Below are positions 1-64,000 of a stretch of DNA of 64,000 bases, piece after piece. Made by a program: the position numbers and the translations under genes. Numbering within the stretch: position 1 is the stretch's first letter; the number at the start of each line of letters is the position of its first letter. Source of the DNA: a virus. The stretch spans positions 32,001 to 96,000 of the IMG/VR virus record IMGVR_UViG_3300042698_000029. The stretch is one strand, 5' to 3'. The notes beneath the pieces were generated by a model that saw nothing but the letters and a program-made list of their open reading frames with translations, had not been told where the DNA came from and ran no database searches.

Positions 1-86
1 GCTTCCAGCTGGAGATTCCGGGCCTCGGGCCGTGGATCCAGGATTCGCTCATGCAGGCCGCCGCGTCCGTGGCGGGGTGAGGAAGG

Positions 87-617
87 TCAGGCGGTGCCGG
101 TGCGGGAGGCCTGGTACTCCTGGATCTGCGAGAGCGTGTACAGGGGGCCGCTGCGCAGGGTGCAGACCGGGGTGGTGACCTTCTTCCAGTCCTTGCTGCG
201 GACGAGCTCGGCGGCCTGGGCGGGAGTGATGTCCAGGACGGCGGCGATTTCCTGGTGGCCGTACACATCGGGGATCCGGCGTTCGGCGTCGGCCTGCTCC
301 TGCTGGAGGTCGAACTCGTCCTCGGACAGGGCGTCGATGACCTGGAGCACGGTGTGTACGCCGGTCCGGCGCAGGGCCTCCGTCGCCAGGGGGACCGCGT
401 AGGCCACGGCCGCGTCGAGGGTGATGGCCCTGACGCTTGTCTGTACGCTGACGCGGCTGGATTCCTCCATGGACACGGCGCCGTGCACGGGCTCCAGGGC
501 CCGGTGGAGGTTCTCGGCGCCCGTCGTGGTGAGGGGCGGGCTGCACTGGAAGGCCAGGCGTACGGACCACCACTGGGCGGGGTCGGGGTAGGTGGTGGCG
601 GTCAGCTGGTCGGACAT
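87..617 (-). CDS. Actinobacterial HTH DNA-binding protein (N-terminal alpha/beta domain plus AlpA/excisionase-like C-terminal HTH)
   Basis: 3' part of ORF 87..1292, ATG at 617; C-terminal IPDVYGHQEIAAVLDIT...LRSGPLYTLSQIQEY resembles the common actinobacterial PELVGxxEIAxxLGVSRQ...GPVW module. Confidence 0.6.
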   Translation of the reverse strand: MSDQLTATTYPDPAQWWSVRLAFQCSPPLTTTGAENLHRALEPVHGAVSMEESSRVSVQTSVRAITLDAAVAYAVPLATEALRRTGVHTVLQVIDALSEDEFDLQQEQADAERRIPDVYGHQEIAAVLDITPAQAAELVRSKDWKKVTTPVCTLRSGPLYTLSQIQEYQASRTGTA

Positions 618-716
618 GGGGAACCTTTCGCAGAGGCGGGGACTCATTCTTGCCGCAGGGGAGGGACCGGGTAAGGCTTCCGGTGCGTGAGGCTGGTCAC
701 GTCCTACCCTGAGCGG

Positions 717-1196
717 ATGAGCAGGGAAATCGGTGGTACGGATATTCCGGTGGTGCGCGGCTTCACCTATGAGGACTGCACCGGCAGTGAGACGGGACGG
801 TGCGGGCTGTGTTCTTCGTGTGCGAGGGCGGCTTCCTCGACGGTGACGGCGATGGTGGTGGACTGGCGGTACACGCGGCGGGGCCGCAGCTTCCCCTCCT
901 CCAATGCGGAGGAACAGCGGTATGCGGTGAACCTGTCGAAGCGGCTGCTGGCGATGCTGGGCCTGCCGGGCGGGGCGGAGCCGCTGTGCCCGGAGTGCAC
1001 GCGCGCGAAGGAGGCGAAGTGTGCGCTGTGCCTGCTGGGTGCGGGTGCGCTTGCGGGGGAAGGACCCGGGCCGACCGCTCGAAGTGAGCCCGGATCCCCC
1101 GTGCGTACGCGGGGTGATCGTAGCGTCACAGTGGCGCCGGTGAATGAAGCGGCGCGGTTTTCGCAGGAGATGGACAAGACGGCGGGTGCGGCTTAA
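717..1196 (+). CDS. Cys-rich hypothetical protein (putative Zn-binding)
   Basis: CGLCSSC and CPEC...CALC motifs; ATG 717 preceded by -10-like TACCCT 6 nt upstream. Confidence 0.5.
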   Translation: MSREIGGTDIPVVRGFTYEDCTGSETGRCGLCSSCARAASSTVTAMVVDWRYTRRGRSFPSSNAEEQRYAVNLSKRLLAMLGLPGGAEPLCPECTRAKEAKCALCLLGAGALAGEGPGPTARSEPGSPVRTRGDRSVTVAPVNEAARFSQEMDKTAGAA

Positions 1197-1242
1197 TGTG
1201 GAGGCTCGGTGATCGGGACGGCTCTCGTGGGGGCCCGCCCCG

Positions 1243-1670
1243 GGAAAGGCCGCCTCTTCCGCACTCGTAGGGGCGGCCTTTCCTGTGTGCACATCCGGGC
1301 GGCCGGTCCGCTAGAGTGAGGCCTGTGAGTTGATCCGCGAGAGCCGTCTTTCCACCACTCGGGGGAGGCGGCTTTCGTGTGTGCGCAGAGGATCTGTTTG
1401 CCCGGTATCCTGAGCACGTCGCATGAGAGGTCCCTCCGCGCTCTCCGAGCCTGCGCGGAGGGACCTGGTTCCGGGAGCGCCGCCCTTCCTCCAGCCGGAC
1501 GGGGCGGCGCTTTCGTATGGACAAGACCGGCGCAGGGCGGCTAGGTTGGTGGTGACCCGGAAACGACACCGTCCGAGCGCTTACCGGCCAGATGCCCTCT
1601 GACCGGAACCCTTCCTTTGCAGGTGCTCGAACTTCTTGTTGTAGCCCCATCCCCGCCAAGGGATGGGGCT
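1243..1670. terminator. Cluster of five terminator-like GC-rich hairpins
   Basis: Inverted repeats at 1243-1283, 1339-1376, 1428-1466, 1476-1511 and 1643-1670; four have CTTTC at or just after the 3' arm. Confidence 0.65.
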
Positions 1671-1691
1671 TTCCTTCGTATTGGGGTGGGG

Positions 1692-2984
1692 TTAGTCGTC
1701 GTCCTCGTCGTTGTCGTCCTCGTCACAGGGCGGCTGGTGTTCGAGGTCGCGGTCCATGAGCTCGTTCTCGCGGGCGATGCTCGCGTTCTCCAGAGCCATG
1801 CGTTCCAGCTCCAGCTCGATCTTCTTCTTGAGCTCGGGCTCGCAGACGTCGCAGTCGGAGATGCAGCTCATGACGTGGACGCCGTCCAGCGGCAAGCAGA
1901 TGGTGTGGCTCCAGCCGTAGAGACGCTGGGCGCGGGCGGTGACCTTCCCGTCGGCCGTGACCAGTCCGGCCTTGACCAGGTCGGCCATGACCGCCTTGAC
2001 GGCGGCGTCGCGCTCTTCCTGGGTGAGGGTAGGGGCGGCGTCGGCGGTGACGCCGGTCGGGACCTGGATGCGGGCGGTACGGGCCACGGCGGCCTGGCGT
2101 GCGGCTGCCTCGACCTCGACCAGCTTGGGGGACAGGACGGAGACGGCCTCCGGCTTCGGGGACAGGCCGGTCAGGGGGCGGCGTACGACGGGCACGGCGC
2201 CGGTGGAGGCGGCGGAGTCGACCACCCGCAGGACGACTTCGTCCACGGTGAGGGTGATGGTGTGCTCTTCCACCAGCTGGTGGAAGCGGTGGTTGACCGC
2301 GTGGCAGCGGTTCTCGTTGCGGTAGAAGTGCGTGGCCGCCTCTGAGTGCTCCTCGCTTTCGCCTTCGGTGTGGGAGCGGGTGGAGACGTAGCCGACGGAG
2401 GTGGAGTACGCGGAGGTCGTACCCATCTCGACGTGGCTGGACTGGGCGCGCGACACCCGCGACAGCGAGGTGAGGAACGTGCTGGTGGTGGAGGAGTCGT
2501 GGGAGGACCCGCCGACGGAGCCGCCGATCTCGAAGAAGCCGAGGTCGAGGCCAGCGCCGCCGGAGCCGGACATGGACGAGTCGTGGTGGGTGGAGGCCTC
2601 GCGGCCGGAGGTGACCGAGGACAGCGAGGAGAAGGCGCTCGCCATGCCCGCGTTGTAGTAGGAGGACGCGGAGGTGTGGGCTTCGCGGTGGACGCGGCTG
2701 GTCTCGGTGTCGTACGAGAACTTCGATGCGCGGTCCTGGATGGACAGGCGGACGGTCTGGCCCGGGAGCAGCGTGACCGTCTTGACGACGGGGCCGAGCA
2801 TGGTGGGGCCGGTCCTGTTGGTCAGCGTCAGGTGCCAGGTGGCTTCGACCTGGACGGCGGGCTGGCCGTCGGCGCGGGGTACGGCGTGCAGGATCCGGTA
2901 GGCGGGGCGGATCTGGTGGACGGGCTGACACCGTTTGAGGACGGGACAGCACTCGACGTCGTCGTGGGGAGGGGGCGTGGTCAT
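1692..2984 (-). CDS. Putative beta-pore-forming-toxin-like protein (430 aa)
   Basis: ATG 2984 with GGAGG RBS; long Ser/Thr-rich region around GAGLDLGFFEIGGSVGG; Cys clusters at both termini; C-terminal coiled coil and acidic tail. Confidence 0.55.
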   Translation of the reverse strand: MTTPPPHDDVECCPVLKRCQPVHQIRPAYRILHAVPRADGQPAVQVEATWHLTLTNRTGPTMLGPVVKTVTLLPGQTVRLSIQDRASKFSYDTETSRVHREAHTSASSYYNAGMASAFSSLSSVTSGREASTHHDSSMSGSGGAGLDLGFFEIGGSVGGSSHDSSTTSTFLTSLSRVSRAQSSHVEMGTTSAYSTSVGYVSTRSHTEGESEEHSEAATHFYRNENRCHAVNHRFHQLVEEHTITLTVDEVVLRVVDSAASTGAVPVVRRPLTGLSPKPEAVSVLSPKLVEVEAAARQAAVARTARIQVPTGVTADAAPTLTQEERDAAVKAVMADLVKAGLVTADGKVTARAQRLYGWSHTICLPLDGVHVMSCISDCDVCEPELKKKIELELERMALENASIARENELMDRDLEHQPPCDEDDNDEDDD

Positions 2985-3094
2985 GGGGTCCTCCAGGGAT
3001 GGGGCGGGCACGACCATTGTGCCGGTCGCGGACCCTCCGCGCAGCGGCGTGCGGGTGGCAGTATGGCGCCACGGAGGGGTTGTGAACTGGAGGA

Positions 3095-3319
3095 ATGATG
3101 ACGGTGCATGTGCGGGTGCTGGGTGGCCCGTTCTTCGACTTGATGTTCTGGCCCGGAGACACGGTGGGCGATCTGCGGCGGATGATGGAGGAGGCAACCG
3201 GTATGCCGATGGAGGCTCACCGGCTGTCGTTCCAGAGCAGGCAGCTCGATGACGACACGCGGCTGCTGGTGTCTTACGGCGTGACGGAGGCTTCGCTGGT
3301 GGTGGCCGTGCTGTATTGA
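3095..3319 (+). CDS. Ubiquitin-like protein (eukaryote-type beta-grasp), no C-terminal GG
   Basis: GGAGG RBS; hand alignment to ubiquitin gives about 22/73 identities (PGDTV, GMP, RLSF, QLDD, Y59 equivalent). Confidence 0.8.
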   Translation: MMTVHVRVLGGPFFDLMFWPGDTVGDLRRMMEEATGMPMEAHRLSFQSRQLDDDTRLLVSYGVTEASLVVAVLY

Positions 3320-3378
3320 GCGCGTGCCGCGCATGTCTGGTGTGCCCCGATTGACCGGGATGTGGTCTCTTGGGGTAC

Positions 3379-5781
3379 ATGACCGATTGGGAACTGGGGA
3401 TCGCGGCGGGTGTGGCCGCGCACATGCGGCAGGTGGAGCAGCGCGCGGTATGGGCCGAGGATCCGGTTCGCTGGGCGAAGGACGTGCTCGGAGTCCACCT
3501 GTGGTCCAAGCAGGCGGAGATCGCCCGCTCGGTGGTGGAGAACAAGAAGACCGTGGTGGCTTCGTGCCACGGCACCGGCAAGGCCCTGGATCCCGCGACC
3601 CCCCTGCCGGTGCCGGGCGGGGGTTTCAAGGCCATCGGAGACGTCGGCGTGGGGGACGTCGTATGCGGGTCGAACGGCATGCCGGTCACGGTCACAGCGG
3701 TCACGGGCGTCCATGTGGCGGACCGGTGGCGGCTGACGTTCGTCTCCCCGGCCGGGGCCTCGCGCATCGTGGCGTCGGGGGACCACGTGTGGCCGGTCCT
3801 GGACGGGCAGGACCAGGCGAGGATCGCGGTGGAGTGCGAGCGCCGGGGCATCGCGGGCAACGACTTCTCCGCGTGGCAGCACCGGGCCCGAAACGTCAGC
3901 ACTCGCGAGCTCATCCGGATGCTGAAGGGCGGTCAGATGCCCTTGGTCCCGGGAGAGGACACCTTTACCGGCAGGGTGAGGCCGCTCGATTTCTCAGGAG
4001 CCCCCGCTCTGCTGGACATGGTGCGGGAGCGGGGCGTGTGCGACCGGACGGGGATGTGGTCGCTGCTGTGGATGACGACCCCCTCGTCCGGGATCGCCCC
4101 GGATCCGCACGACGAGGTGCGCCGGGCCCTGACCGCTGCCGGGGTCAAGACGATCGCCTCCTGCAAGCGGGACACCACGGCGAAGTACTGGACGCTCTCG
4201 GCGATGGGGGATCCCCGGCTGCTGCCTGTTCTGCCGTCCCTGGACGACCGGGCCCTGGCGCGGCTGAGGTTCATGGCCCAGTCGGGGAAGAAGACGGCCC
4301 CGGACTATGGCGGGTGGAGGCTCACGGAGGCCTTGCAGCTGGAGGAGGGGGATGTCTGCTGCATCGAGGTGGACGCCCCGGACCGGCTGTACCTGGCGGG
4401 CAGGGAGCGGGTGCCGACCCACAACTCCATGATCGCTTCGGTGCTGACGTGCTGGTGGGTGGCGACCCGGCCCAGGAACGACGTGATCGCGGTCAGTACG
4501 GCTCCGACCTACGCCCAGGTCAACAAGATCATCTGGGAGGAGATCCGCAAGCACCACGCTACCGCGAAGACACGCGGGACTCCCCTGCCCGGCCGGGTGA
4601 CGCAGTCGGACGAGTGGAAGGACGACGACGGGCGCGTGCTGGGCTTCGGCCGCAAGCCCATGTCGGGGGACCGGCACGGCTTCCAGGGTATCCACCGCGA
4701 GTTCGTGCTGGCCGTGATCGATGAGTCCTGCGGTGTCCCTGAAGAGGTGTGGACGGGTGTCGAGGCCATCACCACCACCGACGGCTGCCGGATCCTGGCC
4801 ATCGGAAACCCCGACGACCGCAACACCGAGTTCGGCCGGGTGTTCCTCCGCCCGGAGCTGGCGGCCGACTGGAACCGCATCAAGGTGCCAGCGTCCTCGA
4901 CCCCCAATTTCACGGGCGAGAAGGTACCGAGCCTGCTGCGACGTGTGCTGGTGTCCCCGCAGTGGTGCGAAGAGCGGCGCCGCGACTGGGGTGAGAAGGA
5001 CGCCCGCTACATCGCCAAGGTGACAGCCGAGTTCCCCGCCACGAGTCAGTCGTCGCTGATCGGCCCTCACCTGATCGAAAGCGCCTTCGAGGATGTGCCC
5101 GCGCAGGAGCGCCGCAACGTGCTGAGGATCGGAGTCGACGTCGCGCGCTTCGGACCGGACTCCACGATCGTAGTCTCCTACTGCGGCCGGACGGCCCGGG
5201 TCGAAGACGCCTGGCACGGCACGGACACGACGTCATCGGCCTACCGGGTGCTGCGGATCGCCGAGGAGTGCAGGGAACGCCTGGACGCCCAGTGGACGGA
5301 GATCCGGGTGGACGCCGTAGGCCTCGGCGCCGGTGTGGTCGATACCCTCAACGCGCGCTCGGTCCTGCTGAAGGAGCCGTGGTTCACCGTGTACGAGATG
5401 CACGGCAGTGCAGCCCCTCCGGCGGACCTGGGCGGCTCGGTGCACGGCTACGGCAACGCACGTGCGTACTGGTACGACCAGCTGCGGCAGAACATCGGCA
5501 ACCAGACGGTGAAGGTCGAGGAGAACCAGACCATCAAGGACGATCTGGCGATCGTCTACTACGTGATGAAGAACGGCCGCATGTTCATCATCTCCAAGGA
5601 GGAGATGCGGACCAAGCACGGCCGCAGCCCCGACTACTCCGACGCCCTGGTCTACGCGACAGCGCCGGTGTTCGGCGGTATGGCCACCGGATCGCTGGTC
5701 TCGGAGGACGCGGCCGACCTGGCCGAGGAGCCCGAGGACGCCCATGACTTCAAGCGTGACCTCTCTATCTCCCCCTACTGA
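3379..5781 (+). CDS. terL: Terminase large subunit containing an intein
   Basis: Walker A SCHGTGK|S split by intein, Walker B LAVIDES, AIGNP, nuclease motifs IGVDVARFGPD and SPDYSDAL. Confidence 0.95.
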   Translation: MTDWELGIAAGVAAHMRQVEQRAVWAEDPVRWAKDVLGVHLWSKQAEIARSVVENKKTVVASCHGTGKALDPATPLPVPGGGFKAIGDVGVGDVVCGSNGMPVTVTAVTGVHVADRWRLTFVSPAGASRIVASGDHVWPVLDGQDQARIAVECERRGIAGNDFSAWQHRARNVSTRELIRMLKGGQMPLVPGEDTFTGRVRPLDFSGAPALLDMVRERGVCDRTGMWSLLWMTTPSSGIAPDPHDEVRRALTAAGVKTIASCKRDTTAKYWTLSAMGDPRLLPVLPSLDDRALARLRFMAQSGKKTAPDYGGWRLTEALQLEEGDVCCIEVDAPDRLYLAGRERVPTHNSMIASVLTCWWVATRPRNDVIAVSTAPTYAQVNKIIWEEIRKHHATAKTRGTPLPGRVTQSDEWKDDDGRVLGFGRKPMSGDRHGFQGIHREFVLAVIDESCGVPEEVWTGVEAITTTDGCRILAIGNPDDRNTEFGRVFLRPELAADWNRIKVPASSTPNFTGEKVPSLLRRVLVSPQWCEERRRDWGEKDARYIAKVTAEFPATSQSSLIGPHLIESAFEDVPAQERRNVLRIGVDVARFGPDSTIVVSYCGRTARVEDAWHGTDTTSSAYRVLRIAEECRERLDAQWTEIRVDAVGLGAGVVDTLNARSVLLKEPWFTVYEMHGSAAPPADLGGSVHGYGNARAYWYDQLRQNIGNQTVKVEENQTIKDDLAIVYYVMKNGRMFIISKEEMRTKHGRSPDYSDALVYATAPVFGGMATGSLVSEDAADLAEEPEDAHDFKRDLSISPY
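3583..4425 (+). mobile_element. Class 3 intein (281 aa) with degenerate LAGLIDADG region
   Basis: Starts with Ala (ALDPATP), block B DHVW, block F VCCIEV, block G PTHN followed by Ser; inserted in Walker A. Confidence 0.9.
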
Positions 5782-5830
5782 CCGTTCATGTCCCACCTGT
5801 ACGGGTATGACCCTAAGTAGACTGAATGGC

Positions 5831-6001
5831 ATGACTCGTACCGAAGACAGCAGTACGTCCGGAACGCTGTACGAGGCCCTCGCCGGGCTCCGCGACAGGG
5901 TGGACGAACTGGAGCGCGCACTGGCTTCCCTGCGCCGTCAGCGGCCCCGCAACGGCGACGGGACGTGGATCCACCCACTGAGCGGGCCCCTGCGGGCCTG
6001 A
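5831..6001 (+). CDS. Small coiled-coil protein
   Basis: LAGLRDRVDELERALASL heptads; TAGACT 7 nt before ATG. Confidence 0.5.
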   Translation: MTRTEDSSTSGTLYEALAGLRDRVDELERALASLRRQRPRNGDGTWIHPLSGPLRA

Positions 6002-6023
6002 CTCGCGAAGAGAAGAGCACCAC

Positions 6024-6290
6024 ATGGAAAACTCCGGGTTCTGGCAGCGCACGCTCGACTGTGCGCTTCTGCTGTTCATCCTCGGCGTCATCGGTCTGAA
6101 GGTCGCCGACATCGTCAAGGTCATCTGTGTCGACTGGGGGCAGATCTTCACGGTCGCCGGGATCCTGGCCTTCATCGCGGTGCTGATCTGCGCAGTGCGC
6201 AACGCCTTCGCGGACGACGAGGACGAGATGCCGACTCTCCGCGACCACTCCGCATCGTCTCCGAAGACCGGGAAGGGCGGCGGCAAGTAG
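6024..6290 (+). CDS. Two-TM membrane protein (holin-like)
   Basis: Two hydrophobic segments and a charged C-terminus. Confidence 0.55.
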   Translation: MENSGFWQRTLDCALLLFILGVIGLKVADIVKVICVDWGQIFTVAGILAFIAVLICAVRNAFADDEDEMPTLRDHSASSPKTGKGGGK

Positions 6291-6634
6291 TGTTCCCCGA
6301 CACTCAGTCGGTGACGGTCGTCGGGTCCTACACCGGGCCCGACGGCCTGCCGCTGTCCGGCTTCGTCTACTACAGCGCCACTCAGGACCGTGTGCTGTCG
6401 GGCGATCCGGGCGTCCTGGTCCGCTGCGAGGGCCGCATGGAACTCTCGGAGACCGGTGAGGTCCGGGGCAAGTGGCTCAACCCCCACGCCTCCGGAGTCA
6501 GTCCGGGCGGCTGGGACTACAAGGTGATCGAGGCCTTCCACGGGTGCGACACCAGCCGGTACACGGTGTCGATCCCGGAGGACGCGTCCCCTACGGAGGA
6601 GCTCGACATCAACCTGCTGCCCAGGGTTGTGTAA
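6290..6634 (+). CDS. Virion-type beta-rich protein, resembling the N-terminal domain of Streptomyces phage tail/fibre proteins
   Basis: VTVVGSYTGPDGLPLSG...GWDYKVIE...YTVSIP pattern; overlaps upstream stop. Confidence 0.5.
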   Translation: MFPDTQSVTVVGSYTGPDGLPLSGFVYYSATQDRVLSGDPGVLVRCEGRMELSETGEVRGKWLNPHASGVSPGGWDYKVIEAFHGCDTSRYTVSIPEDASPTEELDINLLPRVV

Positions 6635-6709
6635 ACCGCCTGAAAAGACACGTTGTGTCCTCTGCCTTCCGATTTACGCTGACAGGGAGGAACGGGGAGG
6701 GAGACCGCC

Positions 6710-6961
6710 ATGCCGGAGGACTACGTGTCGGGCCGTGACGTCTTCAGCCTGGTGATGTCGATCGACACGAAGGTGACCACCCTCCTTGCCGACGCTGAAC
6801 ACCTGGAACGCCGCGCGGAGGAGGACCGGGAGGCAATGGAGAAGTTCGCCGCCGAACTGGACACCCTCAAGAGCCGCTTTTACCTGCTGATGGTGGCCAC
6901 GGTGCTGGTCTCGGCGGGCATTGCGAAGTGGAGCGATCTGCTGGGGTTGTTCGCGAAATAG
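6710..6961 (+). CDS. Coiled-coil plus C-terminal TM protein (lysis-accessory-like)
   Basis: GGAGG RBS; coiled coil then one hydrophobic helix. Confidence 0.6.
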   Translation: MPEDYVSGRDVFSLVMSIDTKVTTLLADAEHLERRAEEDREAMEKFAAELDTLKSRFYLLMVATVLVSAGIAKWSDLLGLFAK

Positions 6962-7009
6962 GGTTGTGTCCGTATTGGACGGGGTTTGCAGGGGATTAAC
7001 CTGTATGGC

Positions 7010-8704
7010 ATGACACAGGTACCCGGGGACACCACCGCGCAGACCCTGCGGGCCATCGAGGAGATGGATGCCGAGCAGGCGTCCGCCCTCATCGAGACGC
7101 TGTCGCTCAGGAACGAGACGCTGCTCACTCAGCTCCAGGAAGCCGGGGAGTTCGGCACCGCGCAGCTCGCCCTGGAGGACATGGGCTGGCGCCCCCTGCT
7201 CGGGGTCTCCGACGGAGCCAACTGCTTCACCCTGCGCAACCTCCACGACATCAGCGAGCTGTGCCGGGCCGTGGCGACCATCAACCCCCTGGTCGGCCGG
7301 GGCCTGGAGGTCCGGGCCGGGTACGTGTGGGGGCCCAGCGTGAAGATCGTGGCGGAGGAATTCCTGCCGAAGCCCGGCCGCCCCCGGACCGTGAACACCA
7401 CCCCTCGGCTGCCGGACGGGCTGGAGGACGTGCTGACCGGCGCACAGGCACAGTGGGAGATCGACCAGAGTGCCGCGTGCGACGGCAACCTGTTCTTCCT
7501 GATCGACCGCAAGAACCAGACGGTGCAGCGGATTCCGCTGGAGAACATCACCGACGGCGTCAGCCAGCGGGGCAACCGCGAGCGGCTCATGTACATCCGG
7601 CGTACCTGGGACGACTACGACCTGGAGCAGATCCCCATCAGGGTGGACCGGCTGCCCATCACCAAGCCGGGCCCGGACCGCCGGGGCCTGGGGATGACCT
7701 GGGACCAGGCCAGCTCGCCGCAGAACGTGGTGTCGAGTGCCTATCGCACCACGTGGTATCCGACGCAGTACGTGACCGGCTCGGTCCGCTCCTCCATCAA
7801 CGGCGAAGAGGTGGACCGCAGCAAGGTCATGATTCACGCCGCGTTCAACCGGAAGATCGGGTGGCGCTGGGGGGTGCCCGATGTCCTTCCGGCGGTGTGG
7901 TGGACGAAGGCGTACAAGGAGTTCCTGGAGAACTCGGCCATCCTGACCAAGGCGTACGCCCGGTTCGCGTGGAAGATCACCAATGACAAGTCCCGCAACG
8001 TCAAGCGGACGGCCGCCGCCCTTGCGGCCACTCCCCAGCGGGATCCGGCCACCGGTGTCCCCATGCAGGTCGGTGCTTCCGCCGTGCTGGGAGCGGGACA
8101 GGACCTCTCCGCCATTCAGCGCAACACCAGCGTGGACTTCGATGCGGGGCGCCCGCTCGCCGCGATGATCGCCGCTTCTCTGGGCGTGCCGCTTCCAGCG
8201 CTGACGTGTGACCCCACGACCGGCACCCGCTCCGCGACGCAGACCTTGGACACGTCCACGGTGCTGGTCATGAAGGCCCGGCAGAAGACCATGGACGAGA
8301 TCCTCAAGACCGTCTTCAAGGCGCTGGGGCTCAAGGTCAAACTCCGGTGGCCGGAGATCAACGACGAGCCGGTCCACCGACGGGTGCAGGCCATCGACAT
8401 GTCCGCGCGTCTGGGTGTTCTGAGGGCCTCCGAGACGCGGGCCATGGTCATCGACGCCTGGGGCGACAAGTGGGACGACTTCACCCTTGAACCGCCGACC
8501 CTCAACGAGCTGCCGTGGGCCATCCGGCCCAAGCCGGTCGTCGCACCGGCGCGTACACCCGGCAGCCGGACCCAGCGCGCGGTGGCCGGGGCTGCGGGGA
8601 ACACCGGCACGGGCAGTGATGCGCCGCGTCAGCCGGACCCGATGAGCAGGGGCGACCACGAACTCAGGGACGAAGGAACTCAGGAGCACACGCGAGAAGC
8701 CTGA
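7010..8704 (+). CDS. Portal protein
   Basis: Position after TerL; LALEDMGW, NPLVGRGLEVRAGYVWG, GWRWGVPD, GRPLAAMIAASLGVP typical of actinophage portals. Confidence 0.88.
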   Translation: MTQVPGDTTAQTLRAIEEMDAEQASALIETLSLRNETLLTQLQEAGEFGTAQLALEDMGWRPLLGVSDGANCFTLRNLHDISELCRAVATINPLVGRGLEVRAGYVWGPSVKIVAEEFLPKPGRPRTVNTTPRLPDGLEDVLTGAQAQWEIDQSAACDGNLFFLIDRKNQTVQRIPLENITDGVSQRGNRERLMYIRRTWDDYDLEQIPIRVDRLPITKPGPDRRGLGMTWDQASSPQNVVSSAYRTTWYPTQYVTGSVRSSINGEEVDRSKVMIHAAFNRKIGWRWGVPDVLPAVWWTKAYKEFLENSAILTKAYARFAWKITNDKSRNVKRTAAALAATPQRDPATGVPMQVGASAVLGAGQDLSAIQRNTSVDFDAGRPLAAMIAASLGVPLPALTCDPTTGTRSATQTLDTSTVLVMKARQKTMDEILKTVFKALGLKVKLRWPEINDEPVHRRVQAIDMSARLGVLRASETRAMVIDAWGDKWDDFTLEPPTLNELPWAIRPKPVVAPARTPGSRTQRAVAGAAGNTGTGSDAPRQPDPMSRGDHELRDEGTQEHTREA

Positions 8705-8789
8705 GAAACACCTTGTATCCCTTGTGTCCGAATAGCCCCGGATTCAGGCTATGGTAGGGATTGATCGAATCATCTCGTAAAGGTGCGAT

Positions 8790-9866
8790 GTGTCCACGAC
8801 TGTCCTTACTGAATCGGCGTCCTTGGCCGAAGCGGGTTCCAAGGGCATCTGGCGTTCGCGGATCATCGCTGCCGATGTCCAGGGGAGCTCCGGCTACTAC
8901 CCGGCGGGCGTGCTACGCCGGGACGGCTCCACGGCCTTTCCCTCCGGAACTCACGTCTACCTGGACCACCCCTCCTCTTCCGAAGAGCAGGACCGGCCGG
9001 AGCGCAGCGTGCGCGACCTCGCCGGATACCTGGTCGAGGACGCGAACTTCGAGGACGGCCCCGACGGGTCCGGCCTGTTCGCCCGGGTGCAGTTCCTTCC
9101 TCACGTGAGGGAGCTCATCCGGTCCATCGCCGGTCACGTCGGCCTGTCCATCAGGGCGGCCGGAGAGATCGATGAAACCCCAACCGGTCGTGTCGTCCAG
9201 AGCATCAAGCACGGGCTCAGTGTCGACGTCGTCACCCGCGCAGGAGCGGGAGGAAGGCTCATCACCATGACTGAGTCGACCAAGCCGGACTCCCCTCCGG
9301 CCGAGCAGGGCGCAACCACGCCCCTGGCGGAGGGAGCTGCGATTCCCTCCACGCTGGGCGGTGGTTCCCTGCTCAGTGAAGTCGCCGCGATGCGCGAGTC
9401 CTTCACGGACCGCATCGAGCAGCTCTCCATCGAGGTCGCCCGCATGGGCCACCAGCTGAAGGAGAGCCAGCAGAAGGCCGCGCAGCGCGAGGCCGAGGCG
9501 AAGGCCGCGTCCGAGGCCCTGACGTTCCTCAAGGAGCGCCAGCAGGCCGCAGACGCACTCACCGCAGAGACCAAGCAGGTCGGCCAGGTGGTCGGCACGC
9601 TGATGGAGGCAAAGCTGCCTCTGCCGTCCCTGGTGCGCCTCGCCCAGAGCTACGTGCCGGGCCAGGACCTCCACGCTGCGATCCAGCAGGAGAAGGACTA
9701 CCTGAAGAAGGTCATCCGCGAGTCCGAGCGAGGCGAACTCAGCCGCTCCGAGGGCTCCGGTCTCGGTCTCGTCGAGTCCATGGGCGGTGGCAACTCCGAC
9801 ACGTTCGGCGGCGGCTCCGACCAGGACTACGCCGACCTGGAGAACGTGCTGGGAGGGCGGTTCTGA
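8790..9866 (+). CDS. Capsid maturation protease / scaffold fusion
   Basis: GSSGYYP, YLDHP...RPERSVRDLAG, GLSIRA, SVDVVTRAGAGG; C-terminal coiled coil. Confidence 0.85.
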   Translation: MSTTVLTESASLAEAGSKGIWRSRIIAADVQGSSGYYPAGVLRRDGSTAFPSGTHVYLDHPSSSEEQDRPERSVRDLAGYLVEDANFEDGPDGSGLFARVQFLPHVRELIRSIAGHVGLSIRAAGEIDETPTGRVVQSIKHGLSVDVVTRAGAGGRLITMTESTKPDSPPAEQGATTPLAEGAAIPSTLGGGSLLSEVAAMRESFTDRIEQLSIEVARMGHQLKESQQKAAQREAEAKAASEALTFLKERQQAADALTAETKQVGQVVGTLMEAKLPLPSLVRLAQSYVPGQDLHAAIQQEKDYLKKVIRESERGELSRSEGSGLGLVESMGGGNSDTFGGGSDQDYADLENVLGGRF

Positions 9867-10342
9867 TGGCTACCAACGAAATCTACAAGTACGGCCAGTG
9901 GCTGAGCCTGCCGCTTCCGTTCAAGGGTCTCGACCCGAACGTCAACGCGGACCCGACGCGCAACGGCGACCCGGTCTACATCGGCGGTCTCGTCGGTGTG
10001 GCGCAGGAAGTGGGTGGAGTCTCCTCCACCTACACCATCGGGTCGACCACCATCACCCAGACCTACAACCCGGCCAACCACCTGGAGCCCGGCTGGGCTT
10101 CGGTGGCGCTGTGCGGCGCCTGGGCTTTTTCGGCGGACCAGCAGTCTACGGCGATTCCGCAGTCCACCCCGATCGGCACGATGATCGGCATCACCGCAGG
10201 TGACGCGTCCACCCCGGCGCAGATCCAGGTCGGCGGCGCCAAGGTGTTCGGCTGCCTCGTCGGCTGGACCAAGGACGCCGTCCGCCGCCCCATCGTCAAC
10301 ATCATCCAGACCGGCACTCCGGCCGGTCCGGTCGGATCCTGA
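9866..10342 (+). CDS. Head decoration / capsid cement protein (DUF2190-like)
   Basis: MATNEIY...GDPVYIGGLVGVA; lies between protease and capsid. Confidence 0.7.
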   Translation: MATNEIYKYGQWLSLPLPFKGLDPNVNADPTRNGDPVYIGGLVGVAQEVGGVSSTYTIGSTTITQTYNPANHLEPGWASVALCGAWAFSADQQSTAIPQSTPIGTMIGITAGDASTPAQIQVGGAKVFGCLVGWTKDAVRRPIVNIIQTGTPAGPVGS

Positions 10343-10356
10343 AAGGAGGGTGAACG

Positions 10357-11772
10357 ATGGAAACTACTCTTCCCCGCCTGCGGGCCGTGCTCGACGGCGT
10401 TGACCGCACGGACGACTACGAACTGCTGCGGATCGCCGAGAACCACAAGGCACGCCGTGCAGCGATCAAGCAGGCCGCGTACAAGCAGCTCATGGGCATG
10501 CGCAAGCCCACGGAGTTCCTCCAGCTGGTGCGTGAGGCTTCCGACGGCCGCCCTCTGGCCATCGGCAAGCTGCGCGAGGCCGTCTCCTCGGGCGACTTCC
10601 CGCTGCTGTTCCAGAGCATCAGCCAGGCCTCGATGCTCGGCCAGTGGTCCGACCTGCCCCAGCAGTGGCCCGCGTTCTCGCAGCGCACCACCGTCCCTGA
10701 CTTCCGGCCCGCCCGTCTGGTCCGCTGGGACTCCACCCTGGAGCAGCTGCCCGACTCCAACGGCGGCGCAGAGCGTCACGTCCGTGCGCTTCCGCGAATC
10801 CCGGAGCTCACGGAGTACCCGACCTTCAACCTCACCACTGAGGGTCAGGACTACTTCGTCAACAAGTACGGTGCGCGCTTCCCGTTCTCGTGGGAAGCGT
10901 TCCTGAACGACGAGCTCAACGTCCTTCAGCAGCTGCCCGCGCAGATGGCGAAGTGGGCGCGCGACACCGAGGACGTCCTGACCACGGGTGTCCTCGCCAC
11001 GTCGACCGGCCCGAACCCGGACTTCTTCAAGTCGCCCACCGACCCGGGCGCCTGGAACTTCGGCAGCCAGGTCCCGCTGGGCAACTACGTCTCGTGGTAC
11101 ACCGGCGGCGGCAACCAGGTCGTGAACCCGCCGCTGACGCTGGACAACCTGGAGCGGGCGATCCAGTCCATCTCCATGCGCACGATGAACGGCCGCACCG
11201 TCCGGGTGCCGCAGTTCGCGCTCATCGTGCCGCCGTCGCTGTCCCTGACCGCCAACGAGATCGCCCAGGCGACCACGTACATGCGCGTCACCACGGACGG
11301 CGCGGGCAACGAGATCCGCATCAACGTCAGCTCTCCGGTCGCGGGCCGCTTCACGGTGGTCGAGTCGCAGTGGCTGCCGCAGATCGACCGTTCGGCGACG
11401 TCCGCCACCACCTGGTACCTGGTGCCCGCCGGTGGTATGACGGAACGCGGCCCGGCCATTGTGACCGCGTTCCTCCGTGGCTACGAGACCCCCGAGGTCC
11501 GTGCCATGGGAGACACCGGCCAGCGTGTCGGCGGCGGCGAGATCAGCCCCTACCAGGGCTCGTTCTCCCACGACGACATCCAGTACCGCGTCCGCACGAT
11601 CATCGGCGCGGCGGGCATCGACCCGTCGGCGGTGGCCGTGTCCAAGGGCAACGGAGTGGGCACCATCCCGGAGCCCGAGGCCCCGCTCATGGGCGGTATG
11701 AACTTCACGGCCCAGCCGATCGTGGCCACCACGGAGAACGTGGGACGCGCGAGCGGCTCCGCCAAGAAGTAG
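10357..11772 (+). CDS. Major capsid protein (HK97 fold, Mu gpT-like)
   Basis: SSGDFPLLF, VPDFRP, PELTEYP, KYGARFPFSWEAFLND, LIVPPSL; AGGAGG RBS. Confidence 0.92.
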   Translation: METTLPRLRAVLDGVDRTDDYELLRIAENHKARRAAIKQAAYKQLMGMRKPTEFLQLVREASDGRPLAIGKLREAVSSGDFPLLFQSISQASMLGQWSDLPQQWPAFSQRTTVPDFRPARLVRWDSTLEQLPDSNGGAERHVRALPRIPELTEYPTFNLTTEGQDYFVNKYGARFPFSWEAFLNDELNVLQQLPAQMAKWARDTEDVLTTGVLATSTGPNPDFFKSPTDPGAWNFGSQVPLGNYVSWYTGGGNQVVNPPLTLDNLERAIQSISMRTMNGRTVRVPQFALIVPPSLSLTANEIAQATTYMRVTTDGAGNEIRINVSSPVAGRFTVVESQWLPQIDRSATSATTWYLVPAGGMTERGPAIVTAFLRGYETPEVRAMGDTGQRVGGGEISPYQGSFSHDDIQYRVRTIIGAAGIDPSAVAVSKGNGVGTIPEPEAPLMGGMNFTAQPIVATTENVGRASGSAKK

Positions 11773-11785
11773 CCGTCACCCATCT

Positions 11786-12072
11786 CCCGCCCGGCCCTGC
11801 TCTTCCCCTGGGGCCGGGCGGGTGGTGTGACGGAGGTTCGTCGTTCCCTTCCGGCCGTCACACCGGGGCGGAAACCGGACACGGAGCCGGTTTCCGCCCG
11901 TTGAAGTTTGTAGCCTTAATGGGCTACAGTTTTTCGTGTCGGGCAGGGAAGTCTCCACCAGAGTGTGCCCTCTGGATCCTCGCCTACGTAGGAGCCCGCC
12001 TCTTCGTACTCGGGTTTCCGCCGTTTCTCCTTCACAGAAAAACCCCGCCTTCGCGATCAGGCGGGGTTTTTC
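11786..12072. terminator. Hairpin cluster after the capsid gene, ending in a bidirectional terminator
   Basis: Inverted repeats 11786-11822, 11824-11864, 11866-11899 and 12037-12072 (GAAAAACCCCGCCT...AGGCGGGGTTTTT). Confidence 0.75.
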
Positions 12073-12097
12073 GCTGTTAAGGCTCGGTTTTCGCAGG

Positions 12098-12631
12098 TCA
12101 GAAGCGGTCCTCCGTCCATTCGACCAAGGGCGCTGCGACGGGGTAGGACACGACCACGAACATCCCTCCGGGGAGTTGCGAGGCCTGCATGCGGGTGCCG
12201 TCGCCCGGATCCACGGTCAGGACCGACCCGTAGAGGGCCCGGCCGCTCCAGGAGCGATAGGGGTGGACCCACAGACCCCGCGCCCGGAGTCTTCCGAGCA
12301 GTTCGACCGGTGGCCGGGGTTCCTCGTCGGCCCACATGCGGTGGGCGGTCATCAGGGCGCAGGCCGCCGGGTTGCAGCGCGGCATGCCGGTGGCATCGGG
12401 GTCCGGCTTGTTGAGGAGGGCGCACCGGACGGTGATGCCCTCGGTGTTGCGCCAGACCAGGCAGCCGCACGGGGTGAGTGCGTCGGGGGCTGAGTCGGTG
12501 TGCGAAGGCGTGTGGAAGTGGTACTCGGAGGGGCTCCACGATCCGCCGTGGGGCCGGAGATACCAAGAGCCCCGGAAAGTTTCCCGGATTCCGGAGCTCG
12601 TTGTTTTGTTCAGTTGAAACGTGTGTCCCAT
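12098..12631 (-). CDS. Hypothetical protein, antisense insert within the structural operon
   Basis: ORF fills the gap between capsid and adaptor and ends at the bidirectional terminator; start uncertain. Confidence 0.45.
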   Translation of the reverse strand: MGHTFQLNKTTSSGIRETFRGSWYLRPHGGSWSPSEYHFHTPSHTDSAPDALTPCGCLVWRNTEGITVRCALLNKPDPDATGMPRCNPAACALMTAHRMWADEEPRPPVELLGRLRARGLWVHPYRSWSGRALYGSVLTVDPGDGTRMQASQLPGGMFVVVSYPVAAPLVEWTEDRF

Positions 12632-12851
12632 GTGTTTTTGACGGCGGAGGGTCGTCGGTTTGCTCCGCCGGGACCTCCCCTCTCGTACGGGCGGCGACCC
12701 TTCAGTGTTCGAAGAAGGAGCCCAGAATGGCAGGGGGCTCTCCTTGGAACGTACCGCCGAACCGCTGAGATCACGCTGCAAACGACTGTGACCGTGGTCA
12801 CGCGGTACGCCTGACGCAAATCGGGGCAAGCCGGTACGTAGACTGACTGAT

Positions 12852-13364
12852 ATGGACTTGTACCCCCCGGACTTCTCGACCGAACTCGGGAGACTTCGGG
12901 CACTCATCCCTGACGTCGACCAGAGCGACTTCAGTGACTCGGGGGAGCCCTCGTACCTCTTTTCGGATCAGCATCTGAACGCCTTCCTGGCGCTGTACGG
13001 GTCCAGCACTTCCCAGGTCGGCAAGATCAAGCGTGCCGCTGCATCTGCGCTGACCGCTATCGCCACGTCGGAAGCCTTGATTTCCAAGGTGATCCGCACA
13101 GAAGACCTCCAGACTGACGGCGCCAAGCTGGCCACGGCCCTTCTTTCGGCTGCCGGTCGCCTCAACCGCGAGGCGGAAGATGATGACGAACGGGCAGACG
13201 ACCTCGACGGCGGCGGGTTCGCCATCGTGGACTTCGAGCCCATGCCCCGCGACTACTTCGACAGCTGGTGGCGGGGGTTCCCGGGCAGCTGCGGGTGCGG
13301 CGGCGGTGGGTGCGGTAGCTGCGGGAACTACGGACACGGATCCGGATTCGGAAGGTGGCAGTGA
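12852..13364 (+). CDS. Head-to-tail adaptor
   Basis: GRLRALIPD, YLFSD, KRAAASAL, EALISKVIRTEDLQTDGAK as in actinophage adaptors. Confidence 0.85.
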   Translation: MDLYPPDFSTELGRLRALIPDVDQSDFSDSGEPSYLFSDQHLNAFLALYGSSTSQVGKIKRAAASALTAIATSEALISKVIRTEDLQTDGAKLATALLSAAGRLNREAEDDDERADDLDGGGFAIVDFEPMPRDYFDSWWRGFPGSCGCGGGGCGSCGNYGHGSGFGRWQ

Positions 13365-13540
13365 TGCCCTACGACATCGTCAAGCGCAAGGGCAAGTTCT
13401 GCGTCGTGAAGGCCGACGACAACAAGACCATGGGCTGCCACGAGACCCGCGAGGACGCCCTCGATCAGCAGCGCGCGCTGTACGCGGCGGAACGCCGGAA
13501 GGGCCGCCGGGATTTGTCCTCGCCCGTCCGGCGCGACTGA
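13364..13540 (+). CDS. Small phage protein
   Basis: MPYDIVK...CVVK...GCHETREDALDQQRALYA; overlaps upstream stop. Confidence 0.65.
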   Translation: MPYDIVKRKGKFCVVKADDNKTMGCHETREDALDQQRALYAAERRKGRRDLSSPVRRD

Positions 13541-13577
13541 ACACGACACTTCGGGCATACGGGCATACTCTGGTCTT

Positions 13578-14102
13578 ATGAGCCCGCTGACGAACCGACG
13601 CGCACTGGATCCCCGATGGTCGTGGCACCATCGGTCGGTCGCCGTCGGCCACATGCCGGGCGTCTGCGAGATCTTCCGGCGGACCGGCGACGTCAACGCC
13701 TACAACTGGGACCCCGCCACCGGGGAGATGACCGGCGGAGACCTGGTCCTTCTCTACCGGGGCCAGTGCCGTCTGACCGTGAACAAGGACTGGCGAGCGC
13801 GCATCAAGACTTCGCGCGGCGACACCGGCATCCAGCACGCGGTCCGCATCCAGGTACCGGTGCGTACTTGCCAGCCGATCCACGCCTACGACCTTTTCCG
13901 GATCGTGGACGCCCCCGCCGACCAGGAGCTCACCCACTACGTATTCCATATCCGCAACGTGATGCCGTCGACCAACTCATGGGTGCGCAACTGCCTCGGA
14001 GATGTGGACGTCGCTCACCCCAAGACGCTTCCCTCCCCGGGTACCGCCGAGGTCGTGGAAAACGTCATGGCTCCCGCTAACTGCAACTGCGGAGGTGAGT
14101 GA
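13578..14102 (+). CDS. Head-tail stopper (DUF6093-like)
   Basis: Neck position; CEIFR, LYRGQCRL, RIQVP. Confidence 0.7.
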   Translation: MSPLTNRRALDPRWSWHHRSVAVGHMPGVCEIFRRTGDVNAYNWDPATGEMTGGDLVLLYRGQCRLTVNKDWRARIKTSRGDTGIQHAVRIQVPVRTCQPIHAYDLFRIVDAPADQELTHYVFHIRNVMPSTNSWVRNCLGDVDVAHPKTLPSPGTAEVVENVMAPANCNCGGE

Positions 14103-14515
14103 TGGCCCGGATCGACTTTCAGTACAACTACCGCGTCGCCGACAGCCGGTACCGCTACTACCCCGGAGGCACCCCCAGCGGGGCGTACGACGCGGGACTG
14201 ACGGCAATGCTGATCAACCACCTCAACCTGAGCCGCCGCGACCTGATCCTCAAGATGTCCAACCTGCGGCGCAAGTCCGAGGCGTCCGTCCGCCGTCGCA
14301 GCCGGGTCGACACCGGCGCCATGAAGCGGCAGGTGACCGGCACGGGGGACTTCGGAACGGACGTCCTCAAGATCAGTTTCGGCTGGGAACCGTTCGCACC
14401 CTATTACGCCCCATTCCAGGAATTTGGTACCAGAACGGGCATTACGCCCATGAACGCCGTCGGCTCCACCTACCTGGAAGCGTTGGCCGAGCTACGGCAC
14501 ATGGTGGGCGGATGA
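14099..14515 (+). CDS. HK97 gp10-like tail completion protein
   Basis: RVDTGAM, YYAPFQEFGT, ITPMNA. Confidence 0.75.
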   Translation: MMARIDFQYNYRVADSRYRYYPGGTPSGAYDAGLTAMLINHLNLSRRDLILKMSNLRRKSEASVRRRSRVDTGAMKRQVTGTGDFGTDVLKISFGWEPFAPYYAPFQEFGTRTGITPMNAVGSTYLEALAELRHMVGG

Positions 14516-14648
14516 GAGAGGGCCCGGCTCCCCCGGGAAAGGCTGGCCGGGCCCACGGCGCAGGACACGTTGCACCGGGAGGGTTCGCCAACCCTCCGCT
14601 GCACACCATGCCGTCTGCGGACGGTCCAGGCAAGGAGGTGAGTGACAG

Positions 14649-15290
14649 GTGATGGATCTGGGACCTTGGCAGGACGACATCCTGAACCGGCTGGAGCAGG
14701 GCATGAACGCCCGCGTGTTCGCCGAGGGGATCCCCATGAACAGCCCGGCCCCGATCGACCCCACAGGACTCATCAAGCCCTTCATCGTTCTGTGGTTCGG
14801 TTCGCTCATCTCGCGTGACCCACTGTCGGAAGACCTGTGCGGCGGGGAGACCTCGGTGCGTGAGGCGGTCTTCATCGTCCAGTCCTTCGCAGGCAACGGC
14901 CGGGCCCTGCTGGCAGTGGAGAACGAGGCGCGCAAACTTCTCACGGGTTACCGGCCCGCCGGGCAGGGGCAGCTCTTCGAAGCGGGGTCGGCATCGGTCC
15001 GCGATCCCTCCAGCGTGGGTCTCGGCATCGACATCCGCTTCTCGAAGCAGAGCATGTGGCACGGCATGGTCAACGCGGGGACGTCCATGGAGATGGCCCT
15101 CTCCGGGTTCACAGCGGCCAACCGTCCGTGTTGCCCGAAGGGGCACCTGTACACGGAGGAGAACACGATCACCGAGAAGCGGGTGAGGCGGGACGGCACC
15201 CAGTCCCAGGCCCGCCGGTGCCGGGAGTGCGTGAACTCCAAGCGGGCCCGGCTGCGCGAAAAAGCTTCTCAGGAACCCACCAGAACGTAA
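14649..15290 (+). CDS. Tail terminator protein with C-terminal HNH-type Zn-finger extension
   Basis: KPFIVLWFG, LLTGYRP typical of terminators; C-terminal CPKGHLYTEENT...RRCREC. Confidence 0.7.
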   Translation: MMDLGPWQDDILNRLEQGMNARVFAEGIPMNSPAPIDPTGLIKPFIVLWFGSLISRDPLSEDLCGGETSVREAVFIVQSFAGNGRALLAVENEARKLLTGYRPAGQGQLFEAGSASVRDPSSVGLGIDIRFSKQSMWHGMVNAGTSMEMALSGFTAANRPCCPKGHLYTEENTITEKRVRRDGTQSQARRCRECVNSKRARLREKASQEPTRT

Positions 15291-15320
15291 TATACAAAAA
15301 CAGGGTGGTAGCAGTTTTCT

Positions 15321-15349
15321 TTGACTTTTCCGGGTCGGGGGCCTAGGGT
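15321..15349 (+). promoter_or_regulatory. HrdB/sigma70-type promoter for the HNH gene
   Basis: TTGACT-17 nt-TAGGGT. Confidence 0.65.
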
Positions 15350-15416
15350 GGACGCAAGAAGCCCCCGCGAGAGCTGACCTCCGGGGGCACGGACGAACTC
15401 AAGTAGGAGATCCGTC

Positions 15417-16175
15417 ATGCCTAAGCGTACCTGCTCCGTCGAGGAGTGCGACAAGCCCGTGAGGGTCCAGGGACTGTGCGCCACCCATGCCTACCGAATG
15501 CGTAGGCACGGCACGACAGACGGAACCGGTAAGTGGTTCCGGGGAACGCCGGAGGAGCGTTTCGTCCGTATGGTCGAAGTAGACGAAGTCTCGGGGTGCC
15601 ACGTCTGGACCGGAGCCCTTTCCGACGGGTACGGGTGCTTCAACTTGGGGGACGGGCAGAAGTCCTACCGAGCCCACCGGTTCTCTTACGAGCTGGTCCA
15701 CGGCCCGATTCCGGAGGGCCTCGTCCTGGACCACTTGTGCCGTAACAGGGCCTGCGTACGGGTGGAGCACCTCGAAGCCGTGACCAGCCGGGAGAACACC
15801 CTGCGCGGAGAGAACTTCAGCGCGGTCAACGCCCGAAAGACCCGCTGCCCCCAGGACCACCCGTATGACGAGGAGAACACCTACCTCACTCCAGACGGCG
15901 GGCGTCAGTGCAAGAGGTGCCGTTTTGAGGCAGTACGGGAGCAGCGGGAGTCCGAGGACTTCAAGGAGAAGCGGCGGCAGTACTACACGCCCTCCACGGG
16001 GGTTCGCGGACAGGGGGCCTACCAGAAAGAGCGGACCTCCTGCCCGCAGGATCACGAGTACACCGAGGCCAACACGATCATTGAGAAGCGTAAGAAGCCG
16101 GACGGATCCATTCGTGAGGTCCGCAAGTGCAGGGCCTGCGTGAACGCTTTGAAGGCTGCGCGACGAGCACGGTGA
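15417..16175 (+). CDS. HNH homing endonuclease
   Basis: CSVEEC N-terminus, CHVWTGA, AHRFSYEL, LDHLCRNRACVRVEHLEAVTSREN, two CPQDH Zn fingers. Confidence 0.92.
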   Translation: MPKRTCSVEECDKPVRVQGLCATHAYRMRRHGTTDGTGKWFRGTPEERFVRMVEVDEVSGCHVWTGALSDGYGCFNLGDGQKSYRAHRFSYELVHGPIPEGLVLDHLCRNRACVRVEHLEAVTSRENTLRGENFSAVNARKTRCPQDHPYDEENTYLTPDGGRQCKRCRFEAVREQRESEDFKEKRRQYYTPSTGVRGQGAYQKERTSCPQDHEYTEANTIIEKRKKPDGSIREVRKCRACVNALKAARRAR

Positions 16176-16199
16176 CCCATCCGTAGTACCCACCGCCAA

Positions 16200-16230
16200 G
16201 AAACCCCCAGTCAGCCGACTGGGGGTTTCT
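16200..16230. terminator. Intrinsic terminator
   Basis: GAAACCCCCAGTC...GACTGGGGGTTTCTT. Confidence 0.75.
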
Positions 16231-16335
16231 TTATGTCCGAATTGGTCGGTGCGTACGAAAGAGGGGCATTCCGCGTACTATGAGGTCGAAGTACCCATAG
16301 ATGAGGGTTAGACCTCCGGGACGCGCCCCCTCCAA

Positions 16336-16893
16336 TTGGAGATGATCACCATCGCCAAGAAGCTGCTACCCCCTAACATTACCATCTGGTGGGTACCTGA
16401 GGACCCCACCAGTACCCCACCGAAGCCCGGCATTGCGAACGTCAACGCGCCCACGGCTGCGGAGATCAACGCGGGTACGAACATCTCGTGTGCGATGGTC
16501 GCCGACTTCACCCTCGGGTGGACGGAGCGAGACACGGATGACTCGGCCGGTCTGTGTGACGACGCCAACGTGGCCAACCCGCTCCGCAAGAACTACGAGT
16601 CGACCCTCACCTTCTTCCTGGATGAGAACCGCACCGACTCGACGTCGATCTACAACAAGGTCCAGGACCTGTTCCAGGAGCCGCTTCAGCTGGGCTACCT
16701 GGTGCAGCGCATCCGTAAGAGCCCTGGAACGGTCGGTTCGCCCTCCGTGGCGGTCGCGGGCGACGAGGTCACCGTCTTCAAGTTCCTCTCCGGTGACCCC
16801 AACATCCTCAACGACCCGGCGGCCCCCATCCAGATGGAGGTCGTGTTCTACGCCCAGGGCGTCAGCTCCAACGGCATCGTCAAGGTCGTCTGA
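16336..16893 (+). CDS. Major tail (tube) protein
   Basis: PTAAEINAGTNISCA, GYLVQRI, AVAGDEVTVFKF; start uncertain. Confidence 0.85.
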   Translation: MEMITIAKKLLPPNITIWWVPEDPTSTPPKPGIANVNAPTAAEINAGTNISCAMVADFTLGWTERDTDDSAGLCDDANVANPLRKNYESTLTFFLDENRTDSTSIYNKVQDLFQEPLQLGYLVQRIRKSPGTVGSPSVAVAGDEVTVFKFLSGDPNILNDPAAPIQMEVVFYAQGVSSNGIVKVV

Positions 16894-17023
16894 GCGCCCC
16901 TGAGAACGGGCCTGGAGCAGCCTCACAGCTCCTCACCGGCAGCGGCCTCCGTGGGCCCGCCGGTGGCCTGAAAGGGGCTCACAACCCCCGTGTAACCCCA
17001 GCACAACCCCCGGAAAAGGAACG

Positions 17024-17800
17024 ATGAGCACCCAGACCGACACCGAGATCGAGATCTCCGACTCGGCCCCCAAGACTCCGCCCACCCCGGCCCCGGCAGG
17101 CTTCCCCACCCCGCTCGGCTGGAACGCCCCCGACCGCGAGACGTTCTCCTTCGACAGCTACGTCCAGGGCCACTCCACCTTCCCCACCTTCGAGCACACC
17201 GTCTACCTCGACCAGGCCAAGGGCCTCGCCCTCCAGACCGCCATCGAGAAGTACGACGAGCTCGCCGAGAAGCGCGGGAAGCTGATCGAAGCGCAGGAAT
17301 CCCCGCGCTCGCGCAGCTCCTCCCTCGTCAGCGACTTCGCCGAGACCATCTCCGTCGACATCGATGAGATCGAGACGTCGATGCGTGCCCTGGAAACCGA
17401 GATGAAGGAGCTGGAGGAAGGCATCAAGAAGACCTCGATGACGCTGACCTTCCAGCTCGACAACATCGACAAGTTGACTTCCGTCGCCCGCAACGCCGAA
17501 CGTGCCTTCATCAAGAAGCACGGCAAGGGCCACGGAGACGACGACTTCAATCACATGTCGATGCGGGCCCGCTATGTCCTGCTCGCACAGTTGGACGAGT
17601 TCTGCATCGGGATCGTCTCCGCCAGCGGCAACCCCATCGAGAAGCCGGGTGCGCAGGGCTTCGCCGTCATGCTCGACCGACTCATCCCCTCCGAGTCGGT
17701 TCGCCTTCTCCAGGCCCTCAACAAGGGGCTCGACTCGTCCGCGACCTGGGCCTCGCGGATCGATGCCGGGTTTCCTGGCGGAGGCGCTGACCTGGGATGA
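17024..17800 (+). CDS. Tail assembly chaperone (G-like)
   Basis: Between tail tube and tape measure; ends IDAGFPGGGADLG. Confidence 0.8.
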   Translation: MSTQTDTEIEISDSAPKTPPTPAPAGFPTPLGWNAPDRETFSFDSYVQGHSTFPTFEHTVYLDQAKGLALQTAIEKYDELAEKRGKLIEAQESPRSRSSSLVSDFAETISVDIDEIETSMRALETEMKELEEGIKKTSMTLTFQLDNIDKLTSVARNAERAFIKKHGKGHGDDDFNHMSMRARYVLLAQLDEFCIGIVSASGNPIEKPGAQGFAVMLDRLIPSESVRLLQALNKGLDSSATWASRIDAGFPGGGADLG

Positions 17801-18176
17801 GAACTCCTGGGCCATCCCAGTACTGAAGACCGCCCGGTCCTGGAACGTTCCGCCACTGACTCTGTTCAGCGGCGAGAAGAGCGGATGGGACCTGGAGCAG
17901 AACCGCCTCTTGGCAGTGGCTCTGACGCTGTTCGAGGACGAGACGTGCAAGACGTGCGGCACGCCCGTGTGGCTCGGTCACTCCTCCAACAACGAAGTGG
18001 TCTTCGACGTCAAGACCTCCACCTGCTACGGGTGCGCGGAGATCGACAAGGCCAGAGAAGCGACCTCCAACAAGAGGTCAAAGCCCGGAGAGACGCACTA
18101 CGTGATCCCTCGCAATGTGTGGGAGGACGGCAAGCTCCCGGGCCGGTTCGAAGAGTACCAACGCGGTCTGACATAG
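17763..18176 (+). CDS. Tail assembly chaperone extension (T-like), overlapping G in the +1 frame
   Basis: LKTARSWNVPP...CKTCGTPVWLG...CYGC; overlap begins around GGG TTT C (17768-17774). Confidence 0.7.
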   Translation: MPGFLAEALTWDENSWAIPVLKTARSWNVPPLTLFSGEKSGWDLEQNRLLAVALTLFEDETCKTCGTPVWLGHSSNNEVVFDVKTSTCYGCAEIDKAREATSNKRSKPGETHYVIPRNVWEDGKLPGRFEEYQRGLT

Positions 18177-18198
18177 GGACCGGGAAAGACAGGGCGCC

Positions 18199-21100
18199 GT
18201 GGCAACACAGTTCGACGCTGTTGCCCGGCTGAGCGTTGACCTGCGGGGATTCGCTGCCGCCAGCCGGACCATGACGTCCCAGGGCGGACAGATGCAGAAG
18301 GTCTTCCGGGACCTTCACAACGTCCTCAACCAGGTCGACATCGTAGAGAAGCAGATGGCGGCCGACCTGCGCCGTACGCTGTCCGTCTTCACGGCGGCGG
18401 CCACGGCGGCGGCCAAGTACGCCCAGGCCGTGAAGGTGCTGGCGACCAACGAGGTCACGGCGGCCAACGGCGCCCAGAACATGTCGCGCGCCTTCGAGCA
18501 CCTGCGGACCGCCCTCTCCTCCATCACGGGCCTCAGCGAGAAAGAAGCCGCCCGCCTCCAGCGCACTCTCGGTCTGTACAACCAGATGGCCTCGGCCCTG
18601 CTCAAGGTCAACCAGGCGACGGCTCTCGCCGCCAAGACCACCCAGCAGGCCGGACAGGCAGAGCAGCAGCGGCTGTTGAATTCGGAGCGCCTGGCTGCGG
18701 CGGCTCTGCGTACCGAATCCGCCCAGGCCCGGCTGAACCAGCAGCTGGAACGTCAGCGGTCCATTACGCAGCAGGCGACGGCCGCGCAGACCCAGTTCGG
18801 GACATCCCTGGGCAACACGGGGCGCCTTACCCTCGCTCTGCGCGCCGACCTGTCCGAGCTGGAGCAGGCGTACCGCAAGCTCGTCTCGGGCATCACCCAG
18901 TCGGCCACCGCGTCCATCAGTGCGGCCATCTCTCATGAGGCGGCTTTCGCCCAGGTCATCCGTGTCACCGGAGAAACCGGCAAGGCCGGTGAGGCGATGC
19001 GTAAGGAGTTCGAGAAGCTCACCACCACGCTGCCGGTGTCCTTCGAGGAGCTGGCGAAGATCGGTCAGCTCGCTGCTCAGACAGGTGTCGCCAACGACCA
19101 GCTGATCCGGTTCTCCGACACCGTGGTCCGGTTCTCCGTCACCACGGGTATCGCGTCGGACCAGGTCACGGTGCTGTTCGCCCGTATCGCGGACATGCTG
19201 GACCTGCCGACCAACCAGATGAACAACTTCGCGTCCACGATCCTCAAGCTCGGTACGATCTCGGCCGCCACCGAGAATGAGATTCTGAAGGTCACGCAGT
19301 CCATTGCCTCGGCCGGTCGCGCCTTCGGTCTCTCCACCGAGGAAATCGCCGGTCTGTCCGGGGCGCTGGCCTCCCTGCGTATCCCGCCGGAGTGGTCGCG
19401 CGGTTCGGCGACCCGCATTTTCCGCGACCTCGACAACGCGGCCAACGGCGCCGGAGAGGGCATGAAGGTGCTGGTCGAGGTGCTCGGCATGAGCGCCGAC
19501 GAAATCACCAACCTGCGGCGCAACGACCCCGGCACGTTCTTCCTGAAGTTCGTGGAGGGGATGCAGCAGTTCACCCGCGAGGGGCAGCTGGCGGCAGGCA
19601 CCACCCGGACCATCACCGACGTCATGTCGGACCTCGAAATCAACGCGGTCCGAGACATCGACTTCATCACGCGCCTGGCCAACAACTTCGGCACGCTGAA
19701 GACGCAGACCAACGAAGCCTTCCTGGAGTTCGCGCGGGGAACCGAGCTGACGCGGCAGACCGAAATTGTCTTCGGTACCACGCGGCAGAACATCGACAAC
19801 CTCAAGGACGCTTTCGAGACCTTCATCGCCAAGGCGGGCTCCCCCTTTGCGAAGATCTTGGGGCTTGTCGCCGACCGGCTCACCGTGGCCATCGAGGCCT
19901 TCCAGGAGTTCGGACCCGTCGGCAAGGCGGCCGTCAGCGTCCTTATCGGCATGGTGTCCGTAGGGGCAGCTGTGGCGGCGGCCATCGGTCTGTACCGTAT
20001 GGCGCTGATCAGGACGGCCCGCAGCGTCATCGCCTTCAATCAGGTTCAGCGGGACATGAACGGCCAGGCGCTTAACGGCCGCAACGTGTGGCGTCTTTAT
20101 CGCGAACAGCAGGAGCAGACCCGTCAGTCGGTAGCGTCCAATGCCGCCGCGCAGCGGGAGGCAGCCGCGTCCACGGTTGCGGCTGGACGTGCCACCAGCC
20201 AGTCGGCGGCGGCTACTTCTCAGGTGGTGGCGTCCACCAACGCCGCTGCGGCGGCCACGGGGCGCCTCTCCAGCCAGCTGAGCTCTTCCATGACCCAGTA
20301 CAACCGGGTGACGGCTGCAACTACCGCCCAGGCCGCCGCGCAACGTTCACAGCAGATCGTGCAGAACCAGGCCAGCCGGGCGGTGGCGACGTACGCCGCC
20401 GCATGGACACAGACGGAGCGCGCCCTTCCGAGGGCCACTGCGGCGATTCGCAACGGTACCGCGTCCATGCAGCAGCAACAGCAGGTTTCCCGGTCGGTGG
20501 TCCAGGCCCAGCAGGCCATCGCTTCGTCTGCGGTCCGTACGGCAGATGCCCAGCTCCAGATGGGTATCGCCCAACGGCAAGCAGCGGCGAGCAGTGCCGC
20601 TGCTGCGGCTGGCAGCCGGGGTGTCGCAGCTTCCGCCATCGCGGCGGGTGTGGCGGTGCGAGGAGCCGCTGCGGCCATGAGTGTCTTCAGGCTGGCGCTG
20701 ACCTCCATCGGTATCGGCATCGTGATCACCGCGCTGACTTCGCTGTACTTTGCACTGACCCGGACGAAGGACGCGACACAGGAGGCGGCACAGGCGGGCT
20801 TCGACGCGGCCGGTGGCATGACGGCCTTCGGCGACGCGGTGCGGAAGGACCAGGAGGCCATTTCCAACGGATCGCGGGTCATCGCTACTTACACGGCAGC
20901 GGCCAAGGACCTGTCACTGGAGACTCGGGAGCGCATCAACGCACAGCTCGCGGCGGCCCGGCAGGAGCAGGCCTTCATTGAGGCCGTAGGCGGATCCGTC
21001 GAGGCGCTGAAGGAGCAGGCCAAGGGAACCGGCGCGTCCGCCCAGCAGGCGCAGGGGTACGTCAAGCGCTGGCTGGCCGCTGACGACGTCATCAAGAAGC

Positions 21101-23379
21101 TGACCTCCACCCTGAAGGGCAGCACTTTTGAGATCTCTGAGAACACCCAGGCCCTGGGTGAGTTCGGCGTACAGCAGGCCGTCATGGCCAGCGGAGCCTC
21201 GAAGAACCTGAAGGCCATGGAGGCTCTGCGCGACTTCGGGCCGAGTCTGCGCGAGGCTCTCAGCAAGATGTTCTCGGATCCGGCGAGCGCAGCGGAGATC
21301 CTGAACAAGGAAATCGCGCGGGTCAACAAGGCCATTCTGGACATCAAGGCCCCTGAGGATGCGACGGGCTTCCGCAATGCACGCCGCCTCATTCCTGAGA
21401 ACCTGAAGGGAGACCTCAAGACTCTTGAGGATTACTCCGAGCTTCTGTTGACCATCCAGAAGAACGCCCGGCTCAGTGATGAGGCGGTGCGCGGTGGCGC
21501 TCTGGCCAACCAGGCTTTCGGTACGAGCGCCGAGCGGGGCGGAGCGGCTGCCGATGCCATGGCCAACGGTATGGACGGGGCCACCGAGTCGGCTGAGGAC
21601 CTGAACGCTGCGGCCGGGGATCTGGCGGAGCGTACGTCGAACCTGGCGGCCGCTTTCAACTCGCTCGGCAGTTTCTCCTCCGCCATGACGGCGGCGATGG
21701 ACAAGGCCAAGGGCGCGCAGGAGGGGGCGTCGTCGGCGCAGGGTACAGCGGCCACCAACGCGGAGAAGCTCCAGGCTGCACAGGCCAAGCTGTCCGAGTC
21801 GCTGCGGACGGCGGGCGGGGACGCCGACAAGACGAAGAGCGCCTACGACAACTACAACGAGTCTCTGCGGAAGATCCAGTCTGAGTCCGACAAGACGACG
21901 TCTTCCAACCAGGCGGTACAGGCGTCCTTCAAGTCGATCATGAATGAGCTGGAGGCTGTGGCTGCGGCCCGCCTGGAGCGTGCTCAGAATCTGGTCCGCC
22001 TGTCGGCACGTATCCCGCAGGAGGTCCTTCAGGAGCTGGAGAAGCTGGGCCCGGAGTACTCCTCCTTCATTCAGCAGCTGACGACCAAGTCCGACGAGGA
22101 ACTGAAGAAACTCATTCCGGTCCTGCGCGGGGCGGGTGAGGGGGCCTCGGCGGCCTTCGCGCAGGGCCTGGCACAGGTGCTGCCGCTGGTCGCGGGGAAG
22201 GGCAAGGCGGTCGGTGACGCGGCTTCCATCGCGCTGGCGTCGGCCATCAACCAGGCCATCCAGGGCGGCGGAAACATCACCAAGGCCATTCAGGGAGTTG
22301 TCGACGCCATCAAGACGTCGCAGAAGCTCGACATCCCGTTGGATGTGGCGATCGACTTGCAGAAGACCAAGGGCGACATCGAAGCGGTCAACAAGGTCAT
22401 CCGCGATGCCGTGTCTTCTGGAAAACTGACCGCTCAGGCTTCGGTGACGCTCAAGCTGGACCTTTTCAACCAGACGCTGGCTGAACTCCAGGCCAAGGTG
22501 AAAGACTCCTCGCTGGCCGACATCAACGGCAAGGCGACCCTCAGCGTGGAGCAGTACGACCGCGACAAGGAGCGTCTCCAGAACGAAGGGACGGCCGCCA
22601 CCCTTCAGAACCTGCTCGGCATCGAGGGCCTGGCGGAGCTGAACCCCGAGGGGTACCAGGCGGCCCTCGATCTCCTGAAGCGGCTGAGCCTGAGCACCAC
22701 CGCTTCGAATTCCCTGGGGCCGGAGGGCACGCCCACCATCAACCCGGGTCCTTACGAGCATGACCTGGGCGTACTGACGCAGAAGGGGCAGGACTGGAAG
22801 GCTCTTCAGGACAGGTATCTTCAGCCTCGCCCCTCCATCGACCAGAGCCAGTACAACAAGGACCGGTCCACGATGGAGGGCAATGCGCAGTACACGGGTA
22901 ACGTGATTCAGGCGAACCTGACGCGTACGGCACGAGTGAGTGTTGCCTACACGTACTACGCGACCAACAGCCCCCCGGCTGGCGCGGACCGTGCCCAGGC
23001 CGCCACGGGTGGCTGGATCTCCGGCCCTGGCGGCCCGCGCGCGGACCGGGTGCCGATGATGCTCTCCAACGGTGAGTTCGTGGTCAACGCCCGAGCTGCC
23101 TCGCAGTACGGCTCCCTGCTCCAGGCCATCAACGACTCCGGCCTGCGCGGAGCCAGTTCCATGAGGTTCGGGGACCGTAGCCCGGGAGCGCAGTTCATGA
23201 GCTCCGTCACCCAGCGCCGTCCTGTCGGGGAGTCCCGTTTCCCGCGTCGCACCCAGACTCTCGCCACCGAGCCCCGTACGGTGATCAACGTAAGCAACAC
23301 CTACCCTCAGGCCGAGCCGACCTCCGTGACGGTCAACCGCTCGCTGGCCTACGCAGCGATGCTCGACGGGACGATCTGA
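18199..23379 (+). CDS. Tape measure protein (1726 aa)
   Basis: Length, Ala/Gln-rich helices, TP901-like core, C-terminal ATGGWISGPGGPRADRVPMMLSNGEFVVNA. Confidence 0.95.
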   Translation: MATQFDAVARLSVDLRGFAAASRTMTSQGGQMQKVFRDLHNVLNQVDIVEKQMAADLRRTLSVFTAAATAAAKYAQAVKVLATNEVTAANGAQNMSRAFEHLRTALSSITGLSEKEAARLQRTLGLYNQMASALLKVNQATALAAKTTQQAGQAEQQRLLNSERLAAAALRTESAQARLNQQLERQRSITQQATAAQTQFGTSLGNTGRLTLALRADLSELEQAYRKLVSGITQSATASISAAISHEAAFAQVIRVTGETGKAGEAMRKEFEKLTTTLPVSFEELAKIGQLAAQTGVANDQLIRFSDTVVRFSVTTGIASDQVTVLFARIADMLDLPTNQMNNFASTILKLGTISAATENEILKVTQSIASAGRAFGLSTEEIAGLSGALASLRIPPEWSRGSATRIFRDLDNAANGAGEGMKVLVEVLGMSADEITNLRRNDPGTFFLKFVEGMQQFTREGQLAAGTTRTITDVMSDLEINAVRDIDFITRLANNFGTLKTQTNEAFLEFARGTELTRQTEIVFGTTRQNIDNLKDAFETFIAKAGSPFAKILGLVADRLTVAIEAFQEFGPVGKAAVSVLIGMVSVGAAVAAAIGLYRMALIRTARSVIAFNQVQRDMNGQALNGRNVWRLYREQQEQTRQSVASNAAAQREAAASTVAAGRATSQSAAATSQVVASTNAAAAATGRLSSQLSSSMTQYNRVTAATTAQAAAQRSQQIVQNQASRAVATYAAAWTQTERALPRATAAIRNGTASMQQQQQVSRSVVQAQQAIASSAVRTADAQLQMGIAQRQAAASSAAAAAGSRGVAASAIAAGVAVRGAAAAMSVFRLALTSIGIGIVITALTSLYFALTRTKDATQEAAQAGFDAAGGMTAFGDAVRKDQEAISNGSRVIATYTAAAKDLSLETRERINAQLAAARQEQAFIEAVGGSVEALKEQAKGTGASAQQAQGYVKRWLAADDVIKKLTSTLKGSTFEISENTQALGEFGVQQAVMASGASKNLKAMEALRDFGPSLREALSKMFSDPASAAEILNKEIARVNKAILDIKAPEDATGFRNARRLIPENLKGDLKTLEDYSELLLTIQKNARLSDEAVRGGALANQAFGTSAERGGAAADAMANGMDGATESAEDLNAAAGDLAERTSNLAAAFNSLGSFSSAMTAAMDKAKGAQEGASSAQGTAATNAEKLQAAQAKLSESLRTAGGDADKTKSAYDNYNESLRKIQSESDKTTSSNQAVQASFKSIMNELEAVAAARLERAQNLVRLSARIPQEVLQELEKLGPEYSSFIQQLTTKSDEELKKLIPVLRGAGEGASAAFAQGLAQVLPLVAGKGKAVGDAASIALASAINQAIQGGGNITKAIQGVVDAIKTSQKLDIPLDVAIDLQKTKGDIEAVNKVIRDAVSSGKLTAQASVTLKLDLFNQTLAELQAKVKDSSLADINGKATLSVEQYDRDKERLQNEGTAATLQNLLGIEGLAELNPEGYQAALDLLKRLSLSTTASNSLGPEGTPTINPGPYEHDLGVLTQKGQDWKALQDRYLQPRPSIDQSQYNKDRSTMEGNAQYTGNVIQANLTRTARVSVAYTYYATNSPPAGADRAQAATGGWISGPGGPRADRVPMMLSNGEFVVNARAASQYGSLLQAINDSGLRGASSMRFGDRSPGAQFMSSVTQRRPVGESRFPRRTQTLATEPRTVINVSNTYPQAEPTSVTVNRSLAYAAMLDGTI

Positions 23380-24257
23380 TGGCAGTCACTTTCGAGATCA
23401 ACGGCTTCCTTCTGGACAAGAAGGACGTCTGCAAGGTGATGGAGGGCACCGAGTACTCCAGCGCCGTCACCATGAGGCGCCTGAACATCGACTCCCCGGG
23501 CCTGCACGGACAGATCCCCATGTGGATCGACCCCCTGGACGTCTTGAAGGTGACCCTGCGGCTGCGCGTCCTCAAGCCCCGCAAGTCAGCTCAGACCGTC
23601 CTGCACAACAACGTGCGGCTCATCCAGTCCCTGTTCCGGCCGGGCGGGTACCTCGCCTCGCAGTCTTCGATTGTCACGCCGCTCGAAATCATCCGGGACC
23701 GGGACGGCTTGCGGGTGAGGGCCTTCGCGCAGCTGGAGACCATGAGCCAGGCCGAGTACTCGCACACCGGCGGTTTCGCCGACATGACGGTGGTGCTGAA
23801 CATCCCGCGTGGCGTCTGGGAGTCCACCACCAGCGAGGACGTCAGCTTCGCCGCCAACGTGAACGGTCAGGCCTACTCCACGGCGGCCAAGACCGTGCTG
23901 CCCTTCTACCCCCTGGTCCGGGTGGCCGGTCCCTTCACTTCGGTGCAGGTGCGGGATACTCATTCCAACACGGGTGTCCTGTGGACCCGCTCGCCGGGCA
24001 TCTCCAGCGGCAGATTCCTGCTGATCGATCCCTACACGATGGGCGCCTGGGACAAGGCCACCAACGGCTGGGACCCCACCGACCCCGGCACGAACGACGC
24101 GCGCAGCGGCTTGTACGAGATCGGTAACGGTCCTCTGAATGCGACCCGGTCCTACGTAGGGACTACCCCGGTCATTCTCACAGGCATCGACACCAGCATG
24201 CTCGGCGGGTCCGGGGGCACCCCCATCACCCTACGAGGACGATACACGGAGCCGTAA
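23379..24257 (+). CDS. Distal tail / minor tail protein
   Basis: Directly follows the tape measure gene with overlap. Confidence 0.75.
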   Translation: MAVTFEINGFLLDKKDVCKVMEGTEYSSAVTMRRLNIDSPGLHGQIPMWIDPLDVLKVTLRLRVLKPRKSAQTVLHNNVRLIQSLFRPGGYLASQSSIVTPLEIIRDRDGLRVRAFAQLETMSQAEYSHTGGFADMTVVLNIPRGVWESTTSEDVSFAANVNGQAYSTAAKTVLPFYPLVRVAGPFTSVQVRDTHSNTGVLWTRSPGISSGRFLLIDPYTMGAWDKATNGWDPTDPGTNDARSGLYEIGNGPLNATRSYVGTTPVILTGIDTSMLGGSGGTPITLRGRYTEP

Positions 24258-24258
24258 C

Positions 24259-26943
24259 ATGCCCTACGGAGACGGCGAAAAGGTCTTCGGCCGACTGGTC
24301 GCCTACCTTCCCGACGGGCCTGTTCTGGGCCCGCTGTCCCACCCGATCTCATGGAACGCCTCCGTCCCTTTCAACGACATCGGCGCCCTTGAACTCGTCT
24401 ACCACCCCGAGGCGCCCAACTATGAGTTCCTCCAGCTGTACGGCGGGGAGGTCGCCGTGGAGCTCCGGGTGGACCAGTCGGATTTCTGGGTTGAGCCGCC
24501 CGGATGCCGGTTTCTGAACCTGCGCAGGCACGACGAGACTGCCTCCCGGGACGAGCCGACGCGCTTCTCCATGCCCAACTACGGGTGGCTGCTGCGCAAG
24601 GTCCGCCAGATCGACCTGTCGAAGTTCAACTCTGACGGGGTCCGGCCGTACACGAACGCCACTCCTCCGTGGGCGATGAAGGACATCCTGACGGAGGCGC
24701 AGGCCCGCAGCAACATTCCTGGTCTCGACCACAGCTCTTTCGCGCCTCTTGTCGCCTCCGACGGTGCGGGGTGGATCGAGGGCATGACGATGAGCTTCGA
24801 GATGGGCCAGGACGCCCTGTCCATGCTCGACGCGTTCAGCCGTCAGCGCCTGTGTGACTGGAACTTCTTCAAGCGGGCCCTGAACATCTACAACCCAAAC
24901 ACGTTCCTCACACAGAACGTCTCTTCCACGGTGAAGCTCTTCGACCGGTACGACGTGGTCACGTCGCCAATGGAGTTCACCTACGAGGACATGGCCACCC
25001 GCCTGCTCCAGCAGGGCGACAACGGGGCGGCCCTGGTGGTCACCGACGCCAAGCCGTTCTCCCCGTGGGGCGCGTGGGAGGAGTCGTCCACCGCGTCCGG
25101 TGTGTCCGACCCCTCCGAGCTGACGCGGCTGGCCCAGAAGGACCTCGCATCCAAGTACGACTACAAGACCGAGTACACCAAGGAGGTGATCTTCCGGCAG
25201 AACACCCCCAAGCCGCTGATCGACTTCTACCCCGGCAACCTGATCACCACGAATCAGTCCAACGCCGCCCGCGTCCAGCAGATCACCATCACCTGCGACG
25301 GCCCGCACAAGGCGGTGCGTGGCTCACTGGTCCTCTCCAACCACCCCGACGTGAACCGCATGGTGCCCCGGGAACTGCGCCAGCAGCGGTGGATCAACTC
25401 CTTGATCGGAGGCGGCGGAGTAGGCGGGTCGGCGGCCACCGGCGGCAACGGCATGTTCAACTTCACCCGCGTCGCTCCCTCACCCCCTGCCCCCAACGCA
25501 CCTGCTCCGGCCCAGGTGACGGGTGTGGTCGCCACCAATGGACCCGGCTTCGACTCGATCGGACATCCCGAGGCCCAGATCCTCCTCAGCTGGAATCCGG
25601 TCACCACGGACGCCACCGGTGCGGCGATGAGCCCCGCCTACTACCAGCTGATGATCCAGCCCACCATCTACACCAGCGACCGTCCCATCCCCATGGAGGT
25701 CAGCTCTGCCTCCACGCAGGCCCACGTGGTGGTGGACAACGACGGCAGCTGGAACTACGCGGTGCGGGCGGTGTCCCAGCAAGGCGTGACGGGGGCATAC
25801 TCGGCCACCGGCACTATTGCGGTCACGTGGCCCACCACGAGTCCCCCTACCGCTTCGGCTCCCTCCTTGTTCAGCCTCTCCAACCAGGTCCGGGTCGCGT
25901 GGGACGGACTCGATTCCACGGGAGCAGTTCCCCCTGCCTACGTGAAGTACTACTGCATCGAGAGGTCCACCACTTCTTCCTCCACGGGGTTCGGCGGCCT
26001 GGGTGCCTTGGCGGCTTACGGCCAGGGGTTTGACAACCGCATGCACGACACCCTGAACACCGGCACGGTCGTCTGGTACCGGGCCCGCTTCCGGGACAGT
26101 GCGGGGAACTTCGGTCCGTATTCGTCCGTTGTGAGCACTACGGTGGCGGGTCCGTCAGGGTCCATTCCTGTCGGTTCGCTGAACGCGAACGTCCTTCAGG
26201 ACGGGACGATCACCACAGCGCAGATCGGGACGTCCGCTGTACAGGGTTCCCAGATCGGGTCGTACGAGGTCTACAACGAGAACCTCCTCACAGGGCGCCC
26301 CTCGCGCAACCTCGTCCGGGACTCCAGTGCTTCTACTTTCCAAGGGGCTTTCCGAGCACAGTGCTCGAACTCGGCAACGAACTCGGCTACCCGCTGCCCG
26401 TGGACGTGGACGGCCTCGGTGGGGTGGTCCTCGGTCCTGAGCGCAGGCGGTGAGTACGACAACCGCCTGGTCTTGATCAACAGCGGCAACAAGTTCCTCG
26501 ACGCCACCCCGGGCTCGACCACCCAGGCTCTTCCGAACCTGGACTACGGCTACCTGGTGGATCCGGAGAACGGTCCGCTGAAAATGTCCTTCCGGCAGAA
26601 GATCCAGTCGGCTACGTGGCCAGCGGCGGGCCAGGGGATCAAGATCCAACTGTTTGCCCGGTTCTACACCGCAGACGGGACGGCCATCGGAGGAACAGCG
26701 CAGCTCCTGTACGACGGGCCGTTCCAGAACGTCAATACGCCATCCGGCGGTGGAACGATCGACTACGCCGTGGTGAAGAACAATGTCGGCTTCACGTTGG
26801 GGGGCGGCACCGTTCCGGCAACCAACGACGCGGCCTTCTTCCTGCCCTATTTCCGTGTAACGTCCACGGGTATGAGTGGTCGAGCAGGTGTGCAGGTGCG
26901 CATCACCCGGCCGTTCATCGTGCAGTCCAACGAGACCATCTGA
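24259..26943 (+). CDS. Minor tail protein (Tal/hub) with FN3-like domains and probable receptor-binding C-terminus
   Basis: WVEPPGCRF N-domain; LSWNPV, YAVRAVS, VRVAWDG, WYRARFRDSAGN FN3-like motifs. Confidence 0.8.
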   Translation: MPYGDGEKVFGRLVAYLPDGPVLGPLSHPISWNASVPFNDIGALELVYHPEAPNYEFLQLYGGEVAVELRVDQSDFWVEPPGCRFLNLRRHDETASRDEPTRFSMPNYGWLLRKVRQIDLSKFNSDGVRPYTNATPPWAMKDILTEAQARSNIPGLDHSSFAPLVASDGAGWIEGMTMSFEMGQDALSMLDAFSRQRLCDWNFFKRALNIYNPNTFLTQNVSSTVKLFDRYDVVTSPMEFTYEDMATRLLQQGDNGAALVVTDAKPFSPWGAWEESSTASGVSDPSELTRLAQKDLASKYDYKTEYTKEVIFRQNTPKPLIDFYPGNLITTNQSNAARVQQITITCDGPHKAVRGSLVLSNHPDVNRMVPRELRQQRWINSLIGGGGVGGSAATGGNGMFNFTRVAPSPPAPNAPAPAQVTGVVATNGPGFDSIGHPEAQILLSWNPVTTDATGAAMSPAYYQLMIQPTIYTSDRPIPMEVSSASTQAHVVVDNDGSWNYAVRAVSQQGVTGAYSATGTIAVTWPTTSPPTASAPSLFSLSNQVRVAWDGLDSTGAVPPAYVKYYCIERSTTSSSTGFGGLGALAAYGQGFDNRMHDTLNTGTVVWYRARFRDSAGNFGPYSSVVSTTVAGPSGSIPVGSLNANVLQDGTITTAQIGTSAVQGSQIGSYEVYNENLLTGRPSRNLVRDSSASTFQGAFRAQCSNSATNSATRCPWTWTASVGWSSVLSAGGEYDNRLVLINSGNKFLDATPGSTTQALPNLDYGYLVDPENGPLKMSFRQKIQSATWPAAGQGIKIQLFARFYTADGTAIGGTAQLLYDGPFQNVNTPSGGGTIDYAVVKNNVGFTLGGGTVPATNDAAFFLPYFRVTSTGMSGRAGVQVRITRPFIVQSNETI

Positions 26944-26952
26944 GAGGTCGCC

Positions 26953-27351
26953 GTGAAGAAGCTCCTCGCCGCCATCACCACGCTGATGGCGGCGACCGCC
27001 CTGACCTGCACCCCGGCCCAGGCCGCGCCTGCCGGGACAACGATGCTCCTCACCGTCTACTCCATGAACGACGGCACGGGCCAGCCGTCCACCAAGCTCG
27101 ACGCCTGGTACCTCGGGTGTTTTCCTCCCGCCGGTACCCATCCCGACTACAAGAAGGCCTGCAAGCTGCTCAGCAAGGTCGACGGCTGGGTAGAGGCCAT
27201 CGAGCGCGACGACCGTGCCTGCACCACCGAGTACAAGCCCGTGATCCTGCGCATCGAAGGGACCTGGAAGGGCCGCGAGCTCTACTGGACCGACCACTAC
27301 GGCAACCGGTGCGAAGCTGCTGCGGCCACCCGGGATCTGTACCCGGTCTGA
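26953..27351 (+). CDS. Secreted Streptomyces subtilisin inhibitor (SSI, family I16)-like protein
   Basis: Signal peptide ending AQA; LGCFPPAGTHP..ACKLL, ACTTEYKPV, GTWKG, YGNRCE. Confidence 0.9.
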   Translation: MKKLLAAITTLMAATALTCTPAQAAPAGTTMLLTVYSMNDGTGQPSTKLDAWYLGCFPPAGTHPDYKKACKLLSKVDGWVEAIERDDRACTTEYKPVILRIEGTWKGRELYWTDHYGNRCEAAAATRDLYPV

Positions 27352-27360
27352 AATTGGAAT

Positions 27361-27394
27361 CGGGGCGGCAGGGGAATGGGGTCCTGCCGCCCCG
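27361..27394. terminator. Terminator between the convergent structural and replication arms
   Basis: CGGGGCGGCAGG...CCTGCCGCCCCG. Confidence 0.7.
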
Positions 27395-27416
27395 ATGAGG
27401 AGCTGCACGTTCCACT

Positions 27417-27911
27417 CTAGCGCCCGGAGCGCACTCGCTGGGGAAAAGCCATACGGCAAGTCGGCCGGTGCCGCCGGTCGAAAAGATGGGTCACACCGTG
27501 CCGCAGAGCGTCGTTCATGTGCTGGGAATTCTTGCCCCGGGCCCGCAGCCCCATGCGTTCCAGGACCGCATCGGTGATCATCATCTTCCCGCCGACCGGC
27601 TCCTGCCAGACCACCTGGTTGTACGGGTTGTCGTCCCTGATCCAGATCTTGACGTGGTCGATGACCTTCTCCGGCGTCGTGTCGGGGATCATCAGTCCCG
27701 GCCGGGTGTGGAACGCCTCCCCCACGAATCCGTGCCGCCCGGGGATCTGGGCCCACTGCTTGAGGGTGTCCAGCGGGGTGAGGTAGTTGGCCGGGTCGTA
27801 GGCGACGGCCGCTGTCTCGACGCGGACCAGCTCACCCTCGGTGGCCAGCAGCAGGGCCAGGCCTGTGGTCGAACCCGGGTCCATGCAGGACAGGTACAGC
27901 GGGTAGGACAT
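27417..27911 (-). CDS. RuvC-like Holliday junction resolvase
   Basis: MDPGSTTGLA, VGEAF, HMNDALRH; GGAG RBS. Confidence 0.8.
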   Translation of the reverse strand: MSYPLYLSCMDPGSTTGLALLLATEGELVRVETAAVAYDPANYLTPLDTLKQWAQIPGRHGFVGEAFHTRPGLMIPDTTPEKVIDHVKIWIRDDNPYNQVVWQEPVGGKMMITDAVLERMGLRARGKNSQHMNDALRHGVTHLFDRRHRPTCRMAFPQRVRSGR

Positions 27912-28083
27912 GGTCGCTCCTCGGGTTCGTCGGGTCCGGCAACGCCGGGGTGATTGTGGTGATAACCTCACCTCAGATGAACCGGTGGACCAGCCCCCCT
28001 TGATTCCCCGGTTTGCGCCTTGGATCGGGCGCCTGGAGCTCCGTGCCGCTTCCCACTCCTTTGGGGCACGGAGCTCCCTTCTT

Positions 28084-30117
28084 TCAGGCCGCCATCGCGA
28101 GGTTCTCCTGGTAGGCCTTGTAGTGCTTCTGCCAGGCCTTGCCCTTCTCCTTGTCGTAGCACTCGCCCCAGTTGTCGCCGGGGTTGGAGACGTCGCAGTC
28201 GAAGAAGACGTCGCGCCAGGTGACCCGGAGGCTTTCCTGGACGATCATCGCGACTTCTTCGTAGCGCGCCTTGGGTACGGACAGGACGACCTCGTCGTGT
28301 ACGACCATGAGGAGCATCTGTCGGACCCACAGCGGCATCTGCCGGACGCCGCGCATGATGATCTCCCTGGTGCCCGACTGCCCGTACAGAGCGGGACCCT
28401 GGGTGTGGGCCTGAATCGGGTCGCAGCGCATGGAGCGGCCGAAGCCGTTGTTCAGGATCCAGCCGGACTCCGCCTCCTTGCGGGCCTCGTTGGTCCAGGC
28501 GTTCAGCACCCGGTAGGTCCGGGCCCGCATCTCGAAGTACCGCTCCACAATCTCTCGCGGCAGACCGGTGTTGGCGATGGTCGAGTCGACGCCCATACCG
28601 TAGTTGACGCCGTGGCCGATGGCCTTTGCCTGGTCACGCAGGTACATCATGTTCAGCTGGATGAGCGCTTCCCGGGCCCCGATCTCCCGGGCCAGCTCCT
28701 GGAGCTCCTTGGTGCCGAGCAGGGCGACGGCCACTTCCGCGTGGGCGTCGCGGTCCCCGACGAAGAGCTTCATGTACTCGGGGTCCTGGCTCAAGGCGGC
28801 CATGATCCGCATGTCGCCCTGGGACAGGTCGGAGCACATGATGGCCTCGTCCGGCCGCCGGGGGATGATCAGGCTGCGCTGCTGGAGTCCGGCTCCCCGC
28901 TTGCCCACGTTGGTGATGGAGGGCTGGATGAAGGCAACCCTGCGGCTGACCTGGAGGTCACCGATCTTGGAGTGCACCATGCCGTCGGGACCCGTCTTGT
29001 TGCGGATCTCGGCGAACTTGCGGGACTTGCCGGAGATGACGGTGGCGAGCTGACACATCTCCTGCACTCGTGGGTTGTCCGGGTACAGCTGGCGCAGCCC
29101 GGCCCGGCGCTCGCGCACCTTGCGGATCTGGATGTACGACTCCTTGTTGCGGCTGTCGTACCTCTTTTGCTCCTTCTCCACGGTCACCACCCAGTCACCT
29201 TCGGACAGGGCGTCCTTGGCCGTGGTGACCTTGCCCGTATTGGGCGTGCGAGGAATGTCCTCCGGTGCCACCCCGGCCGCCAGGAGACCGGCCTCGAAGG
29301 CTTCACGCCCGAGGTTCGTCGCCAGAGGAGCTTCACCTGTCTCGGGGATTCCCGGGCACAGCTCCGTGAGCTGCATGCGGGCCTCGGCGACCTTGGCGTT
29401 CTCTTCAGCCACCCGCAGGTCGGCGGTCGGGATGTGGATGCGGCAACCGTGGTAGGTCATGCGGTTCAGGTTGCGGAAGTTCTCCAGCTCGTCACGGGAC
29501 ACACTGCGGTTCAGGTGCCTCCACAGCTTGCGGAAGACGTCCTGGGTGGAGATGAGGTCGCCTTCCAAGTACTCGATCAGCTCCGGGTCCCACCAGGGGA
29601 TCAGGTGGTACGCACCCAGCTCCTTGTACTTGGCGCGCACGGCCCGCTTGGCCGCCTGTGCCTCGCGTCCGGTGAGTCCTTCAGCCGCCTCGGCCGCCAT
29701 CTCCTCGATCACGCGGTTCGACAGGCGCTTGGCGGAGTCGGTCTTGCCCTCGACGCCGACGCGCTCGGCGATGGCCTGGAGGTTGTACAGGACCGTCGGC
29801 ATGGTCTTCGGCGCCGGAGGGTGCTCTTCCTGGGCGAGCACCATGATGTCGAAGGCTTTGGCCATCAGGGCTTCGTAGTTGCCCCCCGCGTGCACGCACA
29901 GGGCCGGGATGTCGAACGCGTAGATGTTCTGGCCGTAAATGATGTCGGCGGCCATCAGAACTTCGAGCAGTTCGGCAGGATCGTTGGTGACGTGCGTGAC
30001 GCCGTCTTCGATCCAGCCGCACAGAACGATGTACGGTTCGGGTTGGTCCCAGACGTAGAGGCGCTCTGCGGTCCCTGTTTCCAGGTCGAAGCCTACGATC
30101 CTCTTCTTCGGGTTCAT
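28084..30117 (-). CDS. Family A DNA polymerase with 3'-5' exonuclease
   Basis: Exo motifs FDLET, GQNIYAFD, YLEGD; polymerase motifs DLSQGDMR, RDQAKAIGHGVNYGMG, VHDEV. Confidence 0.95.
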   Translation of the reverse strand: MNPKKRIVGFDLETGTAERLYVWDQPEPYIVLCGWIEDGVTHVTNDPAELLEVLMAADIIYGQNIYAFDIPALCVHAGGNYEALMAKAFDIMVLAQEEHPPAPKTMPTVLYNLQAIAERVGVEGKTDSAKRLSNRVIEEMAAEAAEGLTGREAQAAKRAVRAKYKELGAYHLIPWWDPELIEYLEGDLISTQDVFRKLWRHLNRSVSRDELENFRNLNRMTYHGCRIHIPTADLRVAEENAKVAEARMQLTELCPGIPETGEAPLATNLGREAFEAGLLAAGVAPEDIPRTPNTGKVTTAKDALSEGDWVVTVEKEQKRYDSRNKESYIQIRKVRERRAGLRQLYPDNPRVQEMCQLATVISGKSRKFAEIRNKTGPDGMVHSKIGDLQVSRRVAFIQPSITNVGKRGAGLQQRSLIIPRRPDEAIMCSDLSQGDMRIMAALSQDPEYMKLFVGDRDAHAEVAVALLGTKELQELAREIGAREALIQLNMMYLRDQAKAIGHGVNYGMGVDSTIANTGLPREIVERYFEMRARTYRVLNAWTNEARKEAESGWILNNGFGRSMRCDPIQAHTQGPALYGQSGTREIIMRGVRQMPLWVRQMLLMVVHDEVVLSVPKARYEEVAMIVQESLRVTWRDVFFDCDVSNPGDNWGECYDKEKGKAWQKHYKAYQENLAMAA

Positions 30118-31052
30118 CTCTCCTCCTCACAGGGGCAGTTGCGCAGGTGCCTCGGACGTTCCTCGTCCAGTGCCCGGATCCCCCACAGCTGTTCCCAGCG
30201 CCGGATGGTGCCATGTGCCTTGGCATCATCGCCGGGACACCCCGGGTCGAGTCCTCCGATACGCATGTGGAACGGTGTCTCGCCTGGTAGCGGGACCGCT
30301 GCCTGGTGGGTTTTGAGCAGCGCCAGAGAGCTTCCCCCGAGCCGCATGCGCGTCTCGGGGTCCAGGTCAAAGCGTGGGTCGAACTCTTTACGGATCCTCT
30401 TGCGATGATAAGAGGCCCAGGGATCCAGGGGTACGACCGCTCCGTGTGAGATGTCGCACTCCTGTGGGTAGAACCATTCGCCTTTCTCCGGCTTTTTCAG
30501 CAGGTCACGGGGTACGCCGGAGATGCGGGAGAGCAGGGCGGCGGGAACCTTGGCGGAGGCGAAGAGGGTGACGGTCTGCCGGTAGGCCGTCATGCCGTCG
30601 GCGGAGGCGTCGAGCAGGTCGCGTACTACCTCCGACGAGCAGGTGCCCAGGACGCGGCTGGCCGGGGCCGAGGGTACGGGGATCATCCACTTGGTGACGG
30701 TGCTGGAGGCGACGCCGGTGAGGGCGGCCAGGTGCGGGGCGGAGAACAGGCGCAGCACGGACAGGACTTCGACGGCCTGGCGGACGGTGTCGCGCGAGGT
30801 GGACTTGCGCTTGCTCATGCGGTGCGCCCACCAGGCCAGGGCCAGGATCTCGCCCAGTTCGGAGCGGGTGTAGCGGTAGGTGTAGTGGGCGTCGTTCTTG
30901 GCGGTCCGGGCCTTCTTTCCCGCGACCGATCCCGGGGCTGTGGACGCCCGCCTGACGGCGTCCTCCATGTAGGTGAGTGTCTGGGGAGGGAGGAGTCCGC
31001 CGAGGGCCTGTGCGACGCGTCCAGAGGCGGTGACGGGCCGGGCCTGCCCCAT
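30114..31052 (-). CDS. Hypothetical protein with HTH-like segments
   Basis: LFSAPHLAALTGVASSTV and LLSRISGVP; GGAG RBS; coupled to the polymerase gene. Confidence 0.6.
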   Translation of the reverse strand: MGQARPVTASGRVAQALGGLLPPQTLTYMEDAVRRASTAPGSVAGKKARTAKNDAHYTYRYTRSELGEILALAWWAHRMSKRKSTSRDTVRQAVEVLSVLRLFSAPHLAALTGVASSTVTKWMIPVPSAPASRVLGTCSSEVVRDLLDASADGMTAYRQTVTLFASAKVPAALLSRISGVPRDLLKKPEKGEWFYPQECDISHGAVVPLDPWASYHRKRIRKEFDPRFDLDPETRMRLGGSSLALLKTHQAAVPLPGETPFHMRIGGLDPGCPGDDAKAHGTIRRWEQLWGIRALDEERPRHLRNCPCEEER

Positions 31053-31074
31053 GGCGGACTCCTCCCTCCGACAG

Positions 31075-33357
31075 TCACTTGCCCAGGTAGGTGATGTGCA
31101 CGGTGTCGCGCTTCTTGGGGTGCATCGCGGTCTGGATGATCGATGCCGTCTCCAGCGCCTTCAGGTGCTTCTTGAAGTCCGGGTAGTCCATGTTCCGGCG
31201 GAACCGGCGGAAGACGTCGGACTCGGTGATGACCCCTCGTTCGCCGAGCTCCTTGATCGTCGCAAGGATTCGTTCCTGTGCGTCGTACCCGGCGTTTCCG
31301 GTGATGCGGGTCGCCACGGTGTACGCCGACTGGAACCACTCCTCGGAGTACTGGATGGCCCGCAGCACGTGGTCGATGTCCACCCGGGGCTGCTGCTCGA
31401 CCATCGCGAAGAGGACCGACAGGCGCATCACCGCGAACGCCAGGCGGGCTGCGATCGGCCGGATCAGCTCCTTCATCGAGGGATCCGGGCAGTAGCGGAT
31501 CACGTAGTCCTGGAAGAGATTCCACCGCACGTTGGCTTCCGGGGTGAAACGGATCTTCTTGAACGCCCCCGGATCCAGTCCCCGTTCGTTGTGCCAGTAC
31601 GAGCGGGCGGCGCACAGTTCGTGGATCAGCTTGTCGCGCTCCGGGTCACCGAAGAGGTCGTCTTCGTCGTCTCCGGTGAGGTCCAGGTACAGGCTGCCCT
31701 CGACCGGCTCGCCCGGGTCCGCGACGGCGTACAGGAAGCGGGTCAGGAAGCCTGACTTGATCAAGTCCTCGGTCAGGACCCGGGTCATCCGGTCCGTGGT
31801 GGCGCAGGCGTACAGCACGAAGTTGGTGGTGGCCTCCTCGACAGTGTCGCCGTCGCCCTGCTCCTCGGCGGATCCGTCGCCGACGCGGATGCGCTTGGGC
31901 ACCCGGCCGTTGAACAGGTCCGTGAGAACTTCCAGCGTGCCGGACTTGGCCGGGCTCTTGAAGATCTCCTCGAACATGCCGTCGGCTTCGTCGCGGGCCA
32001 CGAGCGAGGACCGGCCGCTGCGTCCGGCAAGGGAGACCGACAGGGCCTCCTTGGTGAAGTCGGAGGCGATGTAGTAGCTGGAGAACTTGCGGTCGTGGGT
32101 GGATGCCAGGGCGTCCTTGGCGAGGTTCATGGCTGTGGTCTTGCGGGCCCAGGTCGTGGGGCCCAGCACCATGCCCCACAGGGTCAGACGGTCTCCGTTG
32201 GGGCAGGCGCCGAACTCTCCGAAGATGGACGACAGGATGATCGCCGCGTTCAGCCGGTGGTAGATGTGCGGGGCGTCGGTCTGCGTGGAGGCCCACCTCT
32301 CGTACCGGCTGATGAAGCTCTCCGGTCCCAGCTGCATGGCCTCTTCGTCGGAGATGAACTCCGGCCGGGGGATCTCCGGGGATCCTCCGGTGACCGACAG
32401 CATGGAGGTGACGCGTTCGCGCATCCGGGGAACGGCGACGTTGGCCGGGTCGGTGTAGAGGCGCAGGACGTCCTTCCACGTCTTGACCTCGCCATCGGTA
32501 TCGCCTCCCCACTTGCTGCTGGGGTCGCGGTGCGGGTTGCAGGCCGCCTCCCACGCCATGTGCAGCGCGGTGGGCTTGGACACGCCGTGCTGCGAGAGCA
32601 GTGCCAGCAGCCGGTCAAGGCCGTCCTGCTCGCGCCGTACGGACCGGCCACCGCACAGCTCCTCGACGGGGCGGGACACCTTCCGTACGGCGCGGGACTC
32701 CAGCATGGAGGCGGTGGTGCACCACCAGCTCTCCGGCATCGGCTCCAGAGGAATCCCGGCTTCTTCGTCCGAGAGATCGGGGTAGGCCGACCGCAGGGAC
32801 TCGCGCGTCATGGGCATCCCGAACCGGACGACCTCGACCTCGCAGCCCCGGGAGGAGTTCGCCGAGCCCGGTACCCGCATCTGGGTGAGGGAGGCGTAGG
32901 AGTCGGTAAGGCAGCCGTCGGTTACGTGGTGGTAGGCCAGGGCCTGGGAAGTGCGCTCCGCCTCGGCGGCCCCGGGGCTGTCGGTGACCCAGTACACCTG
33001 GTGTTCGCCGGGTGCCGTGGCCACCACGATGGTGGGTTCGGCCAGCAGCTTGGCCAGGCCCATCGTTCCCGTGGAGGCGCTGGCGGCCCACCGGCGGCCG
33101 ATGTATTTCTCCTCCACCGCCATGGGTGCCGTGAACAGGCAGGGCGTGGTGAACAGGTCGATCTTCTCGTTGGAGTTGCACCACGCGATCAGCTGTTCGC
33201 GCTGGGAGGGCCAGGCGAAGGAGTGGTGCTGGGTGGGACCGGCTTTGGGGTTGTACGCGCCGCCCGGGTAGCAGGAGATGGTGATGTATCCCAGGTCGGT
33301 CCCCTGGGAGTCGCCAACGGGGAAGAGCGTGTCGAAAAAGACAGGGGTGAAGCTCAC
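31075..33357 (-). CDS. Primase-helicase (RepB-like primase N-terminus plus DUF3987-like ATPase)
   Basis: PTIVVATAPGEHQVYW, MRVPGSAN, GPTTWARKTT, RDEADG, SGFLTRFLY. Confidence 0.8.
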   Translation of the reverse strand: MSFTPVFFDTLFPVGDSQGTDLGYITISCYPGGAYNPKAGPTQHHSFAWPSQREQLIAWCNSNEKIDLFTTPCLFTAPMAVEEKYIGRRWAASASTGTMGLAKLLAEPTIVVATAPGEHQVYWVTDSPGAAEAERTSQALAYHHVTDGCLTDSYASLTQMRVPGSANSSRGCEVEVVRFGMPMTRESLRSAYPDLSDEEAGIPLEPMPESWWCTTASMLESRAVRKVSRPVEELCGGRSVRREQDGLDRLLALLSQHGVSKPTALHMAWEAACNPHRDPSSKWGGDTDGEVKTWKDVLRLYTDPANVAVPRMRERVTSMLSVTGGSPEIPRPEFISDEEAMQLGPESFISRYERWASTQTDAPHIYHRLNAAIILSSIFGEFGACPNGDRLTLWGMVLGPTTWARKTTAMNLAKDALASTHDRKFSSYYIASDFTKEALSVSLAGRSGRSSLVARDEADGMFEEIFKSPAKSGTLEVLTDLFNGRVPKRIRVGDGSAEEQGDGDTVEEATTNFVLYACATTDRMTRVLTEDLIKSGFLTRFLYAVADPGEPVEGSLYLDLTGDDEDDLFGDPERDKLIHELCAARSYWHNERGLDPGAFKKIRFTPEANVRWNLFQDYVIRYCPDPSMKELIRPIAARLAFAVMRLSVLFAMVEQQPRVDIDHVLRAIQYSEEWFQSAYTVATRITGNAGYDAQERILATIKELGERGVITESDVFRRFRRNMDYPDFKKHLKALETASIIQTAMHPKKRDTVHITYLGK

Positions 33358-33467
33358 GGAGTTCTCCTTATGTCCTGGTCAGGGAACCACGAGGGCGGGA
33401 AGGAATGATCTCCTTCCCGCCCTCGTGGTGTGCCGTTCCCTGACGGGGGGACGTCAGATTTTTCAGG

Positions 33468-34895
33468 CTACGCCTCGTTGGTCGCGAGGTGCCACGCCGA
33501 GTCGGCGCCGTAGCGGAGCTGGACGAGTTCGCCGGACTCGGAGTCCACGTCGAGGGTGTCCACGACGGTTCCCGGGGTGACCGGGGTGTCGCCGATGGCG
33601 AGGAGACCGACGTGGTGCCACTGCACCTGGTAGTGAGGGGTGGCGTCCTTGCCCTCTTCCTTCACCGAGAGCATCCGGTTGGGGACCGGCGCGATGGTGC
33701 GGGGCGAGAGGCGCTCGGAGCGGATGAGGTCCTTGGGGTCCTGCGAGGAGGAGTCCTTGGGGGCCGGGACCTTGGCGAGGTGGGTGTACTCGGAGCCGTT
33801 GAAGGTCAGGATCTCGGTGCCCGGCTTCTGGCCGTAACCGGTCTCGCTGTCGAAGATCGGGTCGTCGCTTCCGAAGGTGGCCTTGCCTCCCTGGGTGTGC
33901 TCCATCTCGTCGCCGTGCTCGTTCTTGAAGACGGCCCCGGCGACGGTGGCCTCGTTGCGGGCGGGGTTGTAGTAGGTGAGCTTGAGGAACCGGGCGCGGG
34001 CCAGGCGGGCTTCGGTGTCGATGGCGGCAGCCTTCTGGTCGTCGTCCAGGCTGCTGCTGTCGAGCTCGTTGTTGAGCTTCTCCACGGCCTTGTTGACGGC
34101 CTTCTCCAGGCCAGCCTCGTCGTAGACGGGGCGCAGGACGGTGGTGTTGCCGTCGTCGTCGGAGTGGATCGCGTACTCCGGGTCGTCCAGCATCTCGTCC
34201 TCGACCTTGGTAACCACCGTGTAGGGCAGGTCGGAGAAGTGGTGGCCGTTGACGGGGGAGACCAGGGCGCAGTATTCGCCGTAGACGGCGGGGAGGGAGA
34301 ATTCCTTCTCCCGGGCGGGGGCGTGGTACAGCTGGCCCATGAAGACCTGGTACTCCAGCTGCTCCGGCAGGGTGGACCAGGAGACCTTCTGACCGCCCTG
34401 GGTGGCGAGCCCGGTGCCGACGACGAGACGCTGGAGGGTGGAGACCGGCGGCTTGGCATTGGGGTTGGGCTTGCGGTTGGACTCGCGCGGCTTGAACTTC
34501 TTGTCGAGGTACAGCCGGAAGGGCCACTGGCGTCCGCCGAAGGCGTTGGTCAGGAAGGCGGCGGAGACGATGATCTGCGGGTTCTCGGAGTCGTAGTACG
34601 GGTCGCCGGGCTCCTTGGCGACGGCCATCTGGATCTCGAAGGGGAGCCAGGTGTCGACGGGCGCCGGGATCGCGTTGGCGAAGTTGACGACGGGGACGAA
34701 GGCGTCGTCGGTGATCTCGATCAGGTCGTCATCGTCGTCGCCGTCGTCCTCGGGGGCGCTGTCCGGGGTGGTGTCCTCCGGGGCGCTGTCCTGCGGCTCG
34801 TTGTCGAAGCTGGGGTCGTCGTCGGTGGACTCGCTGAGGGCGTCCTCGGGAAGGTCCATCACGTCGTCGTTCGGGGTCTCGGTTGCGGTGCTCAT
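33468..34895 (-). CDS. Acidic hypothetical protein in the replication cluster (SSB/accessory candidate)
   Basis: GGAG RBS; Asp-rich N-terminus; strong GC3 codon bias. Confidence 0.65.
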   Translation of the reverse strand: MSTATETPNDDVMDLPEDALSESTDDDPSFDNEPQDSAPEDTTPDSAPEDDGDDDDDLIEITDDAFVPVVNFANAIPAPVDTWLPFEIQMAVAKEPGDPYYDSENPQIIVSAAFLTNAFGGRQWPFRLYLDKKFKPRESNRKPNPNAKPPVSTLQRLVVGTGLATQGGQKVSWSTLPEQLEYQVFMGQLYHAPAREKEFSLPAVYGEYCALVSPVNGHHFSDLPYTVVTKVEDEMLDDPEYAIHSDDDGNTTVLRPVYDEAGLEKAVNKAVEKLNNELDSSSLDDDQKAAAIDTEARLARARFLKLTYYNPARNEATVAGAVFKNEHGDEMEHTQGGKATFGSDDPIFDSETGYGQKPGTEILTFNGSEYTHLAKVPAPKDSSSQDPKDLIRSERLSPRTIAPVPNRMLSVKEEGKDATPHYQVQWHHVGLLAIGDTPVTPGTVVDTLDVDSESGELVQLRYGADSAWHLATNEA

Positions 34896-34962
34896 GGCTT
34901 CTCCTCCGGTGCGATCGGTCTTGCTGCCTGTGCCGGGCTTCGTGCGGGGGTTCGTGCTGCTG

Positions 34963-36003
34963 CTAGGCAAGGGTCTTCTCCAGGATGGCCATGGCGCCTC
35001 GCAGCGGGCGGCTGGCTTCCTTGCCGCCGGGTTCGAGGGCGGGGATGTTGACGGTTTCGCTCTCGTTGCCGTTGCGTGCCATCTCCGCCTTCAGCTTGTT
35101 CAGCTCCGTCCGGACGTCGGCGCTGCTCTTGCCGTCGCGGTGGGCGTTCTTGACGAGGGTCAGCGCGCTGGCGAAGATCTCCTGCGCTGGGCGCTTGCCG
35201 GTGGTCTTCACGGGGGTCGCCGGGGTCTTGGCAGCGGGAGTGGTGACGGCGGCCTTCACCGACAGGGGCGCCTTGGCTGCGGCGGGTGCCGTGGCCGGTG
35301 CGGTCTTCTTCGGGGCGGACGCCAGCACCTTGTCGGGGTTGGGCTCGGAGACGGTGAGCGACTTCTCCGGCGTGGGGATGGCCCGGGAGTACTGGGCGGT
35401 GGTGATGATCGGGGTGCCGTCCTCGGACACGTCGGCCCCCAGCTCTTCCGGGGTGTACTTGGCGACGCCGAGGACTTCACCGCACGCCATACGGACGCAT
35501 TCGGCGTCGGCGCGGTGGCGGAGCATCGCCCGGGTGAAGCGGTACCAGGCGGCCATCTTCTTCGAGGAGTCGTACAGCCCGGCGCTCTTGGCCTGGCCCA
35601 GGGACCAGGTGACGGAGTGCTCGTACCCCGGGTCGTCCTTGCGGACGATGGTGGTGGTGATCCGGTAGTCGTCCTTGCCGGGGACGCCCTCTTCCTTGTG
35701 ACGGACCGTGTGGCCGAACATCCGCGCCCGCATGATCATGTAGTCGGCGGATGCGCTGATCTTCGGGCCGTTCTGGCCCTCCACGATGTAGAGGTTGTTG
35801 ACGGCGGTGACGTAACCCATTTCGAGCTCGTTGGCCGCCATGAGGAACAGGAAGCAGTTCTGCTTCTTGCCTCGCAGCATCGGGGGGACGAGGTCGGATT
35901 CCGAGAACCGTTCCGCCAGGTCGTCCATTCCCTGGAACGTGCTGGTCTGCACAGCCGCGAGACCCGACGGTCCGATGCTGGACAGCTCCGTACTTGCGCT
36001 CAT
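34963..36003 (-). CDS. RecT-like single-strand annealing protein
   Basis: LVPPMLRGK, LYIVEG, AKSAGL, W..FTRAML..RA..EC.RMACGEVLG..YTPEELG. Confidence 0.8.
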   Translation of the reverse strand: MSASTELSSIGPSGLAAVQTSTFQGMDDLAERFSESDLVPPMLRGKKQNCFLFLMAANELEMGYVTAVNNLYIVEGQNGPKISASADYMIMRARMFGHTVRHKEEGVPGKDDYRITTTIVRKDDPGYEHSVTWSLGQAKSAGLYDSSKKMAAWYRFTRAMLRHRADAECVRMACGEVLGVAKYTPEELGADVSEDGTPIITTAQYSRAIPTPEKSLTVSEPNPDKVLASAPKKTAPATAPAAAKAPLSVKAAVTTPAAKTPATPVKTTGKRPAQEIFASALTLVKNAHRDGKSSADVRTELNKLKAEMARNGNESETVNIPALEPGGKEASRPLRGAMAILEKTLA

Positions 36004-36122
36004 TCGCTTTCCCTCCTTCACAAGGGTTTCCCACGAATTTCCGACTGTGCCGTGATTCGGATCTCGTGTTCTTCTGACAGCCAGCTTACCGGTGTCCGGA
36101 CAGTTTTGGACTGTGTGCTCCA

Positions 36123-36854
36123 TCACACCCGGAGCGTCTTGCAGGTGTAGCAGTCACTTCCGATGGCAAGGCTGGTCACTCCGAAGATGCGCAGCTTCTC
36201 GGCGGTCCGCGCCACTCGGTCGATGACCCCGAGAGCCCGGTCCCGGTCGTAGCGGCGCGTGACGGTGCTGATCTCACCGAGGTCGTCCGAGTACCGGGGA
36301 AGGATGACCAGACTAACCGCTTCGACCGGTTTGCCCGACCTCTCCACACCGAGGCCGTAGAGCATCGTCTGATCCCACATCTTCTCCAGGCGCGGATCCT
36401 GGAGGCCTTCGGTCCGGGCAAGTTCCTCCTGATGAAGGAGCTTGTGGACGGCTTCCTTGTCGAGCTTGGTCTTGTAGTCGACCACCTCCGCCCACTCGGG
36501 GACGTAGCAGTCGGTGTGACCCCACACGTCTCCGAGGCCCGGGATGGCCGCGATCATCAGGGTGAGCTCACGGAGGGTGAAGACCTCGGCCTCCAGAGCC
36601 TCCATCGCGCGGTCGAGCTTCTCGTGAATGGCGGTGCCGACCCAGGCCGCGTAGGAAAAGCGGCGGCGTACCGAGACGCGGGACGTGCCTTTCTGGACGA
36701 GGAGAATTTTCTCCCCGAGACAGAACTCGCACCGTTCACCGAGTTCGCTGGGGCCCAGCATCTTCTGCTGGTCACGGGCGGATCTCCCAGAAATTGCGGA
36801 AACCACCAGAGTGTTGGTGCGTTTGGCTCTTGATTCCAGTTCAGTTTGATCCAC
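36123..36854 (-). CDS. Cas4-like PD-(D/E)XK exonuclease
   Basis: GPSELGERC, GTAIH, GHTD, VVDYKT, QTMLYG, terminal CYTC. Confidence 0.85.
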   Translation of the reverse strand: MDQTELESRAKRTNTLVVSAISGRSARDQQKMLGPSELGERCEFCLGEKILLVQKGTSRVSVRRRFSYAAWVGTAIHEKLDRAMEALEAEVFTLRELTLMIAAIPGLGDVWGHTDCYVPEWAEVVDYKTKLDKEAVHKLLHQEELARTEGLQDPRLEKMWDQTMLYGLGVERSGKPVEAVSLVILPRYSDDLGEISTVTRRYDRDRALGVIDRVARTAEKLRIFGVTSLAIGSDCYTCKTLRV

Positions 36855-36904
36855 GGAAAGAGCCTAGACCCGGGGTCTGACAATGCCCAGGGACGTGCAT
36901 TCGG

Positions 36905-37609
36905 CTAAGGTGTGACGTTCCTCTCATTCAATAGGGCCTTCATCTTTTCTGGGTTGCCGAAGGCCGTGGCGTAGCGGTCGTACAGCTCGCGTGAGGCCAC
37001 GGACCCCCAATGCCGGTCGAGGCGCTCCTGGGGTGCGTGGTGCAGGTGGTACAGGACCTGGGTGCCCTGTGCCGGTACCCCGGCCAGCGTCCGCAGAGCC
37101 AGCGCCCAGGACTCGTCCTCCTGACCGAATCCCGTGAAGCGCTCGTCCATGGGGACGGCCTCGTACAGCTGCCGGGGCAGGACGGTGATGCCTCCTCCTT
37201 CGCAGCCCTTGTACAGGCCCTGGTCGAGGTTGCCGTCCATCATCTGCATCCAGGGCTCGGCCCCGGCGAGGATCTTCTTGGTGGTCGGCTCGTTGAACCT
37301 GCACACCAGGTTGTGCGGCATGGCCCACCGGCAGTACTCGCCCTGGAGCCGGACGGCCCCCACCGCTACGTCGATCCCCTGACAGAAGACATCGGCGTCG
37401 GTGATGACGAGGATGCCCTCGGGGTTCACGGCGTCGAGGATCCGGCGCACCGCGACGGCCTTGGACCAGGGCTCTTCGAGCGGGGCGGCGGGGGACGTGG
37501 CGATGCGCCAGCCACGGTGGTGTACCGCGTACTGGCGCATCGTCCACGCGCGCGCCGCCAGCCGGGCCGGATCGTTCCCCGCCCATGGGATGACGACAGT
37601 TACGTCCAT
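36905..37609 (-). CDS. GT-A fold glycosyltransferase (GT2/GT7-like)
   Basis: VTVVIPW, ITDADV (DxD), GGGI, MDERFTGFGQEDE, LYHLHH. Confidence 0.85.
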   Translation of the reverse strand: MDVTVVIPWAGNDPARLAARAWTMRQYAVHHRGWRIATSPAAPLEEPWSKAVAVRRILDAVNPEGILVITDADVFCQGIDVAVGAVRLQGEYCRWAMPHNLVCRFNEPTTKKILAGAEPWMQMMDGNLDQGLYKGCEGGGITVLPRQLYEAVPMDERFTGFGQEDESWALALRTLAGVPAQGTQVLYHLHHAPQERLDRHWGSVASRELYDRYATAFGNPEKMKALLNERNVTP

Positions 37610-38061
37610 CAGTCGGTACCCTCCACGATCTCGTCCCCGGCCACGAACGGGTCAGCGAGCTTGCCGTCGGCGTCCAGGACCTTCTGCTTGGTCGAGGCTT
37701 TTCCGATCTTCACGGTCCAGTTCTCCGCCACTTCGCACAGGGACTTGTAGAGCGGGGAGTCCTCGCCGAACACCTCTTTGGCCAGAGTGGCGTCCGGCTT
37801 GACGACGGAGATCCTCCGCAGCTGCGTCTTGTTGAGAACCTTCTCAGCGAGCTGGCCCGAGAACCGGTTGGGTCGCGAAAGGACGACGCTGACGTCTCCG
37901 ACCACGCGCGTACCGGGACGCTTGGAGCGGTGACCCAGCTCCTCCTTGGCCTTCTCCAGCAGCCGCGCTACGGCGGCGTGGTGGGTGTGCAGGTGGTGGG
38001 CGTGCCTGGCCAGCTGGTCGTCGGTCAGCGTGGTGACGTCGATGTCCTCGAAGTTGCTCAT
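37609..38061 (-). CDS. Hypothetical protein
   Basis: AGGAG RBS; coupled to neighbours. Confidence 0.65.
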   Translation of the reverse strand: MSNFEDIDVTTLTDDQLARHAHHLHTHHAAVARLLEKAKEELGHRSKRPGTRVVGDVSVVLSRPNRFSGQLAEKVLNKTQLRRISVVKPDATLAKEVFGEDSPLYKSLCEVAENWTVKIGKASTKQKVLDADGKLADPFVAGDEIVEGTD

Positions 38062-38612
38062 GTCGTGTTCTCCTTCTTCTGCCGTTGCCGGTCCCGGTAC
38101 TTCGCGACAGTCAGATTCCGGGACACCTTGCGCTTCTCTTCCAGCAGCGCTTCGCGCCGGGCCTCTTCCACCCGGATGCCTTCGCGGTACCGGTCGATCC
38201 TTTCCTCCGAGACCCGGATGGCCCGGGAGACCCTGCCCATCTCCAGCGTCCACTTGCGGCGGGCGCCGCCCATGCGGTTGAGGTAGTGCGCTTCCCCCCG
38301 CGATCCGTTCCGCTCCAGTACCGGCGCCACTTCGGGTGCCTCGGGAGGGACGGCATCGGCGTCTTCAACCACCCAGTGCCGGGCGTTGGGGCCGCCGAAG
38401 TTCACGGGTTGTCCGTCGTCGGTTGTTCCGGTCAGGGTGTGCGGGTCGGCCAGCTCGGTTTCCACGATCTTCACGGCCGTGCCCTGTGGGTGGTAGCGGT
38501 GCGCTACCGGGTACAGGGCCCCTTTCGTGCCGGTCACGTAGACCCAGAACGGCGGGGCCAGGCGGGAAAGTGTCCGCCTTACGGGGGAGGCTTCCTCCAC
38601 TGTGTTATCCAT
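38058..38612 (-). CDS. Hypothetical protein with C-terminal coiled coil
   Basis: 4-bp overlap with the downstream gene. Confidence 0.6.
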   Translation of the reverse strand: MDNTVEEASPVRRTLSRLAPPFWVYVTGTKGALYPVAHRYHPQGTAVKIVETELADPHTLTGTTDDGQPVNFGGPNARHWVVEDADAVPPEAPEVAPVLERNGSRGEAHYLNRMGGARRKWTLEMGRVSRAIRVSEERIDRYREGIRVEEARREALLEEKRKVSRNLTVAKYRDRQRQKKENTT

Positions 38613-38665
38613 TCTACGGGTCCCGATAAGAATCTTCAGTCTACGGGAGAGTGATCCCGGACACA

Positions 38666-38700
38666 CCTGAGGCCTCACCTATTTCAGGTGAGGCCTCAGG
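38666..38700. terminator. Inverted repeat / terminator
   Basis: CCTGAGGCCTCACCT-ATTTC-AGGTGAGGCCTCAGG. Confidence 0.7.
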
Positions 38701-38711
38701 GTTTTCGCAGA

Positions 38712-38855
38712 TCAGAGGGAGGGGCTCCAGTCGTACTCGTCGTCGTCAGGGTCGATGAACGCTGACTCCCGCGAGATGCGTCCTATGACCACGTCCTCAG
38801 CGCACAGTTCGTCGCCCAAGTCGTGCTCGTCCGTGAAGGCTTGTGGTGCGATCAT
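38712..38855 (-). CDS. Small acidic protein (47 aa), absent from the ORF track
   Basis: GAGGAG RBS; MIAPQAFTDEHDLGDELCAEDVVIGRISRESAFIDPDDDEYDWSPSL; followed by terminator. Confidence 0.6.
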   Translation of the reverse strand: MIAPQAFTDEHDLGDELCAEDVVIGRISRESAFIDPDDDEYDWSPSL

Positions 38856-38956
38856 GTCTCTCTCCTCGTGCCAGAAGACGGGCCCCCTCGCGCGATGACA
38901 AGGGGGCCCGGAAATGCAGACACTTCGAGGCTATCAGGGGGAGACGATCCGTGACG

Positions 38957-40495
38957 TCACACGGACTGCGGAATCGGACCGGGCTGCGGGGAGTCCGAGG
39001 GCATGGTATGGATCCATTCCAGGCCCTTGTGGTCGAGGTAGGTCTTGGCCCGGGTGACGGCCACGTAGGCCACCATCGCGTCGTCCACCTGGAGCTTCTC
39101 CCCCGCCTCGAAGTCGGGCGCCTTGAAGTCCTCGGCGATGCGGACCCGGGGCCACTCCAGGCCCTTCGTGGAGTGCGCGGTTGCCACCACGCGTTCCACA
39201 GGGGTGTGGCGGGCATCCTTGACGTTCATGAGGATGGCGCCCAGCCGCCGGGCGGAGTACCTGTTCACCAGCTTGACGAAGACCTTCATGTCGCTGCCCT
39301 CGGGCGAGTCGCTGTACTCGACCACCTCGTCCCAGGAGCTGAACCCGGAGAAGTCCTCGTGGTCGGTGTGTCCGTCTTCCTGGAGTTCCTTCGCCGCCCA
39401 CGCCAGGCGCTTGAGCGGGGAGGGGTCCTTGGAGAATCCGACGGTCAGCCCCTGCTCCAGCGCGTCGACCGCCTGCTGGATGCACATGCCGTTGGACCGG
39501 CACAGCACCGCGTCCACGTCGTCCGTGGTGATGCCCACGCGGGAGGTGACGGCCGGGTTGCCCTTGATGCGCAGCTTGGTGCCGGTGTGCTCCAGCCACA
39601 GGTTGGCCTCCTCGGCGATGGCGTCGCCGAAGCGGAAACTCATGGTCAGGAAGAGCTCCTTGCCGGGCCAGTCGTCCATGATGTTCACGGCCCCCTGCCA
39701 GCGGTAGAGGGACTGCGCGGAGTCGCCGACGGCGATCTTCTGGGTGTGCTGGGACAGGATCAGCTGGCGCACCGCGCGGGTGGAGTCCTGGGCCTCGTCC
39801 AGCATGACCACGTCGTAGGGCAGGGTGGGCTTCGACATCAGCCAGAGCTTGAAGTAGTAGTCGTCGGCAAACCACAGGTCGGACTTGGGCCGGATGGTCT
39901 CCAGCCAGAACCGGCCCGCGTACGTGGCGACCTTGGAAGACAGGTCTCGCTGGGCCGCCCGGGACAAGCCCTTCTGGTAGGGGACGTGCTCCGGCAGGAT
40001 CATCTCGGCGTCCGAGGAGCAGAAGACGCTGACGGTTTCCAGGGCCAGGGAGGCTAGCTTGGCGGGCTTGAATACGTGCGGCTCCAGGAGGCCCGGGTAC
40101 TCCTCGCTCTTGATGATCTTCAGCCGCCGTGCCAGCGCTGAGGAAGTCATGCGCCCCTTGCGGTTGCGGTCGCGGTACTTCCAGCCGATGGCGCCGTAGG
40201 CGAGGCTGTGGCGGGTGCGGCAGTGCATGTTCTTCGGGGACTTCTTCTCCGCATCTTCCCGGGCCGCCGTGTTGTACACCACGTAGAGGAAGCTCTTGCC
40301 TGCCAGGTCCAGGGCGATCTCGCGCAGAGTCGAAGACTTCCCAGACCCCGCGCCCGCCTGGATGATCAGGTCGTCGCCGGTACGGGCCGCCTCCCGGATC
40401 CTCACCTGTTCGGGGGTCAGGCGCAGCTCGCTCTTGGGCTTGATCCGCTGCGGGGTCAGGGTCTTCGCGGGAACCCGTCGGGTGGCCATCGTCAT
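38957..40495 (-). CDS. UvrD/REP-family SF1 helicase
   Basis: AGAGSGKS, LDEAQD, VGDSAQSLY, SFRFG, TAHSTKGLEW, YVAVTRAK. Confidence 0.92.
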   Translation of the reverse strand: MTMATRRVPAKTLTPQRIKPKSELRLTPEQVRIREAARTGDDLIIQAGAGSGKSSTLREIALDLAGKSFLYVVYNTAAREDAEKKSPKNMHCRTRHSLAYGAIGWKYRDRNRKGRMTSSALARRLKIIKSEEYPGLLEPHVFKPAKLASLALETVSVFCSSDAEMILPEHVPYQKGLSRAAQRDLSSKVATYAGRFWLETIRPKSDLWFADDYYFKLWLMSKPTLPYDVVMLDEAQDSTRAVRQLILSQHTQKIAVGDSAQSLYRWQGAVNIMDDWPGKELFLTMSFRFGDAIAEEANLWLEHTGTKLRIKGNPAVTSRVGITTDDVDAVLCRSNGMCIQQAVDALEQGLTVGFSKDPSPLKRLAWAAKELQEDGHTDHEDFSGFSSWDEVVEYSDSPEGSDMKVFVKLVNRYSARRLGAILMNVKDARHTPVERVVATAHSTKGLEWPRVRIAEDFKAPDFEAGEKLQVDDAMVAYVAVTRAKTYLDHKGLEWIHTMPSDSPQPGPIPQSV

Positions 40496-40541
40496 GTCGT
40501 GTCTCCTTCGCAGGGCTGCGTCCTGTGCCGGACGCGGCCGG

Positions 40542-40778
40542 TCAGTTCTTGCGGTTCAGTCGCTCCCGGCGCAGCTTCCGCCGCGCAGCGGCCTTCCGCC
40601 TGATCTCCTGCGCGTCGGCCGGGAAGGCCAGCTCGGGGCTGGCGTCCGCCTTGAAGGCTTCGTGTGAGGCGTTCAACCCGAAGATCTCCGCCCGCAGAGC
40701 GATCAGCCATGCTTCCCGGGCCGGATCTCCCTCGGCCGGGGGCAGGGCTTGCGTGTCGATGGTCAGCGTCTCGGTCAT
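40542..40778 (-). CDS. Small hypothetical protein
   Basis: GAGGAG RBS. Confidence 0.55.
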   Translation of the reverse strand: MTETLTIDTQALPPAEGDPAREAWLIALRAEIFGLNASHEAFKADASPELAFPADAQEIRRKAAARRKLRRERLNRKN

Positions 40779-41020
40779 CTCGGGCTCCTCGGGTATCAGC
40801 CGGGACGCCGCGCTCGGTTGGCGGGTCGCTTCGGCTTGGCGAATGAAGGTATGGACATGGGAAACTCCCAGGTTCTTGGTGGGTTTTCCGTTCCTTCCGC
40901 CTTCGAGACTACCCGCGAAAGCCCAGGTGGCAGAGGGTCGAGAGCCGTGATGACCGTCACACCGGAACAGCCTGTCAAACAGAGGGCAGCCCCGCCAGCG
41001 GTTCTCTGGCGGGGCTGCTT

Positions 41021-41290
41021 TCAGGCCGGGTAAGCGGGGTCGGGGTCCGCCTCCCGCAGGACACGGCGGGTCTGAGTGGCCAGCAGGAGGCCGTTACGCC
41101 CCATCCCCGGGATGTTCCGGAGGTCGGCGTACGCCGCCTTCTTCAGCTCCTCCGGCGTAGTGACCCCGTTGTCGACCAGGAGCCTGGCCGTGTGGGGTGC
41201 CCCCGGATGCCCGTCGAAGAGGTTCCTCATGGCCTGGTACAGGGGGTCGTGACGCCGTCGGCGTCTGCTCCAGTCACGGGACGTCGGCAC
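41021..41290 (-). CDS. Helix-hairpin-helix protein (RNA polymerase alpha-CTD-like)
   Basis: LVDNGVTTPEEL...DLRNIPGMG. Confidence 0.6.
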   Translation of the reverse strand: MPTSRDWSRRRRRHDPLYQAMRNLFDGHPGAPHTARLLVDNGVTTPEELKKAAYADLRNIPGMGRNGLLLATQTRRVLREADPDPAYPA

Positions 41291-41528
41291 GGTGCTCCTC
41301 CTTCCGGGGCCTGCCGGGCTTGCGGGTCCAGACCGTTTGGAACGCGCGCACTTCGTCGGCCAGGAACACCGATCCCATGCGGAGACGACGGGAGTTCGGT
41401 ACGTACTGCTGCCACAGGGCCGTCTTGCGGAGCAGCTGCACCCTCTGCTTGCAGACGCCCAGGAGCTCTGCGACTTCGATGTTCCCCATCAGCTCGGGGA
41501 TTGCGGACTTCGGTTCAGCATCATCCAC
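41274..41528 (-). CDS. HTH DNA-binding protein (AlpA/excisionase-like)
   Basis: PELMGNIEVAELLGVCKQRVQ...RKPGRPRK. Confidence 0.7.
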   Translation of the reverse strand: MDDAEPKSAIPELMGNIEVAELLGVCKQRVQLLRKTALWQQYVPNSRRLRMGSVFLADEVRAFQTVWTRKPGRPRKEEHRADVP

Positions 41529-41707
41529 AGCGCAACCTTTCCAGCGGGTATCCCGGTCTTCCGGGATATGGACAACGGGGTGTCCCCGTCATTCATGGCC
41601 TTCTCGACCGCACGCCGGGCCGCATCCTTGATCTCGCCCTTGCGGCCGGACAGTTCGCGAAGAGTGACCCAGTCCAGGGTCTCCTCGGCCAGCTCCTTGT
41701 CGGTCAC
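41489..41707 (-). CDS. Small HTH-like protein
   Basis: PLSISRKTGIPAGKV; GGAG RBS. Confidence 0.5.
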   Translation of the reverse strand: MTDKELAEETLDWVTLRELSGRKGEIKDAARRAVEKAMNDGDTPLSISRKTGIPAGKVALWMMLNRSPQSPS

Positions 41708-41946
41708 AGCAGATCTCCCTGTTCGTTGATGACGCCGAGTTCGATGGCGACCAGAACGGTCCGCAGATCCTTCATGGGGAACGGGCCGCCGCTCGGGGAG
41801 CTGTCGAAGGGCCACGCCGGGAGGCCCCAGTCACAGCCGTTGCCCAGGTCGTGGCAAAAGAAGTTCCCGTTGTAATCGATGTGGCTCCCGCACTTGGGGC
41901 ATTTGGACTCCTGGCACCTGCCGACCGGGCAACTCGTCCGCTTCAT
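41704..41946 (-). CDS. Small Cys-rich Zn-ribbon protein
   Basis: CPKCG..YNGNFFC...CDW. Confidence 0.6.
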   Translation of the reverse strand: MKRTSCPVGRCQESKCPKCGSHIDYNGNFFCHDLGNGCDWGLPAWPFDSSPSGGPFPMKDLRTVLVAIELGVINEQGDLL

Positions 41947-42722
41947 GACGACCTCCGCACGGAGCAGGGGACGTCGAACCAGCTGGCACCCGGCATCTTC
42001 TCGGGTCCCACGTCGGTCCGGGTGAATCGGGCGTTCTCATGGAAGTCAACCTCGAAGCAGTCCGTCAGCCACTTCCAGTACGCCGGGTACCGGTCGGGCC
42101 ACAGCCAGTTCAGGGTCCCCCACAGACCCTCCGGGTGGGACCCAGGAGCGTTCTCGGAAAGAGCCAGCTTGTTGCGCGCCTTGATGCTCTTCAGCACCTT
42201 GCGCTGAAGGGTGTTGCGGAAGGCCACGTGCTGGGTGTCCTGGGCGATGAGAAGGTCCCAGACGCCGGTGTTGGGCCACGGCGGCACGGTTCCCCGACTC
42301 ATCGCCATCCGGGCATCCTGGGCCGACAGCTTCATGCCCGGCCTCTTGTCCTTGGCCGGGATCCGGCCGCGCATCGACTCCCAGCTGATGACCCAGATGC
42401 CGGGTCCCCGGCCCTTGAGAAGGGACTCGTTCCACTCCGGCGGATCCGCCTTGTGCGAGCCGAGGATCCTGACGGGGAGGTCCACCCCTGCGGGGCTCTG
42501 GTGCTCGCGGTACCTCGGGCTGCCCCACCAGCCGTGGTCGGAGCGGGGCGCGACCACCAGGACCCGGAAGTTCTCCGGGTTTTCCGACTGGAGCATCACG
42601 CTGTGGATCCGTTCGGACCCGATCAGCATGCGCTCGTGGAAGGAGGGGTCCTCGAAGATGCCGGAGGTGTCGCAGCCCAGGGTGGCGAGAGCTTCTCGCT
42701 GAGCTGGCGTGAGGGTGCTCAT
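41943..42722 (-). CDS. Truncated, degenerate SNF2-like helicase N-terminal lobe
   Basis: ISWESMR, WDLLIAQDTQH (for DEAH), KLALSENAP (for LSGTP), LWGTLNWLWPD; no C-terminal lobe. Confidence 0.65.
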   Translation of the reverse strand: MSTLTPAQREALATLGCDTSGIFEDPSFHERMLIGSERIHSVMLQSENPENFRVLVVAPRSDHGWWGSPRYREHQSPAGVDLPVRILGSHKADPPEWNESLLKGRGPGIWVISWESMRGRIPAKDKRPGMKLSAQDARMAMSRGTVPPWPNTGVWDLLIAQDTQHVAFRNTLQRKVLKSIKARNKLALSENAPGSHPEGLWGTLNWLWPDRYPAYWKWLTDCFEVDFHENARFTRTDVGPEKMPGASWFDVPCSVRRSS

Positions 42723-42736
42723 GGTCTGGATCTCCT

Positions 42737-42949
42737 TCAGAAGTTCAGGTTTACGATCATGTCGGGGACGTACTTCACGTATGCGGCCTTGGTGCGCCAC
42801 ACCGCCTTGCAGGCCCTGCACCGGAGGCTGGAGTAGGCAGACGGGGTACGGCGCCCTCCGTTGAATGCGGAGTAGTTGGCGTTGCGGACCAAGACCTCCC
42901 AGGACGACCGGTGTCCTCGTACGCCACAGGCAGTTCCGCCGGACATCAC
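42737..42949 (-). CDS. Small Zn-finger phage protein
   Basis: NYSAFNG..TPSAYS.LRCRACKAVWRTKAAYV. Confidence 0.6.
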   Translation of the reverse strand: MMSGGTACGVRGHRSSWEVLVRNANYSAFNGGRRTPSAYSSLRCRACKAVWRTKAAYVKYVPDMIVNLNF

Positions 42950-43455
42950 ATGACCTCGTCGGTGAGGCGGGAGATGTGGTCACAGGTGGTCCGGTGGGCG
43001 TTGACGGACGTGTTGCAGACCGCCACGGGTACGGCCGCCGCGCGCAGGAGGTCCATGCGCTCCATCGGGATTTCTGTGAAGCCGTCGCCCCCGCTGCGGA
43101 TAACTCGGTGGAGCATCGGGTGCATCCAGGTGTGGTACTCGTCGCGAGCGTTCTTCACCAGGGAGTACACGACGCCTGCGTGGCTGTGGAACGACCTGAT
43201 GAAGCGGGGTCGCGGGAGCCAGAGGAATCCGTGCTCGCGGGACTCGCGGAGGAATACTCCGCAGTCAGGGGCCTTCTCGTCGTACTTGGGCTTCCAGAGG
43301 TCGTCCATCCACCCGCTGACCTCGTCCTTCAGGTAGTCCCTGAGATCGGTGGAGCGGATATGGTCGATGCCACCGAACAGAGCGTAGCCGTCAAACGTCT
43401 CGAAGTGGATGGCTACGTGCTCGTTGCTGTTGAGGGTCGGGCGGATGTTGCTCAC
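42946..43455 (-). CDS. Hypothetical protein
   Basis: AGGAG RBS; 4-bp overlaps. Confidence 0.6.
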   Translation of the reverse strand: MSNIRPTLNSNEHVAIHFETFDGYALFGGIDHIRSTDLRDYLKDEVSGWMDDLWKPKYDEKAPDCGVFLRESREHGFLWLPRPRFIRSFHSHAGVVYSLVKNARDEYHTWMHPMLHRVIRSGGDGFTEIPMERMDLLRAAAVPVAVCNTSVNAHRTTCDHISRLTDEVM

Positions 43456-43745
43456 TTCTTCTCCTTCAGGACGAGCCAGTGGGTGCAGTCGCAGGTGCCC
43501 CGGCAGGAGCAGGTCTCCTTTTCCGGCGTGATAGTGACCGGCATGGACTCGTCCATGACCACGGTCTCCATGAGGTCAGGGGGGAGGCTCTTGTTGCAGA
43601 CCTCGTGAGTCAGGAGAACGTAGCCCTCCTCCACGGTCAGACGCCACTTGCCCTCGGTGGGGTCGCAGATGCAGTGGTCCGGCTCCGGGAATTCCACGGT
43701 CTTCGTCATGGAGTCGGGCAGGAACAGGTGCGGAAAGCCGCTCAT
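43452..43745 (-). CDS. Cys/His-rich hypothetical protein
   Basis: GGAG RBS; CSCRGTCDC. Confidence 0.6.
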   Translation of the reverse strand: MSGFPHLFLPDSMTKTVEFPEPDHCICDPTEGKWRLTVEEGYVLLTHEVCNKSLPPDLMETVVMDESMPVTITPEKETCSCRGTCDCTHWLVLKEKK

Positions 43746-43885
43746 GGCTTCTCCTCGGATCGAGCTGTGTTGTTACAAGAAGAAGCCTGTCAGGGCAGGT
43801 GCCTGGATGCCAGGTCGGAAGGGTGTGAGTCCGCTCACGGCGCGGCCCCGAAACCCCCGGGGCGCTTCGTCGTAGCCTGCCGCCT

Positions 43886-44218
43886 ATGCCCAAAACCGTC
43901 CGGATTCCCCGTCCCGTCCTCGCGGTCTGCCCGACGACGGTCACCTTCTCCGTGCTCACGGAGTCCGACCTCAGGGCCGCGTCGGCGGTCCTGGGCATCC
44001 CTGCTCGAAAACTCCGCAGGAGCGTCTGTGAGGCCCTCAAAGGGCACGGGGAGTCCCTGGAGACCACCAGGGAGGTGTACGACCGCTGGAGGGCCCGTGT
44101 GGGCTCTCTGCGGGTGTTCTACGTCGTGCACTCCGCCGACCACGTAATCGTGACGGAGATCCTCGTCCGGCCTCCGGGGAAGTCCGGGTGGGTGCACGCC
44201 GAGCTCCTCACGGGCTGA
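43886..44218 (+). CDS. Hypothetical protein
   Basis: Plausible composition; convergent with the GNAT gene. Confidence 0.45.
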   Translation: MPKTVRIPRPVLAVCPTTVTFSVLTESDLRAASAVLGIPARKLRRSVCEALKGHGESLETTREVYDRWRARVGSLRVFYVVHSADHVIVTEILVRPPGKSGWVHAELLTG

Positions 44219-44795
44219 GTCCCCCCTCCTGGAGCCTGCGGGCCTTGTACTCCTCCAGGCTCCAGGAGACGTCGTTGACCTTCTTCAGCGCCTTCATCAG
44301 GCAGGGGCGGCATGCGGTGCGGTGCACGCATTCCTGCCGCATGAGGTCCATCGCCGCTTCCAGGTCGCGGCGTACAGCCGCCGCCTTCTCGGGTGACTCC
44401 TCACAGACGCGGACTCCGATACGGGCGGCCACCTTCTGGAGGGCGGGGTGCACCGGGGCCCGCAGCGCCACGGGGAACGGAGTCTCGCGCTGAAGGGAGA
44501 GCAGGGCCGGTTCGGCGTACCCCCGGCCCCGGAACTTGGGGGCGATCCACATGGTGTCGACCTGGACCTCGGTGGGCCGGTCGTCGTTGACGCTGGCCGC
44601 CAGGGAAAGTGCTCCGATCCGTCGGTCTCCCCGGCAGATGACGTTGACCATCGCCTGGGTGAGCAGCAGGCCGCCCCGGGGGATCTCCCCCGTCTCGTCA
44701 AGCGCATCTGCGAGGTATGCGTAGTTTGCGTCTTTCAGGAAGGTTTTGTCCGCTACGTAGTCGGGGGTGCGGACCGTGATCTCGGTGTGGGTCAT
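44208..44795 (-). CDS. GNAT-family acetyltransferase-like protein
   Basis: VDTMWIAPKFRGRGYA acetyl-CoA binding motif. Confidence 0.7.
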   Translation of the reverse strand: MTHTEITVRTPDYVADKTFLKDANYAYLADALDETGEIPRGGLLLTQAMVNVICRGDRRIGALSLAASVNDDRPTEVQVDTMWIAPKFRGRGYAEPALLSLQRETPFPVALRAPVHPALQKVAARIGVRVCEESPEKAAAVRRDLEAAMDLMRQECVHRTACRPCLMKALKKVNDVSWSLEEYKARRLQEGGLSP

Positions 44796-44873
44796 GCGCC
44801 CAGCTTCGGTCCGCCGGGCCGGGGGCGCAACGAGATGTGCATCACGTCCGGAGGGCTTCTGTTCGGTTCCTGA

Positions 44874-45070
44874 GGGGGTGTCGACTCACAGTCGACAGTC
44901 GACACCCCCCAGTCCCCGTCTGAGGGGACGTATATATATAAAACAAAACAAAACGGACATTTTGGTTTACATGTATAACGCGGGAGATGTCCTAGTTTGG
45001 GTAGGCAAATTTTCTTGATCGTTTCCTCGGGAGGACTAGGGGGTGTCGACTGTCGACTCACAGTCGACAG
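44874..45070. repeat. Putative replication origin: GTCGAC iterons in inverted arms flanking an AT-rich core
   Basis: GTCGAC at 44880, 44891, 44898, 45045, 45052, 45063; core TATATATATAAAACAAAACAAAAC; next to a Rep-like gene. Confidence 0.75.
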
Positions 45071-45133
45071 GCCCTGGAAATCGAACAAAAAGAGAAGCCC
45101 CCAGGTCTCCCCGGGGGCTTCGGTCGTACAGGG

Positions 45134-46540
45134 TCAGGCGATGAGGCTCTCGCCCTCCACCATCCAGGCCAACGTGTTGTTGTCGACAGCCTGCCAGGCG
45201 GCCTTGAGGACGATGTCGGCGTACGAGATCTTCTTCTGGTTCAGGGTCTGCCGCAGCGAGGTACTCAGGCTCCGCTGGATGTCCCGGAGGGTCACCGGGT
45301 CCGGCCGGTTCTTGGTCACCTTGTTGCACACCGCCTGAACCGTGCGTTCCAGCAGCTCGTCCCGGCCCAGGTCGACCGTCTCCTTGGCCAGGTACTTCAG
45401 GTGGTGGACGGCCGACATCTTCCGCAGGCTCTCACGGCTGCGAGCCGCCTCCCTCTCCGCCTCCTCCCGGCCGCAGCGGGCCGCCACGTACTTGCGGGAC
45501 AGGACATTGAGGTCCCACCACGCCCACGCACGGGCCGCGTCCTCCTCGGTGATCTCATCGTGACCGAGGAGCAGGGAGAAGCCGAGGGCCAGCTTGTGGA
45601 CCACGACCGGCTTGTGTGCTTCGAGGGGGTCGTCACCTTCGAGGCCGAGCTTGCGGCGCTTACGCTCGTGAGCCAAAGCCCTCAGGAAGCCCTCAGGAGC
45701 GCCGATCTGGTCCGGGGCGCGGTCCGCCACCCGCCGGAGCCTGTTACGCAGCCTGTGAGCCTCCTGGGGGGCTTCAGGGTCCTCATTCTCCAGCCAGGCC
45801 GGGGGCACCGCGAGAGAGGTGAGCATGCGCTGGGCCAGGCCGATCTCGGAGCCCATCTCCAGGATCTCGAAGGCGACGCGGTACTGGGATCCGAAGAACG
45901 CCGAGAGCGCGTAGCCACCGCCCGCCAGGTAGCGGTTCAGCTTGGTGTCGGCATTGGTCTCGCCCATGGTCTCGGACATGAACCCCTTGCACAGGGCGGT
46001 GTCGAGGACCGAGTCGGCCTTGCCCTTGACCATGGCGAGCAGCACCTTGCCCTCGGTGGTCACGGCGAAGCCCCGGTCGCGGACCTGTACGAGCGCGTCG
46101 GACGGCCCGTGGCCCATGATGTCGTCCTCGTCTTCCTCTTCCATCCCCAGGTAGGAGCCGGTGAGGCCCTGGCCGGTCGACGGGAGGATGAGGTGGGCGG
46201 GACCCTTAGCGGGGTTGGTCAGCTCCTCCCACCCGAGGAGGTGATCGGCATCGCTGAGCAGGGATGACTTGCCGACGCCAGAGGGGCCGGTGCACTGGAC
46301 GAAGAGGCCCGGTGGGGTTCCCCGGGAGGAGGCCAGGGAGGCGCCGACCACCTTGGGGGAGCAGAGGGCGTGAAAGATCGTCAGGCAGGTGGTGAGAAGT
46401 GCTTCGGGGGAAGACGCCTGACTCAGGGCAAAGTCTCGGATGTAGGTCAGATCGGCATCGGACTCCCAGAAGGAGGCGTCGATTCCGATGTACCCGTTGA
46501 TCTCTGAGGCGAAGGTCCATGAGTGCGGCGAAGCGGTCAT
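45134..46540 (-). CDS. Rep-like P-loop ATPase/helicase
   Basis: FWES...LTYIRDFA, GPSGVGKSS, PSTGQGL, GLAQR. Confidence 0.7.
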   Translation of the reverse strand: MTASPHSWTFASEINGYIGIDASFWESDADLTYIRDFALSQASSPEALLTTCLTIFHALCSPKVVGASLASSRGTPPGLFVQCTGPSGVGKSSLLSDADHLLGWEELTNPAKGPAHLILPSTGQGLTGSYLGMEEEDEDDIMGHGPSDALVQVRDRGFAVTTEGKVLLAMVKGKADSVLDTALCKGFMSETMGETNADTKLNRYLAGGGYALSAFFGSQYRVAFEILEMGSEIGLAQRMLTSLAVPPAWLENEDPEAPQEAHRLRNRLRRVADRAPDQIGAPEGFLRALAHERKRRKLGLEGDDPLEAHKPVVVHKLALGFSLLLGHDEITEEDAARAWAWWDLNVLSRKYVAARCGREEAEREAARSRESLRKMSAVHHLKYLAKETVDLGRDELLERTVQAVCNKVTKNRPDPVTLRDIQRSLSTSLRQTLNQKKISYADIVLKAAWQAVDNNTLAWMVEGESLIA

Positions 46541-46824
46541 AGCAGACCTTTCCGCTCACGGCGTGCCATACCGGGGAACGGGTTTTTTCCTAGACCCGTT
46601 TAGGGTACGGTGAAGCCAGAGCTTGAAAACGAACTGCGTTCTCCGCCAAAAGATGCGCAGTTCAACTGGGACCCCCGGTCAACTGATCGGGGGTTTTCTC
46701 TTGTTCCCCAGAGTCTACTCGCGCGCGGGTCACCGGCTGCTGTGACACAGGCCACAGCCTGTCTTGACAGACAGGAACTATCTGGACATGTGTACTCACA
46801 ACGGACCGTGGTGATAATGGGGCC

Positions 46825-47208
46825 ATGGGCATCGTTTACCACGGCGTAGTTTCCGGCGTCCGTAACAAGATCGGACCCAGCGGCCTGATAATGACCCACT
46901 TCAACCTCAAGAGCCCCGACGGAACGATCCGTCACGTCATCGCCATGCGAGAGGGGCGCCGTCCCTGCCGGGGGGCCGAAGTCGTCCGGGACGGCATAAG
47001 GGCCGAGATCAGCGGCGAGTGGGCCGTCGGGAACAAGGGCCGCAACACCAATCCCGCGTTCTTCGCCCACCGGGTGGTCCTCATGAAGGCCGCCCTCATC
47101 GAGCCGGATTCTTCTCTTGGACCCATTCCAGGTACAGACGACGTATCGCCTGCTCCGCCCGTGGAGGACATGTGGTGGGACTGGGATACGATCAAGGACG
47201 CCTCCTGA
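46825..47208 (+). CDS. OB-fold / SSB-like protein
   Basis: Beta pattern YHGVV..THFNL..AEISGEW..FFAHRV with acidic/aromatic tail. Confidence 0.5.
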   Translation: MGIVYHGVVSGVRNKIGPSGLIMTHFNLKSPDGTIRHVIAMREGRRPCRGAEVVRDGIRAEISGEWAVGNKGRNTNPAFFAHRVVLMKAALIEPDSSLGPIPGTDDVSPAPPVEDMWWDWDTIKDAS

Positions 47209-47281
47209 TGAAACTCCTTCCGTCGGACGGCAAGAAGCCCCCGGTGACCTGCACCCCCGGGGGCTTCCCTCTGCTCAACGG

Positions 47282-47533
47282 CTAGATCAGGTCGATCGTC
47301 TCCTGCACGTGAGCCAGGGTCTCTTCCAGCGTCTCGTCCGGAATCGGGTGCCCGTACCACTCGATCAGCTCCGCCCGGCTCACCACCCTCTCGTCGGGAT
47401 TGACCTGCGTCGAGGTCCAGATCTCCAGACGCATGTTCTCCCGTTCCAGATAGAGGACCGGGTCGACGTGGAAGTCGTCGTCCAGCAGCTCGCGGAGGAG
47501 GGCCACCGTCACCCGGGGCCGGTCGCCGCTCAC
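47282..47533 (-). CDS. Small acidic hypothetical protein
   Basis: GTG start overlapping the upstream stop. Confidence 0.55.
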   Translation of the reverse strand: MSGDRPRVTVALLRELLDDDFHVDPVLYLERENMRLEIWTSTQVNPDERVVSRAELIEWYGHPIPDETLEETLAHVQETIDLI

Positions 47534-47823
47534 GGCTTGTCGCCCGTCAGGCCGAGCTGCTCGGCCATGCGGTCGAAGACTCCGTCGGGCACCGAGGGGG
47601 TCAGGTTCAGGTCCGGTACGGCCCCGTGGATCCGGCACATCGCCTCGCTGACGGCCCCCTCCAGGGTCTCGGCGTCGATGTTGCAGTGGAATTCAGTGGG
47701 GTGTCCGCCGCCGGTGGCGTAGCCGATGTCGCCGCCCGAGAACGCGTCGCAGCGATCGAAGGCGTTCTCCTCCTCGGGGGTGGTGGGGCGATCCGCGACG
47801 AGGTCAAAGGTCCAAGTCTTCAC
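47530..47823 (-). CDS. Hypothetical protein, antitoxin-like alpha/beta domain
   Basis: MKTWTFDL...IDAETLEGAVSEA; follows a RelE-like gene. Confidence 0.5.
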   Translation of the reverse strand: MKTWTFDLVADRPTTPEEENAFDRCDAFSGGDIGYATGGGHPTEFHCNIDAETLEGAVSEAMCRIHGAVPDLNLTPSVPDGVFDRMAEQLGLTGDKP

Positions 47824-48157
47824 AAGGGGCTCCCGGAATATCGGTTCGGTCGAGGCGGGCCAGGATCAGCTCGCCCAGAGACAGCACGATGATGTACGTC
47901 AGGCGCAGGCCGGAGTCGTCGTCCAAGGTGACCACCCGGCTGTCCCGCGCTCTCAGCCGTTGAGGGTCGTTGAGGTGCCGGGCCGGAAGTCCGATGACAA
48001 GGCGCACGGCGCGGGCGTACTGGTCCGGACTGAGCTCCACCAGGTCCCGGCGGAAGTTCTCCGTGTAGACCAGGTTCAGGTCTCCCGCCACCGGCGTCGG
48101 CAGCGGTTCACGGACGGGTCGGGCCTGTCCGGGACGGAAATGATAGCGGGACGCCAT
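47804..48157 (-). CDS. RelE/ParE-fold-like protein
   Basis: LVYTENFRRDLVELS...LRLTYII...LIL pattern. Confidence 0.5.
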   Translation of the reverse strand: MASRYHFRPGQARPVREPLPTPVAGDLNLVYTENFRRDLVELSPDQYARAVRLVIGLPARHLNDPQRLRARDSRVVTLDDDSGLRLTYIIVLSLGELILARLDRTDIPGAPCEDLDL

Positions 48158-48246
48158 GATGGGGCCTTTCGGGACAATGTGAACGACCCCCTCACCAGCC
48201 CGAAGTCATCCGGTGAGGGGGTCGTTGTCTAGGGGGATGGTACGGG

Positions 48247-48597
48247 TCAGACGAAGGAGGGCTCGTTCTCCTGGGCGGTGGCCGCGTCGTCCGTGCTGTC
48301 GGCGGAACCCTCCTCCGAGGGAGAGACCGCGTCACCCGGGTCCGACTTCTCCTCCGGGATGTCCACCCCGTAGCGCTCCTTGATGTCGCCGACGACCATG
48401 GCCCGGTAGGCCGGGTCGGTGGCCATCTTCTTCAGGTGGTCGCGCTTGTCGGCCCAGAGGGAGGCGACGCTGCGCAGGGAGGTGAAGTTCTTCAGCGGAG
48501 CGTCCATCATCGCGGCGACCATCTCGGCCTTGAACCGCTCGGCGGCGTCGGCGTCGAAGCCTTCGATCTCGTCGTGGAGGGCCTGGACAGTACTCAT
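48247..48597 (-). CDS. Hypothetical protein
   Basis: AAGGAG RBS; followed by terminator at about 48182-48227. Confidence 0.6.
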   Translation of the reverse strand: MSTVQALHDEIEGFDADAAERFKAEMVAAMMDAPLKNFTSLRSVASLWADKRDHLKKMATDPAYRAMVVGDIKERYGVDIPEEKSDPGDAVSPSEEGSADSTDDAATAQENEPSFV

Positions 48598-48750
48598 GGG
48601 TTTCTCCTTCATAGTGTGCCAACAAGGTCGAAGGTCGGGTCTCAGCTCGGAGGGGACATCTTTGCGATCCGTCCCAGTCTTTTCCCTGCTGGTTTCCCCG
48701 TCCTTCTGAGAGAAGCCTACGGGGTGAGCCGAACAGATTTAAGACCTGGC

Positions 48751-49800
48751 TCATGTGACCTGAGTCTCACTATCTTCTGCATCCGCCCGGTCCATGCCCT
48801 CTCCGAGACCATTCTCGATCACGGCCCGGGTCTTGTACTCGTCAAAGGCCCTGAGGTTGTTGCGTGTGACCGCGAACTTCGCGGCCTCGAAGAGCAGCTG
48901 CACCGTGTCGTCGTACCCCGCCGCGTCGCGGGCCACGAGCTTGCCCAGGACGAACGCAGACTTGCCCAGTTGCCAGCTGACTCCCCCGGTGCAGGCCCGG
49001 ACCGCATCGAGCTGCCGGGAGAAGACCTTGTTGACCGTGGCCCGGTCAAAGACCTTCGCGCCGCCCCCGACACCCCGGACGGGCTTCTTCGCCTCTTCGG
49101 TGGGGATGTGCAGCTTCGAGTCCACGAGCAGGGACCGGATCCAGTCCGGCAGCGGGGCCACCGGCACATCAGGTTCCGCCCAGCGGTACACGCCGTCCGG
49201 CCGGATCGTGGGTGCCAGGGTCGTCTGAATCCTGCCGGACTTCACGTCGACCTGCCAGGCCACCTTGCTCGTGGAATCCTGCTGGAAGTCCATGGCGTCG
49301 GGCGCGGTGAACAGGAGCTGGCGTCCGCCGCCCGGGGTGATGGTGACGGCCGTCGAGGAGAAGAGGTCCGGGTGATCGTTGGTGTGGGCCAGCATCATCA
49401 TGACGTCCATCCCGGTACGGGGTGTCAGGAACATGGAGCCCGGCCTGGCCTTCACAGGTTCCTTGGGCGGCACGCCTCCGTGGTCGTCACAGTCCAGGAC
49501 AACGAGGTTCGACGGCCCGCACGCCACGGCAACGCCGTACGGGCGGGTCCACCAGCGATGGATCAGTTCGGGGTCGGAGGTCGCCGCGTACACCCCGTGG
49601 CAGGTCTTCCCCCGGGGGATGCAGGGGCAGTCCTCGGGGCGGTGGGGCTTGCGCATGAAGTGGCCCTCGGGCTGCTTTTTGCAGGCTGGGCAGTTGGGTA
49701 GCGGGCGCTTGCCGTCCTCCGCCGAAAGGGGGAAGACCTTCCATCCTCCGGCCGCGTATCCGAGTGCGGCGCCGAGCAGGGACTGGGTGGTTCGGTCCAT
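48751..49800 (-). CDS. Bifunctional DNA primase/polymerase (Prim-Pol)
   Basis: GWKVFPL, CHGVYAATSDP..I.RWW, ACGPSNLVVLDCD, TPGGGRQL, VDVK. Confidence 0.88.
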   Translation of the reverse strand: MDRTTQSLLGAALGYAAGGWKVFPLSAEDGKRPLPNCPACKKQPEGHFMRKPHRPEDCPCIPRGKTCHGVYAATSDPELIHRWWTRPYGVAVACGPSNLVVLDCDDHGGVPPKEPVKARPGSMFLTPRTGMDVMMMLAHTNDHPDLFSSTAVTITPGGGRQLLFTAPDAMDFQQDSTSKVAWQVDVKSGRIQTTLAPTIRPDGVYRWAEPDVPVAPLPDWIRSLLVDSKLHIPTEEAKKPVRGVGGGAKVFDRATVNKVFSRQLDAVRACTGGVSWQLGKSAFVLGKLVARDAAGYDDTVQLLFEAAKFAVTRNNLRAFDEYKTRAVIENGLGEGMDRADAEDSETQVT

Positions 49801-49978
49801 GGCCGTCTCCGATGTCAGAGACCCGTGTTAAGATCGGGCCTACGAGTTCGCGCAGTGAAAGAACCTCTTGGGTAACCCCCAGGGGGTTCTTTCATGTGCA
49901 GGCTGTACAGATTCTTTCCGGGTAACACGAAGCCCCAGACCACCAGCGACGCGGTCCGGGGCTCCTGGTTCTCGGGTG

Positions 49979-50158
49979 TTACTGGAAGTCGCTGCGCACG
50001 GTCTCGGCGCGGCCGTCCTCCTGGGCCGGTCCCCGGCCAGGATCCATGAAGTCGCCGGACCGCTGACCCCGGGCGATGCGGGTCAGCTCCTCGCGAGTGC
50101 GGACAGGTTCGCCGGGGGAAGGTACGGACGCAGCGGTTTTACTTCGGAACAGTCCCAT
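49979..50158 (-). CDS. Small hypothetical protein (59 aa), absent from the ORF track
   Basis: AGGAG RBS; MGLFRSKTAAS...SDFQ; directly downstream of GntR. Confidence 0.45.
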   Translation of the reverse strand: MGLFRSKTAASVPSPGEPVRTREELTRIARGQRSGDFMDPGRGPAQEDGRAETVRSDFQ

Positions 50159-50170
50159 GATGAAGCGCTC

Positions 50171-50932
50171 CTACTTGTGGGTGATGGTGAACTTGGCGGT
50201 CTTGGCCTGCGTGGTGATGACCACGAAGACCGTCTCGCCGTCCCGGGTCTTCGCCATGCAGAAGGAGCCCATGGCGATCGTTCCGGCGGGGACGCCGAAG
50301 ATCTCGGCCGACTCGGGACCCATCTTGGTGTCGCCGAACTCCGTGGTGTAGTCCTCCACGTCCCACCCGAGCCACTGGCTCATGTTGATCCCCGAGGGCG
50401 GGCTGACGATCGGGTGGCCGACCGGCGTCATCATCGGTGCCATGCCCGAGTAGCCGGGGTCCTGCGGCATGGCCACGGCTCGGTCGTAGGGGAGGACGGT
50501 CACCTTGTGCTGCACCGGGGCGCCGTTGACGCGCTTGACGTAGTGGCGCTCCACGATCTGCGTCCCGTCGGCGATGCCCCACTCGGTGAGGCCGTTCGCT
50601 TCGGAGATGCCGACCTTGTAGAGGGTGGTCTCCTTGACGTCGTTCTCGTCGTCGGTGCTCCACACCGGGAGGGTCCAGTCCGGGGCCGAGTCGAAGGTGC
50701 CCAGGTGGATCTTGGTGGTCTTGGAGCCGATGACCCACGTGCCGGACTTCTTGGAGATGCGCACCAGGCCTCGCAGGGCCAGGGCCTGGTAGGCGGCCGA
50801 CGCCGTCTGGGCGGAGACCCCTTCCTGGGCACCGAGCTCGCGGACGTTCAGGAGCTTCTTGCCGTACTCGTAGCCCTCGGCCCCAGCCGCGATCAGGACC
50901 TCGATCTTCTCTGCGATCTGCTGCGCATCCAT
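50171..50932 (-). CDS. GntR-family repressor with UTRA-like domain (KorSA/TraR-like)
   Basis: LLNVRELGAQEGVSAQTASAAYQALALRGLV...GTWV. Confidence 0.8.
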   Translation of the reverse strand: MDAQQIAEKIEVLIAAGAEGYEYGKKLLNVRELGAQEGVSAQTASAAYQALALRGLVRISKKSGTWVIGSKTTKIHLGTFDSAPDWTLPVWSTDDENDVKETTLYKVGISEANGLTEWGIADGTQIVERHYVKRVNGAPVQHKVTVLPYDRAVAMPQDPGYSGMAPMMTPVGHPIVSPPSGINMSQWLGWDVEDYTTEFGDTKMGPESAEIFGVPAGTIAMGSFCMAKTRDGETVFVVITTQAKTAKFTITHK

Positions 50933-50968
50933 CGTTTCTCCTCGGTTGTGTTCCAACAGGTTACTTCT

Positions 50969-50990
50969 ATCTTGACACGAGGGTCAAGAT
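50969..50990. promoter_or_regulatory. Palindromic operator overlapping a TTGACA -35 element
   Basis: ATCTTGAC-ACGAGG-GTCAAGAT between divergent GntR and CYTH genes. Confidence 0.55.
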
Positions 50991-51047
50991 GAACCAGGGT
51001 GTGGGACATAGCTCACAGCCGTTGAGCAACGTCATGAGGGAGAAGCC

Positions 51048-51512
51048 GTGAACGAGTCCAAGCGCCGCCTCAACGACATCGACAGTCTCCGCCGCGAACT
51101 GGTCGGGGCGGGATGGCGCAAGAGCGGCTTCGCCACCGAAGTCGACCTCTACTACAGGACCGCCGAAGGCAAGCTCGGCCGGGTGCGGACCTGCGGATCT
51201 TTCACTCAGGTAGGCACCGAGGATGGTGACAGCCAGGTCATGAACGTCCCCTTCCAGGTCGAAGCTCTCCGCAAGGCCACCGACGGCTGGTCCACCGAAC
51301 ACCACGCCCGCGTGGAGAAGACCCGGTACTCGTACATCTCGGAGTCCTTCCCTGGAGTCCGCCTCGACATCGACTGCATCCCCGGCACCGGCATGTTCGT
51401 GAAGGTGCGTTCCGAGTTCGACCCCCACGTACTGGACCAGCTGGAGGTCAAGCTCGGCCTGGACCGACTGGAGCCCGTCGAAGCCCCCTACCGGGACCTG
51501 GTCGCGCGGTAG
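51048..51512 (+). CDS. CYTH-fold (class IV adenylate cyclase/triphosphatase-like) protein, degenerate
   Basis: NESKRRLNDIDSLRREL..G, EVDLYY, VEKTRYSY, LDIDCIPGTGMFV, LGL...PYRDL. Confidence 0.65.
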   Translation: MNESKRRLNDIDSLRRELVGAGWRKSGFATEVDLYYRTAEGKLGRVRTCGSFTQVGTEDGDSQVMNVPFQVEALRKATDGWSTEHHARVEKTRYSYISESFPGVRLDIDCIPGTGMFVKVRSEFDPHVLDQLEVKLGLDRLEPVEAPYRDLVAR

Positions 51513-51575
51513 CCGACCCCTCTTGACCGCGAAGCCCCCTCTGTGCCGATGGAGGGGGCTTCGCCATGTTCGGAG

Positions 51576-52346
51576 CTACAGGAGGTCGTCAGTGTCCAGG
51601 ACGTACACCGAGTCCTCTGGGTTACCCGAATCGGAAGTCCCGGGATCCGAGGAGATGCCGATCACGCGGGTCCACCCGCCGTCTCCGTGGAGGACCTTGT
51701 CGTCGTAGCGGTAGTGCATGTGGCCGTGGACGTACACCAGCGGCGTCAGGGCCTGGATGGCGTTGGCCAGGTTACGGGGGTTGGGGATAAGGCCCGGGTC
51801 CGACAGCGGGGGCTTGTCCAGACGAGCGCTCGCGGGACGGTCGTGCGCCACGATGACGGACACCCCGGGAGCGGCGTCGCGGACGGCGGCTTCCATGGCT
51901 TCGGTGGTCATCTCCTCCCCGGGGAACCAGTGAGTCTCCGGCCCGGTGCACTCCTCCCACTGGAGCCGGTACTGCTTGTCCAGGGAGTAGGCACCTCCCA
52001 GGGCGATGAACCGGCGGCCACCCCACGTCCACACCAGGCCGTCGGGGGCCAGGCGCAGGTTCGGACGGACCCGGATGAATCCGTCGGAGTCCAGATCGTG
52101 GCCATGCATGTCGTGAATCAGCTTCACGTTGTCGTGGTTGCCCCTCACCACGGTCATCCGGCGACCGCTGCTGACGAGCATCCTGTTGATTTGGTCGAGG
52201 AACCGTACGCCGCGCCTTTCGTGGGTCCAGAAGCCGAAGTCCCCGACCTGGAGGATTTCCTCGATACCCAGGTCGACGGCCCTTTGGACCACCCATCGCG
52301 AGTGCGTGATGCTGCCGTGCAGGTCCCCAGCGACAAGGATTCGCAT
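51576..52346 (-). CDS. Calcineurin-like metallophosphoesterase
   Basis: GDLHG, VGDFG, RGNHD, AHD, HGHMH. Confidence 0.92.
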   Translation of the reverse strand: MRILVAGDLHGSITHSRWVVQRAVDLGIEEILQVGDFGFWTHERRGVRFLDQINRMLVSSGRRMTVVRGNHDNVKLIHDMHGHDLDSDGFIRVRPNLRLAPDGLVWTWGGRRFIALGGAYSLDKQYRLQWEECTGPETHWFPGEEMTTEAMEAAVRDAAPGVSVIVAHDRPASARLDKPPLSDPGLIPNPRNLANAIQALTPLVYVHGHMHYRYDDKVLHGDGGWTRVIGISSDPGTSDSGNPEDSVYVLDTDDLL

Positions 52347-52482
52347 GCCCGTTCCTTTCCTTCGTAAGGATCACCTTAGCCCGTTGTGAGCTCAGGCCCA
52401 AGGTGGGCGGACAGTGACGCCCACCACACAACGAGGCCCCCGTCACACTGCCTGACGGGGGCCTCGCTTCTACACAGGGTTT

Positions 52483-52695
52483 CTAGACAATTCGGAGAAT
52501 CTCCGTCTTGCCCTCGGAGCCGAGGAGGATCTCCTTGTTCTCCCTCATCGCCTGCTGAAGGTACCGGTAGACGATGAGGGCGCGGTTCACCACGTCGGTC
52601 TGGTTCATCGCGGAGTCGTGGGACTCGTCCTTCATGGCTTTCGCCGCTTTGGGGATCAGGTTGACGGTGACGCGGGTGTTCTGGGAATCAGCCAT
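52483..52695 (-). CDS. Ribbon-helix-helix (CopG-like) regulator
   Basis: RVTVNL...NQTDVVNRAL..Y. Confidence 0.7.
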   Translation of the reverse strand: MADSQNTRVTVNLIPKAAKAMKDESHDSAMNQTDVVNRALIVYRYLQQAMRENKEILLGSEGKTEILRIV

Positions 52696-52727
52696 GCAGC
52701 GAACATACATCAGAAAGCTGTATGTGG

Positions 52728-53141
52728 CTACTCCTTGACGACCACAGAGGAGTCCCCCGCATACACGGGCTCCGCAGGATCGCTCGTGAAGTAGTGGACC
52801 AGGATGACCACACCCGTCAGAGCCGCCGCGATCATCGCCCCCGTCAGCAAGAAGACAGCCAGGAGCAGCAACGCCATCGGATAGAACTTCGAGCTGCGGG
52901 AGCGCCGACCGGTTCGGCCGCCATGCGAACCCGTCTTACGAGTCTCACGGTCCTCCAGAAGCCGGGTCAGCCGGTACTTGCACCGGTCGATCTCGTTGAG
53001 GACGGCTTCGCGAGCCGCGCCGGGGTAGAGCTCGGGCAGGTCGCGCTCCAGCTCGATGATCCGGATGGTCATCCTCTGGATCTCCCGCGTACGCTCCGCC
53101 GGAGTCAGGCCCACCTCGTCGTACCGCTCGTTCTCCACCAC
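52728..53141 (-). CDS. Membrane protein
   Basis: C-terminal hydrophobic hairpin; GGAGG RBS. Confidence 0.6.
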   Translation of the reverse strand: MVENERYDEVGLTPAERTREIQRMTIRIIELERDLPELYPGAAREAVLNEIDRCKYRLTRLLEDRETRKTGSHGGRTGRRSRSSKFYPMALLLLAVFLLTGAMIAAALTGVVILVHYFTSDPAEPVYAGDSSVVVKE

Positions 53142-53272
53142 CTCCGTCCTTTCTCTCCCTTTGCAAGAGACAGTGTGACCTAAATCTCAGAGAAAAACCA
53201 AGCGGGCCCGACCCTTTTCTCAGGGCCGGGCTCACGTTGGTGTCGTGCTTATCCCAGTTTCGGGCGGAATCT

Positions 53273-53908
53273 TCACTGGCCCACGACCGAGTTGATCGTG
53301 CTGCCGGTGGTCTCGGTGACCGTGGACATGAACATCCCCGGCAGACCGCCGCCGATGACCACCAGGCCCGCAATGGCCATGGCGAGGAAGAACTTCGTCT
53401 TGAGTTCGAACCACGGGGCGGCGAACAGGCCGAAGATGGCGAACACGCCGAGGTAGACCGGGTTGATGCCCTGAATCATGGTCATCTGGGCGAGCTTCAT
53501 CGTCATGTCCGTCATCATCTGGGCGGGCTTAGCCCAGAAGGAGTTTCCGTCGATCTCGCGGACCTTCAGGAACAGCCCCATCGCAGCCAGCCCCATGAGG
53601 ATTGTGAGGCCGGTCACCCACTTCGGGGCGTCCTTCGCATCCAGGACACCGTCTCCGTTCACGTCGTCCCAGTTCTCCGGGTTGAACGGGCCGATGGGGG
53701 CACGGGCCCGGATCACCTTACGGCCCCTCGCCTTGGCCTTGGCGTTCCTTTCCGGCAGCTTCTGGACCCGCCGGGGGGAGGTACCGAAGCAGTACATCAT
53801 CACAAAGACGATGGTCAGAGCAGCCCCGGCGAAACCACCGGCGGCTGTGGGGGTGATGGTCGGGGCCAGGTTCCCGGCGGCGAGCGTCTCGTACATGGTC
53901 GTGTTCAC
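53273..53908 (-). CDS. Multi-TM membrane protein (transfer/spread accessory candidate)
   Basis: About four hydrophobic segments; GGAGG RBS; DVNGDGVLD loop. Confidence 0.6.
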   Translation of the reverse strand: MNTTMYETLAAGNLAPTITPTAAGGFAGAALTIVFVMMYCFGTSPRRVQKLPERNAKAKARGRKVIRARAPIGPFNPENWDDVNGDGVLDAKDAPKWVTGLTILMGLAAMGLFLKVREIDGNSFWAKPAQMMTDMTMKLAQMTMIQGINPVYLGVFAIFGLFAAPWFELKTKFFLAMAIAGLVVIGGGLPGMFMSTVTETTGSTINSVVGQ

Positions 53909-54738
53909 AGGGTGCCTCCCGGGGCGCCGAGTTCGATGAGGAAGGTGAGGAAGCCGGAGAGGTATCCGACCAGTGGAACCCGCAGCGCCCACAGGAGCCA
54001 CCGGGTGGAGATGAGTGACCGCCAGTACTCGGCAGTCGCGACCGAGAGGCCGAGGACGATCAGGGCTCCTATCCAGTGACCGACGGATCCGGCCTCCATG
54101 GCCGCCTGAAGGTACTCGCGCATCTGGTACGGGACACCGGTGAAAAAGTCCCAGGTGTGCGGAGTGCCGCCGCCGGTGAGGTAGGTGGCTCGGGGCATGC
54201 CCGGCATCTTCGCCGCGATGTCCGTGGCCACTATGAAGCGGTCGTACGCGGCCACGAGGAAACCCCCGGAGAAGAACCACGCGGTCCCCGTCATGACGAG
54301 GTACTTGAAGGTGTTCTGCTTCGTGAAGCCCTTCGCCCGCTTGAACTGGTGAGAAGCCTGGCGCCGGGCGTCCCTCCGCTCGTCTCGCTCCTCGATCGAA
54401 CCGATGGCCTTCTCGGCCAGTCGCTCCATGAGGCGCTTGTAGCGGAGTTCGACGTCGGACTTGCCCTCGTCCTCTTTCGTGCGCTCCACCGGCTTGGGGG
54501 CCCGCTCGGCTTCCGCGACCTCTGCCGCATCGGCCTGCTTCTTCCACTCCTCGGTCTTCTCCCGAAGCTTCTCCGTGGTGGAGGTCCGGATCTTTCGGAC
54601 ACGGTCGAAGAGCTTCGTCTTCTCCGTCTCGGGGTCGTAGTCGGGTTTCGGGGGAATTGCGAGCGGTGCATTTGAGGGCACCGGGGGAATCGCCCTGATC
54701 TCGGTTTCCGCTTCGAGAGTGGCGGGAGCCTGGTTCAT
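53905..54738 (-). CDS. Membrane protein with charged N-terminus (transfer/spread accessory candidate)
   Basis: AGGAGG RBS; three TM segments. Confidence 0.6.
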   Translation of the reverse strand: MNQAPATLEAETEIRAIPPVPSNAPLAIPPKPDYDPETEKTKLFDRVRKIRTSTTEKLREKTEEWKKQADAAEVAEAERAPKPVERTKEDEGKSDVELRYKRLMERLAEKAIGSIEERDERRDARRQASHQFKRAKGFTKQNTFKYLVMTGTAWFFSGGFLVAAYDRFIVATDIAAKMPGMPRATYLTGGGTPHTWDFFTGVPYQMREYLQAAMEAGSVGHWIGALIVLGLSVATAEYWRSLISTRWLLWALRVPLVGYLSGFLTFLIELGAPGGTL

Positions 54739-54983
54739 GGCTTTCCTCCTTTTCCTCCGAGTTGTAACTGGCTTCAGTGGACGGCTTGTTGCGCTCTGTC
54801 CTGACACCAACAATGCCGCAAAAAAGCCCTCCCGTCTGCGACGGAAGGGTGTGAGGTACGTCTCTTTTCGGGGTAGTCTTCAGACGGGTGAACACAGGGC
54901 TTCCAGCGACGTCTCTGTGCTTTCCTTTCCTTCCGGCGGCCCTCCTCGGTACGTGATCTCCCGAGGAGGGCCGCTCTCCGTTT

Positions 54984-55121
54984 TCAGCGTCCCTGACGAC
55001 GACGGTTGACCTCGCGGATGGCCGCCTGCGACAGCATCGGCCTGCCGCCGTCTCCACGCCGGACCAGGTCCTTGTACAGCTGCCAGTCCTGCTTGGTCCA
55101 GCCGTCGGTGTCCTCCTTCAT
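54984..55121 (-). CDS. Small hypothetical protein (45 aa), absent from the ORF track
   Basis: GGAGGTG RBS; MKEDTDGWTKQDWQLYKDLVRRG... Confidence 0.45.
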   Translation of the reverse strand: MKEDTDGWTKQDWQLYKDLVRRGDGGRPMLSQAAIREVNRRRQGR

Positions 55122-55192
55122 TCCCCTCACCTCCCTCCACGTAGAAGCGCCGCGCCCCGGGGGAGGAGCGCGGCGCCGGAACAGTGCTGAGG

Positions 55193-56404
55193 TCAGTCGG
55201 TGGTCTTGACGAGGACCGACAGCTCGGGGAGCTCGGCCAGGAAGTACTCGACCGGGAAGTCCTTCTTCACCTTGGACATGTCCGAGGAGGGGATGAACCC
55301 CCGTCGCGCCCAGTTGCCCTCACCGTCGAGGATCAGCAGCGCCCAGTCCGGGATGCTCTTGTTCAGGTCGGAGGTGGCGAACAGACGGCGGAAGTCCGCG
55401 TCGGACATGTTGCGGTTCCGCAGCTTGGTCACCCAGTACAGCCGGGCCAGCTCGCGCTTGGCGCGCTGGGTCCGCGTCAGGGCCTTGACCATGGGGGCCT
55501 CCTCCTCAACCGGCAGCTTCACCGTGAGGACACCCTTACCCGCTGTCCCCTCTTCGGGGAGGACGGCCCGACGCTCCTGGCTCGGGTGCATGACAGCCTG
55601 ACGGGTGTTGCCCACCGGACGGAGCGGAAGAACAACGTCCTCTTCCACGTCCGCCTCGATCACCTCTTCCTCACGAACCGGCGCTTCCAGAGCGGGAGCG
55701 GTGTTTCCGAGAGATCCGACGAGGCCCTCGACCTGGCGGGTCATGAGGTCGGCCACCTTCTTGGACGGCGTGTGGCTCAGCACGATCTTCAGGGTCTCGT
55801 CCTGCGCCGCCTCCTCCTTGGGCGTGCGGGCCAGCTGATTGGTGCGCAGCAGGTCGGCCGCCTCGGTCTTGTGCAGCTCGAAGAACTCGACCCGGGCCGC
55901 GTCGTCCAGGCAGGACTTGATGACCTTGAACACCGCCGAGACCGAGGCCGCCGTGGCGACCGGAGCGAGAGCCGCGATGAACGACGCCGCCGACTTCATG
56001 TCAGGGGTGACCAGGACGTTGACCGCGACGGCGGCGACGGTGGCCAGGCCGATCGCCCAGAGGTAGGAGGCCGGGACCTTGTTGCCCCGGAACATCGAGA
56101 GCATCGCCAGGTACGAGAAGACGGCGACGACGCCTTCGGCACCCGCCCAGGCACCGACGGCAGCGATCGGGTCGGAGTGCTGGGACAGGTTGTGCAGGGC
56201 GGCGACGGAACCGGCGCTCGTGAAGCCGAGCGGCAGCATCGCGGTGATCCACCAGCTGGCCGTGCGGAACTCCTTCAGGTTCTCGCGGACGAAGCGGCGG
56301 TTGTGCAGCAGCTCGCGCTCGGTTCCCGGCTCCGGGTAGGGGACGGACACCTTCCGACGCGTCGCTTCCTTCTTGGTGGACGTGGCTTCCTTGGTCTTGA
56401 ACAC
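55193..56404 (-). CDS. SpdB-like spread protein (four TM plus cytoplasmic domain)
   Basis: Four N-terminal TM segments incl. AVAVNVLV...AALAPVA as in Streptomyces spread proteins; divergent from traB. Confidence 0.55.
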   Translation of the reverse strand: MFKTKEATSTKKEATRRKVSVPYPEPGTERELLHNRRFVRENLKEFRTASWWITAMLPLGFTSAGSVAALHNLSQHSDPIAAVGAWAGAEGVVAVFSYLAMLSMFRGNKVPASYLWAIGLATVAAVAVNVLVTPDMKSAASFIAALAPVATAASVSAVFKVIKSCLDDAARVEFFELHKTEAADLLRTNQLARTPKEEAAQDETLKIVLSHTPSKKVADLMTRQVEGLVGSLGNTAPALEAPVREEEVIEADVEEDVVLPLRPVGNTRQAVMHPSQERRAVLPEEGTAGKGVLTVKLPVEEEAPMVKALTRTQRAKRELARLYWVTKLRNRNMSDADFRRLFATSDLNKSIPDWALLILDGEGNWARRGFIPSSDMSKVKKDFPVEYFLAELPELSVLVKTTD

Positions 56405-56447
56405 GATCTTCTCCTTCTGTTCCGGTGGATGCGGAATCCCGCAGTCC

Positions 56448-57012
56448 GGAAGCGGAGCCTGTTCCCCTCTCTCCCCGATCCGCCCTCTTGGTTCTAAGGG
56501 TCTAGTCCGGCGGGAGTGCGACGTGGAACCGGCTGTGCCTTCCGTTTCCTTCTATTGCCATCGTTCACCGCCAGGTGTGGAAGCGCAACGGGGATCGCTT
56601 CCACGGTTTTGGAAGCGTTGGATCCAGAAGGGGTCGAAACCGTGTCTGACCTGCGGAAATGCATGCGAATCGGGGCGAAGTGAAGTGCGTCACATCGGGC
56701 CTTTTCCGGCTCCATCGCGGCTCCTCACGTTCGCGGGTAAGGGGAGAAACGCTCCTCCGAGGATACGGACCGGCCCTCTCCGGTTGCCGTTTGTAAGAGG
56801 ACTGCATGATTCCGCTTCTGCTTCCAAAGCGCTTCCAAGTCAGATGGTCAGACTGGAAGCAGGCGTGTCAGAGCAGAAACGGAAGTGTGCAGTCCTCTTA
56901 TCGCACTTGGAAGCAGGCGTTCGGGAGGCCCGGCGTTGTTAACCGGACTGGTCTGTTCCGCAAGGAATGGGGAGGGTGTTGCCGAGACCCCTCCGGAAGC
57001 ACAACCGGAAGC
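56448..57012. repeat. GGAAGC repeat cluster (clt/TRS or partition-site candidate)
   Basis: GGAAGC at 56448, 56579, 56611, 56855, 56909, 56995, 57007; GCTTCC at 56597, 56820, 56831. Confidence 0.7.
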
Positions 57013-57078
57013 GGATGGAACCCCTCCGTGGACGTGCCGCAGGCGGCCCCGCCCTCGCGACGGCCCTAGGGTCTGCTC

Positions 57079-57351
57079 ATGAACCCAACCGAGGAGACTC
57101 CCGCCGCCGTACCCGCCTCCCCGCCCCTCCGAGAGCAGTGGGTGTGGTTGGGCTCATGGGGAGCCGGTCGCCGGTACGTCACCGGCACCGTGGAGAAGGG
57201 CCAGCCCGTAGTCCGGGACGGCGGTCATGTGTACGTGTGCCTGCGCGAGCATTTCTCCACCGAATATGACCGGCCCTCTACGGGAGGCTCCTTCTGGGGA
57301 CACGTCGCCTCTTTCTGCTGCCCTTCCTCCGAGGTGGAACTCCGGGGTTAA
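57079..57351 (+). CDS. Small protein resembling a CBM5/12 carbohydrate-binding module
   Basis: W....Y...VVRDGGHVYVCLREHFS....P.....W. Confidence 0.5.
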   Translation: MNPTEETPAAVPASPPLREQWVWLGSWGAGRRYVTGTVEKGQPVVRDGGHVYVCLREHFSTEYDRPSTGGSFWGHVASFCCPSSEVELRG

Positions 57352-57577
57352 TCCCCTCAAGAGGGGTCCGGAAGGGGGATATTCCTCTCGTTCGGGCTGG
57401 TGTCCTCTGCCAGGTGGATCTACGGGCTTTATCCTTTTGCCGGACGGCGCTCCTCACACTGGTGGCCCAAAAGGGAGGGGCGTCGTCGGGGATACAGGGC
57501 CCGCATGGGTGGCCCTGTACGAGAAAACGGGCTGGTTGCCTTCACGGTGACCAGCCCGTTTTCGTTGAACGCTCAAA

Positions 57578-57804
57578 GTCTCATCGTCACTCTTCGTATC
57601 GTCTCAGCGAAGTTTCATGATCCATAGAGTGAGACTTTTGATGTCACACTAAGTCACTGGAAATCATGACAAAAAGGTCAGGGTCTCACGAGACGTTGAG
57701 ACGAGTCTCACGGACGTCTCACCGTCTCACCCGGTCCCACCTGCACGTTTTCCCGTGCGACGTGGCCCACTCCCCAAGGGCGCCTCCCCGTGAGACTCCG
57801 AGAC
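57578..57804. repeat. GTCTCA/TGAGAC repeat cluster upstream of traB
   Basis: GTCTCA at 57578, 57601, 57683, 57705, 57716, 57724; TGAGAC at 57630, 57697, 57791; CGAGAC at 57689, 57799. Confidence 0.7.
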
Positions 57805-57844
57805 TTTGGTGACTGTCCGTGCGTCAGGCGAGGGGTGCCGGAGA

Positions 57845-57860
57845 AGTGATCTAGATCACA
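57845..57860. promoter_or_regulatory. CRP-type box upstream of traB
   Basis: AGTGATCTAGATCACA, 15/16 match to TGTGATCTAGATCACA. Confidence 0.65.
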
Positions 57861-57930
57861 TAAGAGGCCCGTAGAACTATCTGGACACGGTCCGTACGGT
57901 GAGAGGTCGATCCCCGAAAAGGAGTCCGCC

Positions 57931-59991
57931 ATGCTGCACGCATCCGTACCCGCCGCCCAGTTGAATTCCGCTACCGAATACCTGGCCGCCACCGGCGGCG
58001 CGGGAGACGCCCTCCAGTGGGTCATCATCTGGGGCGCCATCCTCTGCGGAGTCCTCTACTTCGTCCGTTACCGCGACGGAGATCACGAGATCTCCGAGGA
58101 CTTCGGCAAAGTGTTTCGCCGCACGGGGATGAAGAGGGGCTCCACGCCCGAGAAGGCGGAGGAGGCCCCGGAGCCTGTCGAGGAGGCCGGGCCCCTCTCG
58201 GCGGCCGACGTCGAGGCTCTCGTGGAGCGCAAGCTCGCCGAGCGGATGCCGTCGATGTCCGGTTCTGTCACGATTCCCGGCATCCCCCGTCAGCGCGCGG
58301 GGGACCAGGTTCCTCCCCCCTCCATGCCGGTGAGCTTCGAGAAGGCCCCTGAGGCCGTCCAGGAGCCGCTGCCCGTCGTAGAGGCTGCTCCCCTCCCCGC
58401 CGCCCCTGCGAAGCCCGTAGAGGCCGTCCAGGAGCCCGTCAGCGCCCCGGCGGCCGAAGCCTCTGCGCGTCCTCGTGAGCGCCTGGTCGTGCCCGAAGTG
58501 AAGAAGGCCCCCCCGGCCACAGCTGCCACATCCGCCCCTCGCATCACGCGGGAGGACGAGCCCCTGGAGGCCACCCCGGAGGAGAAGGAGCTGCTCGACA
58601 AGCTCGCGCCCCAGGTGTGGGAGAAGATCTCCCCCACGCGCAAGCTCGGCGGGACCGTGGTGGAGAGCGCCGTCCTGACCCGGGCCGGGATCCAGGCCGT
58701 GATCAAGCTGAACGGCGACTGGACCCTGCCTAAGTTCCAGGGCCGCGAGGAGTCCGTGCGCATGCTGCTGGAGGTCCGCAAGGACGTCATGACCCGCATC
58801 ACCGAGTCCGACAAGTCCGGCTGGGTGGTCCTCAGCCTGCGCACCCGCAGCGCCTGCCCGACCTTCATCCCCTGGTACCCCGGAGCCCCGCTGGGGTTCT
58901 GCACCGTGACCGGCAAGGAGATCCGGGTCGACTTCCGCAGGCACCTGGCCATTGCCGGAGCCTCCAACATGGGCAAGTCCGTGACAGCCCGGAACATCTT
59001 CGCCGAGGTGTGCTTCGACTCCGTGGCCGCCCTGATCTACTGCGACCCCAAGATGGTGGAAGGCGCGCTCTGGCGGGGCCGGGCCCGGGTGGCTCTGGAC
59101 CCCGATGAGATCCACGACGTGGCCCTTGAGCTGGACGAAGAGAACACCCGGCGCAAGAACGTCATGCAGCAGCAGGGCTGGGACAAGTGGATCCCCTCCG
59201 AGGAGGCTCCCACCCTGATCGTCCCCGTGGACGAAGGCGCCTCCCTGGTGGCCGACGCCAAGGACTCCTCCCTGGAGAAGGAGGAGAAGATCATCCGCAA
59301 GAAGACCCTCTCCATCTTCGTCAAGGGGGCCCGGGAGTGGCGCTCCCAGGGCATCCACATCATCTGGATGACCCAGTACCCGACCGTGGAAGAGGGGATG
59401 CCGCAGCAGATCGGCGCCAACATCCCGGACCGGATCTCCATGGCGCTCGGCATGGAACGGCACGCCGAGGTCGTCTTCGACAAGGAGAACGTCGCCAACG
59501 GCTGGAAGGCCCACAAGCTCCCCCGCGACCCCAAGGGACTCGCCCTGGTGAAGGTGGGCGAAGAGTGCGAGCCCAACCCCGTGCAGGTCGTCTACCTGGA
59601 CAAGGACCGGATCGCCGAGCTTCCGCTGTCGGGCATCTGGTACCCGTCGGGAGTCCGGTACGCCAAGGAGGTCACCGACGAGCCGGAGCCCGTGGACGAG
59701 GCCAGCATCGAGCAGGGCGAGCCGGAGGACGCCGAGCCCAAGGTTGCGGTGAACGACCAGGCCACGACCCTGATCACCCGGGACGGCGAGACGGTCCTGG
59801 TCGAGGAGCCATTCACCTCCGAGGAGAAGGTCCTGATGGCCCTGGAGATGTCCGAGACCGGTCTCATGGCCTTCGCGGACCTGATGAACGAGACGGCCAT
59901 CCCCAAGCCCACCCTCTACCGGCTGCTCAACGCCATGCTGGAGAAGGGGAAGATCGCTAAGGGCGGTCACGGCGAGTGGAAGCTCCCCTGA
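57931..59991 (+). CDS. traB: FtsK/SpoIIIE-family conjugative DNA translocase (TraB-like)
   Basis: N-terminal TM, AGASNMGKS, CDPKMVE, VDEGASL, RSQGI..WMTQYP, C-terminal winged helix. Confidence 0.85.
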   Translation: MLHASVPAAQLNSATEYLAATGGAGDALQWVIIWGAILCGVLYFVRYRDGDHEISEDFGKVFRRTGMKRGSTPEKAEEAPEPVEEAGPLSAADVEALVERKLAERMPSMSGSVTIPGIPRQRAGDQVPPPSMPVSFEKAPEAVQEPLPVVEAAPLPAAPAKPVEAVQEPVSAPAAEASARPRERLVVPEVKKAPPATAATSAPRITREDEPLEATPEEKELLDKLAPQVWEKISPTRKLGGTVVESAVLTRAGIQAVIKLNGDWTLPKFQGREESVRMLLEVRKDVMTRITESDKSGWVVLSLRTRSACPTFIPWYPGAPLGFCTVTGKEIRVDFRRHLAIAGASNMGKSVTARNIFAEVCFDSVAALIYCDPKMVEGALWRGRARVALDPDEIHDVALELDEENTRRKNVMQQQGWDKWIPSEEAPTLIVPVDEGASLVADAKDSSLEKEEKIIRKKTLSIFVKGAREWRSQGIHIIWMTQYPTVEEGMPQQIGANIPDRISMALGMERHAEVVFDKENVANGWKAHKLPRDPKGLALVKVGEECEPNPVQVVYLDKDRIAELPLSGIWYPSGVRYAKEVTDEPEPVDEASIEQGEPEDAEPKVAVNDQATTLITRDGETVLVEEPFTSEEKVLMALEMSETGLMAFADLMNETAIPKPTLYRLLNAMLEKGKIAKGGHGEWKLP

Positions 59992-60102
59992 TCCTGAGGG
60001 ACCGCTTGGCAGAGCCCCGGAGTCGGTGGTTGACTCCGGGGCCTTAGTCCGTTTGGGGACGACACAGTCGCACTGAGCTGCGACGGAAGGAAGCGATCCG
60101 TC

Positions 60103-60390
60103 ATGAGTACCACCTACGACACCGAGTGGATGTCTCAGATGGCTTGCACGGGCCACGACCCGGACGAGCTCTTCATGGACGGGGCCGCCCAGAGCCGGGG
60201 CAAGAGGATCTGCGCTCCGTGCCCTGTGAAAGCGGAATGCCTGGCGTACGCCAAGGAGCGCGGCATCGACCACGGTGTGTGGGGCGGCTTCACCGACCGG
60301 GAGCGGCGTGAGCTGGACCGGAAGTTCCCTTCGGTCACCGACTGGAAGCGGTTCATCCTGGACGCCAGGTCCCGGCAGGGCGCGGTCTAG
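60103..60390 (+). CDS. whiB: WhiB-family Fe-S transcription factor
   Basis: AC...DPDELF, ICAPCPVKAECL, GVWGG. Confidence 0.95.
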   Translation: MSTTYDTEWMSQMACTGHDPDELFMDGAAQSRGKRICAPCPVKAECLAYAKERGIDHGVWGGFTDRERRELDRKFPSVTDWKRFILDARSRQGAV

Positions 60391-60510
60391 ACCTCCAGAA
60401 GCACCGCTTCAGTGCACACAGGAAGGCCCCCTCCGTTATCAGGTCGGAGGGGGCTTCCCCATGATCAGGTATCAGGGTGAACCGGAGAAATGCAGTCCGC
60501 TTGCCTTCCC

Positions 60511-60906
60511 TCACCTCTGGTACAGGACCTCTCCGAGAGAGTAGGTCTGAACCAGAGCGTCGATGTCTCGTTCCGAGAAAGACGTGACCTTCTCGTCATA
60601 GAGGTCCTGGATGAGAGACCAAGCGCTTCCGTGGTCCAACGGCAGCCGCGCTTCCACAGCCGCCTTCAGTCCATGGGCGAGCGACAGCGTCGTAGCCAGG
60701 TAAGCCTTAGGTTCTGGATCATCGTGCCGGGTCAGCCACAGCACCTGCGAGTGCGGGTCTTCCACCGAACCGACGCGGCTGCGGCGCACGGTCGCCCAGT
60801 GGGAGCAGGCGCCGTTCTCCACGAGATCCAGCATCTGCTTCCAGTACCGATCGGCGATGCGCGCGGGTTGGAGGGTCAAATCGAAAGAAGGGTCGTGTTC
60901 GTGCAC
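60511..60906 (-). CDS. Hypothetical protein
   Basis: Plausible ORF between terminator hairpins at about 60421-60459 and 61008-61048. Confidence 0.55.
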   Translation of the reverse strand: MHEHDPSFDLTLQPARIADRYWKQMLDLVENGACSHWATVRRSRVGSVEDPHSQVLWLTRHDDPEPKAYLATTLSLAHGLKAAVEARLPLDHGSAWSLIQDLYDEKVTSFSERDIDALVQTYSLGEVLYQR

Positions 60907-61057
60907 TCTTCAGACATCCCTCCACAATATGCGACCATGCCTGGGTGATCTCGGGGGAGAGCACACGTTCCGGCAGTTTCGGAACAGAGTTGAAGATCAG
61001 CCCAACAGAGAAGCCCCAGGACATCGAGAGTGTCCTGGGGCTTCTTCTCGTGCGCGA

Positions 61058-61420
61058 TCACAGGGACGTCTTGCCGGACGCCGGAGGGTGGCTGTCCGCC
61101 GTAAGGATGAGGATCAGGTGTTCATCGCCTTCGTCGGCTTCTCCGGAGGCTACGAGAACCTTCAGCTCTTGTTGATCGCCTTCGACCCACCAGCACCGCC
61201 ACGCGGCTCCCCGGCGAGACAGGTAAGTCTCGTAGGTCTTTCCGCCGGTCGCCTTGTCGAGTTGCGGGTAGCGCTGCGTTTTGATGCCCGGCCCCTCGAA
61301 GGGGTCTTGGGCCATGGACTGGAAGACTCCCGCGATGTCGGCCGCGAGCTGCCTGTCCTTCTTCATGGCCTTGGCGAGGATCTTCTCCGCCTTCGGTGTG
61401 AGCTCCAGGTGCCAAGTCAT
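61058..61420 (-). CDS. RelE-like toxin
   Basis: WHLELTPKAEK, DP..PGIKT, YETY, AWRCWW, SHP terminus; 4-bp overlap with the upstream gene. Confidence 0.6.
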   Translation of the reverse strand: MTWHLELTPKAEKILAKAMKKDRQLAADIAGVFQSMAQDPFEGPGIKTQRYPQLDKATGGKTYETYLSRRGAAWRCWWVEGDQQELKVLVASGEADEGDEHLILILTADSHPPASGKTSL

Positions 61421-62148
61421 TGGGCTTCCTCCAGCATCTTGGCGAGGAACGTCTTGGCGCTGATACCGCGAACTCCGTCTTGGATCCCCTTCACGGATTC
61501 GACTACGTCGTCCGTCACGTACTGAGGAGGTACTTCGTTGTTCTCGGGCAGGAGCGCGATGACCACCTCCATGGGCATGTACGGCGTGACATCCCCTTCG
61601 ACGCCACGGTCAGCCAGCATCTTCTTGAGCTTCTTGCTGACGTGCATCGTCCCGTTCAGGACGAGCACCGGTACGAGGGTGATGACGCCGTCTTCGCTCA
61701 CGGAAGCCTCGTAGGCCGTGTGAGCCCCGGCGAGGTCCTTGAGGCGGGCGCGTCCCTGGGCATCGAGAGAGATCAGGCCGGACGATTCGCGCGCAACACA
61801 GACCTCCTGCTCCGGGTCGTACCCGCGAGTCAGGTCCTCCTCGGTAACCCCGGCGTCCTTCAAGTACTCGAAGACCTGCTGGAAGTCGATCGTGTCGGGG
61901 AATGTCTCCGTCCAACCTCCGTGGGGCATCTGGTGAGGGGAGAGGAAAGAACCGGGGTGAAGCTCACGGAGACGGCCCAGCACGTGCCCTTCCATCGTCA
62001 GGGACTGGGAAGAGGGGAAGGGGCCGAGATGGACGACCTTCTCCCACCCGTCGCTAACGAGGGCCTTGACCCGCGCCTCCTTTCCCACGCCAACCTTCAG
62101 GGCGCCGAACTGAGCGTGACGGAGGACGTAGATTCCGGTAGTACGCAC
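61417..62148 (-). CDS. GIY-YIG/T5orf172-like domain fused to an AbrB-like antitoxin domain
   Basis: GIYVL...LKVGV...RV...GWE...GWTETF, then SLDAQGRARL...DGVITLVPV; GAGGAG RBS. Confidence 0.55.
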   Translation of the reverse strand: MRTTGIYVLRHAQFGALKVGVGKEARVKALVSDGWEKVVHLGPFPSSQSLTMEGHVLGRLRELHPGSFLSPHQMPHGGWTETFPDTIDFQQVFEYLKDAGVTEEDLTRGYDPEQEVCVARESSGLISLDAQGRARLKDLAGAHTAYEASVSEDGVITLVPVLVLNGTMHVSKKLKKMLADRGVEGDVTPYMPMEVVIALLPENNEVPPQYVTDDVVESVKGIQDGVRGISAKTFLAKMLEEAQ

Positions 62149-62312
62149 AGCAACTCCTCGGGGAGGTCTTCGACTTGATGTACCTAGCTTATCAAGCGCA
62201 GCTCTCTGGATAAGAGCTAGTACCTGTGATGTATGCGACAACGAGGAAGCCCCCAGCCAGTACGTCGACTCGGGGCTTCCTGTGTTCCGGCTCCAGCGCG
62301 GCCGGAGCACGA

Positions 62313-63047
62313 TCAGAGCTGTTCCTCGTAGTGCAGGTACCCGGTCCCCGGGCAGACCTTCACGGCAACCTCTACGACCCGGTCGTCCTCCAGGTACACC
62401 GTCCGCACGTCCACCAGAACCGTGGTCCCCTCTTCCAGCCCAAGGAGGTCCAGTTCCTCGGAGTACGCGGGCCGGGAGGTGATGTCGTGGGAAGCCCTGT
62501 CCTGGGGACTGCCGAGCCTCTCGGAGGCCAGCTCCCGCGATCCGCCCGTAGAAGTGGTTCCTGACAGTTCCGGAACCTGGTTCATGACGTAGGAGGGGTA
62601 GTAGGAGCTTGAGAGGTGAGAGACGGTGCCGTTCCGGGAAACCACCCTGACCCGCACCTGAACCGGATGTCCCGGAGCGACGCCCAGACGTTCGGCCACC
62701 ACCTCATCAGCGGCCGTCACTTCGGATCGGACGATCCGGGAAACTTCCCCTTCCCGCAGTGCCCGTCCGGTCTCCGCGTGGCGCCGCACCCGGTCCGCGA
62801 TGGAAGGACTCGACACGACGGCCGGACGGTAAGCGACTGAAGTCCCGCTTCCCGAGGACGCAACAGTGAGTCCGTCGTTCTTCAGGACCTGGTAGGCCCT
62901 GTTGGCCGTGGCCATCGAGATCTTGAACTGGTCGCAGACCTTGCGGAGGGTGGGCATCCGGGCGCCCGGGGGCAGCTCGCCCGACAGGATCTTCGTCCGG
63001 AAGTAGCCCACCACCTGGTGGTATGTCCCACGGGTGCTTTCCGTCAT
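62313..63047 (-). CDS. GntR-family repressor with UTRA domain (KorSA/TraR-like)
   Basis: YHQV...ILSGELPPGARMPT...ATANRAYQVL...GSGTSV; UTRA SSSYYP, ITSRPA. Confidence 0.92.
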   Translation of the reverse strand: MTESTRGTYHQVVGYFRTKILSGELPPGARMPTLRKVCDQFKISMATANRAYQVLKNDGLTVASSGSGTSVAYRPAVVSSPSIADRVRRHAETGRALREGEVSRIVRSEVTAADEVVAERLGVAPGHPVQVRVRVVSRNGTVSHLSSSYYPSYVMNQVPELSGTTSTGGSRELASERLGSPQDRASHDITSRPAYSEELDLLGLEEGTTVLVDVRTVYLEDDRVVEVAVKVCPGTGYLHYEEQL

Positions 63048-63138
63048 GATCTTTTCCCCTATCTTGCTCTGAAGTGTTGCACATCACTCTGTTCTGCTCT
63101 AGATTAAATGACGCAAGCAGCGCACGGCAAGAGAGATC

Positions 63139-63160
63139 CACTGTGAAGTGGCTCACAGTG
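63139..63160. promoter_or_regulatory. Perfect CRP-type box in the divergent promoter region of GntR
   Basis: CACTGTGA-AGTGGC-TCACAGTG. Confidence 0.65.
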
Positions 63161-63270
63161 TTCGGATAGTTCCAATCTATCCTGACACAAAACGGAGTGT
63201 CGCCTCGCGAGATGGCCTGTGATCCGCACGAAAATGTACGGAAACCCGAAGCGTCCCAAGGGAGCACACC

Positions 63271-63471
63271 GTGTACGACCCCCTGTTCGAGCCTGCGCGC
63301 ACCTTGAACACGAACTACCTCGCCGAGGCGCTCCACTCACTGCGGCAGGTCACCCCTCCCCGTCTCGAAGACCAGGCGTACGGAGCTGACGGAGTCTTCG
63401 ACGTGACGTCCTACTTCGAGTCTCTTCGAAGGGAGCTCGACCGGATCGAAGACGAGTGGAAGAACCTCTGA
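63271..63471 (+). CDS. Small hypothetical protein
   Basis: GGAG RBS; hairpin downstream. Confidence 0.55.
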   Translation: MYDPLFEPARTLNTNYLAEALHSLRQVTPPRLEDQAYGADGVFDVTSYFESLRRELDRIEDEWKNL

Positions 63472-63554
63472 CAAGCAAACAGGGCCCCCGCTACCAACGA
63501 GGGCCCCAGATCAAGCAGTTCCCAACCGAAGCCATCGGATAAGGAGTCTTCAGC

Positions 63555-63881
63555 ATGAACGACATCGATACCGACCGCAAGGACCGAATCACCTCCGTCG
63601 TAGACCTTCTTCAGACGCGGCATGGTGACCTCTTCAAGACCTTCCCCGTTGCCCGGCAGGCGCGGGAGGTAGTGAGTGCGGTGCAGGGTCTGATCGCCTC
63701 CGACGAAGTAATGGTCATCATCCGACGGGTCTCCGGTGACCGGCCCAAGCAGGCAGCGGTCGCGAACGCTCTCGCCCGTGCCAAGGAGAGGGGACTCATC
63801 CACAGTCCGCGCAAGGGACTGTGGGGTGCCTCCCTGGCAGGGGGTGTGTACGGAGGAGGGTCCGACCCGACCTCCCCCTGA
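63555..63881 (+). CDS. Winged-helix-like hypothetical protein
   Basis: AAGGAG RBS; AVANALARAKERGLIHSPRKGLW; terminator at about 63925-63958. Confidence 0.6.
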   Translation: MNDIDTDRKDRITSVVDLLQTRHGDLFKTFPVARQAREVVSAVQGLIASDEVMVIIRRVSGDRPKQAAVANALARAKERGLIHSPRKGLWGASLAGGVYGGGSDPTSP

Positions 63882-64000
63882 CGGGGCGAGCCCGCTCCTG
63901 ATGGAAGAATGACGGCAGAAAAGCGAAGGAGCCCCTGGTGTGGATCAGGGGCTCCTTCAGGTACGAACTCCCCATCCCCATGGGGTGCGCGCGATGTCAC

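Follow-up and report, generated by a model that had tools for sequence, protein, structure and literature searches.

A CRP-type palindrome belongs to a promoter class in a large Streptomyces-type phage and may be a target of host Crp

The stretch of DNA analysed here (the window) comprises 64,000 bases, 32001–96000 of the 153,126-bp virus record of a Streptomyces-type phage (G000). The phage has a module of plasmid type, comprising PrimPol, GntR and TraB and syntenic with plasmid pWTY27, together with two palindromes: a box with the core GTGA-N6-TCAC, and motif 2, TGTC-N2-GACA. The features are given below in window coordinates; "exact" refers to the box core, TANNNT denotes a -10-like hexamer whose distance is counted from the box centre, and L024 is a relative of the phage with about 80% nucleotide identity.

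686–701: exact box CGTGAGGCTGGTCACG; ORF 87–617 (minus strand) starts 76 nt downstream of its centre; TANNNT absent at 41–44 nt
12787–12802: exact box TGTGACCGTGGTCACG flanked by two -10-like hexamers, TAGACT (12839–12844, plus), directed toward ORF 12852–13364, and TACGTT (12748–12753, minus)
36911–36926: one-mismatch copy within the 3' end of ORF 36905–37609 (minus), without a -10 partner; a doubtful member
38650–38665: one-mismatch box with TAGAAT (38611–38616, minus), preceding ORF 38058–38612 (minus)
40946–40961: exact box with -10 TAGTCT (40906–40911, minus), upstream of ORF 40542–40778 (minus)
43824–43839: exact box in a divergent gap; -10 TAGCCT (43873–43878, plus) lies only 7 nt ahead of the ATG of ORF 43886–44218 (plus), so that a leaderless mRNA is predicted; on the other side ORF 43452–43745 (minus) starts 86 nt away
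46741–46756: one-mismatch box 76 nt ahead of ORF 46825–47208 (plus); motif 2 follows twice (46760, 46779)
48754–48769: one-mismatch box at the PrimPol 3' end; -10 TAGGCT (48714–48719, minus); core 8/8 kept in L024
50171–50932 (minus): GntR#2, homologous to plasmid regulators of the TraR/KorA type, presumed to bind motif 2 and not the box
51002–51017: one-mismatch box between GntR#2 and ORF 51048–51512 (plus); core 8/8 kept in L024
52413–52428: one-mismatch box with -10 TAAGGT (52373–52378, minus), preceding a metallophosphoesterase-like ORF, 51576–52292 (minus)
53174–53189: one-mismatch box 40 nt before ORF 52728–53141 (minus), with an extra mismatch in L024; a weak or doubtful member
53603–53618: exact core inside ORF 53273–53908 (minus), without a -10 partner; probably no promoter box
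54850–54865: one-mismatch box upstream of ORF 53905–54738 (minus), followed by a terminator hairpin and motif 2 (54797); conserved in L024
56679–56694: exact box within about 75 nt of conserved sequence (56640–56705); -10 absent at 41–44 nt
57845–57860: exact box AGTGATCTAGATCACA with -10 TACGGT (57895–57900, plus), serving the TraB/FtsK-like gene 57931–59991 (plus)
57878–57887: motif 2, TATCTGGACA, in the spacer of the traB promoter
62313–63047 (minus): GntR#1, with GntR and UTRA domains (HutC type) and a box-type promoter
63142–63157: perfect box TGTGAAGTGGCTCACA with 8-bp arms (63139–63160) and -10 TAATCT (63101–63106, minus) toward GntR#1
63178: motif 2, TATCCTGACA, on the opposite side of the 63142 box, toward ORF 63271–63471 (plus)

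A preliminary description of the window had listed seven intact cores (686, 12787, 40946, 43824, 56679, 57845 and 63142) and six copies with one or two mismatches (36911, 38650, 46741, 48754, 51002 and 53174), all of which were found again on recount. Its placement of the sites in intergenic DNA or at gene ends holds for seven of the eight exact window sites and fails for the core at 53603, which lies within an ORF and had been missed. Eight exact cores compare with 1.12 ± 1.06 expected from 100 dinucleotide shuffles, none of which reached eight, and the full 153-kb record holds 27 where about three are expected, a density of one per 5.7 kb. Among all 4-mer dyads with gaps of 0–12 in the whole record, GTGA-N6-TCAC ranks first (z = 13.9); the dyad in second place, TGTG-N8-CACA, is the same motif.

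Genes were mapped with a home-made procedure based on codon usage, which gave 229 genes and 81% coding DNA, individual start codons being possibly misplaced. The enrichment between genes that had been put forward for checking was borne out on this map: 19 of the 27 exact cores fall in the 29.5 kb of intergenic DNA (19% of the total), against 0.57 expected, and eight in coding DNA, against 2.6. Intergenic cores with one mismatch number 33–38 (12.7 expected). The boxes are distributed over the entire 153-kb genome, mostly preceding small genes without known function, and the concentration in replication, transfer and regulatory arms described earlier was not seen.

In composition the boxes agree with the CRP consensus to which they had been assigned, TGTGA-N6-TCACA, in which each half-site has a conserved G, G and A and the spacer is not conserved. 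A4 and T11 are strongly preferred, each occurring in 28 of the 45 GTG-N8-CAC sites between genes; the 6-bp spacer is free and carries little information, and a G preceding TCAC is common. Comparison with L024, the check on site conservation called for in the preliminary description, showed 71 of 72 core positions conserved, as against 47/54 in the spacers and 337/432 (78%) in the flanks, which demonstrates directly that purifying selection acts on the core and not on the spacer. The box at 52413 retains its core, -10 and spacing in L024 with four of six spacer positions changed, and the traB box (57845) forms an island of conservation (core 8/8, spacer 6/6, flanks 22/48). The motif is real, is under selection and has the CRP consensus.

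The arrangement of the boxes relative to genes is equally regular. Of 20 gene-facing sides of exact boxes, 10 have TANNNT 41–44 nt from the centre (0.18 being the background per 4-nt window), compared with one of 18 away-facing sides; for boxes with one mismatch the figures are 8/30 and 1/46. In L024 not a single indel separates box and -10, and the spacing is preserved. The boxes are part of a promoter class, the fixed spacing of TANNNT and the gene-directed placement being matters of direct observation. Roughly half of the exact boxes have no TANNNT at the modal distance, which counts against our main reading. From centre to start codon the distance is 73–94 nt at 12 of 20 exact boxes, the usual range being 73–95 nt, and the interval from box to -10 often overlaps with the preceding gene's terminator hairpin. 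When the promoters are aligned on the -10, G is found at -13 and -14 and TTGACA is absent; the TANNNT, itself preceded by G, begins 42.5 bp downstream of the dyad centre. Since TANNNT stands at a fixed 41–44 nt from the box centre, we infer transcription start sites that would place this centre at about -54.5, without a -35 hexamer. The box would extend from about -62 to -47, overlapping neither -10 nor start site, and activation would fit it better than repression. This defines a testable promoter class (box, 35 nt, G-TANNNT) with about 18 clear members and about 30 further candidates.

Sequence and position both bear on the host redox repressor Rex, which shares the identical 4+4 core and spacing (TGTGA-N6-TCACA). 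Streptomyces Rex operators read TTGTGAA-N4-TTCACAA and overlap the -35/-10 elements or are placed downstream of the start site. The phage boxes have the GTGA-N6-TCAC core of these operators but not the required flanking A/T and outer TT: the core-adjacent base is A or T in only two of 38 half-sites, the outer TT is not preferred, and the boxes stand at a different place in the promoter, upstream of the -35 position. Rex was rejected on both grounds, and that the boxes are its operators is the least credible of the readings considered.

The preliminary description had also proposed a lifestyle switch, and in a related reading an immunity or master repressor encoded by the element would act at the boxes as dispersed operators and silence the genome in a plasmid-prophage state. 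The C1 operators of phage P1, the stoperators of L5 and the inverted repeats of phiC31 bind repressors and either sit inside transcription units or overlap promoters, those of L5 and P1 being asymmetric. The present boxes resemble these sets in being tens of copies of a short motif, scattered between genes in a single phage lineage, and the pWTY27-like module is in keeping with a plasmid state. They differ in forming a dyad at a fixed distance upstream of the -35 position, clear of -10 and start site. Neither tyrosine integrase, serine recombinase/resolvase nor ParB was found in the phage with Pfam, although absence from Pfam is not proof, and no repressor was recognised except the GntR proteins, which have an operator of their own. 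With the boxes reaching beyond the plasmid-like part and FtsK/TraB-like translocases common among Streptomyces phages, the lifestyle switch is left unsupported, and immunity operators are unlikely.

That operator is presumably motif 2. TGTC-N2-GACA occurs at 12 phage loci, all intergenic, among them the traB promoter spacer and the GntR#2 promoter, and plasmid homologues of GntR#2 carry it in their own promoter regions, where the exact box is absent. The motif is shared with Streptomyces conjugative plasmids and is separate from the box. The fallback that the GntR proteins bind the boxes, as part of a kil-kor control like that of Streptomyces plasmids, is contradicted by this shared operator. 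The phage does have regulators of the TraR/KorA/KorSA kind, a TraB-like gene and a kor-type palindrome in the traB spacer, but this palindrome is motif 2 and distinct from the CRP-type box. A perfect box adjoins GntR#1, a one-mismatch box adjoins GntR#2, and the traB box resembles the HutC/DasR-type palindrome. Against this, L024 retains the boxes though at the syntenic place it lacks the segment bearing GntR#1, and phages with GntR#1 homologues are without boxes. Boxes as GntR operators are thus very improbable, and a second, plasmid-derived circuit (GntR on TGTC-N2-GACA) can be told apart from the box system.

Other elements gave no sign of using the same site. Streptomyces phages Satis, Kela and Frankenweenie contain 8, 6 and 4 cores in 185–200 kb, an IMG/VR relative (G001) has four in 167 kb and plasmid pZL12 none in 90 kb; neither enrichment nor the box+TANNNT composite was seen in the related Streptomyces phages or pZL12. 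Enrichment of the box is specific to the G000/L024 lineage, the pattern expected of a phage-encoded factor. With no such set of boxes in related Streptomyces phages, the choice of binder would lie between host Crp and an unrecognised phage activator.

An activator of the latter kind, for example a small protein of a middle/late cascade, would read the same promoter class with a CRP-like specificity that is coincidental. About three-quarters of the phage ORFs have no recognisable domain, so room remains for such a protein, and Rex is a precedent for unrelated families converging on one core. Late promoters of the P2 Ogr and P4 Delta type carry a TGT-N12-ACA dyad near -55. The present promoters are alike in having a presumably activator-read upstream dyad at about this position and no -35 hexamer; they are unlike in the dyad itself, here TGT-N10-ACA, and in the phylum of the host. 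No Ogr-like zinc-finger gene was identified in the phage, no helix-turn-helix regulator besides the GntR proteins was recognised among 193 further ORFs, and no candidate gene emerged from the ORFs searched. That the 8-base CRP core with its spacing, one of some 3,300 4-Nx-4 dyads, was matched by chance is improbable. Moreover, G000 and L024 share an identical box motif. By contrast, a different repeat, one that a phage protein presumably recognises, has shifted from GAGAC to GGGAC between them. We regard a phage activator as a serious possibility, though on balance doubtful; if it is the binder, its family was not known before.

Host Crp, the Streptomyces cAMP receptor protein (orthologue of C. 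glutamicum GlxR and M. tuberculosis Rv3676), is the best explanation of the boxes, at just short of an even chance. Any CRP must come from the host, as the phage has no Crp/FNR gene, neither HTH_Crp_2 nor a cNMP-binding domain being present in six frames. A dimeric helix-turn-helix protein would bind the dyad nGTGA-N6-TCACn and, at about -54.5, would most likely recruit or stabilise host RNA polymerase, i.e. act as an activator. Like the CRP promoters of E. coli and actinobacteria, those of the phage have a 16-bp TGTGA-N6-TCACA dyad with a free spacer at a fixed distance upstream of the core promoter, and a single box may serve divergent promoters. The G common before TCAC recalls the footprint consensus of S. 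coelicolor Crp (SCO3571), GTG(N)6GNCAC. The predicted centre is off both E. coli positions (class I lac, -61.5; class II gal, -41.5) but within the range of M. tuberculosis Rv3676, whose sites cluster at -60 to -40, upstream sites being associated with activation (PMC4117774).

Besides the restriction to one lineage, the many ORFs without a recognisable domain and the exact boxes without TANNNT, two points speak against host Crp: -54.5 is not a canonical E. coli position, and the boxes match the consensus, unlike the chromosomal Crp sites of S. coelicolor, which are far more degenerate and whose Crp binds DNA poorly in vitro. Known regulons comprise 191 CRP sites in M. tuberculosis and 393 Crp targets in S. 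coelicolor; the density of boxes in the phage is several times higher, and these putative sites, unlike known ones, are carried by a phage. If host Crp is the binder, host cAMP would influence some 40–50 phage promoters, those of GntR#1 and the TraB-like translocase among them. That a large actinophage has made this many promoters dependent on host Crp, with sites closer to the consensus and several-fold denser than in the host regulon, is put forward tentatively, as somewhat more probably wrong than right.

To our knowledge, little is known of the timing of transcription in Streptomyces phages. Were host Crp the binder, the boxes would be the strongest known Streptomyces Crp sites, in a genus where binding in vitro proved hard to show, and the programme of the phage would hang on a host second-messenger regulator with control over germination and antibiotic production. 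Phage genes would then be expressed in step with host cAMP, a signal tied in Streptomyces to germination and early growth, and replicating phage DNA would titrate Crp, disturbing host development and antibiotic production.

The CRP-type dyad GTGA-N6-TCAC (the box) occurs eight times in the window against 1.1 expected, a count reached by none of 100 shuffles, and 27 times in the whole phage against about 3 expected. Over the whole phage it takes first place among 4-mer dyads when every gap from 0 to 12 is allowed (z = 13.9); the runner-up, TGTG-N8-CACA, is an extension of the box itself. The shuffles and this rank together rule out a chance origin. All exact, one-mismatch and two-mismatch copies listed in the preliminary description are present at the coordinates reported there, and a further exact core, missing from that list, was found at 53603 within an ORF. 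On a home-made gene map derived from codon usage, with 229 genes and 81% of the sequence coding, the 29.5 kb of intergenic DNA holds 19 exact cores against 0.57 expected, so that the intergenic enrichment anticipated earlier is evident; one-mismatch cores number 33–38 against 12.7 expected, and coding DNA shows a weak excess of exact cores (8 against 2.6). Of 45 intergenic GTG-N8-CAC sequences, 28 carry A at position 4 and 28 carry T at position 11; the spacer and flanks of the box are poor in information.

The boxes are placed by the gene downstream rather than by the one upstream, since the distance from box centre to start codon is 73–94 nt for 12 of 20 exact boxes and that to the preceding stop codon varies from overlap to hundreds of bases. 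A -10 hexamer (TANNNT) starts 41–44 nt (mode 42) from the centre of exact intergenic boxes on 10 of 20 gene-facing sides and on 1 of 18 sides pointing away from genes, with a background of 0.18 per 4-nt window. For one-mismatch boxes the figures are 8/30 gene-facing sides versus 1/46 away-facing. Clear examples of this composite, and the exact cores lacking a -10 partner at that distance, are as follows.

Boxes in the window, named by window coordinate
12787: exact core, composite in both directions
40946: exact core, composite
43824: exact core, composite
57845: exact core, composite, upstream of traB
63142: exact core, composite, upstream of GntR#1
38650: one-mismatch core, composite
48754: one-mismatch core, composite
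52413: one-mismatch core, composite
686: exact core without a -10 partner at 41–44 nt
53603: exact core without a -10 partner at 41–44 nt
56679: exact core without a -10 partner at 41–44 nt

Transcription start sites were inferred from sequence; with the hexamer placed at -12 to -7, the box would be centred at about -54.5 and span roughly -62 to -47. Alignment on the hexamer showed G to be favoured at -13 and -14, and further upstream only C-37, C-36 and T-35 stood out; TTGACA was not seen upstream in these aligned promoters. E. coli-type sigma-70 consensus promoters were not enriched, and a 7-mer enrichment search of upstream regions returned ribosome-binding-site words only, with no other repeated promoter motif. 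The ORF at 43886–44218 (+) starts 7 nt past the -10 TAGCCT linked to box 43824 (region 43873–44218), and its mRNA is predicted to be leaderless; ORF 12852–13364 (+) presents a similar case.

GC-rich hairpins with T tracts overlie the stretch from box to -10 in variable register and often follow the box; a few boxes (genome 9070 and 17075) are located inside long hairpins. The hairpins are read as terminators of the preceding genes. That the boxes are themselves terminator-hairpin tops or RNA hairpins was rejected, because the boxes keep a set distance from TANNNT and from the start codon but a variable one from the preceding stop codon; the hairpins are thus separate features overlapping the promoters. 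One of them, at genome 108040–108075 (window coordinate ~76040–76075), lies between box 76103 and ORF 75493–76014; in the related contig L024 a C-G pair of it has become T-A, a compensatory change.

L024, a JGI contig found through TraB homologues, was the one usable and only informative relative, 22 kb of it being compared; a TraB-based search of IMG/VR for relatives gave none, and a hit that TraB gave among genome contigs had no relevance. It is about 80% identical to the phage and syntenic with window 47.4–60.5 kb and genome 67.4–76.4 kb. Conservation of the sites in a related element, proposed earlier as a check, was observed: over nine shared intergenic boxes, the positions conserved number 71/72 in the cores, 47/54 in the spacers and 337/432 in the flanks. 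The traB box is a conserved island in diverged DNA (flanks identical at 22/48), and the linker that follows it has undergone substitutions only, with the -10 and the spacing retained. In box 52413 four of the six spacer bases are altered; core, -10 and spacing are unchanged. The 22 kb of L024 hold four exact cores, a density equal to that of the phage.

Three further features of this region were seen in the comparison. A block of ~75 nt around box 56679 (window 56640–56705), which includes the 15-mer TCTGACCTGCGGAAA, is almost invariant in L024, and this 15-mer recurs beside GTGACGCAGGTCAC boxes in unannotated right-terminal DNA of phage Satis (~185.2 kb). Between this box and a group of GAGAC/GTCTC repeats, window 57079–57340 (+) shows coding-like conservation with L024; the stretch is absent from the gene map and possibly represents a small traA-like gene. 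The repeat cluster itself (window 57554–57840), upstream of the TraB-like gene, has nearly all its copies as GGGAC/GTCCC in L024, a shift suggestive of a clt/TRS-like recognition repeat that has co-varied with its translocase.

The window spans bases 32001–96000 of a complete IMG/VR virus record of 153,126 bp, which has a G+C content of 65% and a terminal repeat of 119 bp; the structural genes are similar to their counterparts in Frankenweenie, Kela and Satis, all large Streptomyces phages. The recognisable genes of the window include the following.

Genes in the window
57931–59991: TraB/FtsK-like translocase
62313–63047, minus strand: GntR#1, with a UTRA domain
50171–50932, minus strand: GntR#2
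in window: WhiB-like gene
in window: PrimPol gene
in window: UvrD-like helicase

FtsK-like translocases are common among Streptomyces phages. The PrimPol-HTH-GntR module of Streptomyces plasmid pWTY27 has a syntenic counterpart at 48.7–51.5 kb; at 48751–51512 a PrimPol gene, a small ORF, the GntR gene and a divergent ORF match the replication/regulation module of that plasmid, and the segment is interpreted as a plasmid-derived block in a large phage. A search of the phage for tyrosine integrase, serine recombinase and ParB found none. ORFs of the right arm (genome 96–153 kb, beyond the window) have Pfam matches to chaplin (ChpA-C), thermolysin-type peptidase, HU-like protein, SNF2 helicase and TerD, and also to glycosyltransferase, epimerase and methyltransferase, whose genes lie in one block.

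A second palindrome, T[A/G]TC-N2-GACA(C), is present at 12 phage loci, all intergenic: window 36093, 46760, 46779, 50968, 54797, 57878 and 63178, and genome 17050, 102797, 108050, 133239 and 146304. It lies in the traB promoter spacer, in the GntR#2 promoter and beside GntR#1. Homologues of GntR#2 (35–40%) are found on small Streptomyces conjugative plasmids. On pWTY27, pSSPS4.7a and an S. virginiae plasmid the promoter region of the GntR gene contains TGTC-N2-GACA palindromes; no exact box occurs on these plasmids. The palindrome is probably a kor-type operator of the phage GntR regulators. With this operator assigned to them, the plasmids devoid of the box, and L024 keeping its boxes with the GntR#1 segment missing at the syntenic place, the earlier alternative that a GntR repressor binds the boxes is contradicted. 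The traB gene appears to be controlled twice, from the upstream box and from an operator of GntR type that lies within the promoter spacer.

Exact cores number 8 in Satis, 6 in Kela and 4 in Frankenweenie (genomes of 185–200 kb), and none was found in the 90-kb pZL12. In G001, an IMG/VR relative of 167 kb whose capsid protein is 73% identical, there are four, with no comparable dyad. None of the three cultured phages has the composite and G001 has a single copy of it, which places the box system in the lineage of this phage and L024. An identical 14-mer in phage Xkcd426 falls within the tape-measure gene and was dismissed as coincidence; identical 14-mers in Satis are located in non-coding terminal DNA.

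As to the protein bound, we tentatively favour host Crp, at somewhat short of an even chance. The boxes agree with the CRP dyad, they frequently have G before TCAC as in the S. coelicolor Crp footprint consensus GTG(N)6GNCAC, and they occupy the zone, -60 to -40, in which CRP sites of M. tuberculosis are concentrated and binding upstream is associated with activation. Against this stand the lineage-specific distribution, a position that is not canonical for E. coli, and the high proportion of phage ORFs lacking annotation. An unrecognised phage-encoded activator is a serious though less probable candidate. A Crp/FNR protein of the phage itself was rejected: no HTH_Crp_2 or cNMP-binding domain was found in any of the six frames of the phage, and a scan of 193 further ORFs gave no other recognised regulator. 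Use of the same sites by a phage repressor seems improbable, and the GntR proteins, Rex and all else jointly share the small remainder. Rex fails on flanking bases and position: its Streptomyces operators (TTGTGAA-N4-TTCACAA) overlap the core promoter, whereas the phage boxes sit upstream, and the base adjoining the box core is A or T in only 2 of 38 half-sites.

The CRP reading of the boxes is still plausible. The lifestyle switch once attached to it finds no support, and neither a lysogeny nor a partition function was detected, nor are the boxes concentrated in the replication, transfer and regulatory arms; they serve promoters, mostly of small genes without known function, throughout the genome.

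Follow-up and report, generated by a model that had tools for sequence, protein, structure and literature searches.

The ubiquitin family proper is very rare outside the eukaryotes, and the locus described here, in which a gene of that family stands just ahead of the large terminase gene (terL) of a phage of bacteria, raises the questions of how such a gene came to lie there and what its product might do. Searches of the literature turned up no account of any ubiquitin-family gene in a bacteriophage. Above the cut-off of the Pfam ubiquitin profile (PF00240), matches were obtained in none of 14 control prokaryote genomes and in one of 301 sampled Streptomyces-genus genomes, the single match being an unrelated SUMO-like open reading frame (ORF) beside a transposase-like ORF. 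Because ubiquitin-like conjugation is now a recognised weapon of bacteria against phages, and because this phage lineage appears to have acquired, and to keep and quickly reshape, a ubiquitin that cannot be conjugated, the 73-aa ubiquitin-like (Ub-like) protein offers a small, easily expressed handle on ubiquitin-fold binding in the actinobacterial cell.

The window (the whole stretch of 64,000 nucleotides analysed) corresponds to bases 32001-96000 of a record of 153,126 bp that has terminal repeats, is rated complete, has a GC content of 65% and derives from a large uncultured soil phage. Its closest relatives in culture, the Streptomyces phages Frankenweenie, Kela and Satis (185-200 kb), match it in nucleotide sequence only across ~1.3 kb within terL, at 73-74%. 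On the 3' side of the Ub-like gene lie terL, an r1t-type holin gene and the genes for portal and prohead protease, and one syntenic relative has an HK97-type capsid gene. The host is probably Streptomyces-like and the lifestyle probably lytic; the search for integrase and serine recombinase genes found none, and the Ub-like protein would therefore act in lytic growth. The features of the locus are listed in Table 1. The intein that interrupts the terminase has the junctions GTGK/ALDP and THN/SMIAS (the slash marking each junction).

Table 1. Features of the Ub-like locus, in window coordinates
Feature	Position	Strand	Remarks
430-aa divergent neighbour gene	1692..2984	-	widespread family without assigned function
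Left partial copy of junction motif, GACCATTGTGCC	3012..3023	+	
Conserved upstream element, GTGGCAGTATGGC	3055-3067	+	core invariant in 6 loci
Shine-Dalgarno GGAGG	3089..3093	+	4 nt 5' of ATG 3098, 1 nt 5' of ATG 3095; direct reading
Ub-like gene, PF00240	3098..3319	+	73 aa; alternative ATG 3095 gives 74 aa
Right copy of junction motif, CATGTCTGGTGTGCC	3332-3346	+	
Near-invariant block, GATGTGGTCTCTTGGG	3359-3374	+	3' of right copy; region 3332..3378 ends at terL start
Large terminase terL, 800 aa	3379..5781	+	PHROG 2 and other terL families, residues ~46-144 and 353-769
Intein in terL P-loop	3583-4425	+	insert matches PDB DnaB mini-inteins, E 8e-13

The gene, its family and its fold

The first-pass annotation of this DNA had described a ubiquitin homologue with a strong ribosome-binding site (RBS), starting at ATG 3095 and lying directly upstream of terL. 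Its reading of the RBS and of the position holds, the terL ATG being 59 nt downstream, and GGAGG or GGAG occurs at the Shine-Dalgarno position in five of the six aligned loci. The start has to be moved by one codon: the gene probably begins at ATG 3098, and encodes 73 aa, because the GGAGG is better spaced from that codon and because all relatives share an N-terminus of the type MTVHV.

The homology itself is borne out by profile and by fold. The protein matches PF00240 with an E value of 7e-9 and 35.8 bits against a cut-off of 25.4, its residues 4-73 corresponding to profile positions 1-69 of 72, and the gene scores 34.6 bits in a six-frame search of the genome. The annotation had proposed weighing ubiquitin against ThiS, MoaD and YukD in Pfam, and ubiquitin came out best: the further matches at E <= 1 are Ubiquitin_2, Ubiquitin_4 and a stray sub-threshold AMP-binding match, and none of the other three families is among them. 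A phmmer search of the PDB returned single ubiquitin chains (E 1e-6 to 1e-5) in collinear alignment with one gap, while an exhaustive phmmer search gave 2,081 matches, the 150 listed being multi-repeat proteins of 358-2,934 aa with 4-18 matching stretches, polyubiquitin-like in appearance, so that this list affords no view of single-domain relatives. Neither PHROGs nor NCBIfam gave a match for the protein. The AF2 model, for which 10 relatives served as input, has a pLDDT of 94.3 and a pTM of 0.82, and its order of elements (strand-strand-helix-strand-strand-short helix-strand) is the beta-grasp topology of ubiquitin; the top Foldseek matches are ubiquitin itself and NEDD8 (TM 0.87-0.91, rmsd 1.1-1.6 A, 30% identity), and the nearest Atlas cluster by features is UBL5 (0.93). 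The Ub-like protein is thus a true member of the ubiquitin family and not of the ThiS, MoaD or YukD type. The count of about 22 identities in 73 positions that had been made by hand agrees with the 21 of 72 (29%) found by alignment to one canonical repeat of ubiquitin from among the search matches, and the alignment also places a Ser (Ser45) opposite ubiquitin Ile44, as had been noted.

With ubiquitin and NEDD8 the protein shares the PF00240 family, the beta-grasp topology, at a TM of ~0.9 and an rmsd of 1.3-1.6 A, and the conserved core positions, and it keeps L8, G10, R42, F45, R/K48, Q49, L50, R54 and Y59 (ubiquitin numbering here and below). It differs from them in lacking LRLRGG and in stopping at about ubiquitin position 72, in having Ser, Ala, Thr or Trp as residue 44, and in being encoded by a bacteriophage without an E1, E2 or deubiquitinase (DUB) of its own. 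Ubiquitin, moreover, is almost invariant, whereas the phage protein is very variable between close relatives.

These differences bear on whether the protein can be attached to anything. The modifiers that are conjugated (ubiquitin, NEDD8, SUMO, BilA and the ThiS/MoaD type) are marked by a tail ending in Gly-Gly or Gly and by E1, E2 or deubiquitinase genes nearby, and the Ub-like protein and gene have neither. The C-terminal VLY falls within strand beta5, which takes up residues 68-73 of 74 in the AF2 model and therefore leaves no free tail. The C-termini of the 11 family members are LY, RY, GP, GS, CS or AP, and none is GG. The complete 153-kb genome contains a single PF00240 gene and no match to E1 ThiF (PF00899), JAB (PF01398) or Prok-JAB (PF14464), nor to UQ_con (PF00179), Prok-E2_B (PF14461) or OTU (PF02338), the last three being weak negatives since the control genomes were silent for them too. 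Canonical conjugation thus appears to be impossible on the evidence of the genome, there being no Gly-Gly, no flexible tail and no E1, E2 or deubiquitinase in the phage. In this respect the first-pass annotation, which had called the protein non-conjugatable, recorded its VLY ending without GG and recognised no E1, E2 or JAB gene in the window, was right; the lack of GG extends to all 11 members, and the lack of matches to such genes to the whole genome.

The annotation was less fortunate with lysine. The protein does lack it, as had been observed, and this had been read as part of a non-pupylatable, lysine-free design; the family, however, ranges from 0 to 4 Lys, with Lys present in nine of the 11 members. 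At the Lys frequency of the genome (3.9%), the probability of finding none in 74 aa is ~0.05, and three of 53 proteins of similar size are without Lys. The absence is within chance and is no trait of the family.

The annotation had also offered an effector aimed at eukaryotes. Such a protein would be released at lysis and would mimic ubiquitin in soil amoebae, fungi or plants, and in its favour both sequence and fold are closest to eukaryotic ubiquitin. Ubiquitin genes are borne by viruses of eukaryotes (baculovirus v-ubi, giant viruses, pestivirus inserts), and these share with the present gene both membership of the ubiquitin family and carriage by a virus; all good matches in the viral structure library are from eukaryotic viruses, and the sole Caudovirales entry stands at rank 46 with 17% identity. 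The hosts of those viruses, unlike the bacterial host here, have a ubiquitin system, and most of the viral copies keep Gly-Gly. We regard an effector of this kind as very improbable, for the phage protein has no signal peptide or delivery domain, beta1 starting from residue 2, and eukaryotic machinery is unlikely to recognise it because of its ~30% identity, missing Gly-Gly and altered residue 44. A further argument comes from BfUbb of Bacteroides fragilis, which is 63% identical to ubiquitin, carries a signal sequence, is secreted, is imported through SusCD and is toxic to competitors, so that even a secreted protein much closer to ubiquitin is described as targeting bacteria (PMC5705921, PMC6194340, PMC11467351). 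BfUbb appears to be the only homologue of ubiquitin proper to have been characterised from a prokaryote. It resembles the Ub-like protein as a PF00240-type protein of the prokaryotic world that is not for conjugation and binds a target protein, and differs from it in its target, in being secreted with a signal sequence and in its 63% identity, against 30% for a phage-borne protein with no signal peptide.

Distribution and mode of insertion

A word-indexed search of 5.8 billion proteins yielded ten clusters of relatives, of 73-86 aa, and an eleventh member came from a retrieved locus. All 11 belong to PF00240, all are from metagenomic contigs of uncultured phages, and all fall within one sub-clade whose terL bears an intein. 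Their lengths are nearly constant at 72-74 aa, except for two gene calls of 80 and 86 aa. Wherever the DNA suffices, the partners of the Ub-like gene are a gene of 427-436 aa on the opposite strand and a terL of 800-803 aa, usually in the order 430-aa gene (-), Ub-like gene (+), terL (+). In loci L014 and L015 the order is Ub-like gene (+), 436-aa gene (-), terL (+), and in L002 the Ub-like gene is seen beside terL only. Among the carriers of the Ub-like gene (L003, L006, L011-L013, L014/L015 and L024) the neighbour gene is 78-88% identical to that of the window.

Beyond this sub-clade the gene was not found. Two retrieved syntenic loci, in which neither the flanking ORFs nor the rest of the retrieved DNA matches PF00240, lack it at this site: L022, with a terL 82.6% identical and a 440-aa homologue 71% identical, and L023, with 64.8% and a 436-aa homologue at 46%. 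The complete genomes of Frankenweenie and Satis give no match to the family profile, a tblastn search with the Ub-like protein against 50,697 phage records revealed no relative, and neither did a scan of IMG/VR contigs with family patterns. A separate scan of genome contigs gave one candidate (L021), which was rejected as fortuitous because it lies in an antisense frame across an integrase-like gene.

The loci without an insert at the terL junction allow the site to be compared in its two states. In L015, L022 and L023 the 430-aa-type gene is directly divergent from terL across 70-85 bp, and the junction reads as a single CATGTCCATTGTGCC, ~15-20 nt, GTGGTCTCTTGGGG (with small variations) and the terL ATG. 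In the window, two partial copies of the motif flank an insert of ~310 bp made up of the Ub-like gene, its RBS and the upstream element. The region to the right of the Ub-like gene has a mean column identity of 81% in the alignment, above that of the Ub-like coding sequence. The same upstream element, of the form GTGG(C/G)A(G/A)TATGGC, precedes the Ub-like gene in L014 and L015; at the second site, in L015, it reads GTGGGAATATGGC, lies at an equal distance from the start codon and follows directly 3' of the terminator-like hairpin of the preceding gene. The GC3 of the Ub-like gene is 0.84, compared with 0.90-0.94 for its neighbours. These junctions suggest that a small cassette came into one sub-clade and has since changed its place in the locus a single time. 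The Ub-like gene appears to be a recent, mobile and fast-evolving insertion confined to that sub-clade, and the flanking duplication, together with the insert-free relatives, makes the locus a clean example of the entry of a gene into a phage genome.

The GTGGCAGTATGGC element is a putative promoter by its conservation. A consensus scan found neither a sigma-70-type promoter here nor a terminator after the Ub-like gene, which may therefore be no more than the leading gene on the transcript of terL. Elsewhere in the window there is no repeat of the element, and the two conserved intergenic motifs, considered as a class of phage promoters, recur across the window no more often than expected by chance.

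The cassette invites comparison with the morons of Hendrix and colleagues, which are reportedly independent gene cassettes inserted between conserved phage genes. It is like them as a small insert between genes that are adjacent in relatives, with its own RBS and a conserved upstream element, in its patchy distribution and in its second site. It is unlike them in that no terminator was found and the promoter is only putative, and in that the phage looks lytic, which leaves no place for classic expression from a prophage.

Divergence of the gene and possible roles of its product

When five phages are compared pair by pair, their Ub-like proteins are 42-62% identical, the 430-aa neighbours 75-87% and the terL proteins 90-94%. 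Nei-Gojobori estimates put dN at 0.30-0.47 for the Ub-like gene as against 0.04-0.06 for terL, so that its non-synonymous rate is 6-9 times that of terL and about 2.5-3.5 times that of the neighbour. The corresponding dN/dS values are 0.38-0.84 (Ub-like), 0.27-0.55 (neighbour) and 0.09-0.16 (terL); their absolute size is inflated, because synonymous change is constrained at a GC3 near 0.9, and the values do not separate relaxed from diversifying selection, but their ranking holds.

Change is not spread evenly over the protein. Conserved are the core, the beta1-beta2 hairpin (H4, R6, L8, G10, P11, F12, F13, D14), T22-V23-G24, R42, F45, R48-Q49-L50, R54 and V57-S-Y-G-V-T-E-x-S65. The protein varies on the exposed face of helix 1, in the 36-41 loop, at positions 16-21, 44 and 70 and at its C-terminus. 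Of positions 8, 44, 68 and 70, only 44 is small (Ser, Ala, Thr or Trp across the family); the others stay hydrophobic, with Leu at 8, Val or Ile at 68 and mostly Val or Ile (some Tyr or Ala) at 70.

The low identity between close phages and the dN/dS of up to 0.84 might be taken to mean that a captured ubiquitin gene is decaying as a neutral passenger without function. That seems to us quite improbable, given that the reading frame is intact and the length nearly constant in 11 diverged members, that dN/dS is below 1 in every pair, that several exposed residues are invariant along with the core, and that the RBS and the upstream element are conserved.

To the reading that we prefer we give about an even chance: that the locus carries an accessory, moron-like cassette whose product binds as a ubiquitin fold, non-covalently. 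The cassette, of ~310 bp with its own RBS and a conserved promoter-like upstream element, would have been inserted once, into the divergent control region that separates the 430-aa gene from terL. The recipient would have been a phage ancestral to one sub-clade, whose lytic members are related to Streptomyces phages, and in one lineage the cassette would later have crossed to the far side of the 430-aa gene. The product would be a stand-alone ubiquitin-fold protein that remains unconjugated and acts through non-covalent binding, and the gene would be accessory, with no part in core packaging or in the virion. Since the surface evolves fast, the partner probably changes quickly too, and is most simply a host protein. 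The non-covalent mode, the promoter function of the upstream element, the accessory role and the host origin of the partner are what we infer.

Non-covalent action has precedents in eukaryotes. Rad23 and Dsk2 work in this way through their integral ubiquitin-like domains, and so does Hub1/UBL5, a stand-alone protein whose partners are spliceosomal. Like the phage protein, Hub1/UBL5 is a single domain of ~73 aa with no Gly-Gly, and it may be compared in its C-terminal region with three phage members that have Tyr at position 70 and with two others that end in Tyr. The kinship in sequence that was seen is that of the common family, and spliceosomal partners are absent from bacteria. It is thus in the presumed mode of action only that Hub1/UBL5 and the integral domains are likely to be the nearest parallels.

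A different kind of binding would be that of an anti-defence decoy, in which the tail-less fold blocks an E1-E2-DUB system of the host, either of the Bil/Bub type or CBASS Cap2/Cap3, and so protects the virion proteins that the same late operon encodes. Prok-E2_A genes occur in 17 of the 301 sampled Streptomyces-genus genomes, many of them in open frames of ~600-860 aa that resemble E2-E1 fusions; the likely host group thus does possess machines of this kind, and a target could exist. The Ub-like gene is accessory, restricted to a clade and fast-evolving, as counter-defence genes often are, and it stands at the head of the structural gene block. Bil is described as attaching its ubiquitin-like protein to a phage tail fibre (bioRxiv 10.1101/2023.09.04.556158). 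The ubiquitin-like proteins of Bil and Bub are encoded with an E1, an E2 and a deubiquitinase, are conjugated through a C-terminal Gly and often have several beta-grasp domains (bioRxiv 10.1101/2023.09.04.556158; PMC11601603). They are like the phage protein in being beta-grasp proteins in the conflict of phage and bacterium, and unlike it in that the phage gene has no E1/E2/deubiquitinase operon and its product no C-terminal Gly and only one domain. Against a decoy, no PADLOC model matches the Ub-like protein (E <= 0.01), a weak argument because the 2023 library may lack ubiquitin-like proteins of this sort. The protein also has no counterpart of the extended C-terminal tail by which E1 enzymes and deubiquitinases take hold of ubiquitin, and position 44 is small and variable. 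A decoy is on balance unlikely, if well short of negligible.

Unlikely as well is a competitive "dead" ubiquitin, which would occupy a site for the ubiquitin fold on some machine of the host and so put that machine out of action while virions are assembled; candidates for the machine are a Cap2/Bil-type E2-E1 defence enzyme and the actinobacterial proteasome/Cdc48-like unfoldase apparatus. If this is so, bacteriophages would have yielded their first anti-defence protein with a ubiquitin fold, one that directly parallels the interference of viruses with ubiquitin-like immunity in eukaryotes.

Another conceivable role is that of an accessory to assembly or packaging in which the fold would dock on the terminase, the 430-aa neighbour or a virion protein and serve as chaperone or adaptor, in parallel with the ubiquitin-like domain of the lambda tail protein gpI. 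The Ub-like gene is always within 1.4 kb of terL and adjoins the 430-aa gene in both arrangements, and there is no terminator between it and terL. We nevertheless consider this role unlikely: the site is empty in phages that share the terL (82.6% identity), its intein and the neighbour gene, and the excess of non-synonymous divergence over terL (6-9 times) and over the neighbour (~2.5-3.5 times) would be odd in a partner of conserved proteins. Small terminases are expected to have a DNA-binding motif, and a protein of 73 aa without one is unlike them; identification as the small terminase was in any case rejected, because the gene is missing from sister phages that have this terL. The adjacency to the 430-aa gene may reflect only where the cassette landed, since that gene is paired with terL in phages that have no Ub-like gene. 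Co-folding of the Ub-like protein with the 430-aa neighbour, run without controls, gave an ipSAE of 0.00, a value that speaks neither for nor against contact between them.

The family of the 430-aa neighbour comprises 246 relatives at E <= 0.001, and outside the phage clade and Streptomyces the members listed, from Pseudomonadota, Acidobacteria, Chloroflexi and others, are 33-46% identical. Searches of Pfam, PHROG, PADLOC and NCBIfam gave no match, tblastn gave none among the 50,697 phage records, and fold searches with Foldseek and VIA-align gave none at E <= 0.001. The protein has conserved Cys motifs, a disordered centre rich in Ser, Thr and Gly, long beta-hairpins and a C-terminal coiled coil (AF2 pLDDT 76.8). 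The best VIA-align score (Z 6.0, to small T-fold enzymes) is within the stated noise of that tool, and the weak Foldseek rows are rich in beta-pore-forming toxins, so that a pore-former is a lead only. In two bacterial genomes, with no Ub-like gene nearby, a homologue of the 430-aa gene follows a gene of 714-754 aa that has no assigned function.

The terL locus

The terL gene of this phage is interrupted by an intein whose junctions read GTGK|ALDP ... VPTHN|SMIAS, and which resembles the class 3 inteins in having Ala as its first residue and Thr-His-Asn at its end. Structure-database entries for DnaB mini-inteins (PDB) match it with an E value of 8e-13, and the same insertion is found in every relative examined, including phages in which terL is just 65% identical. 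The 20 nt that precede terL (GATGTGGTCTCTTGGGGTAC) are near-invariant among phages that differ by 10-50% in their coding sequences, and no clear Shine-Dalgarno sequence was found for terL; the block may serve in the control of translation or transcription, or as a packaging signal. Directly 3' of terL lies an r1t-type holin-like gene, which separates the packaging from the portal genes and whose place is kept in relatives.

Features of the phage, its relatives and bacterial genomes
Feature	Location	Strand	Remarks
430-aa neighbour gene	window 1692-2984	-	member of large uncharacterised family
Bacterial homologues of 430-aa neighbour	L017:8001-9308, L018:8001-9344, L019:8001-9332
Pre-terL block, 20 nt	window 3359-3378	+	directly 5' of terL start
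Intein, 281 aa	window 3583-4425	+	within terL 3379-5781, splitting terminase P-loop
r1t-type holin-like gene	window 6024-6290	+	PF16945, 19.7 bits, sub-threshold
Defence-like genes, related phage contigs	L011:6578-7210; L022:13176-13323	-; +
114-aa PF00240 ORF	L027:1381-1725	+	Streptomyces-genus genome G112, 47 bits (strong)
Prok-E2_A domains	L029-L032 and 13 more places		Streptomyces-genus genomes

Neighbouring genes

The 430-aa neighbour, which diverges from the ubiquitin-like gene, matched no known family (Pfam, PHROG, PADLOC, NCBIfam) and, in structure searches, no known fold. Its own family is large, with proteins of ~420-470 aa in many bacterial phyla, and combines invariant N- and C-terminal Cys motifs with a coiled-coil tail and a disordered centre rich in Ser, Thr and Gly; the homologues in two bacterial genomes are each preceded by a 714-754-aa gene of no assigned function. 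On related phage contigs, a few kb away from the terL locus, there is an AbiEii-type toxin gene (PF08843), and contig L022 has a GmrSD_C-type nuclease gene as well; these are defence-like genes carried by phage genomes.

Ubiquitin-related genes in Streptomyces-genus genomes

The only PF00240 match among the 301 sampled genomes of the genus is an ORF that looks SUMO-like, ends in QQVGA in place of Gly-Gly and adjoins a transposase-like ORF; it has no kinship with the phage ubiquitin family. Prok-E2_A is present in 17 of the 301 sampled genomes, and the open frames that contain it, mostly ~590-1,030 aa long, suggest E2-E1 fusion proteins of Cap2 or Bil type.

Follow-up and report, generated by a model that had tools for sequence, protein, structure and literature searches.

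Large actinophages of one lineage carry, fixed at the end of the tail operon, a gene for a genuine member of the SSI (subtilisin inhibitor) family, which is a new setting for these proteins. In the probably lytic 153-kb phage that we studied, this gene is likely to encode a working, exported standard-mechanism (i.e., substrate-like) inhibitor, which would lower extracellular serine proteolysis by the host to the benefit of released virions. The window that we analyzed is a 64,000-nucleotide stretch corresponding to bases 32001-96000 of a 153,126-bp IMG/VR virus record, which has end repeats (an exact repeat of 119 bp), is rated 100% complete, and has a G+C content of about 65%. SSI-type inhibitors are textbook secreted proteins of actinomycetes, tied to the protease cascade that feeds aerial growth. 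The role given to them in the initial annotation, which is to modulate extracellular protease cascades during Streptomyces development, agrees with section 18 of PMC4255298, where Sti-type inhibitors, described as unusually diverged, are said to keep this cascade inactive.

As for the protein, the ORF at 26953-27351 (plus strand) opens with a GTG codon and encodes 132 residues, and profile, sequence, and fold comparisons bear out the assignment to the SSI family that had been made by eye. The Pfam SSI profile (PF00720), which we take to be MEROPS family I16, matches the ORF with 71.8 bits (E 4.9e-20, cut-off 23.9), residues 30-118 covering profile positions 4-92 of 92, and the same ORF scores 69.8 bits in a six-frame search of the genome. 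A phmmer search of PDB sequences recovers the SSI-family chains 6i0i, 2tld, 3ssi, 5sic, 3sic, 2sic, and 4hwx with E values ranging from 2.5e-11 to 2.5e-8 (2.5e-11 for 6i0i, 3.8e-11 for 3ssi). The AlphaFold2 model, based on a 41-sequence alignment (mean pLDDT 88, pTM 0.75), is predicted to adopt the SSI fold, with its five-stranded sheet and two helices. When this model is compared with the PDB using Foldseek, the 12 top matches listed are all SSI-family chains (E 1.8e-9 to 1e-7, TM on the target 0.74-0.88). The best is 3ssi (E 1.8e-9, TM 0.86 on the target, identity about 31-32%), followed by 6i0i, 2sic, 3sic, 4hx3, 2tld, 5sic, 4hx2, and 4hwx, and the next match listed has an E value of 0.085.

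The four cysteines that had been recognized as following the SSI pattern, C56, C70, C90, and C120, do align with the four SSI cysteines in the PDB alignment. They are invariant in the 13-sequence clade described below, and across the 41 sequences of the family alignment C70 and C90 never vary and C56 and C120 hardly do. By comparison with the disulfides of SSI, presumably Cys35-Cys50 and Cys71-Cys101, mature phage SSI is predicted to contain Cys56-Cys70 and Cys90-Cys120 disulfides. The mature SSI domain (codons 25-132 plus the stop, 27025-27351, plus strand), supported by Pfam, the PDB alignments, and the fold match, is preceded by what reads on inspection as a Sec-type signal peptide (codons 1-24, 26953-27024, plus strand), MKK-LLAAITTLMAATALT-CTPAQA|AP, in which MKK is followed by a 15-residue hydrophobic core and an AQA|AP end. 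This layout is kept in 13/13 clade members, likewise by inspection, with K2, K3, and the P-A-x-A end conserved within the clade, and a low-confidence helix (residues 5-18) precedes the SSI domain in the structure model. The leader contains a fifth cysteine, C19, which prompted us to consider a lipoprotein; this was rejected because the preceding A-L-T is unlike a lipobox and the clade does not conserve C19. A Tat signal was also rejected, twin arginine being absent from the leader.

In the alignment with 3ssi, the C-P-M-V-Y of SSI falls on C90 (P3), T91 (P2), T92 (P1), E93 (P1'), and Y94 (P2') of the phage protein (27220-27234, plus strand). Since we take the scissile bond in SSI to be Met73-Val74, P1 is Thr92 and P1' is Glu93, which upholds the C-T-T-E-Y loop with a P1 Thr in the initial annotation. 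The loop in full, C90-T91-T92-E93-Y94-K95-P96-V97, sits directly after the third Cys and ends in x-P-V. A recognizable loop frame is present in 189 of the 261 SSI family members compared, and phage SSI has the commonest one, C-T-x-E-Y-x-P-V, with an uncommon P1 within it. Among these 189 loops, Thr is the P2 residue in 124 and Glu the P1' residue in 74 (as it is in CI-2), and P1 is Met in 51, Leu in 40, Lys in 24, Arg in 19, Asp in 12, and Thr in 7. Against subtilisin, SSI tolerates most P1 residues, β-branched ones giving weaker binding. Since a P1 Thr is both unusual (7/189) and β-branched, the allele in the window might be a weak inhibitor or have another target.

The plus strand 5' of the SSI gene encodes a Phage_capsid_4 capsid, a tail tube, an HNH endonuclease, a tape measure, and proteins of 292 and 894 aa, which, in a complete IMG/VR virus record, leaves the phage context that had been proposed well founded. 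The HNH endonuclease gene (15417-16172, plus strand, HNH_3 57.5 bits) sits between the head-tail and tail tube genes. The tape measure gene (18199-23379, plus strand, 1726 aa) matches Pfam PhageMin_Tail with 65 bits and is ordered as gp60 of the Streptomyces phage Satis. It is followed on the same strand by the 292-aa tail-module gene (23379-24257), which has the position of Satis gp61 and neither a Pfam nor a PHROG match, and by the 894-aa minor tail protein gene (24259-26943), which aligns by tblastn with the "minor tail protein" of Satis-like phages (30% identity over 96% of the length). PHROGs holds no family for the SSI or the 894-aa protein either. The stop codon of the minor tail gene (TGA, 26941-26943) is separated by a 9-bp gap from the GTG of the SSI gene at 26953. 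A Shine-Dalgarno-like GAGAGG (26942-26947, plus strand), 5 nt 5' of the GTG, overlaps that stop codon and reads GAGGGG and GAGGAG, respectively, in L003 and L002, two metagenomic relatives of the locus.

Seven nt past the SSI stop, between the convergent tail and replication modules, lies a 15-bp G+C-rich hairpin (27359-27396) with a folding energy of -39.5 kcal/mol (z -4.6, equaled by 0/200 shuffles), whose stem is preserved in L003 and L002 via compensatory paired changes. The hairpin is a probable bidirectional terminator. It lacks a T tract and went undetected in a promoter/terminator scan of 22000-29000, which returned 0 promoter-like sites (0.7 expected). These coordinates and the fold agree with the earlier description of a last cistron, 9 bp past the tail gene, with a terminator behind it. 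The minus strand beyond encodes a 184-aa protein (27417-27971) without a Pfam match, which by synteny has the position of Satis gp66 (a RuvC-like resolvase), and a family A DNA polymerase (28084-30117, DNA_pol_A 84.9 bits), the first recognizable gene of the convergent replication module. In view of the spacing and common strand, we infer that the SSI gene is co-transcribed with the tail genes. Five sequencing runs were matched, all labeled soil metagenome; three contain part of the stretch (best share 0.41), and none of the runs containing it is an RNA run.

The capsid protein shares 71% identity with its counterpart in seven Streptomyces phages (JustBecause, Kela, Quantum, Satis, Kradal, EhyElimayoE, and Frankenweenie), and the 894-aa protein is 30-33% identical to the minor tail protein of these seven Satis-like phages. 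A megablast of 6 kb against GenBank phages found no close relative; records of the window itself or of very near kin may be omitted from this search. Since its nearest cultured phages infect Streptomyces, the phage probably has Streptomyces or a close actinomycete as its host. The gene order of the window backbone is that of Satis, i.e., tape measure, gp61, minor tail gp62, gp63-65, the convergent RuvC-like resolvase, DNA polymerase I, gp68, and primase/helicase. However, the slot 3' of the minor tail gene is occupied in Satis by gp63-65, three unrelated genes that belong to no Pfam family and are not SSI, and in the window by the SSI gene. The SSI gene is absent from all seven Satis-like phages and consequently is not essential to this type of phage. 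Neither the complete genome nor Pfam scans of its 189 ORFs of at least 70 aa revealed a tyrosine or serine integrase family, and the phage is therefore probably lytic. The "either lifestyle" in which the initial annotation had envisaged expression is thus probably inapplicable.

A search of 5.8 billion proteins identified 13 relatives of phage SSI with 58-82% identity (12 full-length and one 83-aa fragment), all with an SSI domain. Some of them are on contigs of 107, 141, 149, and 224 kb, a hint that other members have a phage setting. A maximum-likelihood tree built from 72 SSI proteins places the window's protein and the 12 full-length relatives in one clade (ultrafast bootstrap 100, SH-aLRT 97), the sister of which is the metagenomic protein P0016 (98/90); deeper nodes in this tree are without resolution, and its bootstrap is not fully settled. 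The genomic setting is confirmed in three of the 13 clade members, the window, L002, and L003. Over 16 kb of a 94-kb contig, L003 shows the succession tape measure, 293 aa, 895 aa, SSI, hairpin, convergent 165 aa, and polymerase, while L002 shows the end of the tail gene, SSI, and the hairpin as in the window. The mature part of the protein is under purifying selection, with a dN/dS of 0.13-0.16 at a dS of 0.69-0.78; that of the leader is 0.58-0.92.

In an exhaustive profile search with 1033 matches at E<=0.001, the scores are 244 and 209 bits for the clade, 139 and 133.5 bits for two intermediates, and at most 87 bits for the bulk of the family. P0016 is 42.5-44% identical to the window's SSI, and other non-clade proteins are 26-39% identical in the family alignment and at most 45% identical by blastp. 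A close cellular donor was sought in 185,579 species genomes, which gave 28 pattern matches and no relative, and IMG/VR searched by protein or alignment yielded no close relative of SSI, with the caveat that own or very near records may be left out. One of the two intermediates, P0015 (139 bits, the third-best match of the clade profile), is a 495-aa protein with two SSI domains in low-complexity, eukaryote-looking sequence.

Within the clade, P1' is Glu in 12/13 members, and P1 is Lys in 9/13, Asp in 3/13, and Thr in 1/13, the latter being the window's protein. The sister protein P0016 also has a P1 Lys. Since one of the P1 Asp proteins (P0008) groups in the tree with two Lys proteins, as a well-supported trio, and not with the remaining Asp proteins, P1 has changed at least three times in the clade (Lys to Asp at least twice, Lys to Thr once). 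The P1 codon is AAG in L002 and L003 and ACC in the window, which amounts to two substitutions. Such repeated changes are as expected if protease specificity were under shifting selection.

In the phage collections searched, SSI genes are rare. Queried by tblastn with three different SSI proteins, 50,697 GenBank phage records gave no match, and a structure search of BFVD with the SSI model gave none at E<=0.001 (best TM 0.33). For IMG/VR, the census consisted of two degenerate motif scans, and because the motif is found in 175 of 261 family members, about two thirds of the family is visible to it. The scans returned 1 and 48 stretches, one of the 48 being a real SSI gene (L014:12621-13178, minus strand, Pfam 87.7 bits), with a C-T-T-Q-Y loop and a P1 Thr. 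It is carried by G001, a 38,977-bp IMG/VR contig rated 27% complete that encodes terminase, tape measure, minor tail, and ParA-like proteins. The gene is on the reverse strand, about 3 kb past the tail genes and near the ParA-like partition gene, and may be expressed from a plasmid-type prophage. Its product is 58% identical to P0029 and 41% identical over 80 residues to the window's SSI. Since the phage genes of the two contigs are unrelated and their SSI proteins belong to different subfamilies, we regard this as an independent capture. A related phage may carry a second SSI gene near a gene for an M4 metalloprotease, because P0361 (a lipoprotein-type SSI of 148 aa, 38% identical) and P0166 (an 88%-identical relative of the M4 protease discussed below) both list a longest contig of 40,352 bp. 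The parts of the literature available to us contain no description of an SSI encoded by a phage, or of a serine-protease inhibitor that a phage secretes, and nothing usable on virions being inactivated by extracellular proteases. To our knowledge, no secreted standard-mechanism inhibitor is known from a phage.

How could such a protein act? Translation would take place late, on the transcript of the tail operon, and would be followed by Sec export and cleavage of the leader behind AQA. The mature protein of roughly 108 residues, locked by two disulfides, would offer its loop, C90-T91-T92|E93-Y94, to the active site of extracellular serine proteases of the host, of subtilisin or chymotrypsin/trypsin type. 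The S8 and S1 protease families are absent from the phage genome, and therefore the canonical SSI targets should be host enzymes. Proteolysis would fall around infected and lysing hyphae, the most direct benefit being that released virions, above all the exposed tail proteins encoded by the same operon, are spared degradation. Virion shielding and the holding of a developmental cascade are both plausible benefits of an exported SSI, and its biochemistry is very likely ordinary for the family. The initial annotation had named virion protection, the blocking of a protease-dependent defense, and altered host development as candidate benefits, which look alike at the sequence level.

Phage SSI and the SSI of S. 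albogriseolus (3ssi, 2sic), which forms a homodimer, have the same fold (TM 0.86), with four cysteines placed alike and the loop after the third Cys, and share a mature size of about 110 residues as well as secretion, predicted by inspection for the phage protein. They differ in their reactive sites, C-P-M-V-Y with a P1 Met versus C-T-T-E-Y with a P1 Thr, are about 31-32% identical, and are encoded on a bacterial chromosome and in a late tail operon, respectively. Sti (SCO0762 of S. coelicolor) and the Sti-like inhibitors of complex actinomycetes belong to the same family, by family placement rather than pairwise alignment, and the clade's ancestral P1 Lys fits a trypsin-type inhibitor of this kind. 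Sti is encoded by the host and is under developmental control (AdpA), whereas the phage copy would be made during infection. SSTI (6i0i) and sermetstatin/ScNPI (4hwx, 4hx2, 4hx3), which are the best and seventh-best PDB sequence matches of phage SSI (E 2.5e-11 and 2.5e-8), are SSI-family proteins with the same fold that also block metalloproteases. As for other viruses, T4 PinA blocks Lon and lambda cIII blocks FtsH, both cytoplasmic, ATP-dependent proteases, and poxviruses secrete serpins. These resemble phage SSI in being virus-encoded proteins that block a host protease (a predicted property for phage SSI); PinA and cIII are from unrelated families, and the serpins are eukaryotic-virus proteins with a different mechanism.

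The same biochemistry as in virion protection could bring another benefit if phage SSI mimicked a host Sti-type inhibitor and held the extracellular protease cascade inactive, thereby blocking the switch, fed by lysis, to the aerial hyphae and spores by which the plaque is otherwise walled off. We consider this possible but rather unlikely. A P1 Lys is of the trypsin-inhibitor type, and Lys is the ancestral P1 of the clade (9/13 members and the sister P0016), as such mimicry might lead one to find, and the same genome encodes a WhiB protein, a type of developmental regulator. Moreover, according to PMC10117723, aerial hyphae together with spores at the interface of the plaque contain infection, and a mutant with vegetative growth only shows no plaque constriction. 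However, phage SSI is tied to no protease of the cascade, and its host is deduced from phage relatives. In addition, PMC4255298 describes the specificity of Sti as dependent on P-domains in the target proteins and as species-specific, whereas phage SSI is just 26-45% identical to the cellular SSI proteins compared. With similar reserve, one may picture a secreted Sti mimic that freezes the cascade and keeps neighboring hyphae from becoming phage-refractory aerial mycelium or spores; this would be a diffusible, community-level counter to "developmental containment," of which the Lys/Asp/Thr switches at P1 would be an arms-race trace.

The phage also encodes a metalloprotease, and some SSI-family members inhibit metalloproteases according to their PDB titles, which led us to weigh whether SSI is the partner of this enzyme, as SSTI controls TAMP and sermetstatin controls snapalysin. 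The gene in question, outside the window (genome 102829-103851, L007:7832-8851, minus strand), encodes a protealysin-like M4 metalloprotease of 340 aa (Peptidase_M4_C 178 bits) with intact HEIGH and NESFAD motifs, an IIPPHL motif near the N-terminus, and no signal peptide. Among cellular proteins, homologues from Streptomyces and Microbacterium share 45-50% identity with it. Some of these are fusions with the inhibitor emfourin, for which (PF20242) there is no match in the phage genome at E<=1 or in the ORFs beside the M4 gene at E<=5. In favor of a pair, the peptidase is intact and comes without emfourin, the best PDB sequence match of phage SSI (6i0i) is entitled "transglutaminase-activating metalloprotease inhibitor," and in two relatives the genes appear to share a contig, the longest-contig sizes 149186 and 223950 having come up in the searches with either protein. 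Nevertheless, such a partnership, drawn by analogy, is very unlikely. All seven Satis-like phages have an M4 homologue (34-36% identity, annotated only "metalloprotease") without SSI, and the two genes are 44 kb apart on opposite strands. The proteins are predicted to be in different compartments, SSI having a signal peptide and M4 none; TAMP and snapalysin are secreted host enzymes, and binding of phage SSI to M4 is without support. The P1' Glu of 12/13 clade members is a poor fit to the hydrophobic S1' pocket of thermolysin-type enzymes. A complex prediction with mature SSI (25-132) and M4 (52-340) scored 0.00 in both runs, which were without controls, and counts neither for nor against the pair. 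A functionless passenger, i.e., a host gene recently captured in a variable slot at the operon end and of no benefit to the phage, is disfavored and, in our estimation, highly improbable. Three unrelated genes do occupy this slot in Satis and the SSI gene is missing from the cultured relatives, but the position of the gene is kept across a dS of 0.6-0.78 with the low mature dN/dS given above, the four cysteines and loop frame are invariant in the clade, and a close donor did not emerge from the cellular genomes searched, non-clade proteins coming no nearer than P0016 (42.5-44%) and others of at most 45% identity.

If phage SSI is, as we favor, an exported inhibitor of host serine proteases that benefits released virions, it may be the first instance in which a phage influences the surroundings of its host via a secreted protease inhibitor, and we found no described precedent for a phage with such a predicted activity. 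Since an SSI gene is fixed in one lineage and was independently captured by a second, unrelated phage, extracellular proteolysis appears to matter to phages of filamentous bacteria, possibly because proteases destroy virions or drive the developmental switch by which plaques are contained. Being small and easy to express, and occurring naturally with Lys, Asp, or Thr at P1, the protein offers a probe for the host proteases that limit phage spread.

Several other genes of this phage were noted. In the early or middle region of the window are genes for an FtsK/SpoIIIE-like protein (57931-59988, plus strand), a WhiB-type regulator (60103-60387, plus strand), and two GntR-family regulators (50174-50956 and 62316-63047, both minus strand), one with a UTRA domain; these are regulators of host-development type. 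Outside the window and far from the tail operon, on the minus strand, are genes for two proteins with collagen repeats, of which one has a GDSL lipase/esterase domain at its C-terminus, and for a GDPD phosphodiesterase protein (L008:15802-17724, L009:2273-4489, and L009:593-2221 for the group), which may be fiber or envelope-degrading proteins. A plus-strand block, also outside the window (L008:3449-9597), contains group-1 glycosyltransferase and NAD-dependent epimerase/dehydratase genes, the products of which may modify sugars on the virion or host surface. The minus strand of L009, outside the window as well, encodes a 91-aa Fic/DOC-domain fragment (4896-5168), a TerD-domain protein (18993-19706), the match of which is weak (24.7 bits, just below the cut-off), and an HU-like DNA-binding protein (17464-17967).
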